Source: an uncultured Victivallis sp. | GTDB taxonomy: Bacteria > Verrucomicrobiota > Lentisphaeria > Victivallales > GWF2-50-93 | DNA length: 64,000 bases | Assembly (NCBI GenBank): GCA_964600895.1 | Contig: CAZRKP010000019.1 | Location: forward strand, 10,730 to 74,729 | Reading direction: 5' to 3' | Shown here: piece after piece, positions 1 through 64,000 of the stretch | Position numbering within the stretch: the first letter of the stretch is position 1 | Layout: each line of letters starts with the position of its first letter | The notes under the pieces: model-generated | Database searches by the model: none | Told to the model about the DNA's origin: nothing | What the model saw: only the letters and a program-made list of their open reading frames with translations | Translations under genes and position numbers: made by a program

Positions 1-923
1 CTGCGGTACTCCTCTGTTTTTTCATGAGATACTGGTGATGCCATCTCCTTTAGGATTATCTCGTGAAGGCTGAAGTCAGGAGTTTCCATTGTCTTTGACT
101 TCTCCCAGACAGGCTTGACGACGGCATCGGTGAATTTTCTCGCCTGTATCTCGATGGAAAGCAGTGCTTCGGCAGCGGTATCAGGACCTGCGATCTTAGC
201 AGCGGTTGCGTCGGCTTCGTATTCATGCTGGCGGCTGAAGACAAAGGTAACGGCGCTTAGTCTGGGGAAATACCATTTTGCGAATGGGTGGACAATGAAC
301 TTTGCAACACCTCCACTACAGGTCTCGGCCAGAGTTGTCCATGTCCTTCTGACCTTGTAGATCCAGCATGAGAATTTCGAATGGTCCCTGGAGACATGGC
401 CGAACTCGTGTGCGAGTATGGCCTTGAACTGGTCGGGTGTGATTGATGCCATAAGGGGGAATCCAAGTATGAGATAATGGCTTGTGCCACCGAGAAGTCC
501 GAAACGGGGTATCTGGCAGACCGCGGCGTTGAATTCATCGTCGAGTACAACCTTCCTTATGTGCGGGGAGTTGGTCTTCTCCCTTATCTCCTCAATGACC
601 TTGAAGAGTTCAGGGACCTCCTCTGGCTTGAGTTCCAGTCCTTCCGGCGGGGGAATCTTGACGAATAGGGCGCTCAATACTGCGAATTCATATATTCCAA
701 GACACAGGAGGATTTTAATTTCAGCTCCGTTGACATGGTGCCTGTTGGCCATCATTAGAAGGATTATGCAGGCTATTCCGACAAGTCCGAGCAGAAGGAT
801 GAATCCCACATATGCATATCCGAGCATCATCATCATCAGGACCCGCGACTTGTATGCGCCAGGATTGGCGGAAGCGAGTTTTTCGTAGTTCAGTATCTTG
901 TCCTTGAATTGCCTGTAGTTCAT
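1..923 (-). CDS. M48-family (HtpX/Ste24-like) zinc metallopeptidase, membrane-anchored; 3' end runs off the window
   Basis: Absent from the supplied ORF track because it has no stop inside the window. Hand translation of the minus strand from ATG 923-921 gives 307 codons. I checked the frame triplet by triplet: no TTA/CTA/TCA in that plus-strand phase down to nt 3. Sequence: MNYRQFKDKILNYEKLASANPGAYKSRVLMMMMLGYAYVGFILLLGLVGIACIILLMM...DQFKAILAHEFGHVSRDHSKF...SRQHEYEADATAAKIAG... It has a hydrophobic TM segment, an HExxH zinc motif (HEFGH) and a downstream EYEAD glutamate, as in M48 peptidases. Track ORFs 257..550(-), 484..888(+) and 721..1086(-) are other-frame shadows. Confidence 0.8.
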   Translation of the reverse strand, partial: MNYRQFKDKILNYEKLASANPGAYKSRVLMMMMLGYAYVGFILLLGLVGIACIILLMMANRHHVNGAEIKILLCLGIYEFAVLSALFVKIPPPEGLELKPEEVPELFKVIEEIREKTNSPHIRKVVLDDEFNAAVCQIPRFGLLGGTSHYLILGFPLMASITPDQFKAILAHEFGHVSRDHSKFSCWIYKVRRTWTTLAETCSGGVAKFIVHPFAKWYFPRLSAVTFVFSRQHEYEADATAAKIAGPDTAAEALLSIEIQARKFTDAVVKPVWEKSKTMETPDFSLHEIILKEMASPVSHEKTEEYR

Positions 924-946
924 AACGCTTCCGGGGATGGAAGTAA

Positions 947-3361
947 TTATTTCGCCGAAGCATCCTCCATGGCCTTGGAATATTCAGGAAGCCTGGAATA
1001 TTTTGCTGACAGTTCCTTGTACTCCTGTTTTGCGGCATCCGAGTTCTCGTTGAGGAGGAACTTGAGCTTGTCCTTGAGATATGCATAGATTACATCCGAG
1101 CATTCTGTCTTCCAGTCATCGCTAGGTGCATTTTCCTTGGCCTCTGCGAAATTACCGCATACAAGGAGGTAGTGGAAGAAACAGTCATTGTCGCCAAGGT
1201 CGCCACAGACCTTCCTTGAAAGCAGGATGAACTGCTTCTGAGGCAGGTCCGTGACCGGCATGGTTACATCACTGCCTGAGCTGGACCTGATGGTCATGGT
1301 GCCATTGTTGATGGAAACAATCTTTCCAAGGAATCCTGTCTTATACTCAAGTTGCACCTTGTCATATTTCTTGTCGCTGTTGGCTAGTGCATCCCAGAAC
1401 TTTTTTGCCGATTCGACGCTCTTCTGCATCTTGACGGCCCATTCCGCGAAGACCTTCGCCTCCGGCTTCAGGTAATCTAACGTTGCAGTCTTCTCCTCGC
1501 TTGCGGCTGCATCGAAGGCCCTGGAGGCATCGGCAAAGTTCTTCTTTATGCCACGGAATGCATAACGGTAACGGAGGGTTTCCTTCTGCTTTTCAAGTTC
1601 CTGCTTATATTCCTCGATACGCTTTTTCTGAAGTTCGGCCTTTTCTTCTTCAAGACGCTTGAGCTCGTCCTGTCTTTCCTTCTTGCGCTTCTCGATTTCT
1701 GCCTTCTCCTGCAGTTTCCTGTTCTCCTCTTCCCTAACCTTGAGCTGGGCGAGGTGTTCATCCCTCAACGACTTCCTGACAGTAGATATCCTCTTCTCAT
1801 CCAGAGGCACATAGATGGGCAGGATGGATGCGAGGGCCTTTTCATCGCATTTGAATGTTGGAGAAGGGAACTGCCTGAAGAACTCATCGCATTTTGCCAA
1901 TATGTCTGCATCGGAATCCTTGTTCTTGACTGCGAAATCAATGAGTTTCTCGGCGTTTTCAGTATATGCGGTCTTTGTAGGCTCTCCTCCCGTCTCCTGT
2001 TTCTGAGTAGTGGTTCCAGGAGTAGAGGTCTTCGGTGTCGTTGTCGGGGTCTGTACCTGAGTTTGCGTGCCAGTCTTTGGGGTTTCCTGTGAAGGGGCAG
2101 GGGTTCTCAGCTTGTAAAGCGCAATTCCTACCGCGATAAGGGCGGCAACCACGCAGACACTGACGGCGATGATCACCTGCATCATGGCCTTCTTCTCGTT
2201 CATGCGGCGGATATCGGATGTGCTCAAGGTGCCACTGCTTGTCTTCCTCGGGAATTGAGATGACGAGGTGTCTATTCCTGCGGTGGATGAAGATACTTTT
2301 CCGGTATTTGTGGTGATTGCCTGGAATGAACCGGTCTTTGCCTTTGCAGTATTTATGATGATGGTTTTTCCCGTAGCCTTCCTGACGGCGAACGAACCGG
2401 TAGATCTGCCGTCGGCTATGGTCTTGCCCCTTCTCGCAAGCCGGATGTCCTCGACCAGCTCCTCAGGTGTCTGATACCTGTTGATGGGGTTTTTTTCCAT
2501 CATCTTCATGATGACCCTGGAGACAGACTCAGGGATGTTCGGATTCAGGAGTTTAGGCGACTTCAGAGGTTCCTCAAGATGTTTCCTGGCGATCTCCGTC
2601 GCACTTTTTCCGGTGAATGGGAATTGTCCGGTGATGATATGATAGAAAGTTGCACCAAGGCTGTAGATATCGCTTCTGCAGTCCATAGGTGAGCCTGTGA
2701 GATGTTCCGGGCTGATATATTGCGGGGTGCCCATTACTTCGTCTTCGCTGGAGTCGTCTATCTCTCCGGCAACCCTTGCAAGACCGAGGTCTGCGAGTTT
2801 TGCACGGCCGTTCTTGGTGATCATGATGTTGTCGGGCTTTATATCCCTGTGGATAAGGCGCTGTTCCTTCCAGGCGTAGTCAAGGGCTTCGGTGATCTGC
2901 TGGATGATGGTTATTGCAGGATCGACGGGGACTACACCCTCGCGCTTGAGGACGGCCTTCATGGTCTCACCATCAATGTGTTCCATTGCGAAGAAGTAGA
3001 TACCGTTGTCTTCTCCCACGGCGTATGCCTGTACGATATGCGGATGATTCAGTTTGGCGGCGGCTCGAGCTTCCTTTATAAATCCGGCTACGAACTCGGA
3101 GTTGTTGGCATATTTCTTTGAAAGGATCTTAAGGGCTGCCCTGCGGTCCAGTGTCATCTGATGTGTCAGGTAGACAACACCCATGCCTCCGCGCCCTATC
3201 TCTTCAAGGATCAGGAAGTCATTTCCAATGACGACCCCGGTGGCGACGAGTGATGCTGGAGCGATGGTGACTTCACCGCATTTCGGGCAGGCTACATCCA
3301 CCCCGCAGTCGGAGTTGTCGACCTCAAGAACATTTCTGCAGAAAGGACATTGAAATTTCAT
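947..3361 (-). CDS. Hanks-type Ser/Thr protein kinase with N-terminal zinc ribbon, one TM helix and a long C-terminal coiled-coil/unknown domain
   Basis: 804-aa ORF. Zinc ribbon CPFC...CPKC at the N-terminus. Kinase motifs GRGGMGVVY, AALKIL, HRDIKPDN, DLGLAR, GTPQYISPE. TM helix VIIAVSVCVVAALIAVGIALY. T/P/Q-rich linker, then a K/E-rich coiled coil (KVREEENRKLQEKAEIEKRKKERQDELKRLEEEKAELQKK), then about 250 aa with no motif I recognise. No PASTA repeats. Confidence 0.9.
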   Translation of the reverse strand: MKFQCPFCRNVLEVDNSDCGVDVACPKCGEVTIAPASLVATGVVIGNDFLILEEIGRGGMGVVYLTHQMTLDRRAALKILSKKYANNSEFVAGFIKEARAAAKLNHPHIVQAYAVGEDNGIYFFAMEHIDGETMKAVLKREGVVPVDPAITIIQQITEALDYAWKEQRLIHRDIKPDNIMITKNGRAKLADLGLARVAGEIDDSSEDEVMGTPQYISPEHLTGSPMDCRSDIYSLGATFYHIITGQFPFTGKSATEIARKHLEEPLKSPKLLNPNIPESVSRVIMKMMEKNPINRYQTPEELVEDIRLARRGKTIADGRSTGSFAVRKATGKTIIINTAKAKTGSFQAITTNTGKVSSSTAGIDTSSSQFPRKTSSGTLSTSDIRRMNEKKAMMQVIIAVSVCVVAALIAVGIALYKLRTPAPSQETPKTGTQTQVQTPTTTPKTSTPGTTTQKQETGGEPTKTAYTENAEKLIDFAVKNKDSDADILAKCDEFFRQFPSPTFKCDEKALASILPIYVPLDEKRISTVRKSLRDEHLAQLKVREEENRKLQEKAEIEKRKKERQDELKRLEEEKAELQKKRIEEYKQELEKQKETLRYRYAFRGIKKNFADASRAFDAAASEEKTATLDYLKPEAKVFAEWAVKMQKSVESAKKFWDALANSDKKYDKVQLEYKTGFLGKIVSINNGTMTIRSSSGSDVTMPVTDLPQKQFILLSRKVCGDLGDNDCFFHYLLVCGNFAEAKENAPSDDWKTECSDVIYAYLKDKLKFLLNENSDAAKQEYKELSAKYSRLPEYSKAMEDASAK

Positions 3362-3630
3362 ATAAAAGCTTCAAAAACCATGAAAAAAAGTTATAAAACC
3401 ACAGAAAAGATACAAAAAACCTAAAATATAATATAGATGCCTAATTATTCGTATGCCAGTACAAATCAAGGGAACCTCTAAAAATTCACAAATGATGAGC
3501 TAAAAGCAAAATAGCCCTTTCATTTTACTTCCCTTATTCAAGTTTAGGCTTAAAATGGTATATTACTAACTTGATATTGCAGTTGTTTTGTCTTTGTTGA
3601 ACGCCCCGGATATAAACAGGAGGCTCAAAG
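3362..3630. promoter_or_regulatory. AT-rich divergent intergenic region (kinase operon / mreCD operon), candidate promoters
   Basis: 269-bp gap between divergent genes. A sigma70-like pattern faces the plus-strand operon: TTCAAG (3537-3542), 16 nt, then TATATT (3559-3564) preceded by TG at 3556-3557. AGGAGG (3618-3623) lies 7 nt before the TTG start at 3631. These are pattern matches only. Confidence 0.3.
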
Positions 3631-5001
3631 TTGTTCTTCAGGAGAAAAAAAAAGGTGCTACTTGCGCTTTGTTCCGTGCTCATCATTCTGAACTGTGCCA
3701 GTCTTTATGCCCTCAAGACAGTTGAAATCGGGGATAGGATGAAGTTCTCCTATCCCAGAATAGACCAGAGATATGAAAAAATACAGGATTTCCTCAAGGC
3801 TGTTGACCATATGATCCAGAACCTGCCGGGGTTCAAGGCGCTAGAGAAGACGGTCATTTGTTATGTGGTGATCGCGGGCACCGATATCAAGGATGGGTAC
3901 GAGATAAGCGAAAAGGGCGGTGTCCTGAGGATAATGCTTGCAGATGATCCAGAATCTTTTGTGAACAATTACAAGGTGCAGTCCGCTGTGCTCTCAACTC
4001 TTTTATTATGCAGATATGGGATCAATCCGACAGGCAACATTGGGAAGGTTCCGGGATGGATGGTTTCAGGATTCCTCTGCAGGGCAGAATCCAGGAGGAT
4101 CTCACCTTTCATGCCAGGGCTTATAACCTATCCTGCTACCAGGGCGCTGAGCATTGCGATGTCGGAACCGGATCTTCATAGCATTCTTGAGAATCCACTT
4201 GATTATTCCGATGGTCCTGCATACCAGCTTTATTCGGAAATATGCGCGGTGCTTGTGGAAGCTCTTACCAGGTTTCCCGGTGGTGGCAGGGAAGTTATAA
4301 CGTCTATGCTAAAAGCCAGCATGGCAGATGGCAATCCTTATGATTCATTCAGGAACTCAACTGCTCAGATCCTTAAGAAGGTACGGGGTGATTTCCCCGC
4401 TTCGCCAGAGATTGAAGATTCCGACAAGCTCTTCGAGGTATGGTCCAAGACGATCATGAGGAACGGTTCCGTCAATATTTTCTTTCCTGGTGATTCCAAG
4501 TTCGCCATCCGAAGGCTTGAAAGCATTGAAGATGTCAGTTATGAACTCATACAGCCCCCTGCAAAGGATAATGATGAGAAAACCAAGGTTGAATGGAGGA
4601 GATGCAGGATGGGAGAGCTTGGGAACAAATGGCAAGAGATATCAAATCCGGAGAAGACTGTGCTTCGCCTTATCAGGTGCATGGGTGAGTTCTCAAACCA
4701 GGTTCCACAGATGTTGCAGAAAGACGTAAACAAACTTATAATATCCCTTAAGGACCTCAAAGAAGGCGACAGGGATGATTTTGCCGGGGATTATGGAAAG
4801 GCCAGAAAGAAATTCATGGAAAATGCATCGGCTCTCAGGCAGATCGAGGATTACATTGCGGCTGGCGAGAAGGAATTCGTTCCATTTGGGACAAGGTATT
4901 CTGTTGAATTGAAATATCTCGATGATGCAGGAAGCTTTGCCGGAAGGTTCTGGCCATCGCTTGAGTCAGAACTTGAAAGACAGCAGAAAAAGTCCAGATA
5001 G
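3631..5001 (+). CDS. Hypothetical exported or membrane-anchored protein, first gene of the mreC-mreD-PBP2 operon
   Basis: 456-aa ORF with a TTG start behind a strong AGGAGG. The N-terminus MFFRRKKKVLLALCSVLIILNCASLYA resembles a signal peptide or anchor. It ends 22 nt before mreC. I recognise no family motif. Confidence 0.6.
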   Translation: MFFRRKKKVLLALCSVLIILNCASLYALKTVEIGDRMKFSYPRIDQRYEKIQDFLKAVDHMIQNLPGFKALEKTVICYVVIAGTDIKDGYEISEKGGVLRIMLADDPESFVNNYKVQSAVLSTLLLCRYGINPTGNIGKVPGWMVSGFLCRAESRRISPFMPGLITYPATRALSIAMSEPDLHSILENPLDYSDGPAYQLYSEICAVLVEALTRFPGGGREVITSMLKASMADGNPYDSFRNSTAQILKKVRGDFPASPEIEDSDKLFEVWSKTIMRNGSVNIFFPGDSKFAIRRLESIEDVSYELIQPPAKDNDEKTKVEWRRCRMGELGNKWQEISNPEKTVLRLIRCMGEFSNQVPQMLQKDVNKLIISLKDLKEGDRDDFAGDYGKARKKFMENASALRQIEDYIAAGEKEFVPFGTRYSVELKYLDDAGSFAGRFWPSLESELERQQKKSR

Positions 5002-5023
5002 GGACCGAAAAGGAGATGAAAAG

Positions 5024-5872
5024 ATGATGAACAGGCAGAACATACTGCTCGTGGCGGTCTTCGCCGTGCTCTTCATCATTTTTTCCTTTTCATTCGTCAG
5101 GGGGATTGCAAGGAAGACAGTCACTGACTTCTATCATCCTTTCTTCAGTGTCACGGAAAAGATTTCTGATGCGGCCACATTTGAAGGACTTGCGATGGAA
5201 AGCAGGCATGAACTCGCAGCGAAGGTCCAGAACCTAAAGGAACAGAACAGCATACTGACGGCCAAGGTCAGCATACTCGATGACATGAAGAAGGAGAACC
5301 TGAAGCTAAGGGAATTGGTCGGTCTTGGGAAAATTCCATTTTTCACCTGTATTACGGCCGAGGTCATCAAAAGGGATCCTGCTGCATGGTATGAGAAACT
5401 TGTCATTAACAAGGGGACTGAAGATGGTATCCGGGAGGGAAGCGTTGTCATAGCCCGGTTTACGCGCAGCGAGGAAGGTACCCCGTCATTTGCCGTGGTC
5501 GGCCGGGTAAAATCAGTGACCAAACATGAAGCTTTCATAGCAACGATCTTGAGCGATGAATGTTCTTTAAGTGTATTGGTCTCAGGAAGCAAGGCTCATG
5601 GAATCGCGGGATCGGGAAGGAAGACAGGTAAGAATTTCATTGTCAAGATAAAATACCTGCCGAGAGATGTCGTTTACACGCCAGGTGAATTTGTATATAC
5701 CTCCGGTCTCAGCGGACTTACTCCCTCGTCACTTCTCATAGGAAGGCTTGTTGAGGACAAGGAGAGCCAGACAGTCAAGATAAGGGAGAACCTATATGCT
5801 GAGGCATGGATGGAACCGTCTGCAAATTTAGATTACCTCCATTTTGTGCTAGTGATGGTGCCTGAAAAATGA
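5024..5872 (+). CDS. mreC: Rod shape-determining protein MreC
   Basis: 282 aa from ATG 5024, with AAGGAG at 5010-5015. The track start at 4922 would overlap the previous gene by 80 nt. N-terminal TM (ILLVAVFAVLFIIFSF), coiled coil (NLKEQNSILTAKVSILDDMKKENLKLRELVGL), and the MreC-type C-terminal motif GEFVYTSGLSGLTPSSLLIGRL. Synteny with mreD and PBP2. Confidence 0.85.
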   Translation: MMNRQNILLVAVFAVLFIIFSFSFVRGIARKTVTDFYHPFFSVTEKISDAATFEGLAMESRHELAAKVQNLKEQNSILTAKVSILDDMKKENLKLRELVGLGKIPFFTCITAEVIKRDPAAWYEKLVINKGTEDGIREGSVVIARFTRSEEGTPSFAVVGRVKSVTKHEAFIATILSDECSLSVLVSGSKAHGIAGSGRKTGKNFIVKIKYLPRDVVYTPGEFVYTSGLSGLTPSSLLIGRLVEDKESQTVKIRENLYAEAWMEPSANLDYLHFVLVMVPEK

Positions 5873-6384
5873 TTGCGGCAAGTTACATATTCATCGTCCT
5901 CTTCATTTCGATCATGTTCGAAGTCATGGTCGGATCAGCCGGTGTCATATTTCCACTTACATCCATTTCACTGTTTTATTTTGGCATGGTATATGGGTGG
6001 AGGACGGGGCTCTTCCTGGGATTTTTCTCCGGCCTTGTGATAGACATGCTTTATGGCAGGGATGTTCCTATTTCAGCTTTGAGCCACATGGCTGTTTCAG
6101 GGGTTGTAATATTCTGGTTGCTCAAGGGCGAGACAAAGGATTTTCTGCTCCATGTGTTTCCAGGGATTATTGTTTCCGCATTGGCGGTGATACCGTTGAT
6201 GGTGGTTCAATTGAACGGGATCATCCTGTATGGAGGATGGAATATCCTGTTCCTACTGCTGTTTTCCCTTGTCGCAGGCGGTATAACTCTGCCATTGCTT
6301 GTGTTTTTTCTTGATCTGATAAGCGAACTGCTTGGTATGGAGCTTTACAGGAAGGCACGGGAGAACATTGAGGAGAGGATTTAG
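5869..6384 (+). CDS. mreD: Rod shape-determining protein MreD
   Basis: 171-aa, very hydrophobic, multi-helix protein. It has an ATGA overlap with the mreC stop, and its TAG stop overlaps the GTG start of PBP2 by 1 nt. The call rests on size, hydrophobicity and the canonical position between mreC and PBP2. Confidence 0.75.
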   Translation: MIAASYIFIVLFISIMFEVMVGSAGVIFPLTSISLFYFGMVYGWRTGLFLGFFSGLVIDMLYGRDVPISALSHMAVSGVVIFWLLKGETKDFLLHVFPGIIVSALAVIPLMVVQLNGIILYGGWNILFLLLFSLVAGGITLPLLVFFLDLISELLGMELYRKARENIEERI

Positions 6385-8261
6385 TGAAGGACTCAGTCAT
6401 AAGGGCCTTGTTCAGGATTTTCATACTCGGTGCATTCTTTGCCGTGTTCTACTTGATCGTCGTCATCAAGCTCTGGGATGAACAGATAAGACTGGGGGAG
6501 GAGCACAGGGAAAAGGTGTCGAAGCAGTCGATCCGGCGCATCCGGTTGCCGGCGATCCGGGGGCGCATATTCAGTTCCGACATGCATATTCTGGCAGACA
6601 ATACAATAAGCTATGATATCGTTTTCCATCCGGCGGAAATGAGGCAGCCCGGCAAGCAGAGGAAAACTGTAAACCACATTTTTGAATGTGCCCACAGGAT
6701 AGGTGTCGCCATAGGCAGGGATTCACCTTTGACCGCCGATGGAATTCTCAAACACATCAATATGAGACCGGCACTGCCAATAACAGTATTCAAGGATCTG
6801 ACAAATGTTGAGCTGGCCAATGCCGTAGAGAGCGCTTCTGGCATACAGGGCATGGAAATCAAGACCATCCCGAAACGGTTTTATCCAGGAGGCAAAACCG
6901 CATGCCATGTCCTTGGCTACGTAGGACTCGAGGATCCGGGAACTGCCGAGGACAGGACGGACTATTCTTATTATCTTCCCGACTGGATCGGAAGAGATGG
7001 AGTTGAAAAGACCTATGACAAGGAAGTCAACAGTGGCCCCGTACCGCTCCGTGGTTTGAGAGGAATTCCCGGCAACGAGGTCGTTAGGATCGACAACATG
7101 GGGTTCGTTTATGAGACCATTGGAACTCCTGTACCTCCACAGAACGGCAATGACATCGTTCTGACCATCAACTGGCGGGCCCAGACGATTGCAGAGAAAC
7201 TTCTTTCCGACAGGATAGGTTCATTAGTTCTCCTCGATGCCTCTACTGGCGCGGTTCTTGCAATGGTTTCATCTCCTGGATATGAACCACAGCAGTTTGT
7301 CCCGAAGATCAAGAAGGAGGATTGGAAAAAGCTCATGTCAGATCCTGCCAGACCACTTGTGAACCGTGCGACATGTGGTGAATATACCCCGGGCTCGATC
7401 ATCAAGCCGATAATCGCCATGGCATCGCTCGAAAGCTGGTTCAATCCTCTTGAGAAGATCCGTTGCGATGGTTCATTGGAGATAGGAAATGCATCGATAC
7501 ACTGTTGGAGCTGGAAAAACGGGGGACATGGCGACGTGGACATGCTCTATGGTATTAAACAGTCATGCAACGTCTATTTCATGGTCCAGGGAAGAAAATT
7601 GGGTTTCGAAAAAATCAGGGACATGATGGAATCTGCGGGAATAGGAAGGAAGACCGGCATCTGCATCCCGGAACGCGCAGGCCAGATTCCATCCATGGAG
7701 ACGAAAAAGAGGTTGTATGGAGAAAGCTGGACAGTATATGACACCTGTCTGATCTCAATCGGTCAGGGAATTATTACCCTTACCCCGCTGCAGGTGGCGT
7801 TGTATGTATCGGCTATAGCGAATGGAGGAGCTGTCAACAAGCCTTATCTGCTCCAGGAAGTAAGGGATCCTAACGGCAACACCCTTTACATGAGGGAAAA
7901 GCCTGAAGTGGTTTCACAGTTGAAGGTTAAGCCTGAGAATCTGGAGATTGTCCGTCAGGGAATGTATCTGGTTGTAAATGATGAGAAGGGAACCGCAAAG
8001 AAGGCAAGGAATTCGAAGATTACACTTTCTGGAAAAACCGGTACTGCCGAGATCGGCCCTAAGGACAACAGGAAAACCAATACTTGGTTCATGGGATTTG
8101 GAAAATACATGGGCAAGACCTATGGGATAGCCGTGATCGTGCAGGAAGGTGTAAGTGGAGGTTCAACTTGCGCTCCGATAGTCGGCCAGTTCTTCGATGA
8201 ATGGATTGAAGGACCGCAGGATGAATATCTCAAGATGGAAGCGGTTCCTCCGCCAATGTGA
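6384..8261 (+). CDS. mrdA: Penicillin-binding protein 2 (elongasome class B transpeptidase)
   Basis: 625 aa, GTG start, N-terminal TM (IFILGAFFAVFYLIVVI). Transpeptidase motifs SxxK (GSIIKP), SxN (SCN) and KTG (GKTGTAE). Confidence 0.9.
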   Translation: MKDSVIRALFRIFILGAFFAVFYLIVVIKLWDEQIRLGEEHREKVSKQSIRRIRLPAIRGRIFSSDMHILADNTISYDIVFHPAEMRQPGKQRKTVNHIFECAHRIGVAIGRDSPLTADGILKHINMRPALPITVFKDLTNVELANAVESASGIQGMEIKTIPKRFYPGGKTACHVLGYVGLEDPGTAEDRTDYSYYLPDWIGRDGVEKTYDKEVNSGPVPLRGLRGIPGNEVVRIDNMGFVYETIGTPVPPQNGNDIVLTINWRAQTIAEKLLSDRIGSLVLLDASTGAVLAMVSSPGYEPQQFVPKIKKEDWKKLMSDPARPLVNRATCGEYTPGSIIKPIIAMASLESWFNPLEKIRCDGSLEIGNASIHCWSWKNGGHGDVDMLYGIKQSCNVYFMVQGRKLGFEKIRDMMESAGIGRKTGICIPERAGQIPSMETKKRLYGESWTVYDTCLISIGQGIITLTPLQVALYVSAIANGGAVNKPYLLQEVRDPNGNTLYMREKPEVVSQLKVKPENLEIVRQGMYLVVNDEKGTAKKARNSKITLSGKTGTAEIGPKDNRKTNTWFMGFGKYMGKTYGIAVIVQEGVSGGSTCAPIVGQFFDEWIEGPQDEYLKMEAVPPPM

Positions 8262-8297
8262 ATTTGTGGTTTGGAATCAGGAAAAGGTAATTTCTTC

Positions 8298-8642
8298 ATG
8301 AGAAATATCTTAATTTCGTTTATGCTTTCAATGGTCCTATGTGGATGCGGAGAGGATGTTCCTCCTACAAAATCCAGTTCATATGTTCCTCCGGAACTTC
8401 AGAAGGATACTTCTGCGAACTTCGCAAATCAAAGCCAGGCAAATACTGCAAATAAAGGCAATTCGGCAGCCCAGAAGAAATCTACGGGCAAGGGCACTGG
8501 ATTTCTCGAAGGTGCATCGGCTGTTGTTGACTACGGTACAGGAGCTACTCCTCTTAGCATCAAGAAACGCCAGGAACAGAAGATCCAGCAGATCCAGGAC
8601 CAGCACAATAGCGATATTAACAGGGCGATTAGGGAGAATTAG
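8298..8642 (+). CDS. Small putative lipoprotein, low-complexity (Q/N/S/K-rich)
   Basis: Start set at ATG 8298 (MRNILISFMLSMVLCGCGED), giving a short signal peptide with a lipobox-like LCGC. The rest is polar low complexity. It sits where rodA is often found after PBP2. Confidence 0.5.
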   Translation: MRNILISFMLSMVLCGCGEDVPPTKSSSYVPPELQKDTSANFANQSQANTANKGNSAAQKKSTGKGTGFLEGASAVVDYGTGATPLSIKKRQEQKIQQIQDQHNSDINRAIREN

Positions 8643-8723
8643 GAACAAGTCTTCGGTCGTCGGTAGTCAGCTGCTGGTGCCGAGAAAATTGCTTTGATGA
8701 AAAAATCCTAAGATTCACGAAGT

Positions 8724-9617
8724 TCAGAACTTTTTCTTTTTCCTCCACTCCCTCGGAGAAAGGCCCTTCTTGGATTTGAATTGCCTGTTGAAGCTGGAAA
8801 GCGACGTGTAGCCAACATGACCGGCTATGGCGATGACGGAATCTGACGTGTTCTCGAGAAGGTTTGCGGCCATGCTTATCCTGAGATCATGCAGATATTT
8901 TTCTGGAGATTTCTTAAGGGCCTTGTGGAAGAGGCGTCTCAAGGTTTCAACGCTTACCGCTGTCCGTTTTGCGATTTCAGTCACTTTGATCTGCTCATGG
9001 TAGTGGTTACCGAGGAAGTTCAAAGCCGGAGATATCCTTTCGATCGCATCCTGGCTCAACTTGGTGTTATTCGGGGAAGGGCTGGAACTCCTGTTGCCAC
9101 AGGCCCTGTCGATCTCTATAAGGAAACGGACCATGAGGGTCTTGAATGCAGTCCTGTAATTTTTCTTCCTGCAGTCGAGTTCCCTGAGAAGCAGTTCGAA
9201 GAGGCCGCTTATCTCCGGATATTTCCTCTTTGAGAATACATATGGGAAAGAGCTTCCGCAGAATCTGGCGGTGGAAAGGACTTCTGGATTCCCGCAGGTG
9301 TCGGAAAGGAACACCGGTGGTTCGAAGAAGATGAATGTCCAGTTGCTCCTGGTGCCGGAAGCGCTGCATGCGAAATGTGCAGAAATCTCGTTAAATATGG
9401 TCACATCTCCCTTGGAGTAGGGCAGGATCCTGTCGGCACAGATGAAGATGCCGTTGCCCTCATGGCAATATCCGATCTCAAGGCAGTCATGGACGTGTAT
9501 AGTCTTGATGGGGGCATCGGTCTGATACCTGTTCCTCTCGACATGCACAGGAAAGTCCGAGGGGAATGTTTTCGTCCTCCTGTCGGATATTATCGGTATG
9601 AATGGACGCTTGCGCAT
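8724..9617 (-). CDS. AraC-family transcriptional regulator (cupin sensor + HTH)
   Basis: C-terminal AraC-type double HTH (TEIAKRTAVSVETLRRLF... AIAGHVGYTSLSSFNRQFKSKKGLSPREWR). N-terminal cupin-like segment (HVHDCLEIGYCHEGNGIF). Start set at ATG 9617 with GGGAGG upstream. The track start at 9695 would overlap the upstream gene by 44 nt. Confidence 0.8.
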   Translation of the reverse strand: MRKRPFIPIISDRRTKTFPSDFPVHVERNRYQTDAPIKTIHVHDCLEIGYCHEGNGIFICADRILPYSKGDVTIFNEISAHFACSASGTRSNWTFIFFEPPVFLSDTCGNPEVLSTARFCGSSFPYVFSKRKYPEISGLFELLLRELDCRKKNYRTAFKTLMVRFLIEIDRACGNRSSSPSPNNTKLSQDAIERISPALNFLGNHYHEQIKVTEIAKRTAVSVETLRRLFHKALKKSPEKYLHDLRISMAANLLENTSDSVIAIAGHVGYTSLSSFNRQFKSKKGLSPREWRKKKKF

Positions 9618-9651
9618 AATTTTTGGAGCCTCCCAAAAAATATCAGCTCTA

Positions 9652-11550
9652 TTAAGCGGCCTCGTTGAACTTGTTCTCCGGAATGTAGGAGCCAAGAAGA
9701 GATTTGATGGCTTTGAGATCCTTTGATATTATAAGTCCACGGATCTTGTCAAGGTCAACCGGGAGCTGCGGTACATCTGTCTTCCTGGCGACATAGATCC
9801 GGTCGAACGGGGTCCGCTGCACCTTTTCCTCGTCGGTGAGAAGCTCCTCATATTCCTTTTCCCCTGGACGCAGTCCCGTGATCTTGATCTCGATGTCCTT
9901 GTCGGGGATGAGCCCGGAAAGCTCGATCAGCTTCCTCGCCATGTCATATATCCTGACCTGTTCTCCCATTTCAAGCACCATTATGTCCCTGTCGTGGCCG
10001 ATCGTTCCGGCCTGCAATACAAGATCCACGGCTTCAGGAATGGACATGAAATATCGGACCACGTTCTTGGAGGTGACTGTGACAGGTCCGCCTTCCTTGA
10101 TCTGCTGCTTGAAGAGAGGGATGACACTCCCGCTGCTGTCAAGGACGTTTCCAAAACGGACAACGATGAATTCCGTGGAATTATTTGGACGTTCAAGGCA
10201 CAGTCTTTCAGCGATCCTTTTGCTTGCGCCCATGATGCTGGTGGGGCATATCGCCTTGTCAGTAGAAATGAGAACCATCCTCCTGACATTGTGTTTCTCA
10301 CAGGCTTCGATGACGATTGAGGAACCGATTATATTTGTGTCGAGAGCCATCTGTGGATTTTCCTCCATCAGTGGAACATGCTTGTATGCTGCGGCATGAT
10401 AAACGACTTCAACTTTGTTTGCCGACAGGGCCGAAGAGACGTTTTCAGCAGAGCGTACATCACCAATGATGCTGATGATCTTAAGCTCAGGATGCGAATT
10501 CCGCAGTTTTCTGCTCACGTCATAGAGGTTGAATTCGGAAAGTTCGAATAAGACCAGGCATTCTGGTGCGTAGGATGCGATCTGGCGGCAAAGCTCGGAT
10601 CCGATGCTTCCACCTGCGCCTGTTACCATGATCCTTTTCCCTTTTACAAATTCAGCGACTTCAGTCCTGTCGAGTTTCACCGGCTTCCTGCCGAGAAGAT
10701 CCTCTATTTCGACATTTTTAAGGTGGGAGATGTTTATCTTGCCTGATGCAACGTCGGCATATGTCGGCACCATCCTCAGAGTGCAGTTGGAATCTACCTT
10801 CTCAAGCTGGTCCATTATCTCCCTGATGTAACTTGGTGACGAATATGGCGGGAGCAGTAGTATCTCGGAAATATTCAGTTTTTTTGCAAATTGTCCTGTC
10901 TCCTCGACATCACCCAGCACCGGTACTCCGCGTATCGATACTCCGGGATTCATGTCGTTGCCGATGATGCCGATTATATCTCGATTGCCCCAGCCTGTCG
11001 AGAATGTCTGGATGATGTTGTTCGCAGCCCCTGGTGAACCGAGTATAAGCGTCCTGACGAACTCCTTCTTGGCGCCTCTTGCCGCGGCTTCCCTTATGAT
11101 CCTGCTTAGGACTCTTTTCCCAGATACGGCGAAGAAGCAGAGCATGAAGTCCAGAATCAGCACCGATCTGGAGAATCCCTGGAAATATTGCTCCCTGAAG
11201 AAGACTATGACGACATACAATATCAGGCTAGAGACGATATTGGCCAGAAGAATCTGCATTAGATCATATATGCTCACATATCTCCACATCCCACTGTAGA
11301 CCCCGAAAAAATAGAAGACCAGCAGCTTGACGACCACCACCAGTGGCAGGGCATTGTCGAGATATGCTATTTCCTTCACTGGAAACTGGAATTCAAATCT
11401 GATATAGAAGGCAAGAAGGAATGAAAGCGCTATGGTGAATGCCGAAGTGATGAACACGAAGAAAGTCTTTGCGGGAAAAAGCTTCTGGACCACAAGCTCC
11501 AGTTGGCTGTTCAACCATACTATCAAGCTGAATTTCTTCCTGCCCGTCAT
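9652..11550 (-). CDS. Membrane-bound nucleotide-sugar 4,6-dehydratase (CapD/WbpM/PglF family)
   Basis: Four N-terminal TM helices followed by Rossmann VTGAGGSIGSEL and ISTDKAICPTSIMGASKRIAE. Start set at ATG 11550, which forms an ATGA overlap with the upstream aminotransferase stop. The track start at 11631 would give an 85-nt overlap. Confidence 0.9.
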   Translation of the reverse strand: MTGRKKFSLIVWLNSQLELVVQKLFPAKTFFVFITSAFTIALSFLLAFYIRFEFQFPVKEIAYLDNALPLVVVVKLLVFYFFGVYSGMWRYVSIYDLMQILLANIVSSLILYVVIVFFREQYFQGFSRSVLILDFMLCFFAVSGKRVLSRIIREAAARGAKKEFVRTLILGSPGAANNIIQTFSTGWGNRDIIGIIGNDMNPGVSIRGVPVLGDVEETGQFAKKLNISEILLLPPYSSPSYIREIMDQLEKVDSNCTLRMVPTYADVASGKINISHLKNVEIEDLLGRKPVKLDRTEVAEFVKGKRIMVTGAGGSIGSELCRQIASYAPECLVLFELSEFNLYDVSRKLRNSHPELKIISIIGDVRSAENVSSALSANKVEVVYHAAAYKHVPLMEENPQMALDTNIIGSSIVIEACEKHNVRRMVLISTDKAICPTSIMGASKRIAERLCLERPNNSTEFIVVRFGNVLDSSGSVIPLFKQQIKEGGPVTVTSKNVVRYFMSIPEAVDLVLQAGTIGHDRDIMVLEMGEQVRIYDMARKLIELSGLIPDKDIEIKITGLRPGEKEYEELLTDEEKVQRTPFDRIYVARKTDVPQLPVDLDKIRGLIISKDLKAIKSLLGSYIPENKFNEAA

Positions 11551-12755
11551 TGGACAATTCCCTTTAGAGTGCATATGATCTTCTTGAAGCTCTTTTCCGT
11601 GAGCCCTGGATAAATAGGCATTGAAAGACACTGGTCGGCCAGTTTCTCGGCGACTGGAAAATCCCCCTTCCTGAAACCATACTTCTCCCTGTAATAGGGA
11701 TGGAGATGCAGAGGAGTATAATGTACACTGCAGCCGATGCCCGCATCTTTCATCCGCTCATAGACCTCGTTCCTGTGGACTCCAGTTATGGAACTGTCTA
11801 TCCTTATTACATACAGGTGCCATGAATGCCGGGTACCGGGTTTTTCCTTTGGGGTGATTATGCCTGGAAGCTGTTTGAGAGCCTTGCCGTATGCATCCGC
11901 CTGCTTTTTCCTTTCAGCTAAGAACCTGCTGGCCTTTTTCAACTGGTGTATCCCGAGAGAAGCGGCTATGTCGGTCATGTTGTATTTGAATCCAGGTGCT
12001 ATGATCTCATAATACCAAGTGCCAGATTTTGTGAATCTCTTCCAAGCATCCTTGCTTATTCCATGGAGCGACATGATCCGCATCCTGTCGGCCCATGCCT
12101 GGTTGGCGGTGGTCGCCATTCCTCCTTCTCCAGTTGTGATGGTCTTGTTCGCATAGAAGGAATAGCACGCTATGTCGGCTTCTTTTCCGGCAAATTGCCA
12201 TCTGCCTCTTTCATCCTTGTAAAAGGCAGGCCCTACATGAGCAGCATCGTCAATAAGGAATAGATCATGTTTTTTACAGATCTTCCTGCATCTGTTTACA
12301 TCATATGGCTGTCCACCATAATGAACGGGAATTATTGCTTTCACTCCATTATGCTTTTTCGGAACTCCAGGGACTTTTTTCCCTGACTTGATCTTCAGTA
12401 TCGTCTCCTCCACATGGTCCAGATCGATGCAGAAATCATCTTCATTTACATCGACAAGAACAGGGATCGCATTGAAGTACCTGACAACTTCGGCAGTAGC
12501 TGCAAAAGTCATTGTCGGGACGATCACAAGATCGTCCTCCTTGATGCCTACGGCTTCGAGCGCAAGATGCAGGGCTGCGGTACAGGAGTTCACTGCAACT
12601 GCAAACCTCGCATCTGCGAACTTTGCAAAATTGGACTCGAACTGCTTTGTCCGTGTCGCGGTCGTGAGCCATCCGGATTTCAGGCAGGAGATTACCTCCC
12701 TGATTTCCTCCGGGCCTATCGAAGGGCGGTGATAATATATGAAATCATTGTTCAT
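11547..12755 (-). CDS. DegT/DnrJ/EryC1-type PLP sugar aminotransferase (PglE/WcfR-like)
   Basis: 402 aa. PLP-lysine motif SFYANKTITTGEGG. N-terminal region typical of the family (NSCTAALHLALEAVG). Confidence 0.9.
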   Translation of the reverse strand: MNNDFIYYHRPSIGPEEIREVISCLKSGWLTTATRTKQFESNFAKFADARFAVAVNSCTAALHLALEAVGIKEDDLVIVPTMTFAATAEVVRYFNAIPVLVDVNEDDFCIDLDHVEETILKIKSGKKVPGVPKKHNGVKAIIPVHYGGQPYDVNRCRKICKKHDLFLIDDAAHVGPAFYKDERGRWQFAGKEADIACYSFYANKTITTGEGGMATTANQAWADRMRIMSLHGISKDAWKRFTKSGTWYYEIIAPGFKYNMTDIAASLGIHQLKKASRFLAERKKQADAYGKALKQLPGIITPKEKPGTRHSWHLYVIRIDSSITGVHRNEVYERMKDAGIGCSVHYTPLHLHPYYREKYGFRKGDFPVAEKLADQCLSMPIYPGLTEKSFKKIICTLKGIVQ

Positions 12756-12762
12756 GGCAGTT

Positions 12763-13368
12763 TTATCCCTTCAAAACCACAAATATAGTTCCTATCAGGA
12801 TTTTTACATCATTCAGTAAGCTAATGTTCTTAACATAATCCTCATAGATCTCAAGTTTTCTCGGAAGGATCACCTTCCTGTATTCCTCCTCGGGATCCTT
12901 TGATGATGCGAGAAGTTCCTCTTCGTTCCTGAATCTGATCGAGGCAGGATCAGTAATTCCCGGAGTGGTCTGCAGGATTCCATTCCACCGCTCCTGATAA
13001 AGCTTTATGTATTGTTCGACTTCAGGCCTTGGTCCGACAAGGGACATCTCACCCTTCACTACATTTATCAGCTGGGGAAGCTCATCGACCTTGGTTTTTC
13101 GCAATATTCGGCCAATCCGAGTTATCCGCATACCCGAACCTGGCTCAAAGTCCTTGCCGTCTGTATTATCCTTGACAGTCATGGACCGAAACTTGAATAT
13201 GTCGAAGTACTTTCCATCCCTACCTCCGCGTTTCTGACGGAAGAAGACAGGTCCGGGTGAACCAAGTTTTATGCAGACTGCGACAAAGAGAAGTAATGGA
13301 GAGATGACAATGAGCGTGGATAACGCAAGAACAAGATCCAAAAATCTTTTTACAGAGGTCCTATACAT
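12763..13368 (-). CDS. Small monotopic phosphoglycosyl transferase (bacterial sugar transferase, PglC/WcfS-like), initiating enzyme
   Basis: 201 aa. KRFLDLVLAL...GPVFFRQKRGGRDGKYFDIFKFRSM, KVDELPQL, LVGPRP: the signature blocks of the Bac_transf family. Confidence 0.9.
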   Translation of the reverse strand: MYRTSVKRFLDLVLALSTLIVISPLLLFVAVCIKLGSPGPVFFRQKRGGRDGKYFDIFKFRSMTVKDNTDGKDFEPGSGMRITRIGRILRKTKVDELPQLINVVKGEMSLVGPRPEVEQYIKLYQERWNGILQTTPGITDPASIRFRNEEELLASSKDPEEEYRKVILPRKLEIYEDYVKNISLLNDVKILIGTIFVVLKG

Positions 13369-14449
13369 TTTTCCTGAACTTAAGGAGGAGGTTTATTATT
13401 TTTGAAGACGCATTTCCATCCCCATATGGGCGTGATGAGGTCTTTGAAGGCCTTTTTCTTGTGAAATTCGCAAAAGCCCTCGTGATCTTTGAAGAATTAG
13501 CCCCGGTAACGATGTTCCATCCCAGTTTGACCGTTTCAATCCATTCTGTTTCATCTCGCATGGTTATGCATGGAACTTTGTAGAAGAAAGCCTCCTTCTG
13601 CACGCCGCCGGAGTCCGTGATGATCACGGAGGCGTTCCTTTCAAGAAGCAGCATCTCAAGGTAACCGACTGGTTTGATGATTCTGATCTTTGGGGAAATC
13701 CTGAGCCTGTATTTTTCCATGAACTTGACTGTCCTGGGATGTGCAGGATAAACTACAGCCGTCTTAAGAGAGATGCTGTTTATGGCGTCGATAATCTCTT
13801 TGAGACGTTTTTTGTCGTCGGTGTTTTCGGCCCTGTGGCAGGTCAAAAGGACATAATTCCCCTTTTCAAGAGACATTTTCCGCAATGGATCACATCTTCG
13901 AGTTGCTATTTTGGTAAAAAGAAGAGAGCAATCATACATCACATCACCGACCAGTGATGCTGTTTTAGCAAGATTTTCATCCTTGAGATTTTTCATGGCT
14001 GTAGAGGTGGAACAGAAATTGATGTCAGAAAGATGGTCGGCGACAATCCTGTTTATCTCTTCAGGCATTTTTTTGTTGAAGGAGCGCATCCCAGCCTCAA
14101 TATGGGCGAGGGGAATGTGCAACTTGGAAGCTGCCAGGGCGCCAGCCAGGGTTGAATTGGTGTCGCCATATATGAGCACCATGTCCGGTTTTTCCCTTAG
14201 GAGGACTTTTTCCAGGGCCTCAAGCATCCTTCCGGTCTGCCTGCCATGTGTATCGGAACCTATTCGGAGATTGTATTTTTCACGCGGAACCCGGAGCTCC
14301 TTGAAAAATATTTCCGACATGTCATGGTCGTAATGCTGTCCGGTATGGATTATGACTTCGCGTATGGAACTGTGTCTTGCAAATTCCGCAGACACAGCCG
14401 CTGCCTTTATGAACTGTGGCCTTGCTCCGATTACGGTGCAGATTTTCAT
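13361..14449 (-). CDS. wecB: UDP-N-acetylglucosamine(-uronate) 2-epimerase, non-hydrolysing type (WecB/WbpI-like)
   Basis: GARPQFIK, HTGQHYD, HIEAGMRSFNKKMPEEINR, TDSGGVQKEA. Start set at the second ATG (14449, MKICTV) because GGAGA lies 5 nt upstream. The track start is 14461. Confidence 0.85.
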   Translation of the reverse strand: MKICTVIGARPQFIKAAAVSAEFARHSSIREVIIHTGQHYDHDMSEIFFKELRVPREKYNLRIGSDTHGRQTGRMLEALEKVLLREKPDMVLIYGDTNSTLAGALAASKLHIPLAHIEAGMRSFNKKMPEEINRIVADHLSDINFCSTSTAMKNLKDENLAKTASLVGDVMYDCSLLFTKIATRRCDPLRKMSLEKGNYVLLTCHRAENTDDKKRLKEIIDAINSISLKTAVVYPAHPRTVKFMEKYRLRISPKIRIIKPVGYLEMLLLERNASVIITDSGGVQKEAFFYKVPCITMRDETEWIETVKLGWNIVTGANSSKITRAFANFTRKRPSKTSSRPYGDGNASSKIINLLLKFRKNV

Positions 14450-14504
14450 CGCTTTCTCCATTTACTCATGAAAATTCACTTTAAATATAGACGGGATATT
14501 GGTG

Positions 14505-14533
14505 TTGACAAGAAGAATTCCTTTCGATTAATA
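14505..14533 (+). promoter_or_regulatory. Candidate sigma70-type promoter for the MIF-like gene
   Basis: Consensus TTGACA at 14505-14510, a 17-nt spacer, then TTAATA at 14528-14533. It lies about 95 nt upstream of ATG 14628 in the divergent gap. Pattern match only. Confidence 0.25.
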
Positions 14534-14627
14534 AGGATGGTAAAGCTTGAAAACATGACGAATTATAATATCTATAAAGCGAACCTGAGAGATCTTAAAA
14601 TTTTCATTGTCAATCCAGGAGGTAAAT

Positions 14628-14972
14628 ATGCCGCTAATTAAGATTCTAACTTCGGTGAAGATACAGGATAAGCAAGCGCTTGCGCTCGAGCTTTCAAAGG
14701 TTTGTGCCCAGTGCACGAAAAAACCGGAGGGATATGTGCAGTCTGTCGTAGAGGATGACGCTGTCATTGCGATGGGTGGGAAGATAGCGGATTCGGCATT
14801 CGTGGAAGTCAAGGGGATAGGTGGGCTGAATCCTGTGGTGAACAAATCGCTCAGCGTTGCGATATGCAAGGCTCTCGAGGAGAAACTGAAGATTAATCCT
14901 TCTGCAGTTTACATCAACTTTACAGACATCGCGGGCTCCAACTGGGGGCACAACGGCTCTACATTTGGATAA
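14628..14972 (+). CDS. MIF / D-dopachrome tautomerase family protein (tautomerase superfamily, Pro-1)
   Basis: 114 aa from ATG 14628 (GGAGG upstream) starting MPLIKILT. It appears colinear, as I recall the sequence, with mammalian MIF (115 aa). Compare ..GKPPQYIAVHV.. with KKPEGYVQSVV, ..SIGKIGG.. with VKGIGG, and ..[26 protein letters not shown] with INPSAVYINFTDIAGSNWGHNGSTFG at the C-terminus. It is the only plus-strand gene in about 55 kb. Confidence 0.8.
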   Translation: MPLIKILTSVKIQDKQALALELSKVCAQCTKKPEGYVQSVVEDDAVIAMGGKIADSAFVEVKGIGGLNPVVNKSLSVAICKALEEKLKINPSAVYINFTDIAGSNWGHNGSTFG

Positions 14973-14984
14973 TAATTGCGATGG

Positions 14985-15617
14985 CTATTGCTTTATAACT
15001 GCGATGATGTGCGTGCGCAGGAAAGGCAGAAGAGATTCAAGCATGTCGGCGGCAAGATTTGAACGTGGGGCTATTGCTCTTGCCAGCGGTGGGGCTAGAG
15101 TGATTCTGGTAAATTTACATTTCCATGGATAGAAAAGATCTTTCACTTCATTTTTCCCTATTCCTCTCACGTCGGGATTTTTCGGACTGTCGAAAGTAAA
15201 GTCATACCAGAGGATAAATCCATCTTTTTTGCAAACGCGCTTCATCTCGGATGCAATCTTCTTTCTGGTGTTGGCATCCTTGACGGAAGTGAAGACGGTG
15301 GACTGGAAGACTACATCGAAAGTTCCATCACCCCATTGTAGATTATCAGCATTTCCCTCACGAATGTCTGCACCGACTATCCTGTCCTTAGCGGATCTTG
15401 CACGTTTAGGATCAAGTTCGATGCCGGCCAGGTTGCATGGCATGAATCCGAAGGTCTGAAATTCCGCGAGCCATTGCCCATTGCCGCAGCCGATCTCGAG
15501 GAACCTTGTATTTTCGACACCATTTGGATAGGCTGAAGCAAATATTTTACGAAATTCGCGCTGGCGCCTTTGTATCATGGAGAAAGCCGCAGGATGAAGT
15601 GGGGAATATATGTTCAC
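14985..15617 (-). CDS. Class I SAM-dependent methyltransferase
   Basis: 210 aa with the SAM-binding motif FLEIGCGNGQW. The GTG start overlaps the upstream GT stop (GTGA). An ATG at codon 14 is an alternative start. Confidence 0.75.
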   Translation of the reverse strand: MNIYSPLHPAAFSMIQRRQREFRKIFASAYPNGVENTRFLEIGCGNGQWLAEFQTFGFMPCNLAGIELDPKRARSAKDRIVGADIREGNADNLQWGDGTFDVVFQSTVFTSVKDANTRKKIASEMKRVCKKDGFILWYDFTFDSPKNPDVRGIGKNEVKDLFYPWKCKFTRITLAPPLARAIAPRSNLAADMLESLLPFLRTHIIAVIKQ

Positions 15618-16831
15618 TTGATCTTCTCCAGCTCATTCATGAACTCGTCTGCTAGTTTCGCACGATCGAATGACGCAGATACGAATTCCCTTCCTTTTAC
15701 ACCCATTTCCTTGCGTGAATCCGGGCTCATTTTTGCCAGCTCCCTTATCATCTCGACGAGTTTTTCTGGATTTTCAGGAGGAACAACCTTTGCGCATCCG
15801 CTCTTCATTGCCAGATCTGCACCTTCCCCTTTTCCACAGAATATAAAGGGGATCTGTCCCCCCATGAGTTCGAACATCTTAGAAGGACGCGCTCCGTCAA
15901 AAAGAGGAATGTTCCTCAGCGGTACCAAGGCGACATCCCACAACGCTTGAATCTGAGACATCTTCTTTCTCGGTTGGGAGGGGAACAGTCTTATGTTTTT
16001 TAGTCCCGTTTCGGAGATCTTCTTTTCAAGGGATGGTTTTTCAGGTCCGTCGCCGAAAAGAGCAAAGAAGATCTTTTCATTCTGGAGCACCATCGCAGTT
16101 TCAAAGATCTGTTCAAGAGCCTGCGATCTGCCATGGTTTCCCCCATATCCGACAATGAAACAGTCTTCAGGAATACCAAGTTCCTTTTTGAGCACAGGAT
16201 CTGGTCTTTCAGGAACAAACATCTCAAGATCAACCCCATTCGGAAACAGGAATGTCTTTGCCTCAGGAAGTCTTTTCTTTACACCGTCTACAATTCCCTC
16301 TGTCTGGCAGGATACTAGAACTGATTCTCTATAGAGCAGCTTTTCAAACCATTCAAGGAAACTGAGAGAGGGACCTGGACCTATCATTCCGAGTTGAACG
16401 GCACTCTCTGGCCACAAGTCACTTATGTTCATAACAAGCTTTGTCCCCTTGATGTATTTGAGGAACAGTGCAGTGAATCCCAAGAACAGAGGGGGGCTTT
16501 CACATATGAGGAAATCAGTCCTATCCAGCTTAAGAAGACCGATAAGCCCCGAGGTCTTAACAAATGAAAAATAGCAGATCAGCTGTTTGAACGTGCTCTT
16601 CTTGCCGGGTAATATCCAGCTACGTATGACTTTGACTCCGTCAATTACCTCAGAAAGTGAAAACTTGCCTCTGTATTCCGGGAAAACTTTTCCTGCAGGA
16701 TAGTTCGGCATTGCAGTAAGCACTGTGACCTCATGTCCTTTCGTCACCCAGCGCCTTGCCAGATCATGGAGCCTATTCTGAGGAGCCCCATGCTCCGGAG
16801 GATAATACTGTGTTAGAATAGTTATCTTCAC
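15614..16831 (-). CDS. GT4-family glycosyltransferase (WbuB-like)
   Basis: 405 aa. The N-terminus MKITILTQYYPPEHGAPQNRLHDLARRW is typical of WbuB-type GT4 enzymes. C-terminal GT-B nucleotide-sugar binding half. Confidence 0.85.
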   Translation of the reverse strand: MKITILTQYYPPEHGAPQNRLHDLARRWVTKGHEVTVLTAMPNYPAGKVFPEYRGKFSLSEVIDGVKVIRSWILPGKKSTFKQLICYFSFVKTSGLIGLLKLDRTDFLICESPPLFLGFTALFLKYIKGTKLVMNISDLWPESAVQLGMIGPGPSLSFLEWFEKLLYRESVLVSCQTEGIVDGVKKRLPEAKTFLFPNGVDLEMFVPERPDPVLKKELGIPEDCFIVGYGGNHGRSQALEQIFETAMVLQNEKIFFALFGDGPEKPSLEKKISETGLKNIRLFPSQPRKKMSQIQALWDVALVPLRNIPLFDGARPSKMFELMGGQIPFIFCGKGEGADLAMKSGCAKVVPPENPEKLVEMIRELAKMSPDSRKEMGVKGREFVSASFDRAKLADEFMNELEKIK

Positions 16832-17070
16832 AATGTCTTATATATGTTCATTACAGTCATAAACAAACATTAATATAAAATTTAAGATGGAATCCTCCAC
16901 CTGGACTATTATTTCAACAATAATTTATAAAAAACATATTTCCATGTAATATTTTACTAAACTTCGAAATCAAGCCGAGTATATGAAGTTATTATATGCA
17001 TTATAAGAAGTTGTATAATTGAAATCATATTTTATTTAATTATAATTGAGGATATTAAGCAATGCAAAAA

Positions 17071-20000
17071 TTAAAACATTGCATAAATAGAATCCGGTAT
17101 TTCTTCTTGGAGGTCGGCATGAACAGGATATTTACGTCCAAGTCTCAATAAATCCAAGACCAAAGGTTTTAATATTTCAGCATCTTCATGATATTGCCAT
17201 GAAGAGAGAATCCCTTCGGTAAGTTCTTTGAGATCTGCATTTTCAGATAAAACAGCCTCCTGATATTCAAATAATTTCTTAATGTCCTTTGGTTCAGAAG
17301 CATCGATCCAAGATGAGGATGCAAAAGATATTTTACGGCAAATTTTAAGCTTGTCTTCAGAATATAATTTATTAGAAAGCAATTTTAATTCTGAAATAAA
17401 ATATCTTCTTAGTTCTTTTAAAAACTTTTTATCGTATGGGGATTTATCATCCGGTTTGGACTTTATGCTTTCAAGCCCTATCCCTTTACCTTCAGGCCAA
17501 TTGGGTTGATCTCTTTTTGTCAAAATAAAATTACCTAAAGCAAGAATATCTATTTCAGTACGCATAAAACATCGATAAGCATCTGATGGTGTGCATACTA
17601 TAGGTTCACCTCGAACATTAAAAGAAGTATTGACAACAACCGAACAGCCAGTCCTGTCTTTAAATGCCTTGATTAACTTATAGTACTCAGGTGAAAATTC
17701 TTTATTCACCGTTTGAACTCTGGCAGAATAATCGACATGTGTAATTGCTGGAATATCACTCCGCAGCTTTTTGACAATCGGAAGCATATCATCAATATTA
17801 TCAGGCATTTCAAAAGGTAAACGCCTTTCTTTTTTTACAGGTGCAACCAGTAACATGTAAGGACTTTCACAATTCATCTCAAAATAATTATTGACATCTT
17901 CCTTTAACACTGAAGGGGCAAAGGGGCGAAAAGATTCTCGATATTTGATTTTTAAATTCATGTTTACTTGCATCTCGGTATTGCGAGGATCTCCTATTAT
18001 AGACCTGCTACCTAGGGCTCGAGGACCATATTCAAGCCTCCCAGAAAAATTTCCTATAATTTTACCATCATCTAGTGCACTTGCCAGAAATTCCATTCTC
18101 TTATCATCTTCCATATATTTATAAGGATAACCGTAAGTATCAAGATAAGCTTTAATTTCATCATTGGAAAATGAGGGGCCCCAGCAAGAACTACGTTGGA
18201 CAGCCAGTCCATCATCTTTAACATAACGCTTGTTAGAAAAGTATTCATGCCAAACATCATAAGCTGCTCCAAGTGCACATCCAGAATCTCCGGCGGCAGG
18301 CTGTATCCATATGTCTTCAGATGGACCTTCTAACAGTAAACGGCCGTTTGCTACGCAATTTAATGCCACTCCGCCTGCCATGCACAACTTTTTCTCTCCG
18401 GTCAAGTTATGAGCAGTTTTAGCCATCCGGAGAATTACTTCCTCAGTTACTGTCTGAATAGATTTTGCAATATCCATTTCCCGTCTGGTAATTTGTGAAT
18501 CCTTTTCTCTGGCAGGACCATTAAAAAGATCGGCAAATTTATCATTAGTCATCTTAAGATCATCAAGAAAACTGAAATATTCCATGTTTAATTCAATTGA
18601 ACCATCTTCTTTAAGGTCAATAATCTTGTCTAGAATTAAGTCTTTATAGATAGGTCTACCATATGGTGCCAATCCCATCATTTTGTATTCTCCTGAATTT
18701 ACTTTGAAACCAGTAAATTCAGTAAATGCTGAATATAAAAGACCGAGTGAATTTGGGAATTGCATTTCTTTCAAAATCGTAATTTTATTTCCCTCTCCTC
18801 GTCCAATTGAAGCAGTTCCCCATTCTCCAACCCCATCAATTGTTAGTATAGCCGCTCTATCAAAAGGAGAAGGATAAAATGCGCTAGCGGCATGAGAACG
18901 GTGGTGATTACCTTGCAGGACTAATCCGCTATAATTCATATACTTGCGTATCAATGAAGGAATAAAGAGCTTATAATGAAGCCACGTTGGTAACATTTGC
19001 ATCCACATTTTTTCTGCTTTGTCCCCAGAGACTAGAAGTGAGTGAATTATCCTTTCAAAAGTAAGCGAGGAATTGTCATAATACACAACAGAATCTAGAT
19101 GTTCTGAATTGATTCCTGCCTCCTCAAGGCAGTAGTTTACGGCATTGTGCGGAAAACGCCGGTCATTCTTTATCCTAGTAAATCTCTCCTCTTCAACAGC
19201 GGCAACAATCTCTCCATTTTTAATTAAGCTTGCTGCGGAATTATGGTAGAAACAGGAGAGTCCAAGCACATATTTGTCAGATTTTGATTTAAACGGTAAA
19301 GAGACTGAATATTGTAATATTTCCTGTTGATTTAAAGGAATAATATTATTTTTCCTAATATAATCAGCTAAGGTATTTGCTACGATATTATGAGCAATGG
19401 GAGAAAAGTGTCCACCGATTCGATACGTAAGACTTTTTCGTTCGTTTTTTGGAATTTTCAATAATGGAGTTGTAATATCAGCGACAAAGACACCGTGATC
19501 AGGCTTGGCCATGGATTCAAATAAGGGCTGATATATCGGCGTGATGTCATTTAGGTAGAATTCTTGGGATGGGATAGGAATAATTAGAACAGGAAGAGGG
19601 GCTGCTTCAGAAATGAATTGTTCCAGTATGGTTTTCATTAGTTTCCAGCCAGGTGAGGAACTGTCTTGGAAATCAGGATACGGTTGTTTTTTACTGCGTA
19701 AATTATGAATTCCTCCCCTAACAACTTTCCTCACAGGGGCCATTGCTTTACAGTTTTTATAAAAGCTGTGAATTTGTGTAAACATGCCTTTTTGAGTTGT
19801 TTCAAGCCCTTCTGCAATAACTCTCTCTCTGGGAACTGGAACATTGTTCAGTTTAAGTTTATTATCATTACAAAGTGTAAAATAAGGCTTTGAAACCATG
19901 ACTCTCTTCCCAGTAATGCGATCAATAGATTCACGACTTTTTGCCTGAATTCTGGCTATGCTATCAACCTGTACACATATAATTATTAAATCCGCTTCAA

Positions 20001-20352
20001 TATTTTTGGCAAACTCTCGATATATAAGTAAATGTTGGTCAGTTCCAGAACCGGAAACAGCATAATTGTATACTTGTGCATTGAGTTCTTTACCCAGCTT
20101 ATCCGAAAATCGGTCTGAGTTACTGCAATTATCTCCGGCAGTGTATGAATCTCCAAAAATCAAAATCCTATGATTGTTTCCCTTGCTGGGGATAAATTCT
20201 GTGTCGGAACGAAATCCGCTTGAGTTGGTGACAACAAAAAAACCATTTTTCTCATTTTCCAATCTGGTTTTTTGATTTGGTACAAAAATATATCCAACTT
20301 GGGGATGATATTGCATTACCATCCTATGTGTTGTCTGTTTTATAGAAAACAT
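17071..20352 (-). CDS. Fusion protein: N-terminal SGNH/GDSL-type hydrolase-like domain + NodU/CmcH-type carbamoyltransferase + about 150-aa C-terminal extension
   Basis: 1093 aa. Residues about 60-350 carry ILIFGDSYTAGD (GDS block I), YAVSGSGTDQ (block II-like) and GGHFSPIAHN (block V-like). From about aa 358 the protein is a full carbamoyltransferase: KYVLGLSCFYHNSAASLIKNGEIVAAVEEERFTRIKND, HHRSHAASAFYPSPF, NTSFNVRGEPIV. It is bracketed by AT-rich gaps of 239 and 454 bp. Confidence 0.8.
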   Translation of the reverse strand: MFSIKQTTHRMVMQYHPQVGYIFVPNQKTRLENEKNGFFVVTNSSGFRSDTEFIPSKGNNHRILIFGDSYTAGDNCSNSDRFSDKLGKELNAQVYNYAVSGSGTDQHLLIYREFAKNIEADLIIICVQVDSIARIQAKSRESIDRITGKRVMVSKPYFTLCNDNKLKLNNVPVPRERVIAEGLETTQKGMFTQIHSFYKNCKAMAPVRKVVRGGIHNLRSKKQPYPDFQDSSSPGWKLMKTILEQFISEAAPLPVLIIPIPSQEFYLNDITPIYQPLFESMAKPDHGVFVADITTPLLKIPKNERKSLTYRIGGHFSPIAHNIVANTLADYIRKNNIIPLNQQEILQYSVSLPFKSKSDKYVLGLSCFYHNSAASLIKNGEIVAAVEEERFTRIKNDRRFPHNAVNYCLEEAGINSEHLDSVVYYDNSSLTFERIIHSLLVSGDKAEKMWMQMLPTWLHYKLFIPSLIRKYMNYSGLVLQGNHHRSHAASAFYPSPFDRAAILTIDGVGEWGTASIGRGEGNKITILKEMQFPNSLGLLYSAFTEFTGFKVNSGEYKMMGLAPYGRPIYKDLILDKIIDLKEDGSIELNMEYFSFLDDLKMTNDKFADLFNGPAREKDSQITRREMDIAKSIQTVTEEVILRMAKTAHNLTGEKKLCMAGGVALNCVANGRLLLEGPSEDIWIQPAAGDSGCALGAAYDVWHEYFSNKRYVKDDGLAVQRSSCWGPSFSNDEIKAYLDTYGYPYKYMEDDKRMEFLASALDDGKIIGNFSGRLEYGPRALGSRSIIGDPRNTEMQVNMNLKIKYRESFRPFAPSVLKEDVNNYFEMNCESPYMLLVAPVKKERRLPFEMPDNIDDMLPIVKKLRSDIPAITHVDYSARVQTVNKEFSPEYYKLIKAFKDRTGCSVVVNTSFNVRGEPIVCTPSDAYRCFMRTEIDILALGNFILTKRDQPNWPEGKGIGLESIKSKPDDKSPYDKKFLKELRRYFISELKLLSNKLYSEDKLKICRKISFASSSWIDASEPKDIKKLFEYQEAVLSENADLKELTEGILSSWQYHEDAEILKPLVLDLLRLGRKYPVHADLQEEIPDSIYAMF

Positions 20353-20806
20353 GTTTTTACTCCGCTATAAATTAATTATCTTATATAAATTATATATATT
20401 TTCAACAAGACTTGAGATATACATCATTTTAAAAGTATATTTTATGAAAAATATCTGAAGAAGTAAAATATAAAGTAGTTATTTTAATACGAATAGATGT
20501 GCAATTATTTTAATCAAATGATGACTAGTTATAACAGCAGAATACAATGGATAGCATAAAATACTTGAACTGTGAAAGTATGTCCGGGATATTCTTAAGT
20601 CGGGTTATCTAGTCTGAATTCTTTTGTATATGACAAAACTGCTGAAAGCAAATTTCGAAATACTGAAGGCAAGGGGGTTGTCCTTGAATTAGTTCTCCAT
20701 AAAACATAGAATAAGCGAACTGTGTTGTAATGGATTGCTCAAGTATGAGTTATAAAAAGCCATGATAAAGTTGCGAAAATTATGATAATATTCAAATATG
20801 AAGTAA

Positions 20807-22675
20807 TTACGATGCTAAATTACTCATCCAATAATCCATGCAGAAGAGCCTAAACATCCTGATTGAATTAAAATTGCCACCTGCAAGTATTTCCTTTATT
20901 TCTTTGAAATCTTCAGAAATGAATTCGGTTACGGGATGATTGCTTTCAGAGGCCCAGTTTAGGAGATATTTGTTGAATACACCGGATTTCATCCATTTAT
21001 CCTGTGGGGTTTCGAAGCCTTTTTTATCTTTCCTCCAGCATATGTCCTTGGGCAGTTTTGAGTCCATTGCCTTTCTGAAAAGATACTTTGTCCATCCCTT
21101 TCTCATATTGTGTTCGGGATTGATGGAAAGAATAAGTTCAACCAGATTAACATCAAGAAAAGGAACACGTGACTCTATGGAGAAGGCCATTGAGTTCCTA
21201 TCCTCCCATTTCAGCAAACGAGGAAGGTGTATCCTGAAAATCTCAGCATTGCGATATTCTCTTGGAGATAGGATTTGGGCATCGCGATGCCATTGAATTG
21301 TATTTAAAGCTTCAGATTGTCCCAGATATTTGCTTTTGATTGAGAAAGGTAGAGCTCTGGAATTTCTTTTCCTGTATTCAGACAGGTGGGAAAAGATCTG
21401 TGAGAAAAATTCCCTGTTCCCTCCTATTAAAGAAGCTCCAACATGTTTTAATAACGGAAGGAAGTCATTTTTGCAGTAATAATTATTCAGCATTAGAAAA
21501 TATGAAGTCCAGTATCCTGAAAAAAGCTCATCTCCACCTTGCCCGTCGAGAAGAACAGGAACTTTCCGTGTGCTGGCAGCCTGCATGATCTTATACTGTG
21601 CGTAAACACTGAGGCTACCGACAGGCTCATCATGTTTGCGAAAGAATTCAGGAAGATCAGCGATAAATTCATTAGGATTTGGAAAAACTTGGATATGACT
21701 GCTTCCGGTCTTGTCTATTATACTCTTCATAAATCTCCGCTCATCGAGTTGGGGATCTTCAAAGCATGCAGAAAAAGCATTGAAATCATGAGATGGCTGC
21801 AGTTGTTTCATTTCTGTGAATATTGCCGAAGAGTCGAGTCCACCTGATAGGCATCCACCGACAGGAACATCTGATCTTAGTCGGAAGTTTACTGAGGCTG
21901 TGAATACATTCATAATTCTAGAAATAAGCTCTTTTTCAGAATGTTTATAAATAGGCATATTTTCTGGGAACCAGAATTTTTCCGGTATTACTTCAGGGGA
22001 ATCAATATCTATTTCAGCATAGCATCCCGGTGGAAAAGATAATACATCCTTGAAACAGGTTTCAGGTGGTATTTCATATCCTGTTAAAAGATAGGAAAGG
22101 CATGAATCTGTATTAGGCTCTTTTTTAAAGGTAGGAAGCTCAAAGAATTGCTTTATCTCGGAAGCTATTGCAAGCATTTTACCTTTTAAGTAATAGTAAA
22201 CAGGCTTGACGCCTATTCTGTCCCTTGATATAACAATCTTTCTTCTTTTCCTGTCTAAAATTACAAATGCCCACATGCCATTAAACATTGATAGACAATT
22301 AATTCCCCATTTTTTATATGACTCAATAATAACTTCAGTGTCAGTCTTTGACCTGAATGAAATACCTTCTTTTTCTAGCTCCTGCCGTATTTCTATATAA
22401 TTATATATCTCACCGTTGTAAATAATGGCAAGTGACTTGTCGGTTGAAAGCATTGGCTGGGAGCCATTTTCTGAGAGATCAATTATTGAAAGTCTGCGGT
22501 GGCCAAGTCCAACAAGGAAATTATTATCGTCAGTTTGAGGAAGACCATCGGAATCTGCAAATTTCAATATGCCCATGCTATCAGGCCCCCTGTGAGATAC
22601 ACGTTTTGTGTAGCAGGTCAATATTCTGTCATCAATGGAATGGCTTTTGTCTATTATACAGGATATTCCACACAT
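20807..22675 (-). CDS. Asparagine synthase (glutamine-hydrolysing) family amidotransferase, paralogue 1
   Basis: 622 aa. MCGISCII gives the Cys-2 Ntn nucleophile. PP-loop CLSGGLDSS. Confidence 0.9.
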   Translation of the reverse strand: MCGISCIIDKSHSIDDRILTCYTKRVSHRGPDSMGILKFADSDGLPQTDDNNFLVGLGHRRLSIIDLSENGSQPMLSTDKSLAIIYNGEIYNYIEIRQELEKEGISFRSKTDTEVIIESYKKWGINCLSMFNGMWAFVILDRKRRKIVISRDRIGVKPVYYYLKGKMLAIASEIKQFFELPTFKKEPNTDSCLSYLLTGYEIPPETCFKDVLSFPPGCYAEIDIDSPEVIPEKFWFPENMPIYKHSEKELISRIMNVFTASVNFRLRSDVPVGGCLSGGLDSSAIFTEMKQLQPSHDFNAFSACFEDPQLDERRFMKSIIDKTGSSHIQVFPNPNEFIADLPEFFRKHDEPVGSLSVYAQYKIMQAASTRKVPVLLDGQGGDELFSGYWTSYFLMLNNYYCKNDFLPLLKHVGASLIGGNREFFSQIFSHLSEYRKRNSRALPFSIKSKYLGQSEALNTIQWHRDAQILSPREYRNAEIFRIHLPRLLKWEDRNSMAFSIESRVPFLDVNLVELILSINPEHNMRKGWTKYLFRKAMDSKLPKDICWRKDKKGFETPQDKWMKSGVFNKYLLNWASESNHPVTEFISEDFKEIKEILAGGNFNSIRMFRLFCMDYWMSNLAS

Positions 22676-23742
22676 TTTATCAATTCCTTGTATATAGAAA
22701 GAAACTTTGAAGTATTTTTTTTGAAATCATAATTATCCGCAATCATTGCAGTATTTATCCTTGATGCTTTCTTCCTTGTTTCGATATTCTCAAAAGCAGT
22801 AGTCATATTATATGCAAGGCCGATTGATGCGATAGAAGGGCTAATGAGGGTCCCATTATGGTTATCCTTTATTAATGCGCGCGATGCTATCATGTCAGTA
22901 ATGATAGGATAAACTCCACATGCACATGCTTCAAGGAGCGAACTTGATACTCCTTCGGTTTCGATTGTTGAGACATATATGTCGGAGTTCTGGAGTTTAG
23001 CGGCAACATCTCTTGGAGGAAGTTTTCCCAGAAAGGATGTCTTACTGGATATACCAAGGATATTGGCTAAATTTATCAATTTACCCCTTTCCGGCCCTTC
23101 ACCAATTATTTGCAGGGTTGCATTTGGATATTTCTCCAGAACATGACGGAATGCTTCAAGAATCTTGGGGATCCTGTAGCCAGGGAAAAGCGATCTTGTG
23201 GAGATGAAAACGGGTTCATTGGGCACTGATTTCGTCAGTGAAGGTTTGAAAATATCAAGATCGATGCCTCGATGCATAACCAATATCTTGTTTTCATCGG
23301 CACCGAGTTCCCTGAGCCTCGGTAACATGTTTTTACCCCAGGCGTGTATTAAATCTGCTTTGGCGACAGCTTTGCTAGCAAAATATTCAAGTATTTTTTT
23401 TCTCAAAGGATTTGGCTTGGGAAGGTATGTGATCTGTTCATTTTGTGCTGCAAGGACAAGTGGATGAAATCCCGTACAGGAGCAAAGATACCCGTAGCTT
23501 GTAACCCGATAACCAATCAGTATATCAGGTTTGATCTTGGAGATCAACTCTCGAAGTTTTCCTGACCTGAAGATGAAGTTGAGTCTAGCTGGAAGTAAAG
23601 GATTGCCAATGGCAATAATCCCTTCTGAGCTTTTCTCCGCCCTGACAGAGGCAATGGTGACTTCAGCGCCAAGTTCCCTGAATCCTTTAGCCCAGGCAAG
23701 GGTGTTGGCGCTCTTCTCGTCCGCGCAGAGTAGTATTTTCAT
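22654..23742 (-). CDS. GT4-family glycosyltransferase
   Basis: 362 aa with GT-B architecture. C-terminal EGVSSSLLEACACGVYPIITD block (E-x7-E-like). It overlaps the downstream AsnB start by 22 nt. Confidence 0.8.
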   Translation of the reverse strand: MKILLCADEKSANTLAWAKGFRELGAEVTIASVRAEKSSEGIIAIGNPLLPARLNFIFRSGKLRELISKIKPDILIGYRVTSYGYLCSCTGFHPLVLAAQNEQITYLPKPNPLRKKILEYFASKAVAKADLIHAWGKNMLPRLRELGADENKILVMHRGIDLDIFKPSLTKSVPNEPVFISTRSLFPGYRIPKILEAFRHVLEKYPNATLQIIGEGPERGKLINLANILGISSKTSFLGKLPPRDVAAKLQNSDIYVSTIETEGVSSSLLEACACGVYPIITDMIASRALIKDNHNGTLISPSIASIGLAYNMTTAFENIETRKKASRINTAMIADNYDFKKNTSKFLSIYKELIKCVEYPV

Positions 23743-23762
23743 CTATAAATTTCTACCGAAAT

Positions 23763-24866
23763 TTATTTGTAAAACTCCTTGATGGAGTCGACGACGTATT
23801 TTATCTGGTCAGATGTAAGCTCCGGATAAATCGGAAGAGCAACTGTTTCAGCTGCAGCTTTCTCTGATTCCGGGAAATCGCCCTTCTTGTGACCAAGTGC
23901 CTTGAAACAGGCCTGTTCATGCAGGCTGAGAGGATAGTATATTTCAGTTCCAATTCCTTTTTCAGTTAGGAATTTCCTCAGTTCATCCCTCTTAGGTATC
24001 CTTATGACATACTGGTTGAAGATTGAGACATTGTGTTTTTCGATGAACGGCGTGACAATCTGTTTAATACCGCTCAGAAGTTCATTGTATTTGGCAGCAT
24101 TCTTCCTGCGTCCTTCTGACCATGAATTCAGATATTTAAGTTTGACTATGAGTATTGCTGCATGGATGGTGTCGAGACGGAAGTTTCCACCTACCACTTG
24201 ATGGTAATATTTCGGCTTGGAACCATGCCCGCGCATTATCTCGAGTTTTTCTCCAAGGACAGGATCCTGAGTAGTGATGATTCCACCATCGCCGGCTGTG
24301 CCGAGGTTCTTTGAAGGGAAAAAGCTGAAACAGCCGACTGTTCCAATGGAACCTGCCTGTCTGCCCTTGTATGTGGAACCAATGCTCTGGCAGGCATCCT
24401 CGATGACAAATAGGTTATGCTTCTTTGAGATCTCCATGATTGGGTCCATATCCGCCATCTGGCCGAAGAGATGAACAGGTATGATCGCTTTTGTCTTTTT
24501 GGTGATTGCTTTCTCGATCTTTTTGACGTCGATATTGTATGTCTTAGGATCAATGTCCACAAATACCGGCTTGGCACCTGTTCTCCAGATGCATCCAGCT
24601 GTTGCAAAGAAAGTGAATGGAGTAGTGATGACCTCGTCGCCGATGCCGATGTTGAAGGTCATGAGAGCGCAGAGGAGGGCGTCGGTGCCACTGGACACGC
24701 CTATCGCGGACTTGCAGGTTGTATATGAGGCTATCTGCTTCTCGAGCTCCTTTACCTGCGGTCCATTGATGAACTGCTGAGATTCAAATACGGCCTCAAC
24801 GGACTTCATTACTTCATCTTTTATAGGTTTGAACTGGGCCTTCAAGTCAAGCAGTGGAACATTCAT
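23763..24866 (-). CDS. DegT-family aminotransferase (WbpE-like, 3-keto-uronate aminotransferase type)
   Basis: 367 aa. MNVPLLDLKAQFKPIKDEV... and the PLP-lysine motif SFFPSKNLGTAGDGG. It sits next to WbpD- and WbpB-like genes. Confidence 0.9.
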   Translation of the reverse strand: MNVPLLDLKAQFKPIKDEVMKSVEAVFESQQFINGPQVKELEKQIASYTTCKSAIGVSSGTDALLCALMTFNIGIGDEVITTPFTFFATAGCIWRTGAKPVFVDIDPKTYNIDVKKIEKAITKKTKAIIPVHLFGQMADMDPIMEISKKHNLFVIEDACQSIGSTYKGRQAGSIGTVGCFSFFPSKNLGTAGDGGIITTQDPVLGEKLEIMRGHGSKPKYYHQVVGGNFRLDTIHAAILIVKLKYLNSWSEGRRKNAAKYNELLSGIKQIVTPFIEKHNVSIFNQYVIRIPKRDELRKFLTEKGIGTEIYYPLSLHEQACFKALGHKKGDFPESEKAAAETVALPIYPELTSDQIKYVVDSIKEFYK

Positions 24867-24942
24867 TTATTACCTCAAAAATAATTTGTTAGACAAAAGA
24901 GAATCATGAAAGAAACAAAAAATATAGTAAAATTCGGCAATT

Positions 24943-25111
24943 TCAATTTTTCCCTTCTGAAATCGCAATTATGGCGCCAAGTGGGTTCCCATCTTTTATC
25001 CTGCCTTTGGGATTTATAACCATCATAGAGAGGTCTCCGTCAAGAAACAGGGCATTGGCACAGCCAAGCGACTTGAAGAATTCTGCAGATCCATATATAT
25101 CTTTATGGATT
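24943..25111 (-). pseudogene. Probable 3' remnant of a phosphodiester glycosidase (NAGPA/DUF2233) family gene
   Basis: The non-overlapping tail of track ORF 24943..25233 reads KIHKDIYGSAEFFKSLGCANALFLDGDLSMMVINPKGRIKDGNPLGAIIAISEGKN. From memory, the LGC.NAL.LDG..S block matches the C-terminal signature of that family. There is no N-terminal domain, and the upstream part of the ORF lies inside the acetyltransferase gene in another frame. Confidence 0.35.
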
Positions 25112-25768
25112 TTATTTCTTGAACTCATCATAAGTTTTCTTACCGAGTTTCTTATCCTCGGGTAGGGGAGATTCCTCATCAAGGTCGAGGCACTTGAGGA
25201 CGCTAGGCTTGACTTCTTTGTATTTGTATCCACTCTCAGGACAGGTTAATACTCCATCCTTGTCAGGATTCTTGAGCAGATGTCCGTGACGGCTCATCCA
25301 GCCCTTTTGCTTTGCCGGGACCCCCATCATTAGGGCGTAGTCCGGAACATCCTTCGCCACGACGGCACCAGCCGCGATGAAGCAATATCTCCCTAGGGTG
25401 ATCCCGCAGACTATAGTTGCGTTTGCGCCGATGGTTGTTCCACGCCTGAAGATAGTCCTCTCGTATAGCGAATGACGCAATACCTGGCTCCTGGGATTTG
25501 TCACATTTGTCAGTACGCAGGATGGACCGAAGAAGACATCGTCTTCGACGAGAGCGCCGGTATAGATAGAGACGTTGTTCTGGATCTTTACATTGTTACC
25601 GAGCTTGACACCGTCGGCGATGCTGACGTTCTGTCCGATGATGCAATTTTCTCCGATAACTGCACCCTTGTAGATGTGGCTGAAATGCCAGATCTTGGTA
25701 CCTTTACCTATAACGGCACCTTCATCAACGTAGGATGATTCATGTACGAAATACGGAAGATTGCTCAT
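25112..25768 (-). CDS. Left-handed beta-helix N-acetyltransferase (WbpD/WlbB-like)
   Basis: 218 aa with hexapeptide repeats. FVHESSYVDEGAVIGKGTKIWHFSHIYKGAVIGENCIIGQNV and GVPAKQKGWMSRHG are typical of the WbpD/WlbB subgroup. Confidence 0.85.
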   Translation of the reverse strand: MSNLPYFVHESSYVDEGAVIGKGTKIWHFSHIYKGAVIGENCIIGQNVSIADGVKLGNNVKIQNNVSIYTGALVEDDVFFGPSCVLTNVTNPRSQVLRHSLYERTIFRRGTTIGANATIVCGITLGRYCFIAAGAVVAKDVPDYALMMGVPAKQKGWMSRHGHLLKNPDKDGVLTCPESGYKYKEVKPSVLKCLDLDEESPLPEDKKLGKKTYDEFKK

Positions 25769-25773
25769 GTTTA

Positions 25774-26766
25774 TTATTTCCTATCTTGTTTTTCGATTGA
25801 TTCCTGGCAGGCTTTGAGGACTTTGAGGACATTCAGCCCTTCCTTGCCGGATGTTAAAGGTTCCTTGCCGGTTTCAACGGCATTCAGGAATGCGCTGCAT
25901 TCAGCCTTAAGGGGCTCCTCCCAGATATCTGATATCTTGACGAATTCCGGTTCGGCCTTCTGCGGAACAGGGACGCTGTTCTTCCATTCGATCTTGTGAT
26001 GGTAGATGATGAGCTTTTCGTCGGTCGGCCTGGTGTCTTCAAATACAAGCATCCCTTCCGAGCCGGTGACAACGAGACGCTGTTCCTTGAACGGATTGAG
26101 CCAGCTCACGAATATGTGTGCTCCGAGTCCGGAAGGGAACTTCAGGCTTGTCATGGTGATGTCGGCAACTCCAGGACTGAGGAAATAATTACCTATGCAG
26201 TCGATGTATGAAGGATCCTCTCCGGTCATTCCGAGGATCAGGGAAATATCATGCGGCGCAAATGACCAGAGTATGTTTTCTTCTGTTCGGATTTTACCGA
26301 GATTAAGCCTGTTGGAATAAATATATTGAAGCTTACCGATGATCCCATCCGCGATGATCTTCTTCATTTTTATCACTGCCGGATGATAATGGAGGATATG
26401 TCCGACAAAAAGTATTTTTTTCTTCGAATCCGCCAACTTGATCAGTTCTTCTGCTTCTTCGACATTCAATGAAAGAGGTTTTTCAACGAAAACATTCTTT
26501 CCGGCCTTAAGTGCAGCAGAAGCATGCTTGAAATGCATTATGGCTGGAGATGCGATGAATACTGATTTAATTTCCGGATCAGCAAGAACGGAATCAATCC
26601 TGTTCGTGAAGGTTGAAGCTGGATATTGCTTGCTAAGGTTGGTTTTAACGTTCTCGGAGGAATCACAGATGGTCTTGAGAGCCCCAAGGTCGTTGAGGCT
26701 TCTTGCTATATTCTTTCCCCAGTAGCCGGCGCCAATTAATGCGGAATCAAAATTTGCTGGTTTCAT
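25774..26766 (-). CDS. Gfo/Idh/MocA-family NAD-dependent oxidoreductase (WbpB-like)
   Basis: 330 aa. N-terminal Rossmann LIGAGYWGKN. Sits in the position and order oxidoreductase, acetyltransferase, aminotransferase. Confidence 0.85.
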   Translation of the reverse strand: MKPANFDSALIGAGYWGKNIARSLNDLGALKTICDSSENVKTNLSKQYPASTFTNRIDSVLADPEIKSVFIASPAIMHFKHASAALKAGKNVFVEKPLSLNVEEAEELIKLADSKKKILFVGHILHYHPAVIKMKKIIADGIIGKLQYIYSNRLNLGKIRTEENILWSFAPHDISLILGMTGEDPSYIDCIGNYFLSPGVADITMTSLKFPSGLGAHIFVSWLNPFKEQRLVVTGSEGMLVFEDTRPTDEKLIIYHHKIEWKNSVPVPQKAEPEFVKISDIWEEPLKAECSAFLNAVETGKEPLTSGKEGLNVLKVLKACQESIEKQDRK

Positions 26767-26858
26767 AATTACAACTCATGACATTGTTGTTAAAAATAAT
26801 AATATTATACAATAAAGCTAATAATTAAGACAATTAAGATAAATTACAGGAAATAATA

Positions 26859-27968
26859 CTATATGCGATTGAGAATAGTTCCAAAAAGATTGTAATAAAG
26901 AGGCATTATTTTATCCCATTTAAACTGATTTATCCTGTTATCTTTATTGAAGTGACAGATTTTGTTTCTCAGATTGGGGTTGTCAGCCAAATTAATAAGC
27001 ATTTTTGAAACAATCATTGCATCTCTTTCTGGTGGTATAATGCACTCGAGATGAGGATTGTCGTTTCCCAAAATATCTAATACACCTCCTATATTCATTG
27101 CAATGGGTGTGCAACCAGAATCAATAGCTTCCAATAAAACATTAGGCATACCTTCATAGATTGATGAAAGGAAGAAAATGTCAGCACACGGAAGTAATTT
27201 TCTTGCATAAGGTACTTCTCCTGTTAGCACAATATTATCAGAAAGGCCAAGTTCTTTGATCTTATTTTTTACTCCTAAACCACCGCTGCCTATCAATATT
27301 GCCTTTAAATCCCTTTTTATTTTGCAGGCAGAGCTGAATACATCAACAAAAAAAGAAAAATCCTTTTCAGGAGTATTTCTACCTGCACCAGCTACTAAGA
27401 TCTCATCATCCCTGATCCCAAATTGTTTTCTAAGTTCTGATTTTCCTAAAGAACATTCTTTTTCAGGCTCAAAGATATTGCTGATAACGTTTACCTTTTC
27501 AGGAGTTATGCCTTGATCAATAAGTTCCTTTTGGATCATGGTTGAATTAACAACGAAATAAGGAGGGGATAGGGATTTTTTCAAATGGAAGATGGTAAGT
27601 TCACTTTTTGCCATTGAAAACTGGCCACGAAGAGAGCCTATGAATTTTCTTCTAAAAGAAAATGAGTAATAGGCGTTTGTATGGAAACTCCAGGAGAAGA
27701 TAAGGTCTGGTTGGATGGCACAAAGTATGGATACATATCTTGCGATTTTAAAGGGTTTAGGGCCTGAGCCAAGGAAATGAATATTTATTTGAAGTTCATT
27801 ATGAATTATATCCTGCCATTTAGCACCTGTATCGGCAGTGCTCACTACTACTACAGGGATATATTTGCTGCGATCAAGATACTTCAGGAAAAGATATAGT
27901 TGTTTCTCTGTTCCTCCGTTACCGAATTGTCCAACAAGGCATAGAATTATGATTTTCTTTTCTATCAT
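26859..27968 (-). CDS. GT4-family glycosyltransferase
   Basis: 369 aa with a GT-B fold pattern. SSIYEGMPNVLLEAIDSGCTPIA block. Its start overlaps the upstream AsnB stop by 1 nt (TAATG). Confidence 0.8.
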   Translation of the reverse strand: MIEKKIIILCLVGQFGNGGTEKQLYLFLKYLDRSKYIPVVVVSTADTGAKWQDIIHNELQINIHFLGSGPKPFKIARYVSILCAIQPDLIFSWSFHTNAYYSFSFRRKFIGSLRGQFSMAKSELTIFHLKKSLSPPYFVVNSTMIQKELIDQGITPEKVNVISNIFEPEKECSLGKSELRKQFGIRDDEILVAGAGRNTPEKDFSFFVDVFSSACKIKRDLKAILIGSGGLGVKNKIKELGLSDNIVLTGEVPYARKLLPCADIFFLSSIYEGMPNVLLEAIDSGCTPIAMNIGGVLDILGNDNPHLECIIPPERDAMIVSKMLINLADNPNLRNKICHFNKDNRINQFKWDKIMPLYYNLFGTILNRI

Positions 27969-29881
27969 TACAACTCAGGATTAAATTTCTTGAACCATAA
28001 TTGAATTCCACAGAGCATGAAGATTCTCTGGTATATTTGATATCTACTCAAGGTGTCATAGTCACTAGAGCTTATGCTTGAAAACTTCTCAAAAAGATCA
28101 AGTAATGATTTTCTATTATTGAAAATATTCCAGATGCCAACTCCGTCAGGAGTTGAAAAGAGAAGTTCCTTTATGTAGGCGTTCATTGGTCCCTTACACC
28201 ATGAATCGAAGGGTATCCCGAATCCTTGCTTTGCCTTAACTCCAATTTGTGATGATAAATTCTTCTTTACTATCTCTCTTAGGAGATACTTACATGTCTT
28301 CGATCTGATCTTAAAATTTAATGGAAGAGCTGATGCAAAATCAATTACTTCATTATCAAGGAATGGCACCCTGACTTCAAGACCATGCGCAGAGCTTGCA
28401 ATATCTACCTTCCTAAGGTAGTCCATATGAAGGTTTAAATTAAATTCCAATCCCATAAAGATAGTTTCTATACCATGCCCATGGTCTTCTGGCATAAACG
28501 AGTTCATCCTTGTCCAAGTTGGACAATCATCAGTAGAACGTAGGAAAGATTCACTGCATAAATTGATCTTGTCCTCTTCTGTGAAATATGTGTGTAGCAA
28601 GCAGAAAAGCTCAGGGAGCTCTACATTTGAAAAGGCAATTGCCTTTCTATACTTTCTTGTTTTTTCAATTCCAATAAGGCGATTGTTCAAAGAAAGAATG
28701 CGTGATAGAAGGCTTTTCAATGGAAGTTTTTTAAGCTTGTAGATAGCAGAAGCATGTCTAATACGTTCATAACCACCAAATAGCTCATCACCGCCATCTC
28801 CGGATATGACGGTCTTGACATGTTTTCTCATTTCAGCGCTCAGTAGATATGTAGGAAGACAGGAACTGTCTCCAAAAGGTTCATCGTATTGAGCTAATAT
28901 ATTTTCAAAAATATCAGGAGAACCAGTAATTAATTCAAGAGTATGATGATTTGTCCCACAAATTCTGGAAACTAGCTGTGCATATTTTGACTCATCATAT
29001 TCAGTTTCAGTAAACTTTACATTGTATGTGTTGAGATTTTCAACAATACCTCTTTGTTTAAGAAGAAAGACCAGAAGTGACGAGTCTATTCCGCCGGAAA
29101 GATAGGAGCCAATTGGTACATCTGAACGCACATGGTATTTCAAGGATTTGCTTAAAATGTCCATCGCCTTTTCCTCAGCATCTTTTTCTGAAATATCATT
29201 TACGCAGGATCCCCATTTCCAATACCTATGAAGTTCTGGATTTCCATCTTCTTTTACAATTGCATAATGTGCTGGGGGGAAATTAATTATATCTTTCCAG
29301 CACGTCCTCGGAGGAATGGGAAATCCTAGTGTCAGGTAGTCATTCAATCCAGTGCAATCTGCTTTTTTAGAAATATCAGGGATATGGAGAAGGGCCTTTA
29401 TTTCCGATGCAAAAAAGAAACTTCTATCCTTCTTGGCCCAATAAAGTGGTTTTATCCCACACCTGTCTCTGGCGAGATATAGAACGTTTTCCTTTTTGTC
29501 ATAAACTGCGAAGGCAAACATTCCCCTGAACTTTTTTACGGATTCATCTATGTGCCAGATTCTGATGCTCTCAGCAATAACTTCAGTGTCGGAATTGGTC
29601 TTAAATGTCGAACCAAGCCGTTCGAGTTCCTGGCGTAGTTCAATATAGTTGTAGATTTCCCCGTTGAACACGGTCACATAACGTTCATCTGAAGAATGCA
29701 TAGGCTGAGCGCCTGTATTCAGATCAATTATTGCAAGCCTTCGGTGTGCAAGTCCAACGCCATTTTCAATGAAAATACCCTCACCATCAGGACCCCTGTG
29801 GGAAAGAGAATTGTTCATCCTATCAAGGATGGAGCTGTTTTCTGAATTGTTATATTTAAAAAAACCGCTTATCCCACACAT
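27968..29881 (-). CDS. Asparagine synthase family amidotransferase, paralogue 2
   Basis: Start set at ATG 29881 so the protein begins MCGISGFF (Cys-2). The track start at 29920 adds 13 aa and overlaps the upstream GT. PP-loop YLSGGIDSS. Confidence 0.9.
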   Translation of the reverse strand: MCGISGFFKYNNSENSSILDRMNNSLSHRGPDGEGIFIENGVGLAHRRLAIIDLNTGAQPMHSSDERYVTVFNGEIYNYIELRQELERLGSTFKTNSDTEVIAESIRIWHIDESVKKFRGMFAFAVYDKKENVLYLARDRCGIKPLYWAKKDRSFFFASEIKALLHIPDISKKADCTGLNDYLTLGFPIPPRTCWKDIINFPPAHYAIVKEDGNPELHRYWKWGSCVNDISEKDAEEKAMDILSKSLKYHVRSDVPIGSYLSGGIDSSLLVFLLKQRGIVENLNTYNVKFTETEYDESKYAQLVSRICGTNHHTLELITGSPDIFENILAQYDEPFGDSSCLPTYLLSAEMRKHVKTVISGDGGDELFGGYERIRHASAIYKLKKLPLKSLLSRILSLNNRLIGIEKTRKYRKAIAFSNVELPELFCLLHTYFTEEDKINLCSESFLRSTDDCPTWTRMNSFMPEDHGHGIETIFMGLEFNLNLHMDYLRKVDIASSAHGLEVRVPFLDNEVIDFASALPLNFKIRSKTCKYLLREIVKKNLSSQIGVKAKQGFGIPFDSWCKGPMNAYIKELLFSTPDGVGIWNIFNNRKSLLDLFEKFSSISSSDYDTLSRYQIYQRIFMLCGIQLWFKKFNPEL

Positions 29882-29882
29882 T

Positions 29883-31076
29883 TCAGGAATGTCCTTTTGA
29901 AATTTTGTTGTATAGGCCAATATACTTTCCAGTCACAATATTCCAGTCATACAATTCCTTTACCTGATTAAGTGAATTTTCAGAAAGATTGCTGCGGAGC
30001 ACATTGTCGCCATGAAGTGAAAATATCATATCTGCAAGAGATTCTGAATTACCGGACTGGACCTTTATACCATTTAGACCTTCAATTATCACGTCCCGGA
30101 CTCCAGGCGTATCGGTTGTAATTATGGGAAGCCCAGCTGCCATCGCTTCTACAAGCACCATTCCAAAGGTTTCGATAAGAGTGGGAAGTACAAAAAGATC
30201 CGATGCACAGTAAAGTTCAATCAGTTCAGAAGAAGGTAATGATAAGATTTCTCCTCCGGAGCATGCCATATTTTCGAAACACCTGATCTCTCCGGGGCAT
30301 GCTGGGAACTTTTTAATTATTTCAGAAGTATTTTTTCCGACGACTACCCATTGGAAATTCAGTTTTTTGCTTCTGAGAATTTTGGCCGTTTGAGGTATCA
30401 AATCAAAGCCCTTCTTAGGATGGTACCTGCCGACAGTTAGTATTAGCAGTATATTTTCATCAAGACCGAGTTTCCTTCTTACAGTTTTCCTATCAAAAGA
30501 TAATCTTTTAACTGCGAACTTCTCAGTATCAACACCATTTGGGATTATATGGATTTTTTTTTCAGGAATGCCTAATTTTAAATATTCATCTTTGACGGAT
30601 GGGGTTAGGGCGACAAAACCGTCGAATAATGGGTATTTTTCAATTACAAACCTGTTTATTTTCTCATCCAATCTGTATCCATAGCCGATCTCCGGATATT
30701 TCTGGATGTCTTCGCCACAACAGCGGAGTATGCATGGAATCCTATTCTTCTTGAAGAAATCAACGGCATATATTCCCAGGGGATAGCCCATTGTAACCTG
30801 CCAGAGATCAAATTTCCTTTCTTTCTGGAGTGATGATAAAATATGCCATAGGACATGCTTCCCGATGAGGGGGTATCTCCCTAGAAGGCCACAGAGTCTG
30901 CTGAAAATATGAATGGTCTCATAATTTGTTGTTGGTTCTGTTGCTGGGGCAGGGGTAGTGCATATCACTGTCGCGCTATGACCTGCCTTAGATAGGCTCT
31001 CACAGACATTGTGTACGCATATCTCCGCTCCACCTAGATAGGGGTAAAACTGAGCGATAAGATGCGCTATCTTCAT
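29883..31076 (-). CDS. GT4-family glycosyltransferase
   Basis: 397 aa. MKIAHLIAQFYPYLGGAEICVHNV, ETFGMVLVEAMAAGLPIITTD. Contains a 9-nt homopolymer (30554-30562). Confidence 0.85.
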   Translation of the reverse strand: MKIAHLIAQFYPYLGGAEICVHNVCESLSKAGHSATVICTTPAPATEPTTNYETIHIFSRLCGLLGRYPLIGKHVLWHILSSLQKERKFDLWQVTMGYPLGIYAVDFFKKNRIPCILRCCGEDIQKYPEIGYGYRLDEKINRFVIEKYPLFDGFVALTPSVKDEYLKLGIPEKKIHIIPNGVDTEKFAVKRLSFDRKTVRRKLGLDENILLILTVGRYHPKKGFDLIPQTAKILRSKKLNFQWVVVGKNTSEIIKKFPACPGEIRCFENMACSGGEILSLPSSELIELYCASDLFVLPTLIETFGMVLVEAMAAGLPIITTDTPGVRDVIIEGLNGIKVQSGNSESLADMIFSLHGDNVLRSNLSENSLNQVKELYDWNIVTGKYIGLYNKISKGHS

Positions 31077-32611
31077 CAGTCAACTCTCTTCAGGATTAAG
31101 TTTCGAAACATGATATTTCCTTTGAAACTGCCACGGATGGTGATGAGCATCTTACCGTTCTCAGATAATGGTTTTTCTTCAGTCATGGATTTTTTCTTCC
31201 ACTTTCCGGAATCCTTGATCCCCTCAATGGTGTTGAGGCATACGGTCCTTCTTGTGGTGTCCTCAAGTATCTGTTCGAATAGGATCTCCAGGTTTCCTGC
31301 CGGAGAATTCCCAGTCATCATGTTATATGTAACTGCAAATCTCATACCTTTGAATGCTGGAATGGCCTTTGAGCTTATTGAAATTTCCTCCTGGCATGAT
31401 GAACTGAGCTTTAGTGTGTTCTGACCATCGAATTTTTCAACAGATATTTTCTGTGCTTCAGGATCATCGAGCTGGATCATCCATTCCTTAAGAGGGGTTA
31501 ACTTTGAAACAGCCGTCTGCATGAGTGGAAAATCAATCATGAGTTCACCTTTTGGCGGAATTGCAGTATTTGAATAAGAAAGGCCGCCATAAGTAGTTTT
31601 CTGCAGCTTGCTTATCTCTCTAGTGGCATCAGCAAGGTTTCTCTTTGTCTTTTCGGCATCTTTCCTGGCTTTTTCAGCTGCGTTCTTTTCGGATGAGTAG
31701 CAGAAGACAAGGATAAAAAGAAATGCTGCGGTAATCACGAGCATGACAAGCAGGATCAGCCTTGTTTTTCTGAGCTTAGCGACCGTTTTTTGGAGGTCTG
31801 CCGTCTCTGAGCCGGCCTTGACGGTCCTGTCTTCGCTCATCCTGTGGAAATCTATGAGCTCCCTGATGGGGCGAGGCGCCTGCTTGTGGTATATATCTAT
31901 GAAATAACTCGGAGCTGACGGGATTCCGGATTTCCTGAGTTCACTAATGTATTCCTCAATATCGAAAGCGACTTTCCTGAAGAGAACATCTTTTTTATCT
32001 GTGTCATATATGCAGTAGGAAGCGCGAGTATCGTTGTCGCGAGGTTGTCCCACAGAGCCTACGTTGACAATATATCTTTTTTCATCCTCAATGCCGAAAT
32101 CAATCGGATCTAGCCAGTGGGCAACTTTCCTGTCCCCCATGACAAAGATACCGGGAACATGGCTGTGTCCCGAGAAAAGAACTTGTTCCGAACATGACTT
32201 GAAGGAGTCCTCGGCGTCGACCGGATCGAAAATGTATCCAAATCTTCCGGGATTTGCGAATTCCGCATGTGCACACCGCATGTTTCCACCCTTTGCGTCC
32301 AAGGGAAGCGAACTGAAGAACTTTGCGGCCTTCCTGTCAAGGGATAAAAAGGTCCATTCAAGGGCTCTCCTAGCGTTTTCATTAAAGCATTCAGGGGATA
32401 TCTTACCGGCGATTACCGCATCGTGGTTGCCCAGGACGAAGAAATGGATCTTGGAATATGCCATTTCCAAAACTTCAGCAGGATTTGGTCCATATCCGAC
32501 GACGTCGCCGAGGCAGACTATCTTGTCAACGTCATTGCTGGCAATATCAGCTATCACGGCCTTGAATGCTGACCTGTTCGCGTGAAGATCGGAAACGATA
32601 GCGTAGCGCAT
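31076..32611 (-). CDS. Membrane-anchored metallophosphoesterase (calcineurin-like) with a C-terminal domain of unknown function
   Basis: 511 aa. Phosphoesterase motifs VSDLHAN, GDVVGYG, GNHD, GHSH in the first about 250 aa. TM helix LILLVMLVITAAFLFILVFCY. Then about 210 aa of unknown extracytoplasmic sequence. TGATG overlap with the downstream GT. Confidence 0.8.
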   Translation of the reverse strand: MRYAIVSDLHANRSAFKAVIADIASNDVDKIVCLGDVVGYGPNPAEVLEMAYSKIHFFVLGNHDAVIAGKISPECFNENARRALEWTFLSLDRKAAKFFSSLPLDAKGGNMRCAHAEFANPGRFGYIFDPVDAEDSFKSCSEQVLFSGHSHVPGIFVMGDRKVAHWLDPIDFGIEDEKRYIVNVGSVGQPRDNDTRASYCIYDTDKKDVLFRKVAFDIEEYISELRKSGIPSAPSYFIDIYHKQAPRPIRELIDFHRMSEDRTVKAGSETADLQKTVAKLRKTRLILLVMLVITAAFLFILVFCYSSEKNAAEKARKDAEKTKRNLADATREISKLQKTTYGGLSYSNTAIPPKGELMIDFPLMQTAVSKLTPLKEWMIQLDDPEAQKISVEKFDGQNTLKLSSSCQEEISISSKAIPAFKGMRFAVTYNMMTGNSPAGNLEILFEQILEDTTRRTVCLNTIEGIKDSGKWKKKSMTEEKPLSENGKMLITIRGSFKGNIMFRNLILKRVD

Positions 32612-32634
32612 ATGATATGAATCAGATAGAAGAA

Positions 32635-34398
32635 CTATTTCCTTGTGATTAGGTAGTCTCCTACAACCAGCACATCCAGTTCGGAATTCAGGTACACATC
32701 AATTGCATCGCATGCACCGAGGACTATAGGATAGCCATGAAGGTTGAAGGAGGTGTTGAGCACAGTAGGGATACCTGTCTTCTGGTAGAACTTGGAGATG
32801 ATATCGTAAAACTCGGGATATATCTTCGGATTAACTGTCTGTGCACGGGCTGTCTTGTCAGCCTGATGGATCCCGGCGACAATCTTGTCATACATCGCAG
32901 GTTTCACATTGAACGTAAACATCATGTAGGGGGAGTATGATTCCCTGAGCGATTTCGGGACGTCTATTACAAGATCAAGCTTGTCTTCCAGGGAAGCAGG
33001 AGCGAATGGCATCCAGAAGTCGCGTTTCTTGATTGCTGCATTAATCTTGTTGATGATCCTCATGTCGTCAGGTGATGCGAGGATTGATCTGTTTCCAAGT
33101 GCTCTGGCACCGAACTCCATCTTTCCCGAGCATCTTGCCACTATTTTTCTGGAAGTTAGGAGTTCAACGACTTTCTCATTGATATTTATGATCTTTTCAA
33201 AATGGACCTTGTCCTTGTATTTTTCTCTGGCTTCTTCTATATCGAAAGTGGCTTCGGTGCCTATACAGCAACCTTCGAACTCGATTTCTGGAGAATTCTT
33301 CCCCCTCAACTTCTGGTAACCAAGGAATGCTGCACCAAAAGCATTGGACTCGTCTCCACATGACGGGAAGGCATTCACAAATTCAACTTCAGGAATCTCG
33401 GAGATGAGTTTGTTAGCCTTTACATTCATGAAGAATCCACCAGTCAATAGGACTTTCCTTATCCCGGTCTTCTGGATTCCAGCCTTTATCCATTTTATAG
33501 CAACTTCCTCTGAGAGGAGCTGAAGGCCTGCGGACAAGGTGTCGAAACGGACACCAAGGACTGATTTGTAAAGGTCATGGATTAGTTGTTGCTTCTGTGG
33601 GCTTCCAGAGTTCCTGATATTCGGATATTTCGAAGTGTTTGTAAACACTAAGGGATTTTTTTCGTCAAAGCCGATAAATTGATAGAGCAGATCTTTTGCT
33701 ATATCAGCGTATTTGGGCTGAGCATAAGGCGCGAGCCCCATAAGCTTGTATTCATGTTCATGGGGCATGAAGCCCATGATGTAGGTAATATGGGCATATA
33801 GGCATGCGGGGGAAAATGAGTCAGAGGATGCAATTGTCTCAAGCCTGTTATCGTATCCGATATAAACGGCACTAGTCATCCCGTCCCCGCCGCCATCTAA
33901 AGAGAAAACCAAATATTTGTCCTTCCTTTTTGTTGCAAGCCCGTAATAGGCTGATGCTGCGTGGCATAGATGATGATCATAACGCTCATGTTTTTGACAC
34001 AGTTTGCCTTTCTCAAGATAGTCCTCTAAGTTCATAGTTTTTTCATTTTTTCCGCCACGTGTAAATTTTGAAATACCTTTCTGAGCTAACGTCATAAAGG
34101 TGTTTTTCCCTTCTCCAAACCACTTTTTCTTTATCTTCCCATATCTCTCATGGAATTTATTGAGATCTTCGTTCCTGTTTTGTGGGATCTTGGAGCTTTT
34201 ACCAGCTACGCAGACCTTATCAACTTGGTCAAGCGTAATCCCACCAGCATCAAGGGCGGCTTTTATTGATAGAGAAGGGAATCCAGGCTGATTCTTTATC
34301 TTGGATAGGCGTTCCTCCTGAATGGCGAATATCACTTTGTTGTCTTTCATTAGGACAGCAGATGAATTAAGTCCTATATTTATTCCTAAAATATACAT
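32635..34398 (-). CDS. NodU/CmcH-type carbamoyltransferase
   Basis: 587 aa. MYILGINIGLNSSAVLMKDNKVIFAIQEERLSKIKN, HHLCHAASAYYG, NTSFNLHGYPIV. Confidence 0.9.
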   Translation of the reverse strand: MYILGINIGLNSSAVLMKDNKVIFAIQEERLSKIKNQPGFPSLSIKAALDAGGITLDQVDKVCVAGKSSKIPQNRNEDLNKFHERYGKIKKKWFGEGKNTFMTLAQKGISKFTRGGKNEKTMNLEDYLEKGKLCQKHERYDHHLCHAASAYYGLATKRKDKYLVFSLDGGGDGMTSAVYIGYDNRLETIASSDSFSPACLYAHITYIMGFMPHEHEYKLMGLAPYAQPKYADIAKDLLYQFIGFDEKNPLVFTNTSKYPNIRNSGSPQKQQLIHDLYKSVLGVRFDTLSAGLQLLSEEVAIKWIKAGIQKTGIRKVLLTGGFFMNVKANKLISEIPEVEFVNAFPSCGDESNAFGAAFLGYQKLRGKNSPEIEFEGCCIGTEATFDIEEAREKYKDKVHFEKIININEKVVELLTSRKIVARCSGKMEFGARALGNRSILASPDDMRIINKINAAIKKRDFWMPFAPASLEDKLDLVIDVPKSLRESYSPYMMFTFNVKPAMYDKIVAGIHQADKTARAQTVNPKIYPEFYDIISKFYQKTGIPTVLNTSFNLHGYPIVLGACDAIDVYLNSELDVLVVGDYLITRK

Positions 34399-34449
34399 GT
34401 TTTTAGATTTCCTTTTTTTAAATTAATCTAATATTAAAATTAGAAAGCT

Positions 34450-36285
34450 TCAAATCTTCAGAAATGTACCGAGAGTGAGGATTGTCTGGACAAGATCTCC
34501 GCTGATCCCGGGAATATTTTCACCTTCGAGCCAACGGGGAAATTCATCTCTGATCTTCTGTATATCCAAAAAATCGATATCCTCAAGAGTTTCGGATGTG
34601 CATAGATCAATAACTGCATTTTTAAGCGTAGGCTGGCTACGTAGGGCATACTCACGATCGGGCCAGGTTCTTTCCATCCAGGATGGATTATCTTTTTCAG
34701 GGAAAAACTTTCGCTTGAATGCTCCAGCAAGCTGATAAGCAGTTTGCGTAAAGGCTGATGCTGTTACAGGGAGATTCGTGTTGGCACTCCATATTTCAGC
34801 AATACGTGGGTCAAGAATCTGTAAGCATCTCTTTTCAATCTTCCCGGTAAAACGGTGCTCAACAGGGAGAGACAGATAAAGATCGAATATATCATTGTCG
34901 AATGAAACTACTCTCTGTTCTGTTAGAGTGGCTATGGTGGCATGGTTCGGATAGCTGTAATGACGTGAAAGATGATGGAAGGTCAGATATTCCCAGAGAT
35001 CGTTAGATGAATCAGTTAGGTTCCTGCCATCGGAGAGGATCTCAGATATGCTTTCCTTCTGGAAATACCTGAGGTTCTGCTGTTTTTCCAGCTTGACAAA
35101 CTTCCATATGTCCGCCTGCTTTATCCTGTAGGAGACATTTGAAATGAAGAAAGAGACAAGATCATCAGGCAGTTCCAGGAGAGTCTTGTAATAAAGCGTC
35201 CTTCCTCCGATCACGACGGGTTTGCCTGGAATATACATTCCCTGGAACATGTAGTCGAATCCATGCCCGTGGAAACAGACATCAGCATTTTGAGTTACGA
35301 CATCGCTATATCCCAGGAACAATCCATGATCATAATTATACATCCCCCCTATTATTTTCACCGCAGGCTCGAAAATCTGTGAATAGTGTTCTGGATGCAG
35401 CTTCAAGTAGATATGCTTTGCACCTTTCGTGTGCGCAATCTCCCTTGCAGTACGGAGTTCGCGGTTTTCTGATATGGTAGCGGTGAAACATGTAGGGAAA
35501 TTATTTTCAAATGCTGCTAACACGGATCTCGAATCCATTCCACCGCTAAGGAAATGGCCATATCTCCTGCCGTCACTGGTCTTGTTCCTTATGGATCTTT
35601 CAACCAGTTCCGCAAGGCGGTGTGAGTTTTCTTCGAGGGAGGAGTTTGTCTTCTGGTAGTCCCTCTGCCAGTAGCGTTCTATTGAAAGTTTTCCTTCTTT
35701 AAATTTCAGGATAGAAGCATCTGGAAGAAAGAGTATATCATGAAGGAATGTCTTTGTTCCAAGAAGCCTCTGAAAAAAAAGGAATTCACAAATAGCTTCT
35801 TGGTTTATCTTGAGTCCAAGTGATTTTCTTATCTGCCAGAGGCATGAAAAATATGGAGTAGCATAGAATTCAGATGAGGATTCATTGCGATAATAATATA
35901 AAGGGATTGAAGTGAACCTGTCATTTATAACTTTCAATTCTCCGGAGATGCGATTATAGATAATAAAAAGGAACTCACCGTTAAGCTCTTTTGCTACTCG
36001 AGCATTAATATCAAGATCGTCAGAGACAATGCGGACAGCCTTTTCACGGTCAATCATGTTTCCAATAATAGGACTTCCAAGCAGGATTATACATTTTTCC
36101 CCGACTTCCTTGATCATAGGAGGAGGATTAACATTGGAAAAGTAGATGGAAAGTTTATGATCTGCCGATTCAGCGGAAAATATTATTTCATGATCTTTTT
36201 CAGGAGCACTGAGTTTACTTTTTCCACGTAGCGTCAAAAGAAAATATGGTATAAAGAATACAGGTTTGAATTCTGCTAGGTTCAT
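34450..36285 (-). CDS. Asparagine synthase-like ATP-dependent amidoligase lacking the N-terminal Cys nucleophile, paralogue 3
   Basis: 611 aa. It begins MNLAEFKPVFF, so there is no Cys-2. The PP-loop FLSGGMDSR is retained and the synthetase domain is colinear with the neighbouring AsnB paralogues. Confidence 0.8.
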   Translation of the reverse strand: MNLAEFKPVFFIPYFLLTLRGKSKLSAPEKDHEIIFSAESADHKLSIYFSNVNPPPMIKEVGEKCIILLGSPIIGNMIDREKAVRIVSDDLDINARVAKELNGEFLFIIYNRISGELKVINDRFTSIPLYYYRNESSSEFYATPYFSCLWQIRKSLGLKINQEAICEFLFFQRLLGTKTFLHDILFLPDASILKFKEGKLSIERYWQRDYQKTNSSLEENSHRLAELVERSIRNKTSDGRRYGHFLSGGMDSRSVLAAFENNFPTCFTATISENRELRTAREIAHTKGAKHIYLKLHPEHYSQIFEPAVKIIGGMYNYDHGLFLGYSDVVTQNADVCFHGHGFDYMFQGMYIPGKPVVIGGRTLYYKTLLELPDDLVSFFISNVSYRIKQADIWKFVKLEKQQNLRYFQKESISEILSDGRNLTDSSNDLWEYLTFHHLSRHYSYPNHATIATLTEQRVVSFDNDIFDLYLSLPVEHRFTGKIEKRCLQILDPRIAEIWSANTNLPVTASAFTQTAYQLAGAFKRKFFPEKDNPSWMERTWPDREYALRSQPTLKNAVIDLCTSETLEDIDFLDIQKIRDEFPRWLEGENIPGISGDLVQTILTLGTFLKI

Positions 36286-36290
36286 GGGGT

Positions 36291-38144
36291 TTAAATTGAT
36301 ATTCTAAAAGTCTTTATCCATCTGTTAGTTGTAATCAAGTTCCACCATGTCGGATCAAAAGGACGTTTGCCATCAAGGAATTCGGTGACCCCCTGAATTA
36401 CGACATCTTTGTTTACAAATGGCAAACTCACAGCATCATTGATGCTGTCCATAAAAAATTGATTTATTTCTTTACCAAGCCATGATGGTATGGGGCTGGA
36501 ATAACCTTGTTTGTCATTCCTGTTTACTATCATATCAGGAACTATTCCATTCACTGCTGACCTCATGACACGTTTTGTTGTCCCATTATGGATTTTGAAT
36601 AAGTCAGGTAGGCCTACACAGAACTCAACGAGTCTGTAGTCGAGGAAAGGAACCCTTGTTTCCCTTGAATGTGCCATTGAATTTCTATCGACATTGTGCA
36701 GAATATACCTGAGTATTTTAAGCCTTGCCTTGTGCATCTCCTTGACGGAGGGCTGTTCCCTTCGTATCGGGATTTCAGGGATTTTTGTTGTTCCAAGCAT
36801 GTCTTCCGAGTTAATTGCTTGATTTGCAGGATATTTTACCATAGACGGGAAGGTCAGTCTTCCAAGTTTTCTCATTATTATCTTTGAGCTATATCCATGT
36901 TTCATCTTGATTTGAACAAGCTGTAACAGGGACTGGGGGATCTTTTTATTAATTAACAGGTTAAATATCATGCTCCAAAAGAAATCTCTGTACCCGCATA
37001 GGATTTCATCACCTCCTTGCCCCTCAATAATCACTTTCCTAAAATCATTATCCATTTGAATATGCTTATATAGCAGCCAGTGTGGTACAGGAGAACCATG
37101 TCGTACCGGCAAGTCGTTATGCCAGATTACAAGGTCAAGATAATCAGCAACCTCCTCTGGCTTCGGGAAGTGTAGCGATGACATTGCTCCTGTATAAGCA
37201 AGTACCTCCTTTATATATTTTCTCTCGTCAACTGGGCTGTTTTCATAGCAAGATGAAAAAGTCTTCAGAGAAGCATCACTATCCCTTGGAATTTTGGTGC
37301 ACAGACTTACAAGAGATGAGGAATCAAGTCCACCAGAAAGAAGGAAGCCAACCGGCACATCAGCTCGAAGCCTTAATTTGATGGAGTCCAACAGGAGCTC
37401 CTGAAATCTCTCGACGGCATTTTCATATTTCATGTTTGAGCTGCGTCTTAAATTAAGCTCATACCATTTTTCAATTCTAAACGGATACCCAGGTCTCCAG
37501 TTCGATAAATCTATTTCTGCCAGCGAGCCAGGTTCAAGTTCCTGAACACCCTTCCAAAGAGTCTCATCATCGTAGTCGAAGTCACCGCTGTTAAGAAAAT
37601 GGTAAAGCTTCAGCATGTTTACCTCAGCCCTGAATCCAGGAACGCAGCAGAACTGTTTTATTTCGGATGCGGCACAGAAGATGCCAGATTTATTCCAAAA
37701 GTAAAGGGGTTTTATCCCGAAGCGGTCCCTGGCGAAGAAAAGCCGTTTGTTTTTCTTATCATAAATGCAGAATGCAAACATTCCATTAAATCTTTTTAGA
37801 CATTCGCGCCCCCATTTCTGGTATGCTGCAAGAATCACTTCCGTGTCCGAATTCGTATGGAATAGACAGCCTGCAGACATCAATTCTCTCCTAAGTTCCA
37901 GATAATTGTATATCTCGCCGTTATATACTATCCAGTAAGCCCCGCTATCGAATGACATCGGCTGATTGGAGCGTGGATCAAGATCAATAATAGCAAGACG
38001 GCGGTGACCTAGAGACATGGGGCCAAGGTTGGTCTCGAAGTTCACAACACCAAAGGCATCGGGTCCACGGTGTCGGATAATTTCCAGGGCATAGTGGCCT
38101 GCAGTTATTATCTCACCGCCAAGATGTACGAGTATTCCACACAT
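36291..38144 (-). CDS. Asparagine synthase family amidotransferase, paralogue 4
   Basis: 617 aa. MCGILVHL (Cys-2), PP-loop LLSGGLDSS. Confidence 0.9.
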   Translation of the reverse strand: MCGILVHLGGEIITAGHYALEIIRHRGPDAFGVVNFETNLGPMSLGHRRLAIIDLDPRSNQPMSFDSGAYWIVYNGEIYNYLELRRELMSAGCLFHTNSDTEVILAAYQKWGRECLKRFNGMFAFCIYDKKNKRLFFARDRFGIKPLYFWNKSGIFCAASEIKQFCCVPGFRAEVNMLKLYHFLNSGDFDYDDETLWKGVQELEPGSLAEIDLSNWRPGYPFRIEKWYELNLRRSSNMKYENAVERFQELLLDSIKLRLRADVPVGFLLSGGLDSSSLVSLCTKIPRDSDASLKTFSSCYENSPVDERKYIKEVLAYTGAMSSLHFPKPEEVADYLDLVIWHNDLPVRHGSPVPHWLLYKHIQMDNDFRKVIIEGQGGDEILCGYRDFFWSMIFNLLINKKIPQSLLQLVQIKMKHGYSSKIIMRKLGRLTFPSMVKYPANQAINSEDMLGTTKIPEIPIRREQPSVKEMHKARLKILRYILHNVDRNSMAHSRETRVPFLDYRLVEFCVGLPDLFKIHNGTTKRVMRSAVNGIVPDMIVNRNDKQGYSSPIPSWLGKEINQFFMDSINDAVSLPFVNKDVVIQGVTEFLDGKRPFDPTWWNLITTNRWIKTFRISI

Positions 38145-38147
38145 TTG

Positions 38148-40019
38148 TTAATTATTTTTAAAAAACTTCTTCCATCCTTCTTCGAAAAATATCCTGTACC
38201 ACAATTCGAGATTGAAATATGTCCAGAGGAAAGAACAGTTTCGCTCTCGGTTAACCCCTGATTTTCGCAATACATATATCTCGTCAAAATGAGTATGGTT
38301 GATAAAATCTCTGCCTCTAAATTCCTTGGATTCAATGATGTCTGAGTAGAGATGGCTGAATTCCGTGTCCTTGTTTATCCAAAATTCAAGTGGGGTTCCA
38401 AAACCGATCTTCTTTCTATAAATCTGGTCAAGGTCAATATATTTTTCAGCTATTTTCTTGAGGATTGCCTTTCTTTCTCCACCGTTGACTCGTAGTTTGT
38501 AGGGGATTGAATTTGCAAGAGAGAACATTGGCACTGTACAAAAAGGAACCCTGATTTCTATTGAAGATGCCATGCCCATTTTGTCTGCCCGGCAGAGCCA
38601 CTGGGCAATATCACAGATCTGGTCTTGCATTAGTATTTCATCAACAAGATTTCCTTTTGCATAAGATTCTATCTGATGGCGAAATTCCATACCGGAGTCA
38701 TCTCCCCTTATAAGGGAATCGACATCGTTAAGATCAGCATAGGAGGGACTATACATCGCAGGATTATAACGTGTGACGTTAAGAAATGATTTCCCTTTTT
38801 TGAATTGCCAATATTTTGACAGTAGATTTCTTAATGTTGGATGTTGATAGAAGAACCTTCTATACATAAGACGTTTTACCGTTGCGGGGGTGGATCTAAC
38901 ATATCCAAGGAATGTTTCATCAGCACCTTCTCCGGCAAGCATTACGGTTATATGATGTTTTGCTTGCTCTGTCAGGTAATATGTTCCTACCACGCTCGGA
39001 TCGCATAGGGGATGTTCAAAGTGCCAGATAGCCTTTGGTGTATACTGACAGAAGCTTTTCTCATCAAGCGGGTAGTCATGATGTTCGGTATTATAACGAG
39101 AAGAAACCCTTTTCTGATATTCTGATTCGTCATATTCGTTTTCAGAGAACGAAATCGAAAATGAATGAAGTTTTTTTCCTGTGAGCTGGGACGAGATAGC
39201 AGTTATCAGACTGGAATCAACACCTCCACTTAACTGAACCCCGACCTCAACATCACTCCTGAGATGGAGCGCAATGCTTTCACGAAGACGCTGTTCTGTT
39301 TCAATACATGATTCCTCAAAGGAACGGGAGAATTCAGGCTTGAAAGTGTTTGATAGATGAAAATATTCCTTCTCGACTATTTTCCTGTCCTTATATTCCA
39401 AATAATGTCCTGGAAGAAGGCTTTTTACATTCTTAAACAATGTCCGTCGTCCAACGATGTATCTAAATATAAGGAATTCATCTAGAGACTGAAAGTCAGG
39501 TTCTAATCTCTTGTAAGGAAGCAGGGACTTAATTTCACTGCAGAAAAAGAAGAAGTCATCATCCTCATACATGTATAGGGGCTTGATTCCAATAGGATCT
39601 CTAGCAATGAAGACTTTTCTTTCATGCAGATCTGCTATCATAAACGCAAACATTCCTATGAATCGATTAAGGCATGCCTCCCGCCATTGGTGATATGCTT
39701 TGACGATAACCTCTGTATCGCTGTCTGACACAAAATCATATCCAAATCCTCGTAGCTCATCGCGGATCTCCTTGTAATTGTATACTTCACCATTATATAT
39801 GATTGCATATCTGCCATCGCATGCAAGCATCGGCTGGTGTCCGTTTACGCTTAAATCGATTATGCTTAGTCTGCGGAAACCCATATGGAGCCAGTCAGAG
39901 TTAGTATAAAATCCATCATCATCAGGACCGCGATGCGTGATTATGGACGTCATTTCCCTGAGAACATTTTCCTGAAGTAACTTTCCGTTCTTAGATATTG
40001 CTCCGACAAAACCACACAT
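38148..40019 (-). CDS. Asparagine synthase family amidotransferase, paralogue 5
   Basis: 623 aa. MCGFVGAI (Cys-2), PP-loop QLSGGVDSS. Confidence 0.9.
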   Translation of the reverse strand: MCGFVGAISKNGKLLQENVLREMTSIITHRGPDDDGFYTNSDWLHMGFRRLSIIDLSVNGHQPMLACDGRYAIIYNGEVYNYKEIRDELRGFGYDFVSDSDTEVIVKAYHQWREACLNRFIGMFAFMIADLHERKVFIARDPIGIKPLYMYEDDDFFFFCSEIKSLLPYKRLEPDFQSLDEFLIFRYIVGRRTLFKNVKSLLPGHYLEYKDRKIVEKEYFHLSNTFKPEFSRSFEESCIETEQRLRESIALHLRSDVEVGVQLSGGVDSSLITAISSQLTGKKLHSFSISFSENEYDESEYQKRVSSRYNTEHHDYPLDEKSFCQYTPKAIWHFEHPLCDPSVVGTYYLTEQAKHHITVMLAGEGADETFLGYVRSTPATVKRLMYRRFFYQHPTLRNLLSKYWQFKKGKSFLNVTRYNPAMYSPSYADLNDVDSLIRGDDSGMEFRHQIESYAKGNLVDEILMQDQICDIAQWLCRADKMGMASSIEIRVPFCTVPMFSLANSIPYKLRVNGGERKAILKKIAEKYIDLDQIYRKKIGFGTPLEFWINKDTEFSHLYSDIIESKEFRGRDFINHTHFDEIYVLRKSGVNRERNCSFLWTYFNLELWYRIFFEEGWKKFFKNN

Positions 40020-40063
40020 GATTCAGTATATATCTCCCTTGTATTCCAAATTCATTATTGTCA

Positions 40064-41578
40064 TTATTTTATGCCTACCTTCTTTAATACGATATTCATG
40101 ATATTCCCTTCGCTGACCGCCGCAAATACGTTGTAAGCGAATGTCGCAGTCCTGAGGACAAATGCGTTCTCGAGTCTGCCAATGAGTTTTATAAGAGAAA
40201 TAGGGATGTGGAGCTTCCATCCTCCAAGGTTGACAGTATGTGAGAAAAGAACCATCATGTCAATCCAGAATGTTATTCTGGGAGATCTGGCATGTTTCTT
40301 TGTCACTTTCCATTGCAATACCCCCTTGTTGGAGAGACCTACGATGTCATCTTCAGTGATCAATCCATCGGCTAGCAGTCTATATGTTAGCTTTGACTTC
40401 GGCAGATGGCAAAGGGAATAAAAATTGAAATAACATGGTCTTGGGAGTTTTGTTATGAAATCCAAGAAAAAATTTCTTATATCCTCGGGTTTTTCATAGG
40501 GATTATCCAGGATGAAATCATAGCTCAGTTGTATCCCATGGTGATCGAAAATCTTGATTTTTGCAAGGAGATCTGAATCCTTTTGATATCGCATGTAGAC
40601 CTTGGTTCTGACTTCCTCTGAGAACGCTTCGATACCTACTGCAACACGTTTAAGTCCCGCATTAGCCATCATTGTGACCATTTCCTCAGAGGCAGTCGTG
40701 ATATATGTGTCGCATGACAGGGGAAGTGCTATCTCCTTCGAATACCTTTCTGCGAATTCCCTCACAAAATCTGGATCTGAAAGGAAGACTTCATCGTAGC
40801 TTCCCATCGATTGCAGGTCAGGAAAGGTGGACTTCGCCATCTTAAGTTCGAGGATGACATTCTCCACAGATCTTCTCCTAAGGAACTTTCCCTTTGTGCC
40901 GTATGCGGCACGGATAGAGTCATTGCCACAGTATGTACAGCAGTAGGGGCAACCTCTATATGCTTTGAAATCGTATTTTTTTGAATTTCTTATGTAAGAG
41001 ATGTATGGATCCTCATTCATAATCTTGTCGTCCTCGATGAAATACTTTCCCGTAGAGGTCAGGTCCTGGAAAGGGAGTTTATCCAAATCAGTGCAGACAT
41101 ATGTCATCGGATTCTTAATGACTTCAGAGCCATTTCTGAAGTAGCAGTTGGGTATGTCAGATCTGAGTTTGCCGGTTTTAAGTTGATTCAGTAACATCTT
41201 AAGTGGAACTTCTCCATCTCCAATACAGCATATATCAGCGAGTTCCAGACAGTCTTCTGGACATATGGTTGCGTGTACGCCACCTGTTATTATAGGAATA
41301 TTCGTTTTGGCTTTGATTCCATTGATGATGGATGCAACAACATCCCTGAATACTGACATGAAACTGATTCCAATGAGAAGAGGAGATTTTGCAATAATGA
41401 AATCGACCAGTAATTGCATTTCAATGGAAGAAGGAGAAGAGTTTTCTTGCGTTCTGCGCTTAAAATATACAAGAGCGACACTGAATCCATTGTATGTCAG
41501 ATAGCTGTCTAGTAACCTTGGGCCAAAAGCCGCCTTTTCTTGGAAAGGTACTATAAGAACTATATCTGTCTTTGTCAT
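40064..41578 (-). CDS. B12-binding-domain radical SAM enzyme (class B type)
   Basis: N-terminal Rossmann-like B12-binding-type segment (IVLIVPFQEK...GISFMS...ITGGVHAT), then the CxxxCxxC cluster GCPYCCTYCG. Start set at ATG 41578 (MTKTDIV). The track uses an upstream TTG at 41596. Confidence 0.85.
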   Translation of the reverse strand: MTKTDIVLIVPFQEKAAFGPRLLDSYLTYNGFSVALVYFKRRTQENSSPSSIEMQLLVDFIIAKSPLLIGISFMSVFRDVVASIINGIKAKTNIPIITGGVHATICPEDCLELADICCIGDGEVPLKMLLNQLKTGKLRSDIPNCYFRNGSEVIKNPMTYVCTDLDKLPFQDLTSTGKYFIEDDKIMNEDPYISYIRNSKKYDFKAYRGCPYCCTYCGNDSIRAAYGTKGKFLRRRSVENVILELKMAKSTFPDLQSMGSYDEVFLSDPDFVREFAERYSKEIALPLSCDTYITTASEEMVTMMANAGLKRVAVGIEAFSEEVRTKVYMRYQKDSDLLAKIKIFDHHGIQLSYDFILDNPYEKPEDIRNFFLDFITKLPRPCYFNFYSLCHLPKSKLTYRLLADGLITEDDIVGLSNKGVLQWKVTKKHARSPRITFWIDMMVLFSHTVNLGGWKLHIPISLIKLIGRLENAFVLRTATFAYNVFAAVSEGNIMNIVLKKVGIK

Positions 41579-41638
41579 GACGGTTATTAAAAACAAATCC
41601 TCAATTTATTAGTCTCTCTATTCTTTCAAAAAAAGGGA

Positions 41639-43411
41639 TTAATTTAAAGATTGGCTGTCAACCATTTTGCGGAATCTGCCATTTTTATTATATAGTTCAT
41701 CATAGGAGCCTTCTTCAATCAGACATCCTTTTTCAAGGACGAATATTCTATCTGCATTTCTTATGGTAGAAAGACGATGTGCGATAATTATAATGGTCCG
41801 TTCACCATGAGATTTATCAATGCTTTCTTGAATCTTTCTTTCAGTTTCTGTATCAAGGGCGCTTGTTGCTTCATCAAATATCAAAATAGGAGTGTTCCTT
41901 ATCAGTTCTCTGGAGATTGTAATTCTCTGTCTCTGTCCACCGGATATATTTAAACCATCATCACCAAGAACAGTTTCATATTTTTCTGGTAAATCATTTA
42001 TGAATTCATCGGCAGCGGCTCTTTGTATACTGGAATGAATCCTATCCGTTATGGAATTGTCCCAAAGGGTGATATTGTTGGAGACGGTATCATTGAATAT
42101 TACTGGTTCCTGTGTTACATAGCCTATGGAAAAACGTAAAACTGAAATGTCGATCTTATCATAATTTTTACCTGACAGAAGAATTTTGCCATTACACGGA
42201 TGAAGGAGTCCACATATGAGATTAACAACTGTCGACTTTCCTGCACCGGAACCACCTATGAATGCAACAGTACTGTTTGATTTGATATTGAATGAAAGAT
42301 TCTTGATTACAGGTTCATTCTTTCCAGAATATTTGAAAGAAACATTTTCAAATACCAGATTACCAGAAAAATCGGGATTATCCTTGCCTGACATAGAAAT
42401 TGTCTCGTCGTGCTCAGAAAGTTCTTTTTGGAGCTTCTCGTAAATCATTATGGTGCCTGTCATAGACACGAACTTCTGATATGCGCCATAAATTGAAATA
42501 ATTTTTTGATATGCCATGTAGAGAAATGCCATAAGGACTAGTACTTCCTGAATATTATATTTAAATATGGCAACCATGAAGAATATCACAATTGATATTT
42601 CAACAATAATAAGAGGTTTGAATCCATCTGAACTTATACTGGCCCAGAAGGCTTGCATTCTTATTACCATGGTTAGATGAGTGCATTGATTTTTCAGTCT
42701 TATCAAAATACGTGGATAATTTGCTGTAGCCTTCAAATATTTAATGTTTCCAAGTATCTGGTAGATAAGGCCATATAACTTCCCGTATTCCGACGTGTTT
42801 TTTAAGGAATAATGCTTCGTTTTCTTGTTGATAATCCTGAATACATACAATAGAGGAAAGGATATGGCAAGCATTAAAATTGGCAGCAAAGGATTTAGAA
42901 CAAGGGGATATATGAGATAAGTCAATGCAAGTATGAAACTAGCAATAATTGAAGTGTAAAATTTAAATGAGGAACTCAACCGAGCCATCTCATTAACAAC
43001 TGCATTGTTTAAGAATCCAAGATTGTGTGATATTATATATTCATATTTAGCTCTAAAAATTTTAAAAATGATTTCCTGCTGGAGTGATACATATATACTA
43101 GCTTCAAGCTTTGCGCTATACCAAGCCGAAAATATTAAAAGCATACTTCCTGTCAGAAAGGATAAACAGCATACAGACAAAAGGGAAAAAAGTTCCCACT
43201 CCGGATTGGGAAGGTTCATCATTGAAATTATTCCGTATATTCCTTTTGTGATAGGATTAGTATGGTTTCTGGAGCTAAAATCCATTACTGCAAGAAAAGT
43301 TCCACCTGAGATCAGCTCGAAAAAAGCTCCTGCGACAACCATAAACACAAAAAAGTATATTCGCTTATTTGTCAGACGGCTGTAGAACTTAAAGTATTTG
43401 AATAAATCCAT
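41639..43411 (-). CDS. Fused TMD-NBD ABC exporter (MsbA/PglK/Wzk-like)
   Basis: 590 aa. About 300-aa six-helix TMD, then Walker A GGSGAGKST, signature ISGGQRQR and Walker B ILIFDEATSALD. Confidence 0.9.
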   Translation of the reverse strand: MDLFKYFKFYSRLTNKRIYFFVFMVVAGAFFELISGGTFLAVMDFSSRNHTNPITKGIYGIISMMNLPNPEWELFSLLSVCCLSFLTGSMLLIFSAWYSAKLEASIYVSLQQEIIFKIFRAKYEYIISHNLGFLNNAVVNEMARLSSSFKFYTSIIASFILALTYLIYPLVLNPLLPILMLAISFPLLYVFRIINKKTKHYSLKNTSEYGKLYGLIYQILGNIKYLKATANYPRILIRLKNQCTHLTMVIRMQAFWASISSDGFKPLIIVEISIVIFFMVAIFKYNIQEVLVLMAFLYMAYQKIISIYGAYQKFVSMTGTIMIYEKLQKELSEHDETISMSGKDNPDFSGNLVFENVSFKYSGKNEPVIKNLSFNIKSNSTVAFIGGSGAGKSTVVNLICGLLHPCNGKILLSGKNYDKIDISVLRFSIGYVTQEPVIFNDTVSNNITLWDNSITDRIHSSIQRAAADEFINDLPEKYETVLGDDGLNISGGQRQRITISRELIRNTPILIFDEATSALDTETERKIQESIDKSHGERTIIIIAHRLSTIRNADRIFVLEKGCLIEEGSYDELYNKNGRFRKMVDSQSLN

Positions 43412-43420
43412 TCGTTCTGC

Positions 43421-44620
43421 TTATTTAGTTGTTAAAGACTTGATGTTTTCCATATATTTCGCATCAAGTACCAAAGTTGAAGCTTTAGAAAGAAGTTTTT
43501 TCGATTCATTGAGCATTTCTTTACGAGGAATCTTGCAGGCTGACATGATTTTATCTGCAATATCTGTAGCGTTGTTACTGCTAATATAACCATTCATGCC
43601 ATCTTTTATCCAGATATCCGTTATGCCAGATATTCTATTTGCAACAACTTGAGTGCCACATGCAATGCTTTCAAGCATTGGGGTTCCTAATCCTTCGCTC
43701 AGACTTGGAAAAGCATAGACATCAGACATCTGGTAGTATTCTTCGATTTTATCGATAAAGCCATTAGATATTTGAACTCTTTTATCCAAGCCATTATCAA
43801 AAATATTCCTGACGAGGTCATTGAAAACAGTTGAATCCCTGTCCTTTAAAGGGCCAGAGTCAACTATTGGACCAGCTAAAAAAAGCTTATATTGTTCCGG
43901 AAGGTATTTCATTGCCTCAATAAGAATTTTATGATTTTTTCTTGGGATATATTTAGCTATGCAGCTTATGACTATATCATTCTCATTAAAACGAGTTAGC
44001 TTTTTTCGAAGAGATATCTTATCTGTATTTTCTACCGTTCTGAATCTATTTTCATCCACAGGATTAGGCCTGCACCATAGATTATCTTCCAAAATATTGT
44101 TTTTTAAGCAAGTGACTTTGAGTCTTTCAGAAATGCATACGAAAAGATATTTGTTAGGAAGTTTATTTGAAGCCTCAATTCTGTTGGCGAAAGGGATGTA
44201 TTGTAATGGGGTGTCCATTTCGTTGCAGAGTTCGATGATTGCCGGGATATTGTTGATTCTAGCATAATTAAGTGCAGCTGCAGTAACATAATTCTTTCCG
44301 AAAATATGTATTAAGTCCGGTTTATGCAAAGTATTAAAATAGTCTATCGCGGCAGAATATTCGGCATGGAAATTAATTGGTATCTTTAACATTCTTAAAA
44401 AGGTATTATCAATATTTGGAAATGGCTTGCAGGAAATCCGTTTTATCTTGATTCCGTCATATATATAATCAATGCACGTATTATCAGTTTCAGAGCCTGT
44501 GGCAACCAATAATTTTATATCTGGATGCTTTGAGGACAGTCTTTTATAAAGATTATGAGCCCTATAACCCGATCCAGAATATTCAGGCATATATTTACTT
44601 GAAACAAGAAGCAAAATCAT
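43421..44620 (-). CDS. GT4-family glycosyltransferase
   Basis: 399 aa. MILLLVSSKYMPEYSGSGYRAHNLY, PSLSEGLGTPMLESIACGTQVVAN. Confidence 0.8.
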   Translation of the reverse strand: MILLLVSSKYMPEYSGSGYRAHNLYKRLSSKHPDIKLLVATGSETDNTCIDYIYDGIKIKRISCKPFPNIDNTFLRMLKIPINFHAEYSAAIDYFNTLHKPDLIHIFGKNYVTAAALNYARINNIPAIIELCNEMDTPLQYIPFANRIEASNKLPNKYLFVCISERLKVTCLKNNILEDNLWCRPNPVDENRFRTVENTDKISLRKKLTRFNENDIVISCIAKYIPRKNHKILIEAMKYLPEQYKLFLAGPIVDSGPLKDRDSTVFNDLVRNIFDNGLDKRVQISNGFIDKIEEYYQMSDVYAFPSLSEGLGTPMLESIACGTQVVANRISGITDIWIKDGMNGYISSNNATDIADKIMSACKIPRKEMLNESKKLLSKASTLVLDAKYMENIKSLTTK

Positions 44621-44787
44621 TTATTAGACATCCTTAAATTGCCAATTACTTGATATTTTCTATATGATATAATTAAAAATGGAATTGCATTAAGACTTAT
44701 CTTGGAAGTTGTGATTGCCGTTGGATTGTTTGAATTTAGAGATGGAATTGCAAAAAAGTATATTAATTGGAAGTAAGAATATCTTGG

Positions 44788-45870
44788 TTAAGACTGCTCT
44801 ATTAATTTTATCAGTCTTTCTGCAAAACATGCTAGACCTTGAGGAGAGATTTGATCCTTATATATTTTCTGGGCGTTTATAGCTATACTGAGCCTATGCT
44901 CAGGTGAATAAATTAATCTAAAGATCTTATCCTCAAGGTCAGAGAGATCCCACTTATGGCTGATATATGTCTTGTCTTCTTGGAAAAGGGATGGCCATGT
45001 TTCAAGATGACACATTTCTGGCTTAACTAGGGCAGCACCGCAAATGATTATTTCAAAATCGCGTAAGGTGATCTCGCCGACGCCAAATGGGCCAATACCG
45101 ATCTGTGAGTTGCGAAGCTCTGAAAAATAATCAGGCAATGATATTTTTGAAGTGGGTACTCCCATCCTTCCCATTATTTCTATTACATGCTTTCTATGTG
45201 TGACAATTGATGGACGCGAATGTGAAAGACCTAATCTACAACTCACCTTTATATCACGTTTGATATCTGGAGGTGTAAATCTGATATTAAGATTCTCACG
45301 TAATATTCCAGAGAGAAGGGGGCGTGTTTTCTGATGCAGCCTTGCTGTAAGCCTAAATCGCGACTCGGTATAGTTCTCAAAACATGTATTCCAGGAGATT
45401 TTAATCCTGCTGAGATCTCCTTCAGTCGGAAGAGGGAAAAATTCCTCTTTCTCTCCGGACAAATATAAATCATCGAAAATATCAGTGAATATTCTGCCTG
45501 TTCTAAACCTTTGAAGATACATTCTTCTGTCTTTGAAAACTTGACTTTTAAGAAGAAGGTCAACATAAGGCATAACCTCGAATTGTGTGCACCATGTGCT
45601 GTCGGTAGTGTCGAACCATAGTATTTTTAGTTTATTTGTTCTGGCAATATCAAGAAATTCAAAAATCTTATCTTTTTTTGATTTCCAATGAAATCTGAAG
45701 ACATTGGAATTTATTAAAAGAGCATCGCAGTTAAACACTTTTGGGGAAATCTTAAAATGGAAAACAAATCTGTATCCTTTTTCGTCAAAGAAGATATTTG
45801 AAGCTAAGATAGGACAGTTAAACGCCTTGGAATTAGGGCAAGAATTGTTTGTCAGAACATTGATTATCAT
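44788..45870 (-). CDS. Hypothetical protein, possibly a divergent GT-B glycosyltransferase (CgeB/Glyco_trans_1_2-like C-terminus)
   Basis: 360-aa ORF. Only the weak C-terminal resemblance GIGPFGVGEITLRDFEIIICGAALV. No other motif recognised. Confidence 0.4.
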   Translation of the reverse strand: MIINVLTNNSCPNSKAFNCPILASNIFFDEKGYRFVFHFKISPKVFNCDALLINSNVFRFHWKSKKDKIFEFLDIARTNKLKILWFDTTDSTWCTQFEVMPYVDLLLKSQVFKDRRMYLQRFRTGRIFTDIFDDLYLSGEKEEFFPLPTEGDLSRIKISWNTCFENYTESRFRLTARLHQKTRPLLSGILRENLNIRFTPPDIKRDIKVSCRLGLSHSRPSIVTHRKHVIEIMGRMGVPTSKISLPDYFSELRNSQIGIGPFGVGEITLRDFEIIICGAALVKPEMCHLETWPSLFQEDKTYISHKWDLSDLEDKIFRLIYSPEHRLSIAINAQKIYKDQISPQGLACFAERLIKLIEQS

Positions 45871-45895
45871 ATGAGAATATCACGATATATTAAAA

Positions 45896-46876
45896 TCAGA
45901 TTTTCTTAAGCAGAACATCTCTAACACCACCAAGATCACAGATAAGTTTCTCTGCATCATCATTTCTTATATCTTTGTAAAGTCCTTGTGTCTGCGTGTC
46001 TGAAGTCATTAGAGTCTTGTATGGATAATATCCCATGTCGAGTATGTGTTTGTTCTTCTTTTCATCATTGCTTGAAATCCTTGTAACCATGTAACCTCTA
46101 TTGAAAAGTTTGAGTAATCTTCTTCTCATGCTATGATGTGTGTCATCATATTTAGGGAAATGTGTCTCAAAGCAGATTGCTGGAGAGAAATCAGGATTAT
46201 TTATGAATGCATCCTCCATTCCGTCGATAACCTCAACCTCGAAACCCTCAACGTCCATCCTGATTAGATCAATCTTTCTTTTACCTTTAGCAAATTCACT
46301 TACAGTAGTGAGCGGGACCTTAATTGTCTGTCCATTTAGCAGTCTTTTAGATTTATCACCAAATTTATACTGTTCTGCCATAAAAGTATGAAGGTTAGAG
46401 AATTCTGCGAGATGGAAGTCAGCTTCGCCAATTCGGTCAGCAGCGCCGATATTAAATATTTCTACTCTTTCACTGACGTTATTCAAAAAGATGTTTTTCT
46501 GAAGGAGTTCAAAATTTGAAGGACTTGGTTCTATACAGTAGACACGTCCTTCCGGACCAACAGTAAGGGCTTCCCATATTGCATAATAACCTATATTAGC
46601 TCCCAAATCGAAGATACACATTCCAGGGCGGATTTCCTCTTCGAGTATTGCCCTGAGCTGCATTTCTCTTTTACCATTGGCGGCAAGGGTCCTTGAAATT
46701 CCATCGTCATTGATATTAAGAAACATCTTATATTCTCCATCCCATATGGTAAATACAAGATATTTTTTTCCTGGAAAAAGTCGCGCAGTCATAAAAAGGC
46801 AAGAACGGAATAGGTACTTTAATGTACCAGAAAGCCCTCGATTGATAATTACATTCTTTAAATTGAATATATCCAT
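45896..46876 (-). CDS. FkbM-family SAM methyltransferase
   Basis: 326 aa. MCIFDLGANIGYYAI and a C-terminal FkbM-type region (IDLIRMDVEGFEVEVIDG). Confidence 0.8.
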   Translation of the reverse strand: MDIFNLKNVIINRGLSGTLKYLFRSCLFMTARLFPGKKYLVFTIWDGEYKMFLNINDDGISRTLAANGKREMQLRAILEEEIRPGMCIFDLGANIGYYAIWEALTVGPEGRVYCIEPSPSNFELLQKNIFLNNVSERVEIFNIGAADRIGEADFHLAEFSNLHTFMAEQYKFGDKSKRLLNGQTIKVPLTTVSEFAKGKRKIDLIRMDVEGFEVEVIDGMEDAFINNPDFSPAICFETHFPKYDDTHHSMRRRLLKLFNRGYMVTRISSNDEKKNKHILDMGYYPYKTLMTSDTQTQGLYKDIRNDDAEKLICDLGGVRDVLLKKI

Positions 46877-47022
46877 TTAAATTCCTTATGTTTCAATATT
46901 TAATAATCCTAATCCTATTATCGAATTCTGAATAAAAATAAATATAACGTTTATGATATATATTAATAAAATAGTAATCTAGTATTAGGATGTCTAGTAA
47001 TCGATGATTTCTTGAAAATATT

Positions 47023-48510
47023 CTATGTAATATATCTAGGAGCTGATAAAGGCCTGAGCCAGTATTTGAACCCAATTAAAAGATATAAGGTGAAATACAA
47101 GAAGTTTTGTGGTTCGAGCATCAGTCTTACATAACTTAAAAGAAAATTCCTCAGCCTTATGATAAAGCTTTTATTAATAATAAGCCTTCTATTCTTTACT
47201 CTATAACTAAGTGAGGCTTCGAAAAAAAGCCATACTTGCCAGGCTCGAAGTTCACATATGCTTAAATCTGAAAGGTTAACAATTATTTCACCTTTATTCG
47301 AAAAATTCTTATGAACCCACTCTTTATCCTTAATCAATCCTTTTTCAATACCATAATAATAAGCCGGGGAACCTGGATATGGATTTAAAATTGCAGAAGC
47401 AATTTTGTCATCTTTAAAGAAACAGCTCCACATACCTTTTCTAGTGTTTAAAATAGTTTTTCTATTCTCTCCAGGAGAACCAGAAACTAGTTGCAGTGTG
47501 GTATGAAGACCATATTTATAAATGATGTTCATTGCGTCTATGTTTTGTTGGGGTGAGATACGCTTGTTCATGATTTCAAGCATTGAAGCATCAAATGATT
47601 CCACTCCAATTTGGAGGCCTGCGCAATTGTGGTTTTTAAGCATAGAAATAACTTCATCATTTAAATGATCAGCTCTTCCACTTGTTATCCAGTAAATATC
47701 ATATTTCTTTGAAAGCTCGCATATATTTTTCAAGTTATTCTTATTTGCTGTTATGCATTCATCTCCATAAGATATGAAACTGAATCCTTTTTCTTTAAGA
47801 CCAGAAAGTATTTTCTCTAGTCTTTCCCTGCTATAAGTACGATATCCCTTCAGATGCCTGTAACAGAAAAAGCAGTTATATGGGCATCCTCTGGCAAGGA
47901 AGATTGAGATGTATCTGTGTCCTTTTTCTTTGAGTTTATGGGCATTATCATTGATAAGATAAATATTGCTGACATTAGTATCATATTTATCTATGTTGAT
48001 GTTTTTGAAATTAAAATCAGGTAGATCGTCAAGCTTAATTAATTTTTCAGGCTCAGTTATTATAAGATTTCCATCTTTCCTAAAAATTATACCATTGATG
48101 GTTTGCCACTCAAATCCCTTTTCAATAGCATTTATAATGTTTTTTAGTGTCACTTCACCTTCGCCGCATACAATGATATCAATCATACAGGAATCCATTA
48201 TAAAAGCATGATCAGCAACAATTTGACCTCCGACAACAATTACAACCTTATTGTTCTTTATTTTGATTTTTTCAGAGAAGTCCTTCAGTTGCTTGTAAAC
48301 AGTACCAATCCCTCCAGTACCTATCAGTTGATAACCACGTGAAATACATATTTCTACCAATTTATCAATACCAAGAGATTCGACTTGATCATCTATAATA
48401 TCAACTCTGTGTCCCAGCGGCTCTAGGATATCCTTATAGAAGCTGAAGTGCCATGGAATGCTGGAATTGGCGCCTTCTCTCTGCTTGAATCTTATTAATG
48501 CTATTTTCAT
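47023..48510 (-). CDS. B12-binding-domain radical SAM enzyme (class B type), second copy
   Basis: 495 aa. N-terminal B12-binding-type fold (MKIALIRFKQ...IGTGGIG...VVGGQIV), then the CxxxCxxC cluster GCPYNCFFCY. ATGA overlap with the upstream 535-aa ORF. Confidence 0.85.
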   Translation of the reverse strand: MKIALIRFKQREGANSSIPWHFSFYKDILEPLGHRVDIIDDQVESLGIDKLVEICISRGYQLIGTGGIGTVYKQLKDFSEKIKIKNNKVVIVVGGQIVADHAFIMDSCMIDIIVCGEGEVTLKNIINAIEKGFEWQTINGIIFRKDGNLIITEPEKLIKLDDLPDFNFKNINIDKYDTNVSNIYLINDNAHKLKEKGHRYISIFLARGCPYNCFFCYRHLKGYRTYSRERLEKILSGLKEKGFSFISYGDECITANKNNLKNICELSKKYDIYWITSGRADHLNDEVISMLKNHNCAGLQIGVESFDASMLEIMNKRISPQQNIDAMNIIYKYGLHTTLQLVSGSPGENRKTILNTRKGMWSCFFKDDKIASAILNPYPGSPAYYYGIEKGLIKDKEWVHKNFSNKGEIIVNLSDLSICELRAWQVWLFFEASLSYRVKNRRLIINKSFIIRLRNFLLSYVRLMLEPQNFLYFTLYLLIGFKYWLRPLSAPRYIT

Positions 48511-50114
48511 TTTACAGGGAAAAGGTATTTTTCCATGAATTCAGTGTCTGGAAATTCAGGTTTTTTATCAAGCACCTCGAGAATTTCCTTTTGATTGAAT
48601 ATTGCCCTGTTGCGTTCGTCATATGTGCAATGGACTATCCTGCATCTTTTAGACATTGCCTCGTAGACGTCTGGGAACCATGGTTCCCAGCCAGCATCAA
48701 TATAGATAACTGTTTTGTTGGTACACATCGAATAATATAAAGTGGATGAACATCCATACTGTACTATTACTGCATCTGCTTGACCGATTACATTTGGAGA
48801 TTCAAAATGGTCATAGATTACTTTAAGGTTTGGTATTTTCTCAAAAATATTTAATCCTTCCCAGGATACGTCTTTTGGCCTCCGTTTGAAGATGATATTG
48901 TAGCCATTATCAGATAGGAATTTGCAAAGTTCATAGTAGAAATGATAGTTGACCATTACATCTGCAACGAAATAACCTGTCCATTCGGATATAAAAGAAA
49001 GTTCAAGGAGCATGACGGTCTTTATCTTGTCAGGAATAGGCTTGGATTTGTAAGAATCCCATAAAATTTTAAGATCAGGAGTGTTGTCTGTAATAAACTC
49101 TACTTTGTTTTTTCTGGGAATACTGTTGATTGAGACATTTCTTTTGTATTGTTCGATGTTTCCAGGGAAGTAAGAGACAAACTCATCGACTGTGGAGAGT
49201 TCATGAAATGGTAGACGAGATGCTGAGTAGTGGCAGATGAAATAGCTATGAGGGAATCCTGTAATCTTCCCGCCTTCATTTCTCACCGCAGTACTGAAAG
49301 CCCTGATATATTGACTGCCGGCGGTACATGTCATTGCATGTCTAATTTTCTTTCGTGCAGCAAGTATTCTCATGGAGGAATAGGCTAAAGCTATATCGCA
49401 AAGGTAGTTTTCAGAAAAGATTAGTAATGCATCGCAGATTATTTTCGGTAATTCAATCCCAAATACTTTTGATAAATATTCTTTAGCAAAATCTAACATT
49501 TCATGACTGAACTGCCTGAATATTTTCCTCGTTTTCAGAGATGGCTTTTCAGATACAGAATAATCCATTAGGAATCCAGGTGTTTCAAGTCGTATCCATC
49601 TATTGATTTCCTGCGCATAACGACGAGTGTATGTGTTGCCAAGAGAAATAGTAGTATCATTACTTATTATATGATTTGTGAAACAATACCTTCCATTTTT
49701 AAAATTTAGTTCAAGAGATTTAGCATAATTGTATATGCGTCTTTTCATCTTGTAATCTATATTTCTGAAACTATTAAAACTAAACAAAATGTTTTCACGA
49801 CTTCCATCAAGGTTTGGTATGAGGGAAAGTTTGTCACTGTATTTAAGTTTCCATGAAGACTGCTTTATTTTTTGTATCGCGGCATAATGATTTACAACTT
49901 CAGAAAATCTAGAAGATATCAGATATGCTATAAGAAGACAATCACCTTCAAAGGTTGCCCCATACTTTTCAATAAGCTTACAATGCTCGTTCTTAAAGTC
50001 AACAGTTATCTGAGTAGTAGTTTCCCTCGGAATGGCCCACCAAAAATCTTTAGACCATTCTTCGAAGTCTACACCTCTCAGTGCAAAATAGTCATAGTAA
50101 AATATTTTATCCAA
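48507..50114 (-). CDS. Hypothetical protein (535 aa), candidate novel transferase
   Basis: Long uninterrupted ORF, translationally coupled (ATGA) to the downstream radical SAM gene. The C-terminal half has a Rossmann-like alternation (KTVMLLELSF...IIFKRRPKD...ADAVIVQYGCSSTLYYSMCTNKTVIYID). No family motif I can name. Confidence 0.5.
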   Translation of the reverse strand: MDKIFYYDYFALRGVDFEEWSKDFWWAIPRETTTQITVDFKNEHCKLIEKYGATFEGDCLLIAYLISSRFSEVVNHYAAIQKIKQSSWKLKYSDKLSLIPNLDGSRENILFSFNSFRNIDYKMKRRIYNYAKSLELNFKNGRYCFTNHIISNDTTISLGNTYTRRYAQEINRWIRLETPGFLMDYSVSEKPSLKTRKIFRQFSHEMLDFAKEYLSKVFGIELPKIICDALLIFSENYLCDIALAYSSMRILAARKKIRHAMTCTAGSQYIRAFSTAVRNEGGKITGFPHSYFICHYSASRLPFHELSTVDEFVSYFPGNIEQYKRNVSINSIPRKNKVEFITDNTPDLKILWDSYKSKPIPDKIKTVMLLELSFISEWTGYFVADVMVNYHFYYELCKFLSDNGYNIIFKRRPKDVSWEGLNIFEKIPNLKVIYDHFESPNVIGQADAVIVQYGCSSTLYYSMCTNKTVIYIDAGWEPWFPDVYEAMSKRCRIVHCTYDERNRAIFNQKEILEVLDKKPEFPDTEFMEKYLFPVK

Positions 50115-50135
50115 AAGATTCTCCAGTATAATTCA

Positions 50136-51071
50136 TTATAAGATGTTTTGTTTAGATTTAAAAGTGGCAAAAATAGTGTCAGTAGATTTTATTTTTTCTA
50201 GGGTAAGAATATATTGTTCATCTATTATAGGAGTGATAATTTCAGATATTTCAGGCATTATTCCTGGTTTTCCTTTTGAAAGCCAGGAGATGTGATTTGA
50301 AAGAGGATATCGTTGCACATATCTGAAATTCTCTGGAATGAAATTGTTTCTACTGAAAAGGAGCCGTAATGATTTTTCAGCATATACAAAGTTATGCATG
50401 GGCTGGAAATAAAAATCCTTGTATTTTGAACAATTGTATATTCTAAGAAGAGGATCTGCAGAGCAGGGAACTTCTATGACTATTAGTCCACCAGGTTTCA
50501 GAATTCGGCGTATCGTCTTAAGAAATTTATGTGGGGTTCTGATATGCTCAAGAGTGTGGAACATAAAAATCCTGTCAAATGTCATCCCGGAAATTTGATC
50601 AATTGAGCTATAGCATGATATTCCAAATTTTCTTTCGGCAAATTCAAGGTGTTGCTTGCAAGATTCTAATAAAGCGGCTTTCTGAATTTTGCCGGATTCA
50701 TGAAGTTTGCCTATGAAGTTTCCGCAACCTCCACCTATCTCGAGTACTGAAGATCTTTTGTCAAGATATTTGTCGATAATCTTAAACCTGTATGCAGTAA
50801 CTTTCTCTCTACGGAGATAGGTTAGTTCTGGGGTCTCTCCGGAAGTTACACCCCTCGAGGAAAGATGATCTGCATAATTGTCATAATATTTTACAGAAGA
50901 TGCATCATCCATCATGGGATATAGAAAAAGGACTTCACACTTTTTGCATCTGAATACCTTTATATTTCTGGATTTCCAGCAATGTGGCCAAAAAAGTTTA
51001 GGTTCAGTTGCAGAACATAGTGGACAACGGAAGGGACTAATCATAATAATTCCCTTATGAATTGATTTCAA
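50136..51071 (-). CDS. Class I SAM-dependent methyltransferase with N-terminal zinc-ribbon-like CxxC pairs
   Basis: 311 aa. CPLCS...CKKCE, then the SAM motif VLEIGGGCGNF and ILKPGGLIVIEVP. The exact start is uncertain because there are several early Met codons. Confidence 0.8.
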   Translation of the reverse strand: MKSIHKGIIMISPFRCPLCSATEPKLFWPHCWKSRNIKVFRCKKCEVLFLYPMMDDASSVKYYDNYADHLSSRGVTSGETPELTYLRREKVTAYRFKIIDKYLDKRSSVLEIGGGCGNFIGKLHESGKIQKAALLESCKQHLEFAERKFGISCYSSIDQISGMTFDRIFMFHTLEHIRTPHKFLKTIRRILKPGGLIVIEVPCSADPLLRIYNCSKYKDFYFQPMHNFVYAEKSLRLLFSRNNFIPENFRYVQRYPLSNHISWLSKGKPGIMPEISEIITPIIDEQYILTLEKIKSTDTIFATFKSKQNIL

Positions 51072-51087
51072 AATGGAGATTTATATT

Positions 51088-52572
51088 CTAAGCATGGGTT
51101 ATAGGAGCACAGCCATTTATAAAGTTGCAAATGTGCTCTATTTCATCGTCTTTTAGCTCTGGATAAGAGGGTAAGTTTATCCCGTATGAAGACAAGTATT
51201 CACAGTTAGGGAGATTGATATTGGAGGCATATGGGGGCATTTTGTATATCGGATAAAAGAATGGCCTTGTCTCAATATTCTGCTTTTTCAAAACCTCTAT
51301 GAACGCATCTCTAGAGAGTCCGTTATAGGAACCGTTCTTCAAAACAATTGAAGACATCCAGCAAATATTAACAGACCAGTCGTTTCTGGGTGAGAATATG
51401 AAGTTGGTGTTGGAAGCGAGCATCTCTCTATACATGTTAGCTACTTGGAGTTTTCTTTGGAGTATTTCAGAAATCCTTTCAACCTGTGCAAATCCTATTG
51501 CAGCCTGAAGATTAGTCATCCTATAGTTAAAACCAACATACATGTGCCAATACTTTCGATGAGGATCCATGCCGTGGTCTCTTAGAATTTTTGCTTTTTC
51601 AAAAATTTCTCTGTCATTAGTAACCAACATTCCTCCTTCTCCAGTGGTTATTATCTTGTTGCCAAAAAAGCTGAAACAACCTATATTTCCTATTGAACCG
51701 ACATATCTTCCTTTGTATTTCGCACCATGCGCTTCAGCGGCATCTTCAATCACTATGAGTTTATGCTTCTTTGCCAAGGTCATGATTTCGTCCATCCTGC
51801 ATGGTTGGCCATATAGATGCACTGGTATTATAGCCTTTGTTCTAGGGGTGATAAGCTTTTCGATTGATGCCGGATCAATGTTCCAGGTGTCCATTTCTGA
51901 GTCAGCAAATACAGGCTTAGCACCGGTATATGTTACGGAGTTTGCTGTTGCGATGAATGTGAGACCTGGTATTATCACCTCGTCACCAGGCCCTATCCCA
52001 AGTGTGACAAGTGATAGATGCAAGGCTACCGTACCATTTGAAACTGCTAATGCATATTTCGAGCCTAGGAACGAAGAAAAACTTTCCTCGAACATCTTGA
52101 TATATTTGCCTTGAGAAGATATCCAATTCTCTTCAATGCAATCGCTTACATATTCCAACTCGGTGTTCTTTAGATCAGGCTTTGCTATTGGTATGAACTT
52201 GATGTCGTAATAGGAATAATATCCTGTTATTTTGCCTGTCAAGTCCTCCACAATAGGTATATAAAGCTTTTCTCCTAGGTTGTTGTTTGGACCGAGCTTA
52301 TCTAATATCATTCCAATATTCGTGCTAAGGTAAAAGAACAATGGTTTTTTAAACATAATTTCAGAAACCGGTTTGTCTGGAGATACTGAGGCAACGAATG
52401 CTCGACGAATATCACCTTCACTCAAAGTTCCGGTAAGCTTCCCTGCACTATCAAGAATGAATAATATGCACTTTCTGTTTAAGGCAAGTAGCTTTGTTGC
52501 ATCGCGGATACTACGGCTTTCCTCGCATATCATATCTGTCAGATCGGTAGTAAGCTTGATTTTTCTCATCAT
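51088..52572 (-). CDS. Fusion of a CBS-pair domain and a DegT-family sugar aminotransferase
   Basis: 494 aa. The first about 125 aa look like a CBS pair (RDATKLLALNRKCILFILDSAGKLTGTLSEGDIRRA...IPIVEDLTGKITGYYSYYDI). The remainder is a full DegT aminotransferase with SFFGNKIITTGEGG. Confidence 0.85.
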   Translation of the reverse strand: MMRKIKLTTDLTDMICEESRSIRDATKLLALNRKCILFILDSAGKLTGTLSEGDIRRAFVASVSPDKPVSEIMFKKPLFFYLSTNIGMILDKLGPNNNLGEKLYIPIVEDLTGKITGYYSYYDIKFIPIAKPDLKNTELEYVSDCIEENWISSQGKYIKMFEESFSSFLGSKYALAVSNGTVALHLSLVTLGIGPGDEVIIPGLTFIATANSVTYTGAKPVFADSEMDTWNIDPASIEKLITPRTKAIIPVHLYGQPCRMDEIMTLAKKHKLIVIEDAAEAHGAKYKGRYVGSIGNIGCFSFFGNKIITTGEGGMLVTNDREIFEKAKILRDHGMDPHRKYWHMYVGFNYRMTNLQAAIGFAQVERISEILQRKLQVANMYREMLASNTNFIFSPRNDWSVNICWMSSIVLKNGSYNGLSRDAFIEVLKKQNIETRPFFYPIYKMPPYASNINLPNCEYLSSYGINLPSYPELKDDEIEHICNFINGCAPITHA

Positions 52573-52579
52573 TTTATTC

Positions 52580-53488
52580 TCATAGGTGGTTGTTGATTAA
52601 TTTTGCCGCTGATTCAAGCGCCTCATCCTCTGATTTCCTCGCTTCAAGTGTGATGTTAAGTCCTTCACCTCTATTACCCGGACAATCCCTGAAAATTTTC
52701 AGTATATCCAATTGCCAGTCGCCAGAATTGGGTGCCAAGTGCTGGTCAAAGATGCCGTTGTTTGAAGAAATATGAAGTTCATATATCCTGTCACCATATT
52801 TTGAAATCATTTTGTCTATATAGCCTTCACGGCAGAAACTGAAATAATTCGCTGACATGTTCAAATGTCCAAGGTCGAGAAGTATTCCAGTATCGTCAGG
52901 TAATTTTTGTAGAAGAGCATCGAACTCCTCGAAGGTGCAGTTTAATGAACTCCTTCTTCCTTTTCCCCCAAGTATTGAGTCGTTTTCGAACAGATTTTCA
53001 ACAACGAGGGTGATTCCATATTTCGCAGCGATTTTATGAAGTTTTTCAAAATTGCCTACGAAGGTGGAAAACGCACATTCATATGAAATTTCACTTTTCA
53101 GGTGGAATCCAAAGTGGCCATCTGGCTTTTCATAAGCGTCAAGAAGATATCCTGGATGAAAAGAATAATATGACAAGTTATACCGTTTGCACAACATAAA
53201 TGCAGATTCTGCCATCTCAAAAGATTTTTCAGTGGTTGTCTTATCCCTTGAAGAAAAGGTTAGGACGAAACTTTTCTTAGGCGCAGGAAAGTATCCATGT
53301 ATCAGAATAGGGGTTTTTGTTGCAATATTGTCAAGCATGTTTTCAATTTCTCTTATCGGATAGTATTGAAAATTACCGCTAAACTCAATTCCATCTACGA
53401 ATGCAGGTATCCTTGAGGGATCCTCAAGAACATTATAGAGGAAGCATGTTGATGAAATGTAAATCCTGCGTTTAGATCCATTTACCAT
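52580..53488 (-). CDS. Xylose-isomerase-like TIM-barrel protein (sugar phosphate isomerase/epimerase family)
   Basis: 302 aa. Pattern YYSFHPG...LVVENL...LLDLGHLN...ELHISSN resembles the metal-ligand blocks of the AP_endonuc_2 TIM-barrel family. This is a moderate-confidence call made by eye. Confidence 0.55.
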   Translation of the reverse strand: MVNGSKRRIYISSTCFLYNVLEDPSRIPAFVDGIEFSGNFQYYPIREIENMLDNIATKTPILIHGYFPAPKKSFVLTFSSRDKTTTEKSFEMAESAFMLCKRYNLSYYSFHPGYLLDAYEKPDGHFGFHLKSEISYECAFSTFVGNFEKLHKIAAKYGITLVVENLFENDSILGGKGRRSSLNCTFEEFDALLQKLPDDTGILLDLGHLNMSANYFSFCREGYIDKMISKYGDRIYELHISSNNGIFDQHLAPNSGDWQLDILKIFRDCPGNRGEGLNITLEARKSEDEALESAAKLINNHL

Positions 53489-54186
53489 AGCAGTTCAGTT
53501 CCATCGAAGTTGAGGAATTTTCCAGTTTGCTTCATGCTTATTTTATCAATCAAATGTATTATCTTGACGCTTGCAGCAGTGGCTGTCATTTCGGCGTTCT
53601 TAGGTCCCATCTTTGTCTTCATGGTTCCAGGATGCAGGATGAACACAGGGATTTTTTCCGGTTTGAGCTCTTGTGCCAATATTCTTGCCATCATATTGAG
53701 AGAAGCTTTGCCGGCCTTGTATCCATATAGGCTTGAAAAGCCAGAAATTCTGCCTATTGCACCTGAAAGAGATGAAATAAATATTATTTTCGGACTGTTC
53801 GAGTTTTTTATAGATTTCAGCAAGGATTTTACCACAAACATAGGAGCAATTGCATTTATGGTCATGGATTCATGTATCTTTTTCCAGTCGAGCTCATCAA
53901 TACTCTCGTTTCTATGCATTATCCCTGCATTACTTATGAACACGTCTATCATTTCAGCATGCCTACTAACGATGGAAGAGAGCGAAGATATTCCGTTTTT
54001 GCATCGAAGGTCGACCTTTATGACATGGAGCATTCCAGGAAAGGACTTAACCTGTTGACGTAGCCTCGGAACTTCATTCCTGACACAGGCGAATACCATG
54101 CATCCTTCTTCAAGGTATCTTGATGCAAGTTCGAATCCTAGACCGCTTCCAGCACCGGTGATAAGGATTTTTCTGATTTGTGTCAT
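53482..54186 (-). CDS. Short-chain dehydrogenase/reductase (SDR)
   Basis: 234 aa. ILITGAGSGLG cofactor motif and YGYKAGK (YxxxK). Confidence 0.85.
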   Translation of the reverse strand: MTQIRKILITGAGSGLGFELASRYLEEGCMVFACVRNEVPRLRQQVKSFPGMLHVIKVDLRCKNGISSLSSIVSRHAEMIDVFISNAGIMHRNESIDELDWKKIHESMTINAIAPMFVVKSLLKSIKNSNSPKIIFISSLSGAIGRISGFSSLYGYKAGKASLNMMARILAQELKPEKIPVFILHPGTMKTKMGPKNAEMTATAASVKIIHLIDKISMKQTGKFLNFDGTELLW

Positions 54187-54197
54187 GCAGCAATTTC

Positions 54198-55247
54198 TTA
54201 TTGAGAACTCTTGAGTACTGGGGCGAATTCCCTCGAGTAGACAATATGGAAATTGTCTACATACTGGTCAAGTCCCTTGTAGGTATCCTTGGCATAAGGA
54301 AGCTCGCATACGGCGCAGTCATATCCTTGTGAAAGGCAATAGGAATATTCTCTGTCCAGATGGTTCTGCCTGAACATAAGCATTTTATTGCAGTTCCAGA
54401 CCTTCATAAGGTCGTAGTCTGGATCGTTCGCATTGCCGATACTGAATTTTGTTTTAAAATCATAAGGGCAGGGGTTGATGATTCCATCGTGCCTGAAGGT
54501 CATGTAAAACCAAGGATAAGCACATCCCTTATGAGGTTCAAGTTTCTTCTTTCCCTTTATGGACTCAACGGACTCCTTTGCAATTTTACTGTCGCCCTGG
54601 ATTGAGTAGAGCGGAGTCACAAAACAGCGGTCAACAATTGGTGTCCAGAACTCCTTGAAGGCTTGGCTTTCATGTTTGTTATAGCTTGATTCTACGCTCA
54701 TCACATTGATATAGCATTTTGTTTTCAGTTCTTTGTTCAGATCAATGAGATCAAGCAAGTTTTGCTTGACTTTTTTATAGCAGTCAACGCCGGTAATCTT
54801 CTTGTATGTCTCAGGACTGTGTGCATGGAGTGAAAACTGGATCTTCTTCATTCCTGCTTCAAGGAGCCTTTTAGAGAACTTCTTGTCCATGAGTGCGCCA
54901 TTTGTGATAATTGCACATTCTACACTTTTTGACTGAGCATATTCCACGAATTGTGGAAGGTTCCTGTTAACGGTCGGTTCACCTCGGCCGATTATGTTGA
55001 CAGGGGCACGGACATTGTATTTCGAAAGCGAATCAACAATTTTTTTCCAGAGTTCAAGGGACATATCACCGGGTTCCCCTCTGATCGCCTTGTCGGTACA
55101 CATTACACAGTTCAGGAAGCATCTATTTGTCGGTTCGATATAGAAATGGTTCGGAGGCACTGGACAGAACGCTTGTCTGTTCCTTATGCATTCAACTCTT
55201 TTCAGCTCTTCTTTGAGTGTAATCTCAAGGAGTTCCTGGATTTTCAT
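54198..55247 (-). CDS. Radical SAM enzyme with a Cys-rich SPASM/twitch-like C-terminal extension
   Basis: 349 aa. IEPTNRCFLNCVMC (CxxxCxxC). C-terminal cysteines HKGCAYPWFYMTFRHDGIINPCPYD...CAVCELPY. Confidence 0.8.
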   Translation of the reverse strand: MKIQELLEITLKEELKRVECIRNRQAFCPVPPNHFYIEPTNRCFLNCVMCTDKAIRGEPGDMSLELWKKIVDSLSKYNVRAPVNIIGRGEPTVNRNLPQFVEYAQSKSVECAIITNGALMDKKFSKRLLEAGMKKIQFSLHAHSPETYKKITGVDCYKKVKQNLLDLIDLNKELKTKCYINVMSVESSYNKHESQAFKEFWTPIVDRCFVTPLYSIQGDSKIAKESVESIKGKKKLEPHKGCAYPWFYMTFRHDGIINPCPYDFKTKFSIGNANDPDYDLMKVWNCNKMLMFRQNHLDREYSYCLSQGYDCAVCELPYAKDTYKGLDQYVDNFHIVYSREFAPVLKSSQ

Positions 55248-55270
55248 TTCTTTTTCTCCGTTTGGTTTTA

Positions 55271-56308
55271 TTAGACTCTGTAGTTTCCTTCCTTCGATCC
55301 TACCAGCTTCGCGGGATTTCCTGCGACTATGGAGTTAAGGGGAAAGTTCTTTGTGACGACCGAACCTGCGGCAACAACCGAGTTATTGCCAAGTTTAACA
55401 TTCTTAAGTATTCTTGCACCTGCACCGATCCACACATGATCATGCAGCACGATTGCAGCACGCTTGACATCGCTGTCCGAAATTGTCATCCTATGGAAGT
55501 CTGTATCAATGAATTCGACATCCCAGGATATGGCGCAGTTTCTTCCTATCTTAATGCTTTTCTCTACGAATATTTTGGTGTTGAATGCGATATATGTGCC
55601 ATCCCCGATGGAAAGTTCAGCCCCTGGAAAGATGTTGATCCTAATCCCGCTGTAGAGAGTTATGCTGCCCATGCATTTGAAAGTTGCGCCCCTGTGTATC
55701 CTTATGACGGTACCTCCATACTCTCTAATGCCTTCCCAGTCAGGAGGAACATGCCCAATCCTCAGCACAGACTCTGGACTCATCTCGAATTTTCCACCTT
55801 CGTCGACAATGATCTGGCAGTTTCCAGTGAAGATCACCCTGCTTGTCTGAGGGCAGTATTTCCTTGAAAAGGCAATGCTTTTTCTCATGTTGGCATCACC
55901 GCGATATAACCGTTTAATATTCTTTGAAAACGTATCCCTTTTTCTGGCAGGGGTGGCTATGCTGTGATTGACATTCATGTTCCCATCCACTGCTCCATAA
56001 CGTACAGACCTTATCTTGTTAAGAAGGAATGCATCGACCTCTTCATACCCGTCACCATTGTTTTTGTATAGAGAAAATGCAAGGTCCATCCCAGGTAACT
56101 TTTCGAAGAACTCGTCTGGAGCAGCTAGATTGAAGTCGCGATAAGGATATTCTATGATTTTCAGGTAGTCCAGTCCCTTGAAAACCTCAATCATATTTCT
56201 CTGTACGAGGAGATGAAGTTTTGCGCCTGGAAATTCAGCCCGGAGTTTCTCAAGCGCACTATAGACAGTTTTGACGTCAGCAGATCTAAGAAGTAATATG
56301 TTTTTCAT
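55271..56308 (-). CDS. Two-domain protein: unknown N-terminal domain + C-terminal LbH (hexapeptide) acyltransferase
   Basis: 345 aa. C-terminal IGRNCAISWDVEFIDTD...VWIGAGARILKNVKLGNNSVVAAGSVVTKNFPLNSIVAGNPAKLV. The track ORF 55262..55867(+) is its antisense shadow. Confidence 0.75.
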   Translation of the reverse strand: MKNILLLRSADVKTVYSALEKLRAEFPGAKLHLLVQRNMIEVFKGLDYLKIIEYPYRDFNLAAPDEFFEKLPGMDLAFSLYKNNGDGYEEVDAFLLNKIRSVRYGAVDGNMNVNHSIATPARKRDTFSKNIKRLYRGDANMRKSIAFSRKYCPQTSRVIFTGNCQIIVDEGGKFEMSPESVLRIGHVPPDWEGIREYGGTVIRIHRGATFKCMGSITLYSGIRINIFPGAELSIGDGTYIAFNTKIFVEKSIKIGRNCAISWDVEFIDTDFHRMTISDSDVKRAAIVLHDHVWIGAGARILKNVKLGNNSVVAAGSVVTKNFPLNSIVAGNPAKLVGSKEGNYRV

Positions 56309-56318
56309 TTTTGCACCT

Positions 56319-57227
56319 TCAATAGGAGAAATCTATCTTGCATGCCTTGAATCCGAATGTACGGCTGAATTTTTCGGTCTGGATTTCAACCTTCGCAGAA
56401 GAGCCAATATCTTTGAATATAATTTTTGATTTCTTGTCACCAGTTTTGGAAATGATTTTCTCGGCGACCTGTCGGTATGAGAAATTCCTATGGCATCCTA
56501 AATTATAGGTTCCAGGAACTGGCCTTGAGATTATTTTCCGTATACCTCCAGCGATATCGTCTACATGGATGAAGTTACTGACCCTCTCTCCTTTGCCGAA
56601 AAGTGTGATGGTGTTCTTCTCTGAAAGTTCCTTTCTAAAGATCCCGATCAGTCTGTCATCCTGCATTCCGGGTCCGTATACCTGCCCGAGCCTAAGATTT
56701 ACGACATTCGGCCTGCCGTTCAGTATGAAGTTGAATATCACTTCCGAACTGAACTTTGCCAGGCCATAAAGACATTCAGTGTTACCGGACATGCCGATCT
56801 TGGACTCTTCGCTGTATTTGCCATTCTTGTTCGGATATACTGCAATGCTGGAAAGATTTACTACAATACGGCATCCGAGCTCTTCGGCTAGCCATGCAGC
56901 GTTCTCACTAATCCTGTTGTTGAGATAGAGATATGCGAAATTCCTCCAGTCACCAGCCTTACAGAGAATGAAGGCAGTATGGATCATCGCGTCAATACTT
57001 GTCCTGCAAAGTTTTTTTGCTAGTTTCCTGGTTTCTGTGGAATTCGTAAGATCGACGAAAAACAGATCCTTGCCGTTCGGATCAGAATATCTGGGCCATT
57101 CAAGCCTTAGTATCCTGTTATTCATGTAAAGGGCTTTTAGGAGATGCCTACCTATGAATCCGTTTGCTCCTGTCAGCAGAATTGTCATCGGTTTAGTCAT
57201 TGCTATCCTCGACAAAATATTCCTCAA
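56319..57227 (-). CDS. NAD-dependent epimerase/dehydratase (extended SDR)
   Basis: 302 aa. ILLTGANGFIGRHL and YGLAK (YxxxK). The start could be ATG 57200 or 57188 instead of 57227. Confidence 0.8.
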   Translation of the reverse strand: MRNILSRIAMTKPMTILLTGANGFIGRHLLKALYMNNRILRLEWPRYSDPNGKDLFFVDLTNSTETRKLAKKLCRTSIDAMIHTAFILCKAGDWRNFAYLYLNNRISENAAWLAEELGCRIVVNLSSIAVYPNKNGKYSEESKIGMSGNTECLYGLAKFSSEVIFNFILNGRPNVVNLRLGQVYGPGMQDDRLIGIFRKELSEKNTITLFGKGERVSNFIHVDDIAGGIRKIISRPVPGTYNLGCHRNFSYRQVAEKIISKTGDKKSKIIFKDIGSSAKVEIQTEKFSRTFGFKACKIDFSY

Positions 57228-58179
57228 GATATCTCAGCACTTTACCGTATTTCATGTTGAATTTGGGGAGCTTTATTCCAAGGAGATGCTTGATGGTGTA
57301 TTCTACTTCGTTAATCCCGAAGAAGCATCTTACATATGTTGTGCCGGAAAATCTGGCGTTAATCTCGAAGAGTTTCGGTTTCCTCCCATCATTATCAAGC
57401 CTTAACTGGTAGTTACATGGTCCAAAAGGCTTAAGTTTCTCTGATATCATAGTGATGTAATCGTAAATGGTTTTTGGGGTGTTGGGTGAGTTATATGCTG
57501 CATATGTGTTTCCATGCCTAAGGGTCCTACGAAGACTTATTGATGTCTTCACTTCATCTTCAAAGAACAATACTCCACAGGTGTATTCGTCAGACATTCT
57601 GCCGACATTCTCCTGTATCACTGGTTTTTTTAATGTTTTCAGCGTATGCATGAGTTCTCGGCGATTCTTTACAAGAGAAAGACCTCGACTACCTGAACTC
57701 GTCCTAGGCTTGACAATCGCAGGATAACGCACCTTGTCAATTTCATTGGGAAGCCATGTATCTGGACAGGAAATCCCCTTTTTCTTGAGAAATAGATATG
57801 TCTTATATTTGTCCTCTGCAACATCTATTACTTTTTCACTGCTGACAATGACAGTGCATCCTGTCTCATGCTCAATGATCCTTCTATTCTTAGCTAAAAC
57901 TTCCAGCTCGAAGCCCATTCCCACGAAAAGTAATTTCAATCTATGCTTCTTTATATAAAAGATGAGAGCTTCGATAAAGGAGTCTATTTGTGTTTTATCC
58001 TTAAGTATGTCGGGCATGATGTATGTTCTGTTTACCCAGTGAGAACCAAGAGTGCCGTCGAAATATTCGAAACCTGTAATATCTGTCTTTTCGGAAAGAT
58101 CTGATTTTCTGATGGATCTGATGATTCCTTGCCCGACGAGGGAATCTACGCAGGTTATTCCGATATTGATCTTCTTCAT
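57193..58179 (-). CDS. ATP-grasp ligase
   Basis: Start set at ATG 58179 (MKKINIG), which forms an ATGA overlap with the PHP gene stop. YPAIVKPRTSSGSRG and KLFEINARFSGT are ATP-grasp signatures. Confidence 0.8.
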   Translation of the reverse strand: MKKINIGITCVDSLVGQGIIRSIRKSDLSEKTDITGFEYFDGTLGSHWVNRTYIMPDILKDKTQIDSFIEALIFYIKKHRLKLLFVGMGFELEVLAKNRRIIEHETGCTVIVSSEKVIDVAEDKYKTYLFLKKKGISCPDTWLPNEIDKVRYPAIVKPRTSSGSRGLSLVKNRRELMHTLKTLKKPVIQENVGRMSDEYTCGVLFFEDEVKTSISLRRTLRHGNTYAAYNSPNTPKTIYDYITMISEKLKPFGPCNYQLRLDNDGRKPKLFEINARFSGTTYVRCFFGINEVEYTIKHLLGIKLPKFNMKYGKVLRYLEEYFVEDSND

Positions 58180-58892
58180 TTGCCCACCCGATGTTTCCTT
58201 AGTAGTTTCAGGCATTCTCCTGTTTCCGAAACGTTGTGAGCGTCTGAGCCTATCGATATTGCCGGATTATACTTCTCCAGTAGCACAAGCAGTTCTTTGA
58301 TGATGTTGGAATGGTATCTTGAATTGATCTCGAATGCGGTTTCAGTAGCTGCACATTTTAAGATTAAATCTTCCATAAGATCCATGCTGAACCCTCCGGC
58401 AAAGGAATTGGACATTCCTCCAACATGGCCAAGAATATCGGCCTGTCCTGATTTCAATAGTCCCAAGTAGAGCCTGTATTCGCACTCCTGAAGCTTTTCC
58501 AGTGGTTTGAAGAATTCGGGATGGAGGAATTTACCATTATCAACGGGGATGCTGTGTACGCTGCCTATTATCAAATGCTTGTTTCTGGAACAATATTCTG
58601 GGATATCGAGATTTCCGTTAAAATCCTTGATCTTGGCCTCGAAGCCGGCATAAAGTTCAATTTTAGAATTTCTTGCTATAGTCTTGATTTCCCCTACAAA
58701 ATCCTTGCAGTAGGAGGAATTCTTTCTGACATGGTCAGTAAAAGCTATCATCCTTAATCCTTTTTCTACTGCCACATCCAGCATTTCCACTGAAGTGTTT
58801 TCTCCATCCGTCCAAACAGTATGAATATGCATGTCAGAAAGCAAATCGAACTTAGAAAGAGTCCTGAATCTCTTGAAAATGGGCTTGTTCAT
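58176..58892 (-). CDS. PHP-domain (histidinol-phosphatase-like) metal-dependent phosphoesterase
   Basis: 238 aa. DMHIHTVWTDG, IAFTDH, GSVH, GHVG, IGSDAH follow the PHP His/Asp ligand pattern. ATGA overlap with the NeuB-family gene stop. Confidence 0.75.
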   Translation of the reverse strand: MNKPIFKRFRTLSKFDLLSDMHIHTVWTDGENTSVEMLDVAVEKGLRMIAFTDHVRKNSSYCKDFVGEIKTIARNSKIELYAGFEAKIKDFNGNLDIPEYCSRNKHLIIGSVHSIPVDNGKFLHPEFFKPLEKLQECEYRLYLGLLKSGQADILGHVGGMSNSFAGGFSMDLMEDLILKCAATETAFEINSRYHSNIIKELLVLLEKYNPAISIGSDAHNVSETGECLKLLRKHRVGK

Positions 58893-59926
58893 TTTAATGT
58901 CTTGAAGTCGAAAAGATCTTCTTTGCTGAGATTAACGAGTAACTTTCTGCCGATGACATTGTCCATTTTGCACGGTGGAATGCCGGTTCCGGGTCGCTTT
59001 GCAACTATATGTTTCCTCGTAATCACCGTACCTACTTTTATATCACATGCCGCCATCAGGCTTCGTCTCATGTGTTTTGCATTATCGAGCTCAGCCTGCT
59101 GTATTTTCTTGTTCCTGCAACCGAGACCTGCTTCGACCTGCCTTATGCCTTTTACCATTTCTCTGAGTTCCTGAGGTTCGATCGATGCTGGTTGGTCGAC
59201 TCCTGGGAGATTTCTGCTGAGCGTGAAATGCTTTTCGAGAATCTTTGCACCGAGTGCGGCAGCGGCAATGCCCATGTAAATTCCTTTGCTGTGATCGGAG
59301 AATCCAACAGGGCACTTGAACTCCTTGTGTAGAATTTCCATCGCACGCATATTCAGGTCTTTGTATGGAGTAGGATACTGTGCCGTGCATTGCATGAGGG
59401 CAAATTGTCTTCCCCCGTTCTTTAGATATGTTTCAATGCCATGGCGGATTTCCGGTATGGTCGACATTGCCGTTGAAAATATAGCAGGAATTCCAGTCTC
59501 ACCCAAGGCCGAAAGCAGGTAGTCGTTGTTCATATCAGCCGACGCGATCTTTATCGCTTCTGAACCGATGTCCGATAGGATCGCAAGGCCATCGATATCG
59601 CAGGCGGTCGATAGGAATTCAATCCCGATCTCCTTGCAGGCATCCTTAAGGTCCTTGAACTGTTCCTTAGTAAACTGTATAGAATCATAGAAATCCTTCT
59701 TTGTCCTGTACCTGTGACGGCCTTTGAAATATTCAGGCATCGTTGAATTTTTTGATTCACTCGATTCATATGTGAATGTTTGGAATTTCACGCAGTTCGC
59801 GCCTGATTCTTTAGCTTTCCTAATGAGATGGATGGCCTGGTCGAAATTCCCGTTGTGGTTTACTCCAGCTTCCGCAATAATGAAGACATGCTTGTTCTTC
59901 AATATGTTTTTATCAAACCAGTTCAT
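58889..59926 (-). CDS. neuB: Nonulosonic acid synthase (NeuB/LegI/PseI family) with C-terminal SAF domain
   Basis: 345 aa. FIIAEAGVNHNGNFDQAIHLIRKAKESGANCVKFQTF, GFSDHS, and a C-terminal SAF-like AACDIKVGTVITRKHIVAKRPGTGIPP. The symbol denotes the family only. Sugar specificity is unknown. Confidence 0.9.
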   Translation of the reverse strand: MNWFDKNILKNKHVFIIAEAGVNHNGNFDQAIHLIRKAKESGANCVKFQTFTYESSESKNSTMPEYFKGRHRYRTKKDFYDSIQFTKEQFKDLKDACKEIGIEFLSTACDIDGLAILSDIGSEAIKIASADMNNDYLLSALGETGIPAIFSTAMSTIPEIRHGIETYLKNGGRQFALMQCTAQYPTPYKDLNMRAMEILHKEFKCPVGFSDHSKGIYMGIAAAALGAKILEKHFTLSRNLPGVDQPASIEPQELREMVKGIRQVEAGLGCRNKKIQQAELDNAKHMRRSLMAACDIKVGTVITRKHIVAKRPGTGIPPCKMDNVIGRKLLVNLSKEDLFDFKTLK

Positions 59927-60647
59927 TTAGTTTCTCCATTATTGCATTGCATATTATAAGGTCCTTCTGTGTGTCTATGTCCATGGAATATAAAGGATCA
60001 GTCGCTAGAAGCTTCATCTTTTTCCCATATAGAGGACCACCAGCAAGGATAGTGCTTACTTTGATCACATCGACAAGTCCGTTAAGCGAGTAAGCAGGAG
60101 GGAGAAGTTGGCGCTGGTGGTATTTTTTTATGTCTATACCATCGACGAACGGCGAAGCTATTCCTTTGGAGTCAGCTTTGTACATCCAATAAGGATGGTG
60201 CTTGCCTTGGATCATGTCAACTGTTCTCAAGGAATCGCAGTCGCATGAGTTAATTGCTCTTATGGCTTCTGAAACATGGACTGCTTTTCTAAGAGGAGAT
60301 GTACAGCGAAGATTCACGATGTAATCGCACTCATAGCCCTCCTTCTCCTTAAGCCATTCGATTAGATGAATCATTACTGGGCGATCCGGGGTATCTGACT
60401 GAGCAATTTCATTAGGACGCATGAATGGAACTTCAGCACCATATTTCCTGCCAATATTAGCGATTTCTTCGTCGTCGGTACTAACAATTACACGGTCGAG
60501 TTCAGGGCATTCCAGTCCAGATTTGATGGCGTAATATATAAGAGGTTTACCACAGAGAAGTGCAAGGTTTTTCATTGGTATGCCTTTGGAGCCCCCTCTG
60601 GCCATAACAATTGCAACTATTTTAACAGATTTTGATTTGATAGACAT
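59913..60647 (-). CDS. neuA: Acylneuraminate (nonulosonate) cytidylyltransferase (NeuA/LegF/PseF family)
   Basis: 244 aa. VAIVMARGGSKGIPMKNL and the family-typical VSTDDEEI. The symbol denotes the family only. Confidence 0.9.
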   Translation of the reverse strand: MSIKSKSVKIVAIVMARGGSKGIPMKNLALLCGKPLIYYAIKSGLECPELDRVIVSTDDEEIANIGRKYGAEVPFMRPNEIAQSDTPDRPVMIHLIEWLKEKEGYECDYIVNLRCTSPLRKAVHVSEAIRAINSCDCDSLRTVDMIQGKHHPYWMYKADSKGIASPFVDGIDIKKYHQRQLLPPAYSLNGLVDVIKVSTILAGGPLYGKKMKLLATDPLYSMDIDTQKDLIICNAIMEKLNELV

Positions 60648-60649
60648 TA

Positions 60650-61996
60650 TTAGATTTTAACCGAGTTGACAAGAGAAGATGAAATCAGTTTGTGATTTTC
60701 AGGATCTTTAAGTATGTTTTCAATAACATGATCAAATTCTTCGTGGGCTCTTGCAAGCAATTCATCGTAGATAAAAAAACCATAATCATTTTCAATCGAA
60801 TCCCTGTTCCTAAACTTTCTGTATTTTAAATTAAGATAATCCAAGGTTCTTATAATCCTGAAAGGAAGAATGGATCTCATGGGGGATTTAGAAGGATTTT
60901 TATTTAGAGTATTAACAATATCAAGAGCAACCTTTAAAATTGATGAACCTTCGCTTTTTAAGTCATAGATCTCATGAATAAGATGTTCGGTAGATTCATC
61001 GTAGAATGTCAACTTGTCGTAATGGGATATTTTATAGTAAAGATCATCGAAATTGCAAGGTGTATTGTTTGATACAGATGTTAATAGCTGGGAAGGAACT
61101 ATATCGCTATATATTTTAAGATCGGACCCGCATAACTGAGTTAAATTTATAAAAGGTATTTTCGCGATTGCAAGAAGAGAGATAGTTGTAGAGATGCCAT
61201 TCCCAATTATAATATCCTGCTGGCCAGCCCATGTGGAAAAATCAAAAGATTCATTAATTGAAATATTATTAGTCTTTATATAGTTAATATCCTGATAGAG
61301 GTTCTTTTTTTCAAGAGGATATGGACGGAGGCTAATCTCATATTTATCTTTATCAAGAGTGCTAATAATATCAAGCATGATTTTTAAGTATTTAATCTGT
61401 AGAAATATCTCCTCCCATGTATAGATGTCATCCTTTTTGTCATAAAGGTGCTTAAGAAGGTAAAGATCCTTTTTTGTAGAATTAATCAGCCAGAAACTTC
61501 CTATAAATCCAATTTTAATTTTTCCAGTCTTATTTCGTTTTCTTCTGAATTTAATAATGTCTCCTCGCATATTTCCCACTACTTTAAATATTGAATCAAA
61601 CAATTCTTCTTTTGCCCCCGGGTTTTTCATATAAATATTAAATAAATGTTTTCTAGGTATCTCGCCCCAGAGATGAATCCGTGAAAATTTACATAGAAAT
61701 TCAGGATCAGAAGTTATTTTTGATTCATTTATATGGTAGGTGACGCTGCCTTCTGCAGAACACATAAATGGCATTGCATTAGGATAAGATTTAATAAGTT
61801 TTTCGGCTTTTGATGGTGTAACAAAAAAAACAGCATCAGGATTCCAAAGCTTGATGGGAATGGACGCAATGTTTGCATTATTCGCAATAATGCACTTGCA
61901 ACCGAAACGTTCCAGTAAACGAGAAAGAATAAATGAAATACCGAAATCGCGATTGAAAGTCATTGAATGTATAAGGATTTTCCAGTTCTTATTCAT
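60650..61996 (-). CDS. Hypothetical protein (448 aa), candidate nonulosonate transferase or other surface-carbohydrate enzyme
   Basis: Long ORF starting 3 nt after the cytidylyltransferase gene. Rossmann-like segments (KIKIGFIGSFWL..., DIIIGNGISTTISLLAIAKIPFINL). No motif I can assign. Confidence 0.5.
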   Translation of the reverse strand: MNKNWKILIHSMTFNRDFGISFILSRLLERFGCKCIIANNANIASIPIKLWNPDAVFFVTPSKAEKLIKSYPNAMPFMCSAEGSVTYHINESKITSDPEFLCKFSRIHLWGEIPRKHLFNIYMKNPGAKEELFDSIFKVVGNMRGDIIKFRRKRNKTGKIKIGFIGSFWLINSTKKDLYLLKHLYDKKDDIYTWEEIFLQIKYLKIMLDIISTLDKDKYEISLRPYPLEKKNLYQDINYIKTNNISINESFDFSTWAGQQDIIIGNGISTTISLLAIAKIPFINLTQLCGSDLKIYSDIVPSQLLTSVSNNTPCNFDDLYYKISHYDKLTFYDESTEHLIHEIYDLKSEGSSILKVALDIVNTLNKNPSKSPMRSILPFRIIRTLDYLNLKYRKFRNRDSIENDYGFFIYDELLARAHEEFDHVIENILKDPENHKLISSSLVNSVKI

Positions 61997-62038
61997 ATAA
62001 TAGTTTAGTTTTAATTGTTAACATGTAAAAAATGGTAT

Positions 62039-62998
62039 TTAATCGTTAATGGTATAATCATAACATCCAGAGCAAAGTGGCAATTCGTCATGGCGCATTT
62101 CAGCTAGCATTTTACGATATGTCATCATTTTTTTTGATATCCATATTTCTTTTAAGGTGTTTGTTTTTAAATCTCCAACAAGCATCTTATTGTCATAGTC
62201 GAAACAACAAGCACTTACTGTGCCGTCCCAGTTTATTGAAAGTTTATCAAATACTTCTGGACATTCAACATGCTTCCTTAATACGGTGTCTTTACTTTTT
62301 AAATAAAGTAATAAAGATTTTTTATTATCATCAAGGGTTGTTTCGTCAGGATCTATGTGATTAAATAAAGTTTTACCAATTGATAAAAGGTCAACATAAT
62401 CTTTAATTGATTTCTTAAAAAGTTCTATCTGCTTCGCTGTCTCATATGTAGTTGTAGTTGAGAGATGGATGTAGGGCAGAATGCTGTTTCCACGTTTGGC
62501 GTATAGTAATTTGACCCTGCTGATAAGCTCATCAAAGAAATCAATGTTGCGGGTTTCGGAGTAGCTTATTGTATCAATACCCTGAAATGAAAATTTTATA
62601 CTGTCCAATTTGATTTCCAATAATTTATCAATCATCTTTTCATCAAGCATACTGCCATTAGTATTAATATGGACAATTGAACCATGATGCTTAAGTTCTG
62701 TGACATACTCGATTAACCTTGGATGAAGAAAGGGTTCTCCCCATCTTATGAGTCGCACGGGAGTTTTGTAATGGGTTATTTGGTCAAGAATATTCTTATA
62801 AGTGTTATGGTTCATAACACCTTTCTGTCTTTTAACTGTTCCAAGGCCTGTTGGGCACATCAAGCATTGAAAATTGCATAAGTTAGTTAATTCGAGATCA
62901 ATGTATCTTGGAAAAGGGGGTAATGAATTGAGTTTTTCCATCGAATTACCCTTATTGCATGCGTCATATATTGATTTAAATGGATTGATCCTTTTCAT
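62039..62998 (-). CDS. Radical SAM / SPASM-domain enzyme, second copy
   Basis: 319 aa. LELTNLCNFQCLMC (CxxxCxxC). C-terminal VECPEVFDKLSINWDGTVSACCFDYD...LPLCSGCYDY. Confidence 0.8.
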   Translation of the reverse strand: MKRINPFKSIYDACNKGNSMEKLNSLPPFPRYIDLELTNLCNFQCLMCPTGLGTVKRQKGVMNHNTYKNILDQITHYKTPVRLIRWGEPFLHPRLIEYVTELKHHGSIVHINTNGSMLDEKMIDKLLEIKLDSIKFSFQGIDTISYSETRNIDFFDELISRVKLLYAKRGNSILPYIHLSTTTTYETAKQIELFKKSIKDYVDLLSIGKTLFNHIDPDETTLDDNKKSLLLYLKSKDTVLRKHVECPEVFDKLSINWDGTVSACCFDYDNKMLVGDLKTNTLKEIWISKKMMTYRKMLAEMRHDELPLCSGCYDYTIND

Positions 62999-63096
62999 AA
63001 TAAATATGAAAATCCTTTATGATTAATAATATTTATAAGACAAAAGAAATTTCTGACCAAAATAAACATATGTAAAATATTAATGAAATAAATGAA

Positions 63097-63645
63097 TTAA
63101 TCGATGGATCTAATTAGTTTTGCTGGGTTTCCTGCATATAATGTCCGTGCCGGGACATTCTTAGTAACAATACTTCCAGCTCCTACAACAGAATTTTCAC
63201 CAATTTCAACACCTGGAAGGATAATTGAGTTGGCGCCAATCCAGCAACCCTTGTGTAATATAACGTGACTGAATTTGAAGGAACCTTGTTCAATTATAGG
63301 GACATTAGGATTTTTAAATTGGTGATTGGATACATAAATATGAACACCTTGGCCCATCATTACATCATCCTCAATGGTGATAAAGCCATTAGTATCTGAA
63401 AAAATCACAGATCCTGGACGAACTATAACACGGTTACCTAAATGTATGCGGGAACAGCATATAGCATATGCACCGGGACGGACTTCAGAATGAGTACCAA
63501 AGTATGCAAATTTGCGTTTGCAAAGAGCTTTCATTGTTGACTTGAAATGTAATCGCCAATGAGTTGAAGGAAAATCTGGTCCTATGCGATCTTGACTATT
63601 CATCCACCGAATTCGTTTCCATGCTTCAAAAATGAATGAGAGCAT
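63097..63645 (-). CDS. LbH (hexapeptide) O-/N-acetyltransferase (maltose/galactoside acetyltransferase-like)
   Basis: 182 aa. CWIGANSIILPGVEIGENSVVGAGSIVTKNVPARTLYAGNPAKLI. Confidence 0.8.
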   Translation of the reverse strand: MLSFIFEAWKRIRWMNSQDRIGPDFPSTHWRLHFKSTMKALCKRKFAYFGTHSEVRPGAYAICCSRIHLGNRVIVRPGSVIFSDTNGFITIEDDVMMGQGVHIYVSNHQFKNPNVPIIEQGSFKFSHVILHKGCWIGANSIILPGVEIGENSVVGAGSIVTKNVPARTLYAGNPAKLIRSID

Positions 63646-63669
63646 AAAAATACCTTATTAAATAAATTA

Positions 63670-64000
63670 TTATTTTGACTGCTTCATGTGGGGTCTGAGG
63701 ATAAGGCCTCCATCAAGGAGAAGGCCATCGAGTTCTGAATTCATGAATACTTCATAAGCCTCAGTTGCAGTATTAACTATTGGATAACCATGGAGGTTGA
63801 AAGAGGTGTTCATAAGGGCTCCGCGACCTGTTATTTTAGAAAAACACTCGAGCAGATCATAAAGATCCGGATTTGCATTTTTTGTCAGTATCTGAGCTCT
63901 TGCGCTTTTATCAGCACTATGACATGCAGCTTTCATGCTTTTCCAGCCTTCTTCTGTTGTCTCATATCCTATTGTCATATGGGGAGATTGGATATTTTTA
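63670..64000 (-). CDS. NodU/CmcH-type carbamoyltransferase, C-terminal part only (5' end beyond the window)
   Basis: The reading frame stays open upstream of the track Met (codons 63979-63999 read KNIQSPH with no stop). The tail KSARAQILTKNANPDLYDLLECFSKITGRGALMNTSFNLHGYPIV aligns with the C-terminus of the 587-aa carbamoyltransferase at 32635..34398. Confidence 0.8.
   Translation of the reverse strand, partial: KNIQSPHMTIGYETTEEGWKSMKAACHSADKSARAQILTKNANPDLYDLLECFSKITGRGALMNTSFNLHGYPIVNTATEAYEVFMNSELDGLLLDGGLILRPHMKQSK

Follow-up and report, generated by a model that had tools for sequence, protein, structure and literature searches.

Architectures that combine a phosphoglycosyl transferase and GT4 glycosyltransferases with an ABCB-type exporter are known, and each of the tailoring chemistries described below is known singly in bacterial glycans. 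The stretch of DNA analyzed here (the window; 64,000 nucleotides) carries a surface-glycan locus spanning more than 55 kb that is a system of this known kind enclosing an uncharacterized variant pathway. In our reading, the region is a lineage-conserved cell-envelope glycan locus whose source is an uncultured, Victivallales-like member of the Lentisphaerota (PVC group). For this locus we propose a lipid-linked assembly scheme, and we put the probability of this reading at roughly 0.6. The new content comprises a noncanonical NeuB module, two unannotated families of GT-B fold, and a conserved AsnB/AsnB/AsnB-like/carbamoyltransferase block. A sequence-only reading of this DNA had proposed undescribed biology; for these elements the proposal holds, but the broader claim is overstated, as the chemistries are individually known.

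ORF listing and translation gave 42 minus-strand genes running from 9652 to the window edge, as the sequence-only reading had reported (genes discussed below lie on the minus strand unless stated otherwise), and its family counts were all matched by Pfam: one phosphoglycosyl transferase, five GT4 enzymes, three DegT aminotransferases, three hexapeptide acyltransferases, five AsnB-type proteins, three carbamoyltransferases, four radical SAM enzymes, three SAM methyltransferases, one ABC exporter (TMD-NBD), and a NeuB/NeuA module (NeuB plus CTP_transf_3). This inventory supports the assignment of the region to glycan biosynthesis. The seven stop/start overlaps listed earlier are likewise all present on the minus strand, as verified by translation (ATGA at 11547-11550, 48507-48510, 58176-58179, and 58889-58892; TGATG at 31074-31078; TAATG at 27966-27970; GTGA at 15614-15617). 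Contrary to the earlier reading, the run is not strictly consecutive, being broken between the WecB and methyltransferase genes by a plus-strand gene of the MIF/tautomerase family (14628-14972; 114 aa; Pfam MIF, E = 7.6e-18) with a GGAGG ribosome-binding site preceding its ATG. A minus-strand ORF at 14528-14869 is a shadow of the MIF gene and has no family match. Genes overlap at 13 of the 41 junctions and lie 2 to 51 nt apart at another 20 (33 junctions in all), and the remaining eight are gaps of 92 to 523 nt; among the larger gaps scanned, six are free of ORFs of at least 25 aa and very AT-rich (GC, 0.15 to 0.27). GC content per gene ranges from 0.32 to 0.49 across the locus. The opposite-strand gene, the eight larger gaps (mostly AT-rich), and the GC spread are signs of a mosaic origin and of several transcription units; the same gene and gaps, together with gene-sized indels that separate the locus from its counterpart in the closest genome, argue against a single seamless unit. 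The last minus-strand gene (63670-64000) is a C-terminal fragment of O-carbamoyltransferase 3, represented by its 3' part (Pfam Carbam_trans_C positions 77 to 168) and cut by the window edge. The locus runs past 64000, where the organism's own contig has the full 593-aa carbamoyltransferase with an NTP_transferase gene next upstream.

The MAG "Lentisphaerae bacterium GWF2_49_21" carries, on contig MHBH01000054.1, approximately 60 kb that is collinear with the array as a whole (window positions 7099 to 56860), with 65 to 82% nucleotide identity and 39 to 94% amino acid identity. This collinearity shows that the locus is conserved in the lineage and is not a chance pile-up. The indels include the MIF gene, which is missing from GWF2_49_21, where the equivalent gap is only 113 nt. 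An AraC-family gene directly downstream of the locus (8724-9695; Pfam HTH_18, HTH_AraC, and AraC_binding), a candidate regulator, occupies the same place in GWF2_49_21 (80% amino acid identity). Three other metagenome contigs also retain the block ABC-AsnB5-AsnB4-AsnB-like-carbamoyltransferase-GT4d-GT4c, and sub-blocks of the array are found again in additional metagenomes and phyla; with the collinear MAG, this removes the impression of a one-off locus. In the literature, we found no paper on the locus and no solved glycan structure tied to a syntenic locus, leaving that part of the earlier case for novelty intact. The profile searches confirmed the family inventory through Pfam, but almost all NCBIfam matches fell below equivalog cutoffs, and for this reason the sugar assignments that follow are weak.

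Three contiguous genes form a pgl-like start. The first encodes a PglF/WbpM/CapD-type membrane-anchored NDP-HexNAc 4,6-dehydratase (9652-11631, likely starting at 11574 or 11550; Pfam Polysacc_synt_2, E = 2e-114, plus CoA_binding_3) with hydrophobic segments at its N terminus and 84 to 85% amino acid identity to GWF2_49_21. It is accompanied by a PglE/PseC-like DegT sugar aminotransferase, DegT 1 (11547-12755; Pfam DegT, E = 9e-115), which scores 360 bits against NCBIfam PseC, short of the cutoff of 423, and by a small PglC-type phosphoglycosyl transferase of 201 aa (12763-13368; Pfam Bac_transf, E = 8e-57), which has one N-terminal hydrophobic helix and is the only initiating transferase within the window. 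With an N-acetyltransferase, the dehydratase and DegT enzyme of this pgl-like module would make a 2,4-diamino-2,4,6-trideoxyhexose. A GFO/IDH/MocA oxidoreductase (25774-26766; Pfam), whose best NCBIfam match, archaeal UDP-GlcNAc 3-dehydrogenase, lies below cutoff at 146 bits, resembles WbpB. Together with DegT 2, in a WbpE-like position (23763-24866; Pfam DegT, E = 1.5e-125; 94.5% amino acid identity to GWF2_49_21), and the WbpD/PglD-like hexapeptide-repeat N-acetyltransferase 1 (25112-25768; Pfam Hexapep; subthreshold against the NCBIfam NeuD/PglB/VioB family), it forms a WbpB/E/D-like trio that may lead to a 2,3-diacetamido sugar. The nonhydrolyzing UDP-GlcNAc 2-epimerase WecB (13361-14461) exceeds its model's cutoff (NCBIfam TIGR00236, 342 bits; cutoff, 210) and would supply UDP-ManNAc. 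Against the NeuC model, it scores only 88 bits.

For assembly, we infer a single product and an order of steps in which the chain would start on undecaprenyl phosphate through the PglC-type enzyme and be extended in the cytoplasm by five GT4 enzymes: a (WcaI-like; 15614-16831; Pfam GT4 domains; 179 bits against the NCBIfam WcaI family, below cutoff), b (22654-23742), c (26859-27968), d (29883-31076), and e (43421-44620), the last four also assigned by Pfam. Three further candidate transferases would probably aid extension, namely, unk448, unk535 (see below), and a Glyco_trans_1_2-like protein (44788-45870; Pfam E = 5e-4, below cutoff) that in distant loci is again encoded alongside FkbM, the AsnB-like protein, and unk535. 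The tailoring enzymes would modify nucleotide-linked or lipid-linked intermediates, and the finished lipid-linked glycan may be flipped, in a role likened to that of PglK or Wzk, by an ABCB-type half-transporter of the MsbA/PglK/HepA class with fused TMD and NBD (41639-43411; Pfam ABC_membrane and ABC_tran). This protein has six hydrophobic segments, matches ABCB1 and MsbA in the PDB, and is the only exporter within the window; its NCBIfam scores (HepA, 303 bits; MsbA, 291 bits; PglK, 220 bits) are all far below cutoffs, and its glycan substrate is read from gene context alone. Pfam and a hydrophobic-segment scan revealed no multi-TM protein in the window besides this exporter, and hence no Wzx, Wzy, WaaL, or STT3. 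Neither an acceptor-side enzyme (WaaL, PglB, or PglL) nor a polymerase or chain-length regulator was found in the window, and transfer to lipid A-core or protein would depend on a ligase or oligosaccharyltransferase encoded elsewhere.

The proposed tailoring set consists of four AsnB amidotransferases that use glutamine and one glutaminase-less AsnB-like protein, three O-carbamoyltransferases of the TobZ/NodU type, three SAM methyltransferases, two B12-type and two SPASM-type radical SAM enzymes, and three acyltransferases. The N-terminal Cys glutaminase is intact in four of the five Asn_synthase proteins: AsnB 1 (20807-22675; Pfam Asn_synthase and GATase_7; N-terminal MCGI), AsnB 2 (27968-29920; Pfam), AsnB 4 (36291-38144; Pfam; MCGI), and AsnB 5 (38148-40019; Pfam; MCGF). 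AsnB 2 probably starts at the ATG at 29881, giving an N-terminal MCGIS, and scores 475 bits against the NCBIfam XrtA/PEP-CTERM amidotransferase, not reaching the cutoff of 817. The AsnB-like protein (34450-36285; Pfam Asn_synthase, E = 1e-18; GATase_7 weak) has only the synthetase domain and lacks Cys2, and thus the glutaminase; its gene adjoins a full AsnB gene in every compared contig long enough to show neighbors. AsnB-type enzymes usually amidate uronic acids. According to Pfam, the window encodes no UDP-sugar 6-dehydrogenase, so that carboxylates for the four AsnB enzymes predicted to be active have no source in the window; such a dehydrogenase is present in the relative's locus. The product predicted earlier is fair at family level as an aminated, N-acylated, methylated, carbamoylated, and amidated glycan with a nonulosonic acid, but its description as acidic and amidated at many positions is not sustained.

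O-Carbamoyltransferase 2 (32635-34398; Pfam Carbam_trans_N and Carbam_trans_C; 85% amino acid identity in GWF2_49_21) adjoins the AsnB-like gene in six loci. A further TobZ/NodU-type O-carbamoyltransferase is fused to an SGNH hydrolase domain (17071-20352; 1,093 aa; Pfam Carbam_trans_N, Carbam_trans_C, and Lipase_GDSL_2) and matches TobZ, GdmN, and a carbamoyltransferase in the PDB (E = 1e-76 to 1e-84). Its gene (GC, 0.37) is missing from GWF2_49_21 and is an insertion specific to this genome, and nothing homologous to its SGNH part occurs in the compared loci. The methyltransferases are class I SAM enzymes 1 (14985-15617; Pfam Methyltransf_11 and Methyltransf_25) and 3 (50136-51071; Pfam Methyltransf_23) and an FkbM-family enzyme (45896-46876; Pfam Methyltransf_21; NCBIfam fkbM domain above cutoff). 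Pfam also identified B12-binding-domain radical SAM enzyme 1 (40064-41596), which is missing from GWF2_49_21 and counts as an insertion, radical SAM/SPASM enzyme 2 (62039-62998), and hexapeptide-repeat acyltransferase 3 (63097-63645). A metallophosphoesterase (31076-32611; Pfam Metallophos_2) with one TM helix (residues 285 to 303) and an unannotated C-terminal domain lacking a family match is kept in two other loci, L096 and L098. Within families, paralogues are at most 44% identical (at most 38% over full-length alignments), which marks them as old, distinct enzymes and not recent duplicates.

The NeuB/NeuA module is the most unusual part of the locus, being nonstandard and uncharacterized, and it would provide a CMP-activated nonulosonic acid of the legionaminic/neuraminic type by a noncanonical route. 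The synthase (58889-59926; Pfam NeuB, E = 1e-77) is closer in sequence to NeuB/LegI than to PseI (NCBIfam NeuB, 350 bits with a cutoff of 400, versus PseI, 257 bits), and a CMP-nonulosonic acid synthetase of the NeuA/LegF/PseF type lies beside it (59913-60647; Pfam CTP_transf_3). Whereas the canonical route has a NeuC/LegG/PseG-type step, NCBIfam revealed no recognizable enzyme of this type, and the module instead contains genes for a LegC-family aminotransferase with a fused CBS domain (51088-52572; Pfam DegT, E = 8e-129, plus CBS; NCBIfam LegC, 376 bits, cutoff of 420 not reached), a xylose-isomerase-like TIM barrel annotated as sugar phosphate isomerase/epimerase (52580-53488; Pfam AP_endonuc_2), radical SAM/SPASM enzyme 1 (54198-55247; Pfam Radical_SAM and SPASM), an ATP-grasp ligase (57193-58215; Pfam ATP-grasp_3; NCBIfam NF009402, 270 bits, cutoff 218), and a PHP-domain phosphoesterase (58176-58892; Pfam PHP). 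The TIM-barrel subfamily is small (58 homologues) and, in each of the four contexts examined, lies next to a NeuB module. Among solved structures, the radical SAM/SPASM enzyme is closest to a tetraether-lipid synthase (7tol; E = 6e-9) and to BtrN (E = 1e-8); it is the most conserved protein of the module (88% amino acid identity in locus L088). Also present are a classical short-chain dehydrogenase (53482-54186; Pfam adh_short), hexapeptide-repeat acyltransferase 2 (55271-56308; Pfam), whose N-terminal domain of about 200 aa has no family match, and an extended SDR epimerase/reductase (56319-57227; Pfam Epimerase). The last is not LegB/PseB-like; its best NCBIfam matches are heptose epimerase and GalE, all subthreshold. 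Omnitrophica, Desulfovibrionaceae, and Oligoflexia also carry parts of this gene set. In B. subtilis, a PglF-type dehydratase feeds a UDP-linked route to legionaminic acid, which provides a precedent (PMC7439481).

Two proteins placed in or beside the NeuB module, unk448 (60650-61996) and unk535 (48507-50114), have no sequence match in Pfam, NCBIfam, or the PDB. The AF2 model of unk448 (pLDDT, 82) has a GT-B fold according to Foldseek; word search found 12 homologues, and profile search found 377 representative clusters. Its gene lies just upstream of NeuA-NeuB in every gene context examined, and this genomic association with NeuA/NeuB, together with the modeled fold, makes it a candidate nonulosonic acid transferase. 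unk535, which has 35 homologues and is associated with DegT, gave a GT-B-like model (pLDDT, 92) that Foldseek matched to GT-B transferases and NeuC/2-epimerases (E of about 1e-4; TM, 0.3 to 0.46), suggesting a candidate transferase or NeuC/PseG-like nucleotide-sugar enzyme. B12-binding-domain radical SAM enzyme 2 (47023-48510; Pfam) directly follows unk535 homologues in four loci; AprD4 (E = 1.8e-16) is its best match among solved proteins, and it is a candidate C-methyltransferase or AprD4-like dehydratase.

Housekeeping genes occupy the first part of the window (1-8.7 kb), where Pfam identified a Ser/Thr kinase, MreC, and PBP2, and an AraC regulator gene (8724-9695) precedes a run of minus-strand genes that reaches the window edge. 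ORF listing confirmed the 42 minus-strand genes from position 9652 described in the sequence-only reading, the last being a carbamoyltransferase gene fragment cut at the edge, and the short junction overlaps named there are all present on the minus strand. Neighboring genes overlap at 13 of the 41 junctions; elsewhere they lie 2-51 nt apart (20 junctions) or 92-523 nt apart (8 junctions). The run is not strictly consecutive, as had been claimed: 42 of 43 genes are codirectional, and a plus-strand gene of the MIF/tautomerase family intervenes (14628-14972; 114 aa). The predicted protein begins MPLIKI and clearly matches its family, and a GGAGG ribosome-binding site lies upstream. This gene fills the 523-nt “gap” that separates wecB from the first methyltransferase gene and, convergent or divergent to its neighbors, divides the genes for WecB, the phosphoglycosyl transferase (PGT), the aminotransferase DegT1, and the PglF-like dehydratase from the remaining locus. 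It is absent from the closest relative, the metagenome-assembled genome (MAG) “Lentisphaerae bacterium GWF2_49_21,” where the equivalent gap is 113 nt. The locus is longer than the 55 kb within the window. Past the window edge, the organism's own contig (L087:3-758) carries a full 593-aa carbamoyltransferase gene and then one for a sugar-phosphate nucleotidylyltransferase (NTP_transferase, E value 1e-35).

Pfam scans of all ORFs reproduced exactly the enzyme family counts reported earlier: one Bac_transf protein, five GT4 glycosyltransferases, three DegT aminotransferases, three hexapeptide (LbH) acyltransferases, five Asn_synthase (AsnB-type) proteins, three carbamoyltransferases, four radical SAM enzymes (two with a B12-binding domain and two with SPASM domains), three SAM methyltransferases, one TMD-NBD ABC exporter, NeuB, and a NeuA-type cytidylyltransferase. 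To that list can be added a PglF/WbpM-type dehydratase, WecB, a GFO oxidoreductase, a metallophosphoesterase, an ATP-grasp enzyme, a PHP phosphoesterase, a xylose isomerase-like TIM barrel, two SDRs, and two unannotated proteins of 535 and 448 aa, here called unk535 and unk448. The precursor and transferase genes of a surface glycan locus are thus present, in the form of the dehydratase, three DegT enzymes, WecB, GFO, NeuB/NeuA, and five GT4 enzymes. The only equivalog-level assignment among them is WecB (342 bits against a cutoff of 210).

In the Campylobacter jejuni pgl system and the Helicobacter pylori Wzk O-antigen route, an ABCB-type transporter flips a lipid-linked oligosaccharide that has been assembled in the cytoplasm, and the succession PglF-DegT-PglC represents the logic of bacillosamine-type initiation in pgl. 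The locus similarly carries contiguous genes for a membrane-anchored PglF-like dehydratase, DegT1, and a 201-aa PglC-type PGT, an initiating polyprenyl-phosphate enzyme (Bac_transf, E value 8e-57) with one N-terminal hydrophobic helix. By analogy, initiation resembles bacillosamine-type logic, the NCBIfam hits all being subthreshold. Candidates for assembly are the five GT4 enzymes, a weak Glyco_trans_1_2-like protein (GT1_2-like; 44788-45870), unk448, and unk535. The sole polytopic protein besides the dehydratase anchor is an ABCB-type half-transporter (ABC_membrane plus ABC_tran, six hydrophobic segments). By NCBIfam, it is not an ortholog of PglK, Wzk, or MsbA (PglK 220 bits against a cutoff of 1000 and MsbA 291 against 602; HepA reaches 303 against 725). 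Pfam and hydrophobicity searches of the 64-kb window found no Wzx, Wzy, Wzz/Wzc, Wzm/Wzt, or KpsMT-type transporter, and the window likewise holds no WaaL, PglB/STT3, or PglL acceptor-side transferase. The most economical reading is that a lipid-linked glycan of about 7 to 9 residues, or a processively made chain, would be completed in the cytoplasm, flipped by the ABC half-transporter in the manner of PglK/Wzk, and then transferred by an enzyme encoded elsewhere. The likeness to pgl/Wzk thus extends to the initiation genes in a row, several GT4 enzymes, one TMD-NBD ABC protein, and the lack of Wzx/Wzy, whereas the locus is roughly four times the size, with some 20 tailoring enzymes, a nonulosonic acid module, and no PglB or WaaL in the window.

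A second set of likenesses is to the wbp loci of Pseudomonas aeruginosa, which encode WbpM, WbpB/E/D for 2,3-diacetamido uronic acids, and, in O6, the amidotransferase WbpS; loci in Francisella and Escherichia coli O121 are similar. The GFO oxidoreductase, the acyltransferase LbH1, and DegT2 may correspond to the WbpB/WbpD/WbpE trio for 2,3-diacetamido sugars, and the WbpM/PglF-like dehydratase and the AsnB-family amidotransferases within a glycan locus have their parallels there too, all matches lying below equivalog cutoffs. Unlike wbp, the locus has five AsnB paralogs instead of one, and no WbpA/Ugd-type 6-dehydrogenase, Wzx, Wzy, or Wzz is found in the window. XrtA/PEP-CTERM loci also interleave AsnB with GT4 genes, and TIGR03108, TIGR03088, and TIGR04063 are among the better-scoring NCBIfam models for AsnB2 and several GT4 enzymes. 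However, TIGR03108 reaches 475 bits (cutoff, 817) and TIGR03088 at most 91 (cutoff, 409), and no exosortase, PEP-CTERM protein, or Wza/Wzc-type export gene lies within the window. Overall, the locus would appear, by analogy, to work as a pgl/Wzk-type line for an ABC-flipped lipid-linked glycan to which wbp-type amino sugar modules and a nonulosonic acid module have been joined. The ABC protein, the amidotransferases, and the GT4 enzymes all score well below the PglK, MsbA, HepA, and XrtA system cutoffs, so that membership of any curated family set is not demonstrable.

Four of the five AsnB proteins begin MCG(I/F), keeping the N-terminal cysteine nucleophile, and have GATase_7 domains (E values of 1e-43 to 1e-48); in the fifth, AsnB-like protein (34450-36285), the N-terminal cysteine is missing and the glutaminase region is no more than vestigial. 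No two of the five exceed 34% identity, and they are therefore old, distinct enzymes. Recent tandem duplication of the paralogs in the locus was rejected, since no pair exceeds 44% identity (38% when aligned over the full length). In every fetched locus in which its neighbors are visible on the contig, including marine contigs and Fundidesulfovibrio magnetotacticus (32-41% identity), the glutaminase-less AsnB-like gene adjoins a full-length AsnB gene, and in Lentisphaerota-type loci it adjoins a carbamoyltransferase gene as well. A reasonable hypothesis from this adjacency is that AsnB and the AsnB-like protein form a two-protein amidoligase. On marine and other metagenome contigs (L113-L123), AsnB-like homologs 32-41% identical are followed by a full-length AsnB gene where the contig suffices, near genes for GT4e-like, GT1_2-like, FkbM, LegC-like DegT, and NeuB proteins; these gene contexts suggest a widespread, unnamed toolkit associated with nonulosonic acids.

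AsnB-type glycan enzymes usually act on a uronic acid. No ORF in the window matches UDPG_MGDP_dh, the domain of UDP-sugar 6-dehydrogenases, and such a gene is present in the GWF2_49_21 locus. The product had been proposed to be an acidic, multiply amidated glycan; what weakens this proposal most is that a uronic acid has no source in the window. The AsnB substrate may come from a dehydrogenase elsewhere in the genome, or could be the nonulosonic acid carboxylate or amino acid side chains introduced by the ATP-grasp enzyme.

By PDB sequence search, the carbamoyltransferases clearly belong to the TobZ/NodU family. Like TobZ, NodU, and CmcH, they have Kae1-like and YrdC-like domains, and they match the structures of TobZ, GdmN, and a carbamoyltransferase with E values of 1e-76 to 1e-84; unlike them, they occur as three copies in one glycan locus, and one has an N-terminal SGNH domain, an architecture absent from the fetched relatives. 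This fusion (17071-20352, minus strand; 1093 aa; GC content, 0.37) lies between two AT-rich gaps (239 and 454 nt), and its SGNH part has no homolog among the 126 fetched loci. The idea that this domain is the SGNH-like gene found between unk448 and NeuA in other loci was rejected, as the two show no similarity, and alignment of the flanking gaps with the GWF2_49_21 intergenic region gave no clear homology or target duplication. The radical SAM enzymes with B12 domains may be C-methyltransferases or, given that the second has AprD4 as its closest solved relative, AprD4-like sugar dehydratases.

The part of the locus at about 47-62 kb, which strays furthest from known schemes, encodes a NeuB-family synthase (E value 1e-77) and a CTP_transf_3 protein (E value 1e-22), both below the NCBIfam equivalog cutoffs. 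NeuB scores closer to the NeuB/LegI model than to PseI, and the aminotransferase is closest to LegC, again below threshold. The module order is unk448, an SGNH-like gene in some loci, NeuA, NeuB, PHP, ATP-grasp, SDR, LbH, radical SAM/SPASM, SDR, TIM barrel, and an enzyme with a CBS domain; in the window, the genes for unk535 and a B12-type radical SAM enzyme lie beside it. The genes beyond the nonulosonic acid core are thus those for the radical SAM/SPASM protein, a TIM barrel annotated as a “sugar phosphate isomerase/epimerase,” the two SDRs, the ATP-grasp and PHP enzymes, and the CBS domain on the aminotransferase. Besides WecB, the ATP-grasp enzyme alone exceeds an NCBIfam cutoff, for the uninformative model “carbamoyl phosphate synthase-like.” The NeuB/LegI-like synthase, LegC-family aminotransferase, LbH protein, and CMP transferase recall legionaminic acid pathways (LegB/C/H/G/I/F of C. 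jejuni; Sps of Bacillus subtilis, PMC7439481). Unlike those pathways, the locus has no hydrolyzing 2-epimerase of the LegG/NeuC/SpsG type and no LegB in the module, and it adds the radical SAM/SPASM, TIM barrel, SDR, SDR epimerase, ATP-grasp, PHP, and CBS-bearing aminotransferase proteins. The sole Epimerase_2 protein is of the WecB type (342 bits against 88 bits for NeuC), so that a NeuC/LegG/PseG-type enzyme is absent, and Glyco_tran_28_C has no match in the window. Neither LegB nor PseB is encoded in the module, where the SDR at 56319-57227 best matches heptose epimerase and GalE models. The only dehydratase in the window is the PglF-like protein, encoded 45 kb from the NeuB module, and relatives carry a PseB-like gene in the module itself. 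Two defining features of canonical nonulosonic acid pathways, the hydrolyzing 2-epimerase and the dedicated 4,6-dehydratase, are therefore missing from it.

The same module order is shared with four other places: a Victivallis MAG (L088), a Logan contig (L091), a 160-kb JGI contig, and, in part, GWF2_49_21. Two contigs carry a shorter variant (unk448, NeuA, NeuB, a FemAB-like acyltransferase, radical SAM/SPASM, TIM barrel, CBS-DegT, unk535, and a B12-type radical SAM enzyme), and one Omnitrophica contig carries a looser version. In other variants, a UDP-sugar dehydrogenase with a CBS domain, a PseB-like enzyme, and a DegT protein stand in place of the CBS-aminotransferase; GWF2_49_21 has the dehydrogenase, PseB-like, and DegT genes, yet no CBS domain was seen on its dehydrogenase. 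Directly upstream of unk448-NeuA-NeuB in two loci (L088:968-8366 and L092:1-1409) lies a complete pseudaminic acid cluster encoding PseB, PseC, PseF, a PseG/H fusion, and PseI. The module directly follows a canonical cluster in these loci and so represents a second, different pathway.

Among the module proteins, the SPASM enzyme shows the highest conservation (88% identity in L088), and its closest solved relatives are the tetraether lipid synthase 7tol (E value 6.4e-9) and BtrN (E value 1e-8). In the making of butirosin, the radical SAM dehydrogenase BtrN partners a DegT-family aminotransferase, a precedent that suggests the SPASM enzyme and the CBS-aminotransferase as a pair, which might oxidize and then transaminate the substrate. 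The release/epimerization step of NeuC, LegG, or PseG could be supplied by the PHP protein, the TIM barrel, or unk535, and the PglF-like dehydratase could feed the NeuB module. The UDP-linked legionaminic acid route of B. subtilis uses a PglF-type dehydratase, as is available in this locus (PMC7439481).

Neither unk448 (60650-61996, minus strand) nor unk535 (48507-50114, minus strand) has a Pfam, NCBIfam, or PDB sequence match. The predicted structure of unk448 (pLDDT 82) matched GT-B enzymes in Foldseek, the best being the capsule polymerase 8a0m (E value 2.5e-7); that of unk535 (pLDDT 92) matched GT-B transferases and also NeuC and UDP-GlcNAc 2-epimerases (E values of about 1e-4). These matches establish the fold class only, since TM scores of 0.3 to 0.5 are too weak to separate a transferase from a hydrolase or epimerase. 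From its GT-B-like predicted fold and weak NeuC similarity, it is possible that unk535 replaces the hydrolyzing 2-epimerase. unk448 is rare: a word search of 5.8 billion proteins gave 12 homologs, and a profile search of 1.84 billion gave 377 representative clusters. It sits just upstream of NeuA/NeuB in every context examined and is therefore the leading candidate for the nonulosonic acid transferase. unk535 has 35 homologs; their genes lie directly after DegT in five other loci and beside DegT in a sixth, and are followed in four loci by a B12-type radical SAM gene, the loci being from Lentisphaerota, a cultured Desulfovibrionaceae bacterium, and an Oligoflexia MAG. In F. magnetotacticus (L125; BLTE01000012.1, 97741-119348), genes for DegT, unk535, a B12-type radical SAM enzyme, AsnB, and the AsnB-like protein lie in a row with an ABCB exporter gene nearby, and no NeuB gene occurs within the 21 kb fetched.

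These features could be taken further, as a new class of nonulosonic acid made by a new, noncanonical route shared across phyla, which we consider unlikely. On this account, the BtrN-like radical SAM dehydrogenase with its aminotransferase, the TIM barrel epimerase, and the PHP protein (or unk535) would replace the NeuC/LegG/PseG step along with some of the dehydratase logic, unk448 would represent a novel transferase family for nonulosonic acids, and the paired AsnB and glutaminase-less AsnB proteins would modify the nonulosonic acid. If instead the module makes only a decorated legionaminic acid, this is one more diverse O-antigen-like locus.

About 60 kb of the 92,749-nt GWF2_49_21 contig, tiled by three stretches (L124, L096, and L008), is collinear with window positions 7099-56860 at 65-82% nucleotide identity, with protein identities from 39% to 94%. 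Its gene order runs ATP-grasp, SDR epimerase, LbH, radical SAM/SPASM, SDR, TIM barrel, UDP-sugar dehydrogenase, PseB-like, methyltransferase, DegT, unk535, B12-type radical SAM, a 383-aa protein, MBOAT, FkbM, IS200-type transposase, GT1_2-like, CN_hydrolase, DUF123, GT4e, ABC, AsnB5, AsnB4, AsnB-like, carbamoyltransferase, metallophosphoesterase, GT4d, AsnB2, GT4c, GFO, LbH1, DegT2, GT4b, AsnB1, GT4a, the first methyltransferase, WecB, PGT, DegT1, PglF-like, and AraC. Relative to this order, the SGNH-carbamoyltransferase fusion (17071-20352), the first B12-type radical SAM gene (40064-41596), and the MIF gene are gains in the window, which has no counterpart of the MBOAT, CN_hydrolase, DUF123, and transposase genes; its CBS-fused aminotransferase replaces the dehydrogenase, PseB-like enzyme, and DegT. 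Three other metagenome contigs retain the block ABC-AsnB5-AsnB4-AsnB-like-carbamoyltransferase-GT4d-GT4c, and this, with the collinearity in GWF2_49_21, makes the array a conserved feature of the lineage. Proteins identical to those of the locus were found on metagenome contigs only; in a genome scan, the PglF-like protein had its best match in GWF2_49_21 (85% identical), followed by Victivallis and Victivallales MAGs, which assigns the window to Lentisphaerota. As judged by these sequence comparisons, the array evolves by gaining and losing cassettes, much like O-antigen and capsule loci.

Consensus scans for promoters and terminators across the whole locus gave counts not above those in shuffled sequence, no gap holds a convincing minus-strand terminator, and searches with Rfam at gathering thresholds, for tRNAs, and for the ops/JUMPStart core GGCGGTAG returned zero matches. 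Six scanned gaps without ORFs of 25 aa or more have GC contents of 0.15-0.27, against 0.32-0.49 for the genes, and the insertions relative to GWF2_49_21 sit at AT-rich gaps. From this layout we infer several transcription units, in about nine tightly packed blocks, the largest of 16 and 11 genes. That their order is conserved despite about 20-35% nucleotide divergence speaks for a functional link between the blocks. Even so, the array might be a composite of at least two glycoconjugate pathways lying side by side, separately regulated and with different acceptors: a pgl/O-unit-like amino sugar oligosaccharide pathway (about 9.6-44.6 kb) and an independent nonulosonic acid glycosylation system with its own transferases (about 47-64+ kb). 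The occurrence of the NeuB module in other surroundings, in two loci beside a canonical pseudaminic acid cluster and in another adjoining its own 544-aa unk535 homolog and an ABC exporter, would fit such an arrangement, as would the AT-rich gaps at 44621-44787 (GC content, 0.27) and 46877-47022 (GC content, 0.19), the block-to-block differences in GC content, the IS200-type transposase gene between the FkbM and GT1_2-like genes of GWF2_49_21, and the fact that the distal part is the most diverged and rearranged relative to that genome. Yet the window holds a single PGT and a single exporter, the two halves are adjacent in GWF2_49_21 in the same order and orientation despite proteins only 39-94% identical, and genes for the AsnB pair, GT4e-like, GT1_2-like, FkbM, DegT, NeuB, and unk535 proteins co-occur on distant marine, Desulfovibrionaceae, and Oligoflexia contigs. 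We therefore regard two separate pathways as unlikely, though a serious contender. More distant is the proposal that part of the array (AsnB, radical SAM, carbamoyltransferases, DegT, and the ABC exporter) makes not a surface polymer but an exported small molecule, the candidates being a modified peptide and a compound akin to an aminoglycoside or nucleoside. Several of the enzymes do have their closest solved relatives in antibiotic pathways (TobZ, GdmN, NovN, AprD4, and BtrN), the AsnB proteins cross-match the lasso peptide cyclase model, and an ABCB exporter is present; PDB matches, however, mirror which family members were crystallized, four AsnB proteins keep the N-terminal cysteine glutaminase that lasso cyclases do not use, and their scores are below the cyclase cutoff (525). 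Gaps of 3-51 nt in the AsnB block leave no space for a precursor peptide gene, no protease is encoded, and the AsnB genes are interspersed among GT4 genes, to which they are translationally coupled, in a locus that has a lipid carrier-dependent PGT and NeuA/NeuB. An exported small molecule is thus highly improbable, and a RiPP/lasso or antibiotic reading was rejected on the intact glutaminase domains, the absence of ORFs from the AsnB block gaps, and the coupling to GT4 genes.

The surface glycan reading gives Lentisphaerota a concrete, lineage-conserved gene set for such a product. In the literature searched, we found no characterized surface glycan of Lentisphaerota or their PVC relatives, and no paper that ties this gene set, a syntenic locus, or Lentisphaerota to a solved glycan; the product is therefore undescribed. 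Environmental bacteria often carry large, mosaic glycan loci with extensive tailoring, and this type of system is familiar; tailoring genes are dense here, yet the system is the same in principle. What could be new biology is the recurrent noncanonical NeuB module, which, with its highly conserved radical SAM/SPASM enzyme, fits none of the Neu, Leg, or Pse schemes, together with its two unannotated GT-B-fold families, one of them adjoining NeuA/NeuB in all contexts examined, and the conserved AsnB/AsnB-like adjacency, joined in Lentisphaerota-type loci by the carbamoyltransferase. A Victivallis vadensis MAG carries homologs of the initiation block, and the cultured F. magnetotacticus carries homologs of part of the set, which brings the chemistry within experimental reach.

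Several smaller differences from GWF2_49_21 were seen. DegT2 and LbH1 (23763-25768, minus strand) are 94.5% and 92% identical to their orthologs there, and neighboring genes only 46-85%, which points to either very strong constraint or recent exchange of the segment. Where the window has a 245-nt gap between LbH1 and DegT2 (24867-25111), GWF2_49_21 has extra ORFs (L096:21300-21827 and L008:1-760) whose translations suggest a signal peptide-bearing protein and an apparent small antitoxin/PIN toxin pair. This intergenic gap is, on that comparison, another cassette insertion site; a 62-aa ORF at 24943-25131 was rejected as a remnant of the extra gene, having no significant similarity to it. Finally, GWF2_49_21 carries about 6.4 kb of extra sequence (L008:14336-20769) between PBP2 and the small gene that follows it (window 8262-8700), so the housekeeping flank has also been rearranged between the two genomes.

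Follow-up and report, generated by a model that had tools for sequence, protein, structure and literature searches.

Gene content and conservation of the locus

The locus lies in a stretch of 64,000 nucleotides, here called the window, and is built around ten closely packed genes (Table 1). All ten are intact ORFs on the minus strand, at exactly the coordinates given in the preliminary description of this DNA, and each of the domain assignments made there was reproduced by Pfam and NCBIfam. Intergenic distances within the module range from -14 to +23 nt, the neuA and neuB genes overlapping by 14 nt, and there are several overlaps of 4-8 nt of the kind typical of translational coupling. The catalytic motifs are intact across the module (radical SAM CxxxCxxC, PHP HxH...DxH, SDR GxxGxxG and YxxxK, and the NeuB metal histidines). 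For two genes the gene callers and homologues prefer a later start, giving an extended SDR of 293 aa (56319-57200) and, from M13, an ATP-grasp protein of 328 aa (57193-58179). The GC3 of the block from NeuA to the SDR is 0.40-0.51, as against 0.28-0.34 in the flanks.

Table 1. Genes of the module and its conserved partners
Feature	Position	Strand	Domains and remarks
Conserved 535-aa protein, last of the module and a candidate glycosyltransferase or polymerase	48507..50114	-	
SAM-dependent methyltransferase after the aminotransferase	50136..51071	-	Methyltransf_23, Methyltransf_11
CBS-DegT/LegC-like sugar aminotransferase	51088..52572	-	CBS pair fused to DegT
Xylose-isomerase-like TIM barrel (AP_endonuc_2)	52580..53488	-	PF01261; putative metal-dependent sugar enzyme
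Classical SDR, variable slot	53482..54186	-	adh_short
Radical SAM enzyme rSAM1, twitch/partial SPASM	54198..55247	-	Radical_SAM and SPASM
Left-handed beta-helix acyltransferase, N-terminal extension	55271..56308	-	Hexapep; variable decoration slot
Extended SDR (epimerase/reductase type), third cassette member	56319..57227	-	PF01370, RmlD_sub_bind
ATP-grasp carboxylate-amine ligase	57193..58215	-	NF009402
PHP-family metal-dependent phosphoesterase, ATP-grasp partner	58176..58892	-	PF02811
NeuB-family ulosonic acid synthase (NeuB and SAF), divergent clade	58889..59926	-	TIGR03569 below cutoff
NeuA-like CMP-ulosonic acid synthetase (CTP_transf_3)	59913..60647	-	PF02348
Conserved 448-aa protein, candidate transferase	60650..61996	-	directly upstream of NeuA

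The limits of ten genes first set for the module are too narrow, as it has a conserved partner at each end. The 448-aa protein has homologues in the same position at loci L006, L007 and L009, and the 535-aa protein is kept after the aminotransferase in L009, L010, L094 and L095 (37-78% identity); searches of Pfam, NCBIfam and the PDB gave no match for either. L007/L010, L088 and L094 have a homologue of the methyltransferase at the equivalent position.

The order NeuB, PHP, ATP-grasp, SDR, radical SAM, TIM barrel recurs as a unit in Lentisphaerota, Desulfobacterota and a marine lineage, the carriers being Victivallales, Lentisphaeria, Desulfobacteraceae, Fundidesulfovibrio magnetotacticus, Solidesulfovibrio alcoholivorans and the marine lineage. 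The same gene order is present in at least 8 independent lineages from different phyla, and the arrangement is thus not due to chance. The suggestion that the additional enzymes belong to the nonulosonic acid (NulO) module and not to a separate pathway is borne out by this synteny with one NeuB clade across phyla. Most of the relatives also carry a CBS-NDP-sugar 6-dehydrogenase and a GMD/UXS-like SDR, both absent from the window, so the precursor may differ between variants of the module.

Synthase, cytidylyltransferase and aminotransferase

The best family match of the synthase is NeuB/LegI and not PseI, but it falls below every equivalog cutoff (349.8 bits for TIGR03569, NCBIfam cutoff 399.65; 256.8 for the PseI model, cutoff 340.25). 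It belongs to a clade of its own, with members sharing at least 52% identity and the next homologues at most 48%, and in a neighbour-joining tree it stands apart both from the LegI-type synthases linked to NeuC and from PseI. The residues E25, K53, Q55, K129 and S132 of the Neisseria meningitidis enzyme are retained, with E134 replaced by Asp (D131). The NeuA protein gives 128 bits with the PseF model (NCBIfam cutoff 205.7), and its gene adjoins neuB in 5 of the 8 related loci.

In the case of the aminotransferase (DegT_DnrJ_EryC1 430 bits, plus CBS, in Pfam) the best family is LegC (TIGR04181, 376.5 bits, cutoff 420), with PseC at 287. Victivallis locus L009 has an orthologue with 86% identity, and in other relatives a CBS-NDP-sugar dehydrogenase, a LegB-like SDR and a DegT protein are found at this position. 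The hexapeptide acyltransferase has an N-terminal extension of about 200 aa and a C-terminal half resembling WbbJ, WcaF and NeuD.

The PHP, ATP-grasp and extended SDR cassette

These three genes form a widespread cassette, with relatives of the ATP-grasp protein in 572 species-level genomes. It scores 269.8 bits with NF009402 (cutoff 218), and its AlphaFold2 model (pLDDT 92.7) is nearest to 2pn1, PurK, PurT and biotin carboxylase, although these fold neighbours, together with the amino-acid ligases, do not discriminate among acid substrates. The PHP protein has all of its metal motifs. The extended SDR has TGxxGxxG and YxxxK, with no Asp-Glu dehydratase pair in its sequence.

We refer to the 8 loci with the radical SAM gene as type a and to 34 NeuB loci without it as type b. 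In type b the cassette lies within otherwise canonical Leg clusters, such as L025 (LegC 576 vs cutoff 420, NeuB 526 vs 399.65, NeuC 489 vs 235.9), and the SDR gene follows the ATP-grasp gene in 30 of the 34, as it does in 7 of the 8 type-a loci. The compact loci L022 and L023 have all of the Leg enzymes except LegH, with the cassette in its place between LegC and LegI. No acyltransferase was seen among their flanking genes in Pfam scans, and 25 of the 34 type-b loci are without any beta-helix acyltransferase. As the ATP-grasp protein takes the position of LegH where LegH is missing, it most likely N-acylates the 4-amino sugar, and N-acylation, as proposed earlier, is the best supported role of this enzyme.

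The cassette also bears on a quite improbable reading, that there are two adjacent and unrelated pathways, with NeuA, NeuB and the upstream NeuC, PtmE and NeuA2 genes described below making an ordinary Leg- or Neu-type sugar, and the genes from PHP to CBS-DegT an N-acylated 4-amino-4,6-dideoxy hexose of the same glycan. The ATP-grasp gene, often with PHP and DegT, is indeed found in 43 loci without any NeuB, among them those of sphingomonads, cyanobacteria (Chlorogloeopsis fritschii) and Sinorhizobium/Ensifer, where it adjoins PglF-like dehydratases and GT4 transferases. However NeuB, PHP, ATP-grasp and SDR are contiguous, with overlaps of 4-8 nt, in every type-a locus, and rSAM1 and the TIM barrel were found solely beside this NeuB clade. 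The cassette is also flanked by LegC and LegI in islands for flagellin glycosylation, of which L022 is one; LegH is absent there, and a Maf-type transferase is the only transferase present.

The role of the PHP protein is likewise relevant to a route from sugar phosphates. Animal NANS and the Bacteroides Kdn-9-P synthase condense PEP with a hexose-6-phosphate, and a NeuB acting in this way on ManNAc-6-P or Man-6-P, with PHP as the NulO-9-phosphate phosphatase, would need no hydrolysing epimerase. In all type-a loci PHP comes right after NeuB with a 4-nt overlap, and the Asp at the E134 position is as reported for archaeal and eukaryotic synthases (PMC8208679). However Asp is also present there in the Leptospira NeuB structure 6ncs, and the LegC-like aminotransferase of the module points to a diamino sugar. 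PHP is directly upstream of ATP-grasp in type-a, type-b and type-c loci, including 16 without any NeuB, and in type b it always adjoins ATP-grasp and not NeuB. We therefore do not favour the ManNAc-6-P start considered in the preliminary description, and regard the sugar-phosphate route as very improbable.

Radical SAM enzyme, TIM barrel and classical SDR

The radical SAM protein, rSAM1, has the CxxxCxxC motif at 43/47/50 and five conserved C-terminal Cys residues, with 64-69% identity across phyla. It is the invariant partner of this NeuB clade, which is so far known mainly from anaerobe lineages, and it is rare, with 31 clusters at E<=1e-20 among 5.8 billion proteins. Its AlphaFold2 model (pLDDT 90.4) has DesII and BtrN as top folds, and the nearest folds suggested by the model are those of the sugar/nucleotide radical enzymes DesII, BtrN, BlsE and viperin, and of the epimerase EpeE. 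At L089, which has neither the TIM barrel nor the ATP-grasp trio, rSAM1 is the sole accessory enzyme that stays with the NeuB clade.

The TIM barrel has conserved E/D/H metal-site residues and only 26 representative clusters at 1e-30 or better; the closest PDB relative is the uncharacterised MJ1311 (3wqo, 3.6e-9). The classical SDR is present in the Lentisphaerota loci, with unrelated proteins of 320-392 aa instead in Desulfobacterota and the marine locus.

The hydrolysing 2-epimerase

The Epimerase_2 gene of the window, described earlier as of the non-hydrolysing type, is a true wecB (13361-14461; TIGR00236 342.4 vs cutoff 210.15, NeuC model just 88.2 vs 235.9) and contains the HIEAGMRSFNKKMPEEINR block. 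There is no other Epimerase_2 among ORFs of at least 150 aa from 8.7 to 64 kb of the window, and no NeuC, LegG or PseG was found within it, as had been stated for the module. However contig L091 matches positions 61712-64000 of the window at 100% identity (a 2.3 kb overlap), extends past the window end and carries a NeuC-type hydrolysing 2-epimerase gene 4.1-5.3 kb beyond it (376.6 bits vs cutoff 235.9). Its neighbours are genes for a PtmE-like nucleotidyltransferase, a second NeuA-like protein (NeuA2) and a PIG-L deacetylase, all contiguous and co-directional with the module, and neuC is 8 kb upstream of neuB. A second assembly (L092) has the same gene order, with a partial ORF at the epimerase position that is placed by position alone. 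The argument from absence of a hydrolysing epimerase thus holds inside the window only and fails for this genome. A standard pathway had been linked to two findings, an epimerase just outside the window and a synthase within a characterised clade; the former is present but the synthase is not in such a clade.

The related loci nevertheless leave some room, if an unlikely one, for a route independent of NeuC, in which the radical SAM enzyme, TIM barrel and reductase stand in for both the hydrolysing 2-epimerase and a dedicated nucleotidyltransferase. The nucleotide might be eliminated from C1 with radical or keto assistance and C2 re-protonated from the opposite face, a chemistry that is wholly inferential. 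NeuC is near the module in 0/8 type-a and 30/34 type-b loci (Fisher p = 4e-6), PtmE in 0/8 and 27/34, and the TIM barrel in 7/8 and 0/34, in loci sampled in different ways that do not make an unbiased survey. The eight have no NeuC or PtmE gene within ~10 kb, which does not prove absence from their genomes. For F. magnetotacticus and the marine lineage, views of ~25 kb are free of Epimerase_2, and the S. alcoholivorans cluster, which begins right after ParA-like genes, has no NeuC in 21 kb. The persistence of rSAM1 at L089 and its predicted fold also fit such a route, but none of the TIM barrel's relatives is informative.

The eight loci raise the possibility that the upstream NeuC serves a second NulO pathway and not the module, and the NeuC-independent route would assign PtmE, NeuA2 and PIG-L to it too. 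Victivallis L009, a close relative with a second NeuB, NeuA2 and PIG-L upstream of the module, makes paired pathways plausible. In contrast, the available sequence of this genome has no second NeuB, and its NeuC and PtmE are in the same co-directional cluster as the module.

Proposed pathway

Our preferred reading, a tentative one at somewhat less than even odds, is that these ten genes form the core of a legionaminic-acid-type route to 5,7-diamino nonulosonic acids, in a variant form that is horizontally mobile. It is favoured by the intact motifs and domains, by LegC and NeuB/LegI as the best families, by the contiguous NeuC, PtmE, NeuA2 and PIG-L genes, by conservation of the module as a unit and its GC3 contrast with the flanks, and by the cassette inside Leg clusters, the LegH gap in L022/L023 and the Campylobacter jejuni precedent given below. 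Against it, none of the module's proteins scores above an NCBIfam equivalog cutoff in the Leg, Neu or Pse families, and a 4,6-dehydratase gene is missing from the module, with a single candidate elsewhere in the window at a distance of ~40 kb.

In this legionaminic-type route canonical enzymes would provide a nucleotide-activated HexNAc and, at a later stage, release and 2-epimerise it; the candidates are the PtmE-like CBS-nucleotidyltransferase and NeuC-type epimerase 1.6-5.3 kb past the window end. A 4-keto-6-deoxy intermediate would be formed, perhaps by the PglF-like protein (9652-11631), and from its LegC-family similarity CBS-DegT is expected to aminate C4. The ATP-grasp enzyme would ligate a carboxylic acid to the 4-amino group, N7 of the final sugar, replacing or supplementing the acetyl-CoA-dependent LegH, as its position in loci without LegH suggests. 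PHP may strip phosphate from this acid, which could be one such as 3-phosphoglycerate, PEP or phosphoserine, and the extended SDR may tailor the product. The beta-helix acyltransferase probably decorates a hydroxyl group, since its slot in relatives holds a methyltransferase (L094) or carbamoyltransferase (L095). The radical SAM enzyme, classical SDR and TIM barrel would add at least one clade-specific redox, elimination or epimerisation step. NeuB would then join the free aldose to PEP and NeuA yield the CMP-sugar, with the 448-aa and 535-aa proteins as candidate transferases into a glycan that may be exported by the ABC transporter (41639-43411).

Comparison with known systems

Set against the legionaminic acid route, the module, for a nine-carbon sugar of the sialic acid kind, has two additions, a set around an uncharacterised ATP-dependent ligase and the rare radical SAM enzyme. 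For the former there is a precedent in C. jejuni, where Cj1438C, an ATP-dependent amidoligase, is paired with the phosphatase Cj1435 and uses a phosphorylated co-substrate in glycan decoration (PMC11800397), and we liken the ATP-grasp and PHP proteins of the module to this amidoligase-phosphatase pair.

The module and its gene families

The ten minus-strand genes claimed as a nonulosonic acid (NulO) module in the preliminary description have exactly the coordinates reported there, and Pfam and NCBIfam reproduce every domain call: CBS-DegT aminotransferase, xylose-isomerase-like TIM barrel, classical SDR, SPASM radical SAM enzyme, beta-helix acyltransferase, extended SDR, ATP-grasp enzyme, PHP phosphatase, NeuB-family synthase and NeuA-family cytidylyltransferase. 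Intergenic gaps are -14 to +23 nt, with overlaps of 4-8 nt at the NeuB/PHP, PHP/ATP-grasp and ATP-grasp/SDR junctions, and the catalytic motifs of the enzymes are undamaged. Going by homologues and gene calls, the extended SDR is probably a little shorter, at 293 aa, and so is the ATP-grasp enzyme, at 328 aa. Promoter and terminator scans gave counts no higher than in shuffled sequence.

No module protein reaches a curated equivalog cutoff in NCBIfam. The sole pass of a curated cutoff is that of the ATP-grasp enzyme on NF009402 (PRK12767.1-1, "carbamoyl phosphate synthase-like protein"; 269.8 bits against a cutoff of 218), which names a family without a function. The synthase scores 349.8 against 399.65 on the NeuB_NnaB equivalog TIGR03569, and lower on the PseI model (256.8 against 340.25). 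For the aminotransferase, which has an unusual N-terminal CBS pair, the top family is LegC (TIGR04181; 376.5 against 420), and it is 37% identical to the bona fide LegC of the Arcobacteraceae locus L025. The cytidylyltransferase has a CTP_transf_3 domain and an ARGGSKG motif, with 128 against 205.7 on the PseF model. The radical SAM enzyme matches both the Radical_SAM and SPASM domains of Pfam, but its best curated subfamily gives only 94.6 against 380. The extended SDR does not look like a LegB dehydratase, with 17.9 bits on TIGR04180 and no dehydratase acid/base pair. The two beta-helix acyltransferases, one in the module and one upstream, are as similar to the WbbJ/WcaF O-acetyltransferases as they are to NeuD.

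Features of the window and of related contigs (positions are those of the window unless a contig is named)
Feature	Position	Strand	Remarks
PglF-like gene	9652-11631	minus	
WecB (Epimerase_2)	13361-14461	minus	
Carbamoyltransferases (three)	17071-20352, 32635-34398, 63670-64000	minus	
AsnB-like glutamine amidotransferase paralogues (five)	20807-22675, 27968-29920, 34450-36285, 36291-38144, 38148-40019	minus	
WbpB/WbpD/WbpE-like GFO/LbH/DegT trio	23763-26766	minus	
Calcineurin-like metallophosphoesterase	31076-32611		511 aa, within glycan cluster
B12-binding radical SAM enzymes (two)	40064-41596, 47023-48510	minus	
Conserved protein downstream of module	48507-50114		535 aa
Ten-gene module	51088-60647	minus	
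CBS-DegT aminotransferase	51088-52572	minus	module
Radical SAM enzyme	54198-55247	minus	module
Beta-helix acyltransferase	55271-56308	minus	module
Extended SDR	56319-57227	minus	module, cassette
ATP-grasp enzyme	57193-58215	minus	module, cassette
PHP phosphatase	58176-58892	minus	module, cassette
Conserved protein upstream of module	60650-61996		448 aa
Second SPASM radical SAM enzyme	62039-62998		319 aa
Second beta-helix acyltransferase	63097-63645		
B12-radical SAM methyltransferase	L091:696-2471	module's strand	
Divergent DegT through CBS-nucleotidyltransferase	L091:3298-8033	module's strand	~65.6-70.3 kb window equivalent
Epimerase_2, NeuC type	L091:4359-5558	module's strand	
PtmE-like CBS-nucleotidyltransferase	L091:6966-8033	module's strand	
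CBS-NDP-sugar 6-dehydrogenase	L007:17412-19085		related locus
Flagellin glycosylation island	L022:2597-18288		Firmicutes MAG

The hydrolysing epimerase

The preliminary description had found no hydrolysing 2-epimerase, which holds for the window but not for the genome. The only Epimerase_2 protein in the window carries the motif quoted there and is a true WecB (342.4 against 210.15; NeuC model 88.2 against 235.9). Pfam scans of the window found no Glyco_tran_28-type protein that could be a PseG, and the PseB model gave 176 against 407.75, and that only on the PglF-like gene. This last gene is the sole window candidate for a 4,6-dehydratase, the module itself having none.

By means of the second beta-helix acyltransferase we retrieved contigs of independent assemblies whose overlap with the window is 100% identical; one of them, L091, runs 9.6 kb past position 64000. 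On the module's strand it has, in order, genes for WbqC, a B12-radical SAM methyltransferase, a methyltransferase, a divergent DegT, an Epimerase_2 protein, PIG-L, a second CTP_transf_3 protein, a CBS-nucleotidyltransferase and the carbamoyltransferase whose 3' end is inside the window. The Epimerase_2 protein scores 376.6 against 235.9 on the NeuC model (TIGR03568), with just 71 for wecB. A 2-epimerase of the hydrolysing type thus lies 4.1-5.3 kb beyond position 64000, which puts it about 8 kb from NeuB on the upstream side. The CBS-nucleotidyltransferase, a PtmE-like activating enzyme, lies 1.6-2.7 kb past the end. The earlier proposal of a route partly different from the textbook ones was to fall if the synthase clustered within a characterised clade and the epimerase sat just outside the window, and the second of these is what we find. 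Since the "missing" epimerase exists, our own proposal is tamer. There is a lesson here for window-based scans, as a gene called missing sat 4 kb past the edge.

A conserved gene set

Relatives of the window synthase are found in Victivallales (83% identity) and Lentisphaeria (73%), and the clade (at least 52% identity) also takes in Desulfobacteraceae, Fundidesulfovibrio magnetotacticus and an Oligoflexia MAG; outside it identities fall to 48% or less. In a neighbour-joining tree (no bootstrap) all radical SAM-linked synthases form a single clade, apart from the NeuC-linked LegI-type synthases, PseI, SpsE and Leptospira NeuB.

The consensus gene order in the relatives begins with a protein of ~446 aa with no assigned function, NeuA, NeuB, PHP, ATP-grasp and extended SDR. 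A variable seventh slot holds a beta-helix acyltransferase, a methyltransferase or a carbamoyltransferase, and is followed by the radical SAM enzyme, a second variable slot (classical SDR or a protein of no assigned function) and the TIM barrel. Then come a CBS-NDP-sugar 6-dehydrogenase, a LegB/GMD/UXS-like SDR, an optional methyltransferase and a DegT, and finally a second such protein of ~540 aa before AsnB and an ABC transporter. In the window and its nearest relative, the Victivallis locus L009, one CBS-DegT replaces the dehydrogenase, SDR and DegT of the others. In the marine relative L095 it is a carbamoyltransferase that fills the decoration slot.

The 535 aa and 448 aa proteins that flank the module are kept with it across phyla, and neither has a Pfam, NCBIfam or PDB match, family profiles included. 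They are candidates for new ulosonic-acid transferases or polymerases. As both belong to the conserved set, the boundaries in the preliminary description were drawn too tightly.

An N-terminal CBS pair is fused not only to the DegT of the module but also to the PtmE-like nucleotidyltransferase on L091 and to the NDP-sugar 6-dehydrogenase of locus L007. Its presence on three different pathway-entry enzymes in related clusters suggests a shared allosteric control module. Origin of the CBS-DegT by deletion and fusion from the CBS-dehydrogenase, SDR and DegT of the relatives was tested and is not supported: its CBS part shares only 31-33% identity with the CBS pair of PtmE and also with that of the dehydrogenase, and its DegT part is equally far from DegT366 (39%) and LegC (37%).

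The ATP-grasp cassette

One genome per species was scanned with a degenerate pattern, and 572 genomes have relatives of the ATP-grasp enzyme. The best 80 loci of these were labelled with phmmer, and 34 of the 80 were NeuB loci. These and the loci from other look-ups, the window organism's own contigs being excluded, fall into class a (8 independent loci), which has the radical SAM enzyme, class b (34), which has NeuB and not the radical SAM enzyme, and class c (43), which has no NeuB.

Most class b loci are canonical legionaminic clusters, in which the PHP, ATP-grasp and SDR genes, which we call the cassette, lie between LegC and LegI. In the Arcobacteraceae locus, for example, LegC scores 576 against 420, NeuB 526 against 399.65 and NeuC 489 against 235.9, and there are also PtmE-like and NeuA-like genes. 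The compact loci L022 (a Firmicutes MAG) and L023 (Sulfuricurvum) have all the Leg enzymes bar the LegH N-acetyltransferase; Pfam scans found no acyltransferase in their flanking genes, and 25 of the 34 class b loci are without any beta-helix acyltransferase. The role of LegH appears to have been taken over by the cassette, and the most economical reading is that the ATP-grasp enzyme uses ATP and a free acid to acylate the nucleotide sugar at its 4-amino group, which would become N7 in the finished NulO. In class c the ATP-grasp gene is found with PglF-like dehydratases and DegT, often also with PHP, WbqC, FemAB-like and PIG-L genes, in keeping with a general role in varying the N-acyl groups of 4-amino sugars. 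The cassette may supply the missing genetics behind the non-acetyl N7 substituents of legionaminic acids.

The cassette of L022 is enclosed in a flagellin glycosylation island, with genes for Maf, DUF2920, a LegB-like protein, LegC, PtmE, PHP, ATP-grasp, SDR, LegI, NeuC, NeuA, FlaG, FliD and FliS, and FlgN too. The modified Leg sugar is there probably on flagellin.

A route through a sugar 6-phosphate, in which PHP would remove the 9-phosphate, is highly improbable. PHP adjoins NeuB in the module, but its neighbour in every class is ATP-grasp, and 16 of these loci have no NeuB; type b loci have at least two genes between PHP and NeuB. PHP thus goes with ATP-grasp rather than with NeuB, and we reject it as a NulO-9-phosphate phosphatase.

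The AlphaFold2 model of the ATP-grasp enzyme (pLDDT 92.7) has as its nearest structure 2pn1, itself uncharacterised. The fold did not discriminate among possible acids, as PurK, PurT, biotin carboxylase, PylC and amino-acid ligases all have TM scores of 0.70-0.76.

Our preferred reading, held tentatively, is that the module encodes a legionaminic-type diamino-NulO pathway. The ATP-grasp enzyme would acylate N7, the decoration slot would be filled in this genome by the acyltransferase, and the clade-specific radical SAM/SDR/TIM set would add extra tailoring. Sugar activation and release would be by the upstream PtmE-like and NeuC-type genes, and the PglF-like protein would be the one candidate in the window for the 4,6-dehydratase.

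The radical SAM enzyme and TIM barrel

The radical SAM enzyme has its SAM-cluster cysteines at 43, 47 and 50 and further conserved cysteines at 242, 260, 304, 311 and 314. Lentisphaerota and Desulfobacterota orthologues are 64-69% identical, NeuB being less conserved at 55%, and the family is rare, with 31 clusters at E<=1e-20 among 5.8 billion proteins. The closest folds to its model (pLDDT 90.4) are DesII and BtrN, with peptide maturases, BlsE, MoaA, EpeE and viperin just behind. The TIM barrel belongs to a small subfamily and has a conserved E/D/H metal site. A PDB profile search did not point to its reaction, as only the uncharacterised MJ1311 was significant and endonuclease IV, TM0416 and IolE were weak.

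With flanks of ~10 kb and loci sampled by different routes, NeuC is near the module in 0 of 8 class a against 30 of 34 class b loci (p = 4e-6), and PtmE in 0 of 8 against 27 of 34, while 7 of 8 class a and 0 of 34 class b loci have the TIM barrel; the window genome itself has NeuC 8 kb from NeuB. In views of ~25 kb there is no Epimerase_2 gene in F. magnetotacticus or the marine lineage. The distribution is suggestive, not conclusive. The main rival to our preferred reading, which we consider somewhat unlikely, has the radical SAM/TIM set in place of NeuC and PtmE, the upstream genes serving a second NulO pathway; in its favour, the Victivallis locus L009 has a second NeuB, NeuA2 and a PIG-L gene upstream of the module. 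The more specific proposal that the twitch-type radical SAM enzyme, TIM barrel and a reductase are a radical substitute for NeuC/LegG, freeing and epimerising the nucleotide sugar, is unlikely. Such a substitute, being a radical SAM enzyme, would presumably be oxygen-sensitive, and if it exists the NeuB clade defines a fourth, NeuC-independent NulO route.

In the Oligoflexia locus L089 the radical SAM enzyme is kept with the NeuB clade, and the ATP-grasp trio and TIM barrel are missing. That two unrelated pathways simply lie side by side in the window we think distinctly unlikely.

The surrounding glycan cluster

More than 45 genes, all in one direction on the minus strand, make up a single glycan cluster from ~8.7 kb to the window end; they include PglF-, PglE- and PglC-like genes with WecB, several GT4 transferases, methyltransferases and an ABC exporter. 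Five AsnB-like paralogues in one such cluster imply heavy amidation or amidino modification of sugars. One of the carbamoyltransferases is a 1093 aa protein with an N-terminal GDSL-like domain. WbpB/WbpD/WbpE are the route to 2,3-diacetamido uronic acids, and a similar trio is present; there is no NDP-sugar 6-dehydrogenase in the whole window.

B12-binding radical SAM enzymes recur beside NeuA/NeuB in the window genome, L007, L088 and L095/L097. The one scanned, on L091, is of the KedN5-like C-methyltransferase type, and these enzymes could C-methylate the ulosonic acid. The second SPASM enzyme is only 23% identical to that of the module and belongs to a different family. Small SPASM enzymes like it adjoin the second NeuB in L007 and are near NeuA in the Omnitrophota locus L017.

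In the NeuA-to-SDR block (53482-60647) GC3 is 0.40-0.51 against 0.28-0.34 in neighbouring cluster genes, a difference that suggests acquisition of the block as a cassette. The backbone of the genome (1-16 kb) has a GC of ~0.47-0.49. In composition the glycan cluster is a mosaic.

Significance

Nonulosonic acids adorn flagella, capsules, S-layers and lipopolysaccharide, and govern motility, phage susceptibility and immune recognition. The chemistry of their N-acyl diversity is known, but its genetic basis is poorly explained. In the full texts searched we found no link of nonulosonic acids or NeuB with the ATP-grasp, PHP or radical SAM enzyme of the module, and no joint treatment of nonulosonic acids with radical SAM enzymes, or with both these and ATP-grasp. 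Co-mentions of ATP-grasp and legionaminic acid are in unrelated passages, and those of radical SAM and NeuB are, judged by title, unrelated.

The analysis gives two concrete and widely distributed enzymology leads, the ATP-grasp cassette and the radical SAM/TIM pair. The latter marks a separate synthase clade, to date mainly in anaerobe lineages, and is a testable candidate for new sugar radical chemistry. If cultured carriers are needed, there are Solidesulfovibrio alcoholivorans and F. magnetotacticus, and for the cassette Sulfurimonas or Oceanihabitans.

Comparison with known systems

The CMP-legionaminic acid pathway of Campylobacter jejuni comprises LegB, LegC, LegH, LegG, LegI and LegF, with PtmE for the GDP-linked route. 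The module resembles it in having a LegC-like aminotransferase, a synthase on the NeuB/LegI side and a CMP-transferase, with a NeuC/LegG-type epimerase and a PtmE-like CBS-nucleotidyltransferase just upstream; most of the type b relatives are bona fide Leg clusters with the same ATP-grasp cassette. However the module is without a LegB-type dehydratase, gains the radical SAM enzyme, TIM barrel and classical SDR, and has its synthase and aminotransferase under the equivalog cutoffs and in a separate clade. From the Neu5Ac pathway, which has only NeuC, NeuB and NeuA and no amino-sugar tailoring genes beside the synthase, it differs in a synthase below the NeuB cutoff that invariably comes with an aminotransferase, a radical SAM enzyme and the ATP-grasp cassette.

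Ugd, ArnA (dehydrogenase domain) and ArnB are the route to UDP-4-amino-4-deoxy-L-arabinose. Most type a relatives have, in the same order, an NDP-sugar 6-dehydrogenase, a GMD/UXS-like SDR with an SSSEVY motif and a DegT that gives 299 bits on the ArnB model, whereas the window has none of the three and a single CBS-DegT in their place. It is speculation that these genes of the relatives could feed a 4-amino pentose to the synthase, giving an eight-carbon analogue.

BtrN, a 2-deoxy-scyllo-inosamine dehydrogenase, and DesII, which acts on TDP-4-amino-4,6-dideoxyglucose, are both amino/deoxy-sugar enzymes, and the substrate class of DesII is that of the LegC product. The radical SAM enzyme of the module matches BtrN at 1e-8 by sequence and 2e-11 by Foldseek, and DesII at 2e-12 by Foldseek, and all three have CxxxCxxC and a C-terminal auxiliary-cluster domain. 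However identity is only 15-18% and TM 0.5-0.6, and the RiPP maturases CteB and SuiB score nearly as well.

In the C. jejuni capsule the C-terminal ATP-dependent amidoligase of Cj1438 uses a phosphorylated co-substrate and the phosphatase Cj1435 then strips the phosphate (PMC11800397). The likeness, by description and not by sequence, is of an amide-forming ATP-dependent ligase and a phosphatase in one glycan cluster, and the pair may serve as a precedent for ligating a phosphorylated partner with subsequent dephosphorylation. Cj1435 is of the HAD family, whereas the phosphatase here is PHP, and with Cj1438 it is the sugar (GlcA) that bears the carboxylate, while serinol or ethanolamine phosphate supplies the amine; in the module the sugar most likely provides the amine.

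Ca. Kuenenia stuttgartiensis, also of the PVC superphylum, has a Leg-related cluster with an embedded deacetylase and formyltransferase and two legF-like genes (bioRxiv 10.64898/2026.04.20.719630). Compared by description, this N-acyl remodelling between leg genes is like the PIG-L and two NeuA-like genes of the window genome, but no ATP-grasp, PHP, radical SAM enzyme or TIM barrel is mentioned for it. The same preprint reports mass-spectrometric evidence of unexplained higher-carbon (C10) CMP-ulosonic acids in Magnetospirillum, and with these findings unexplained NulO chemistry is an active question.
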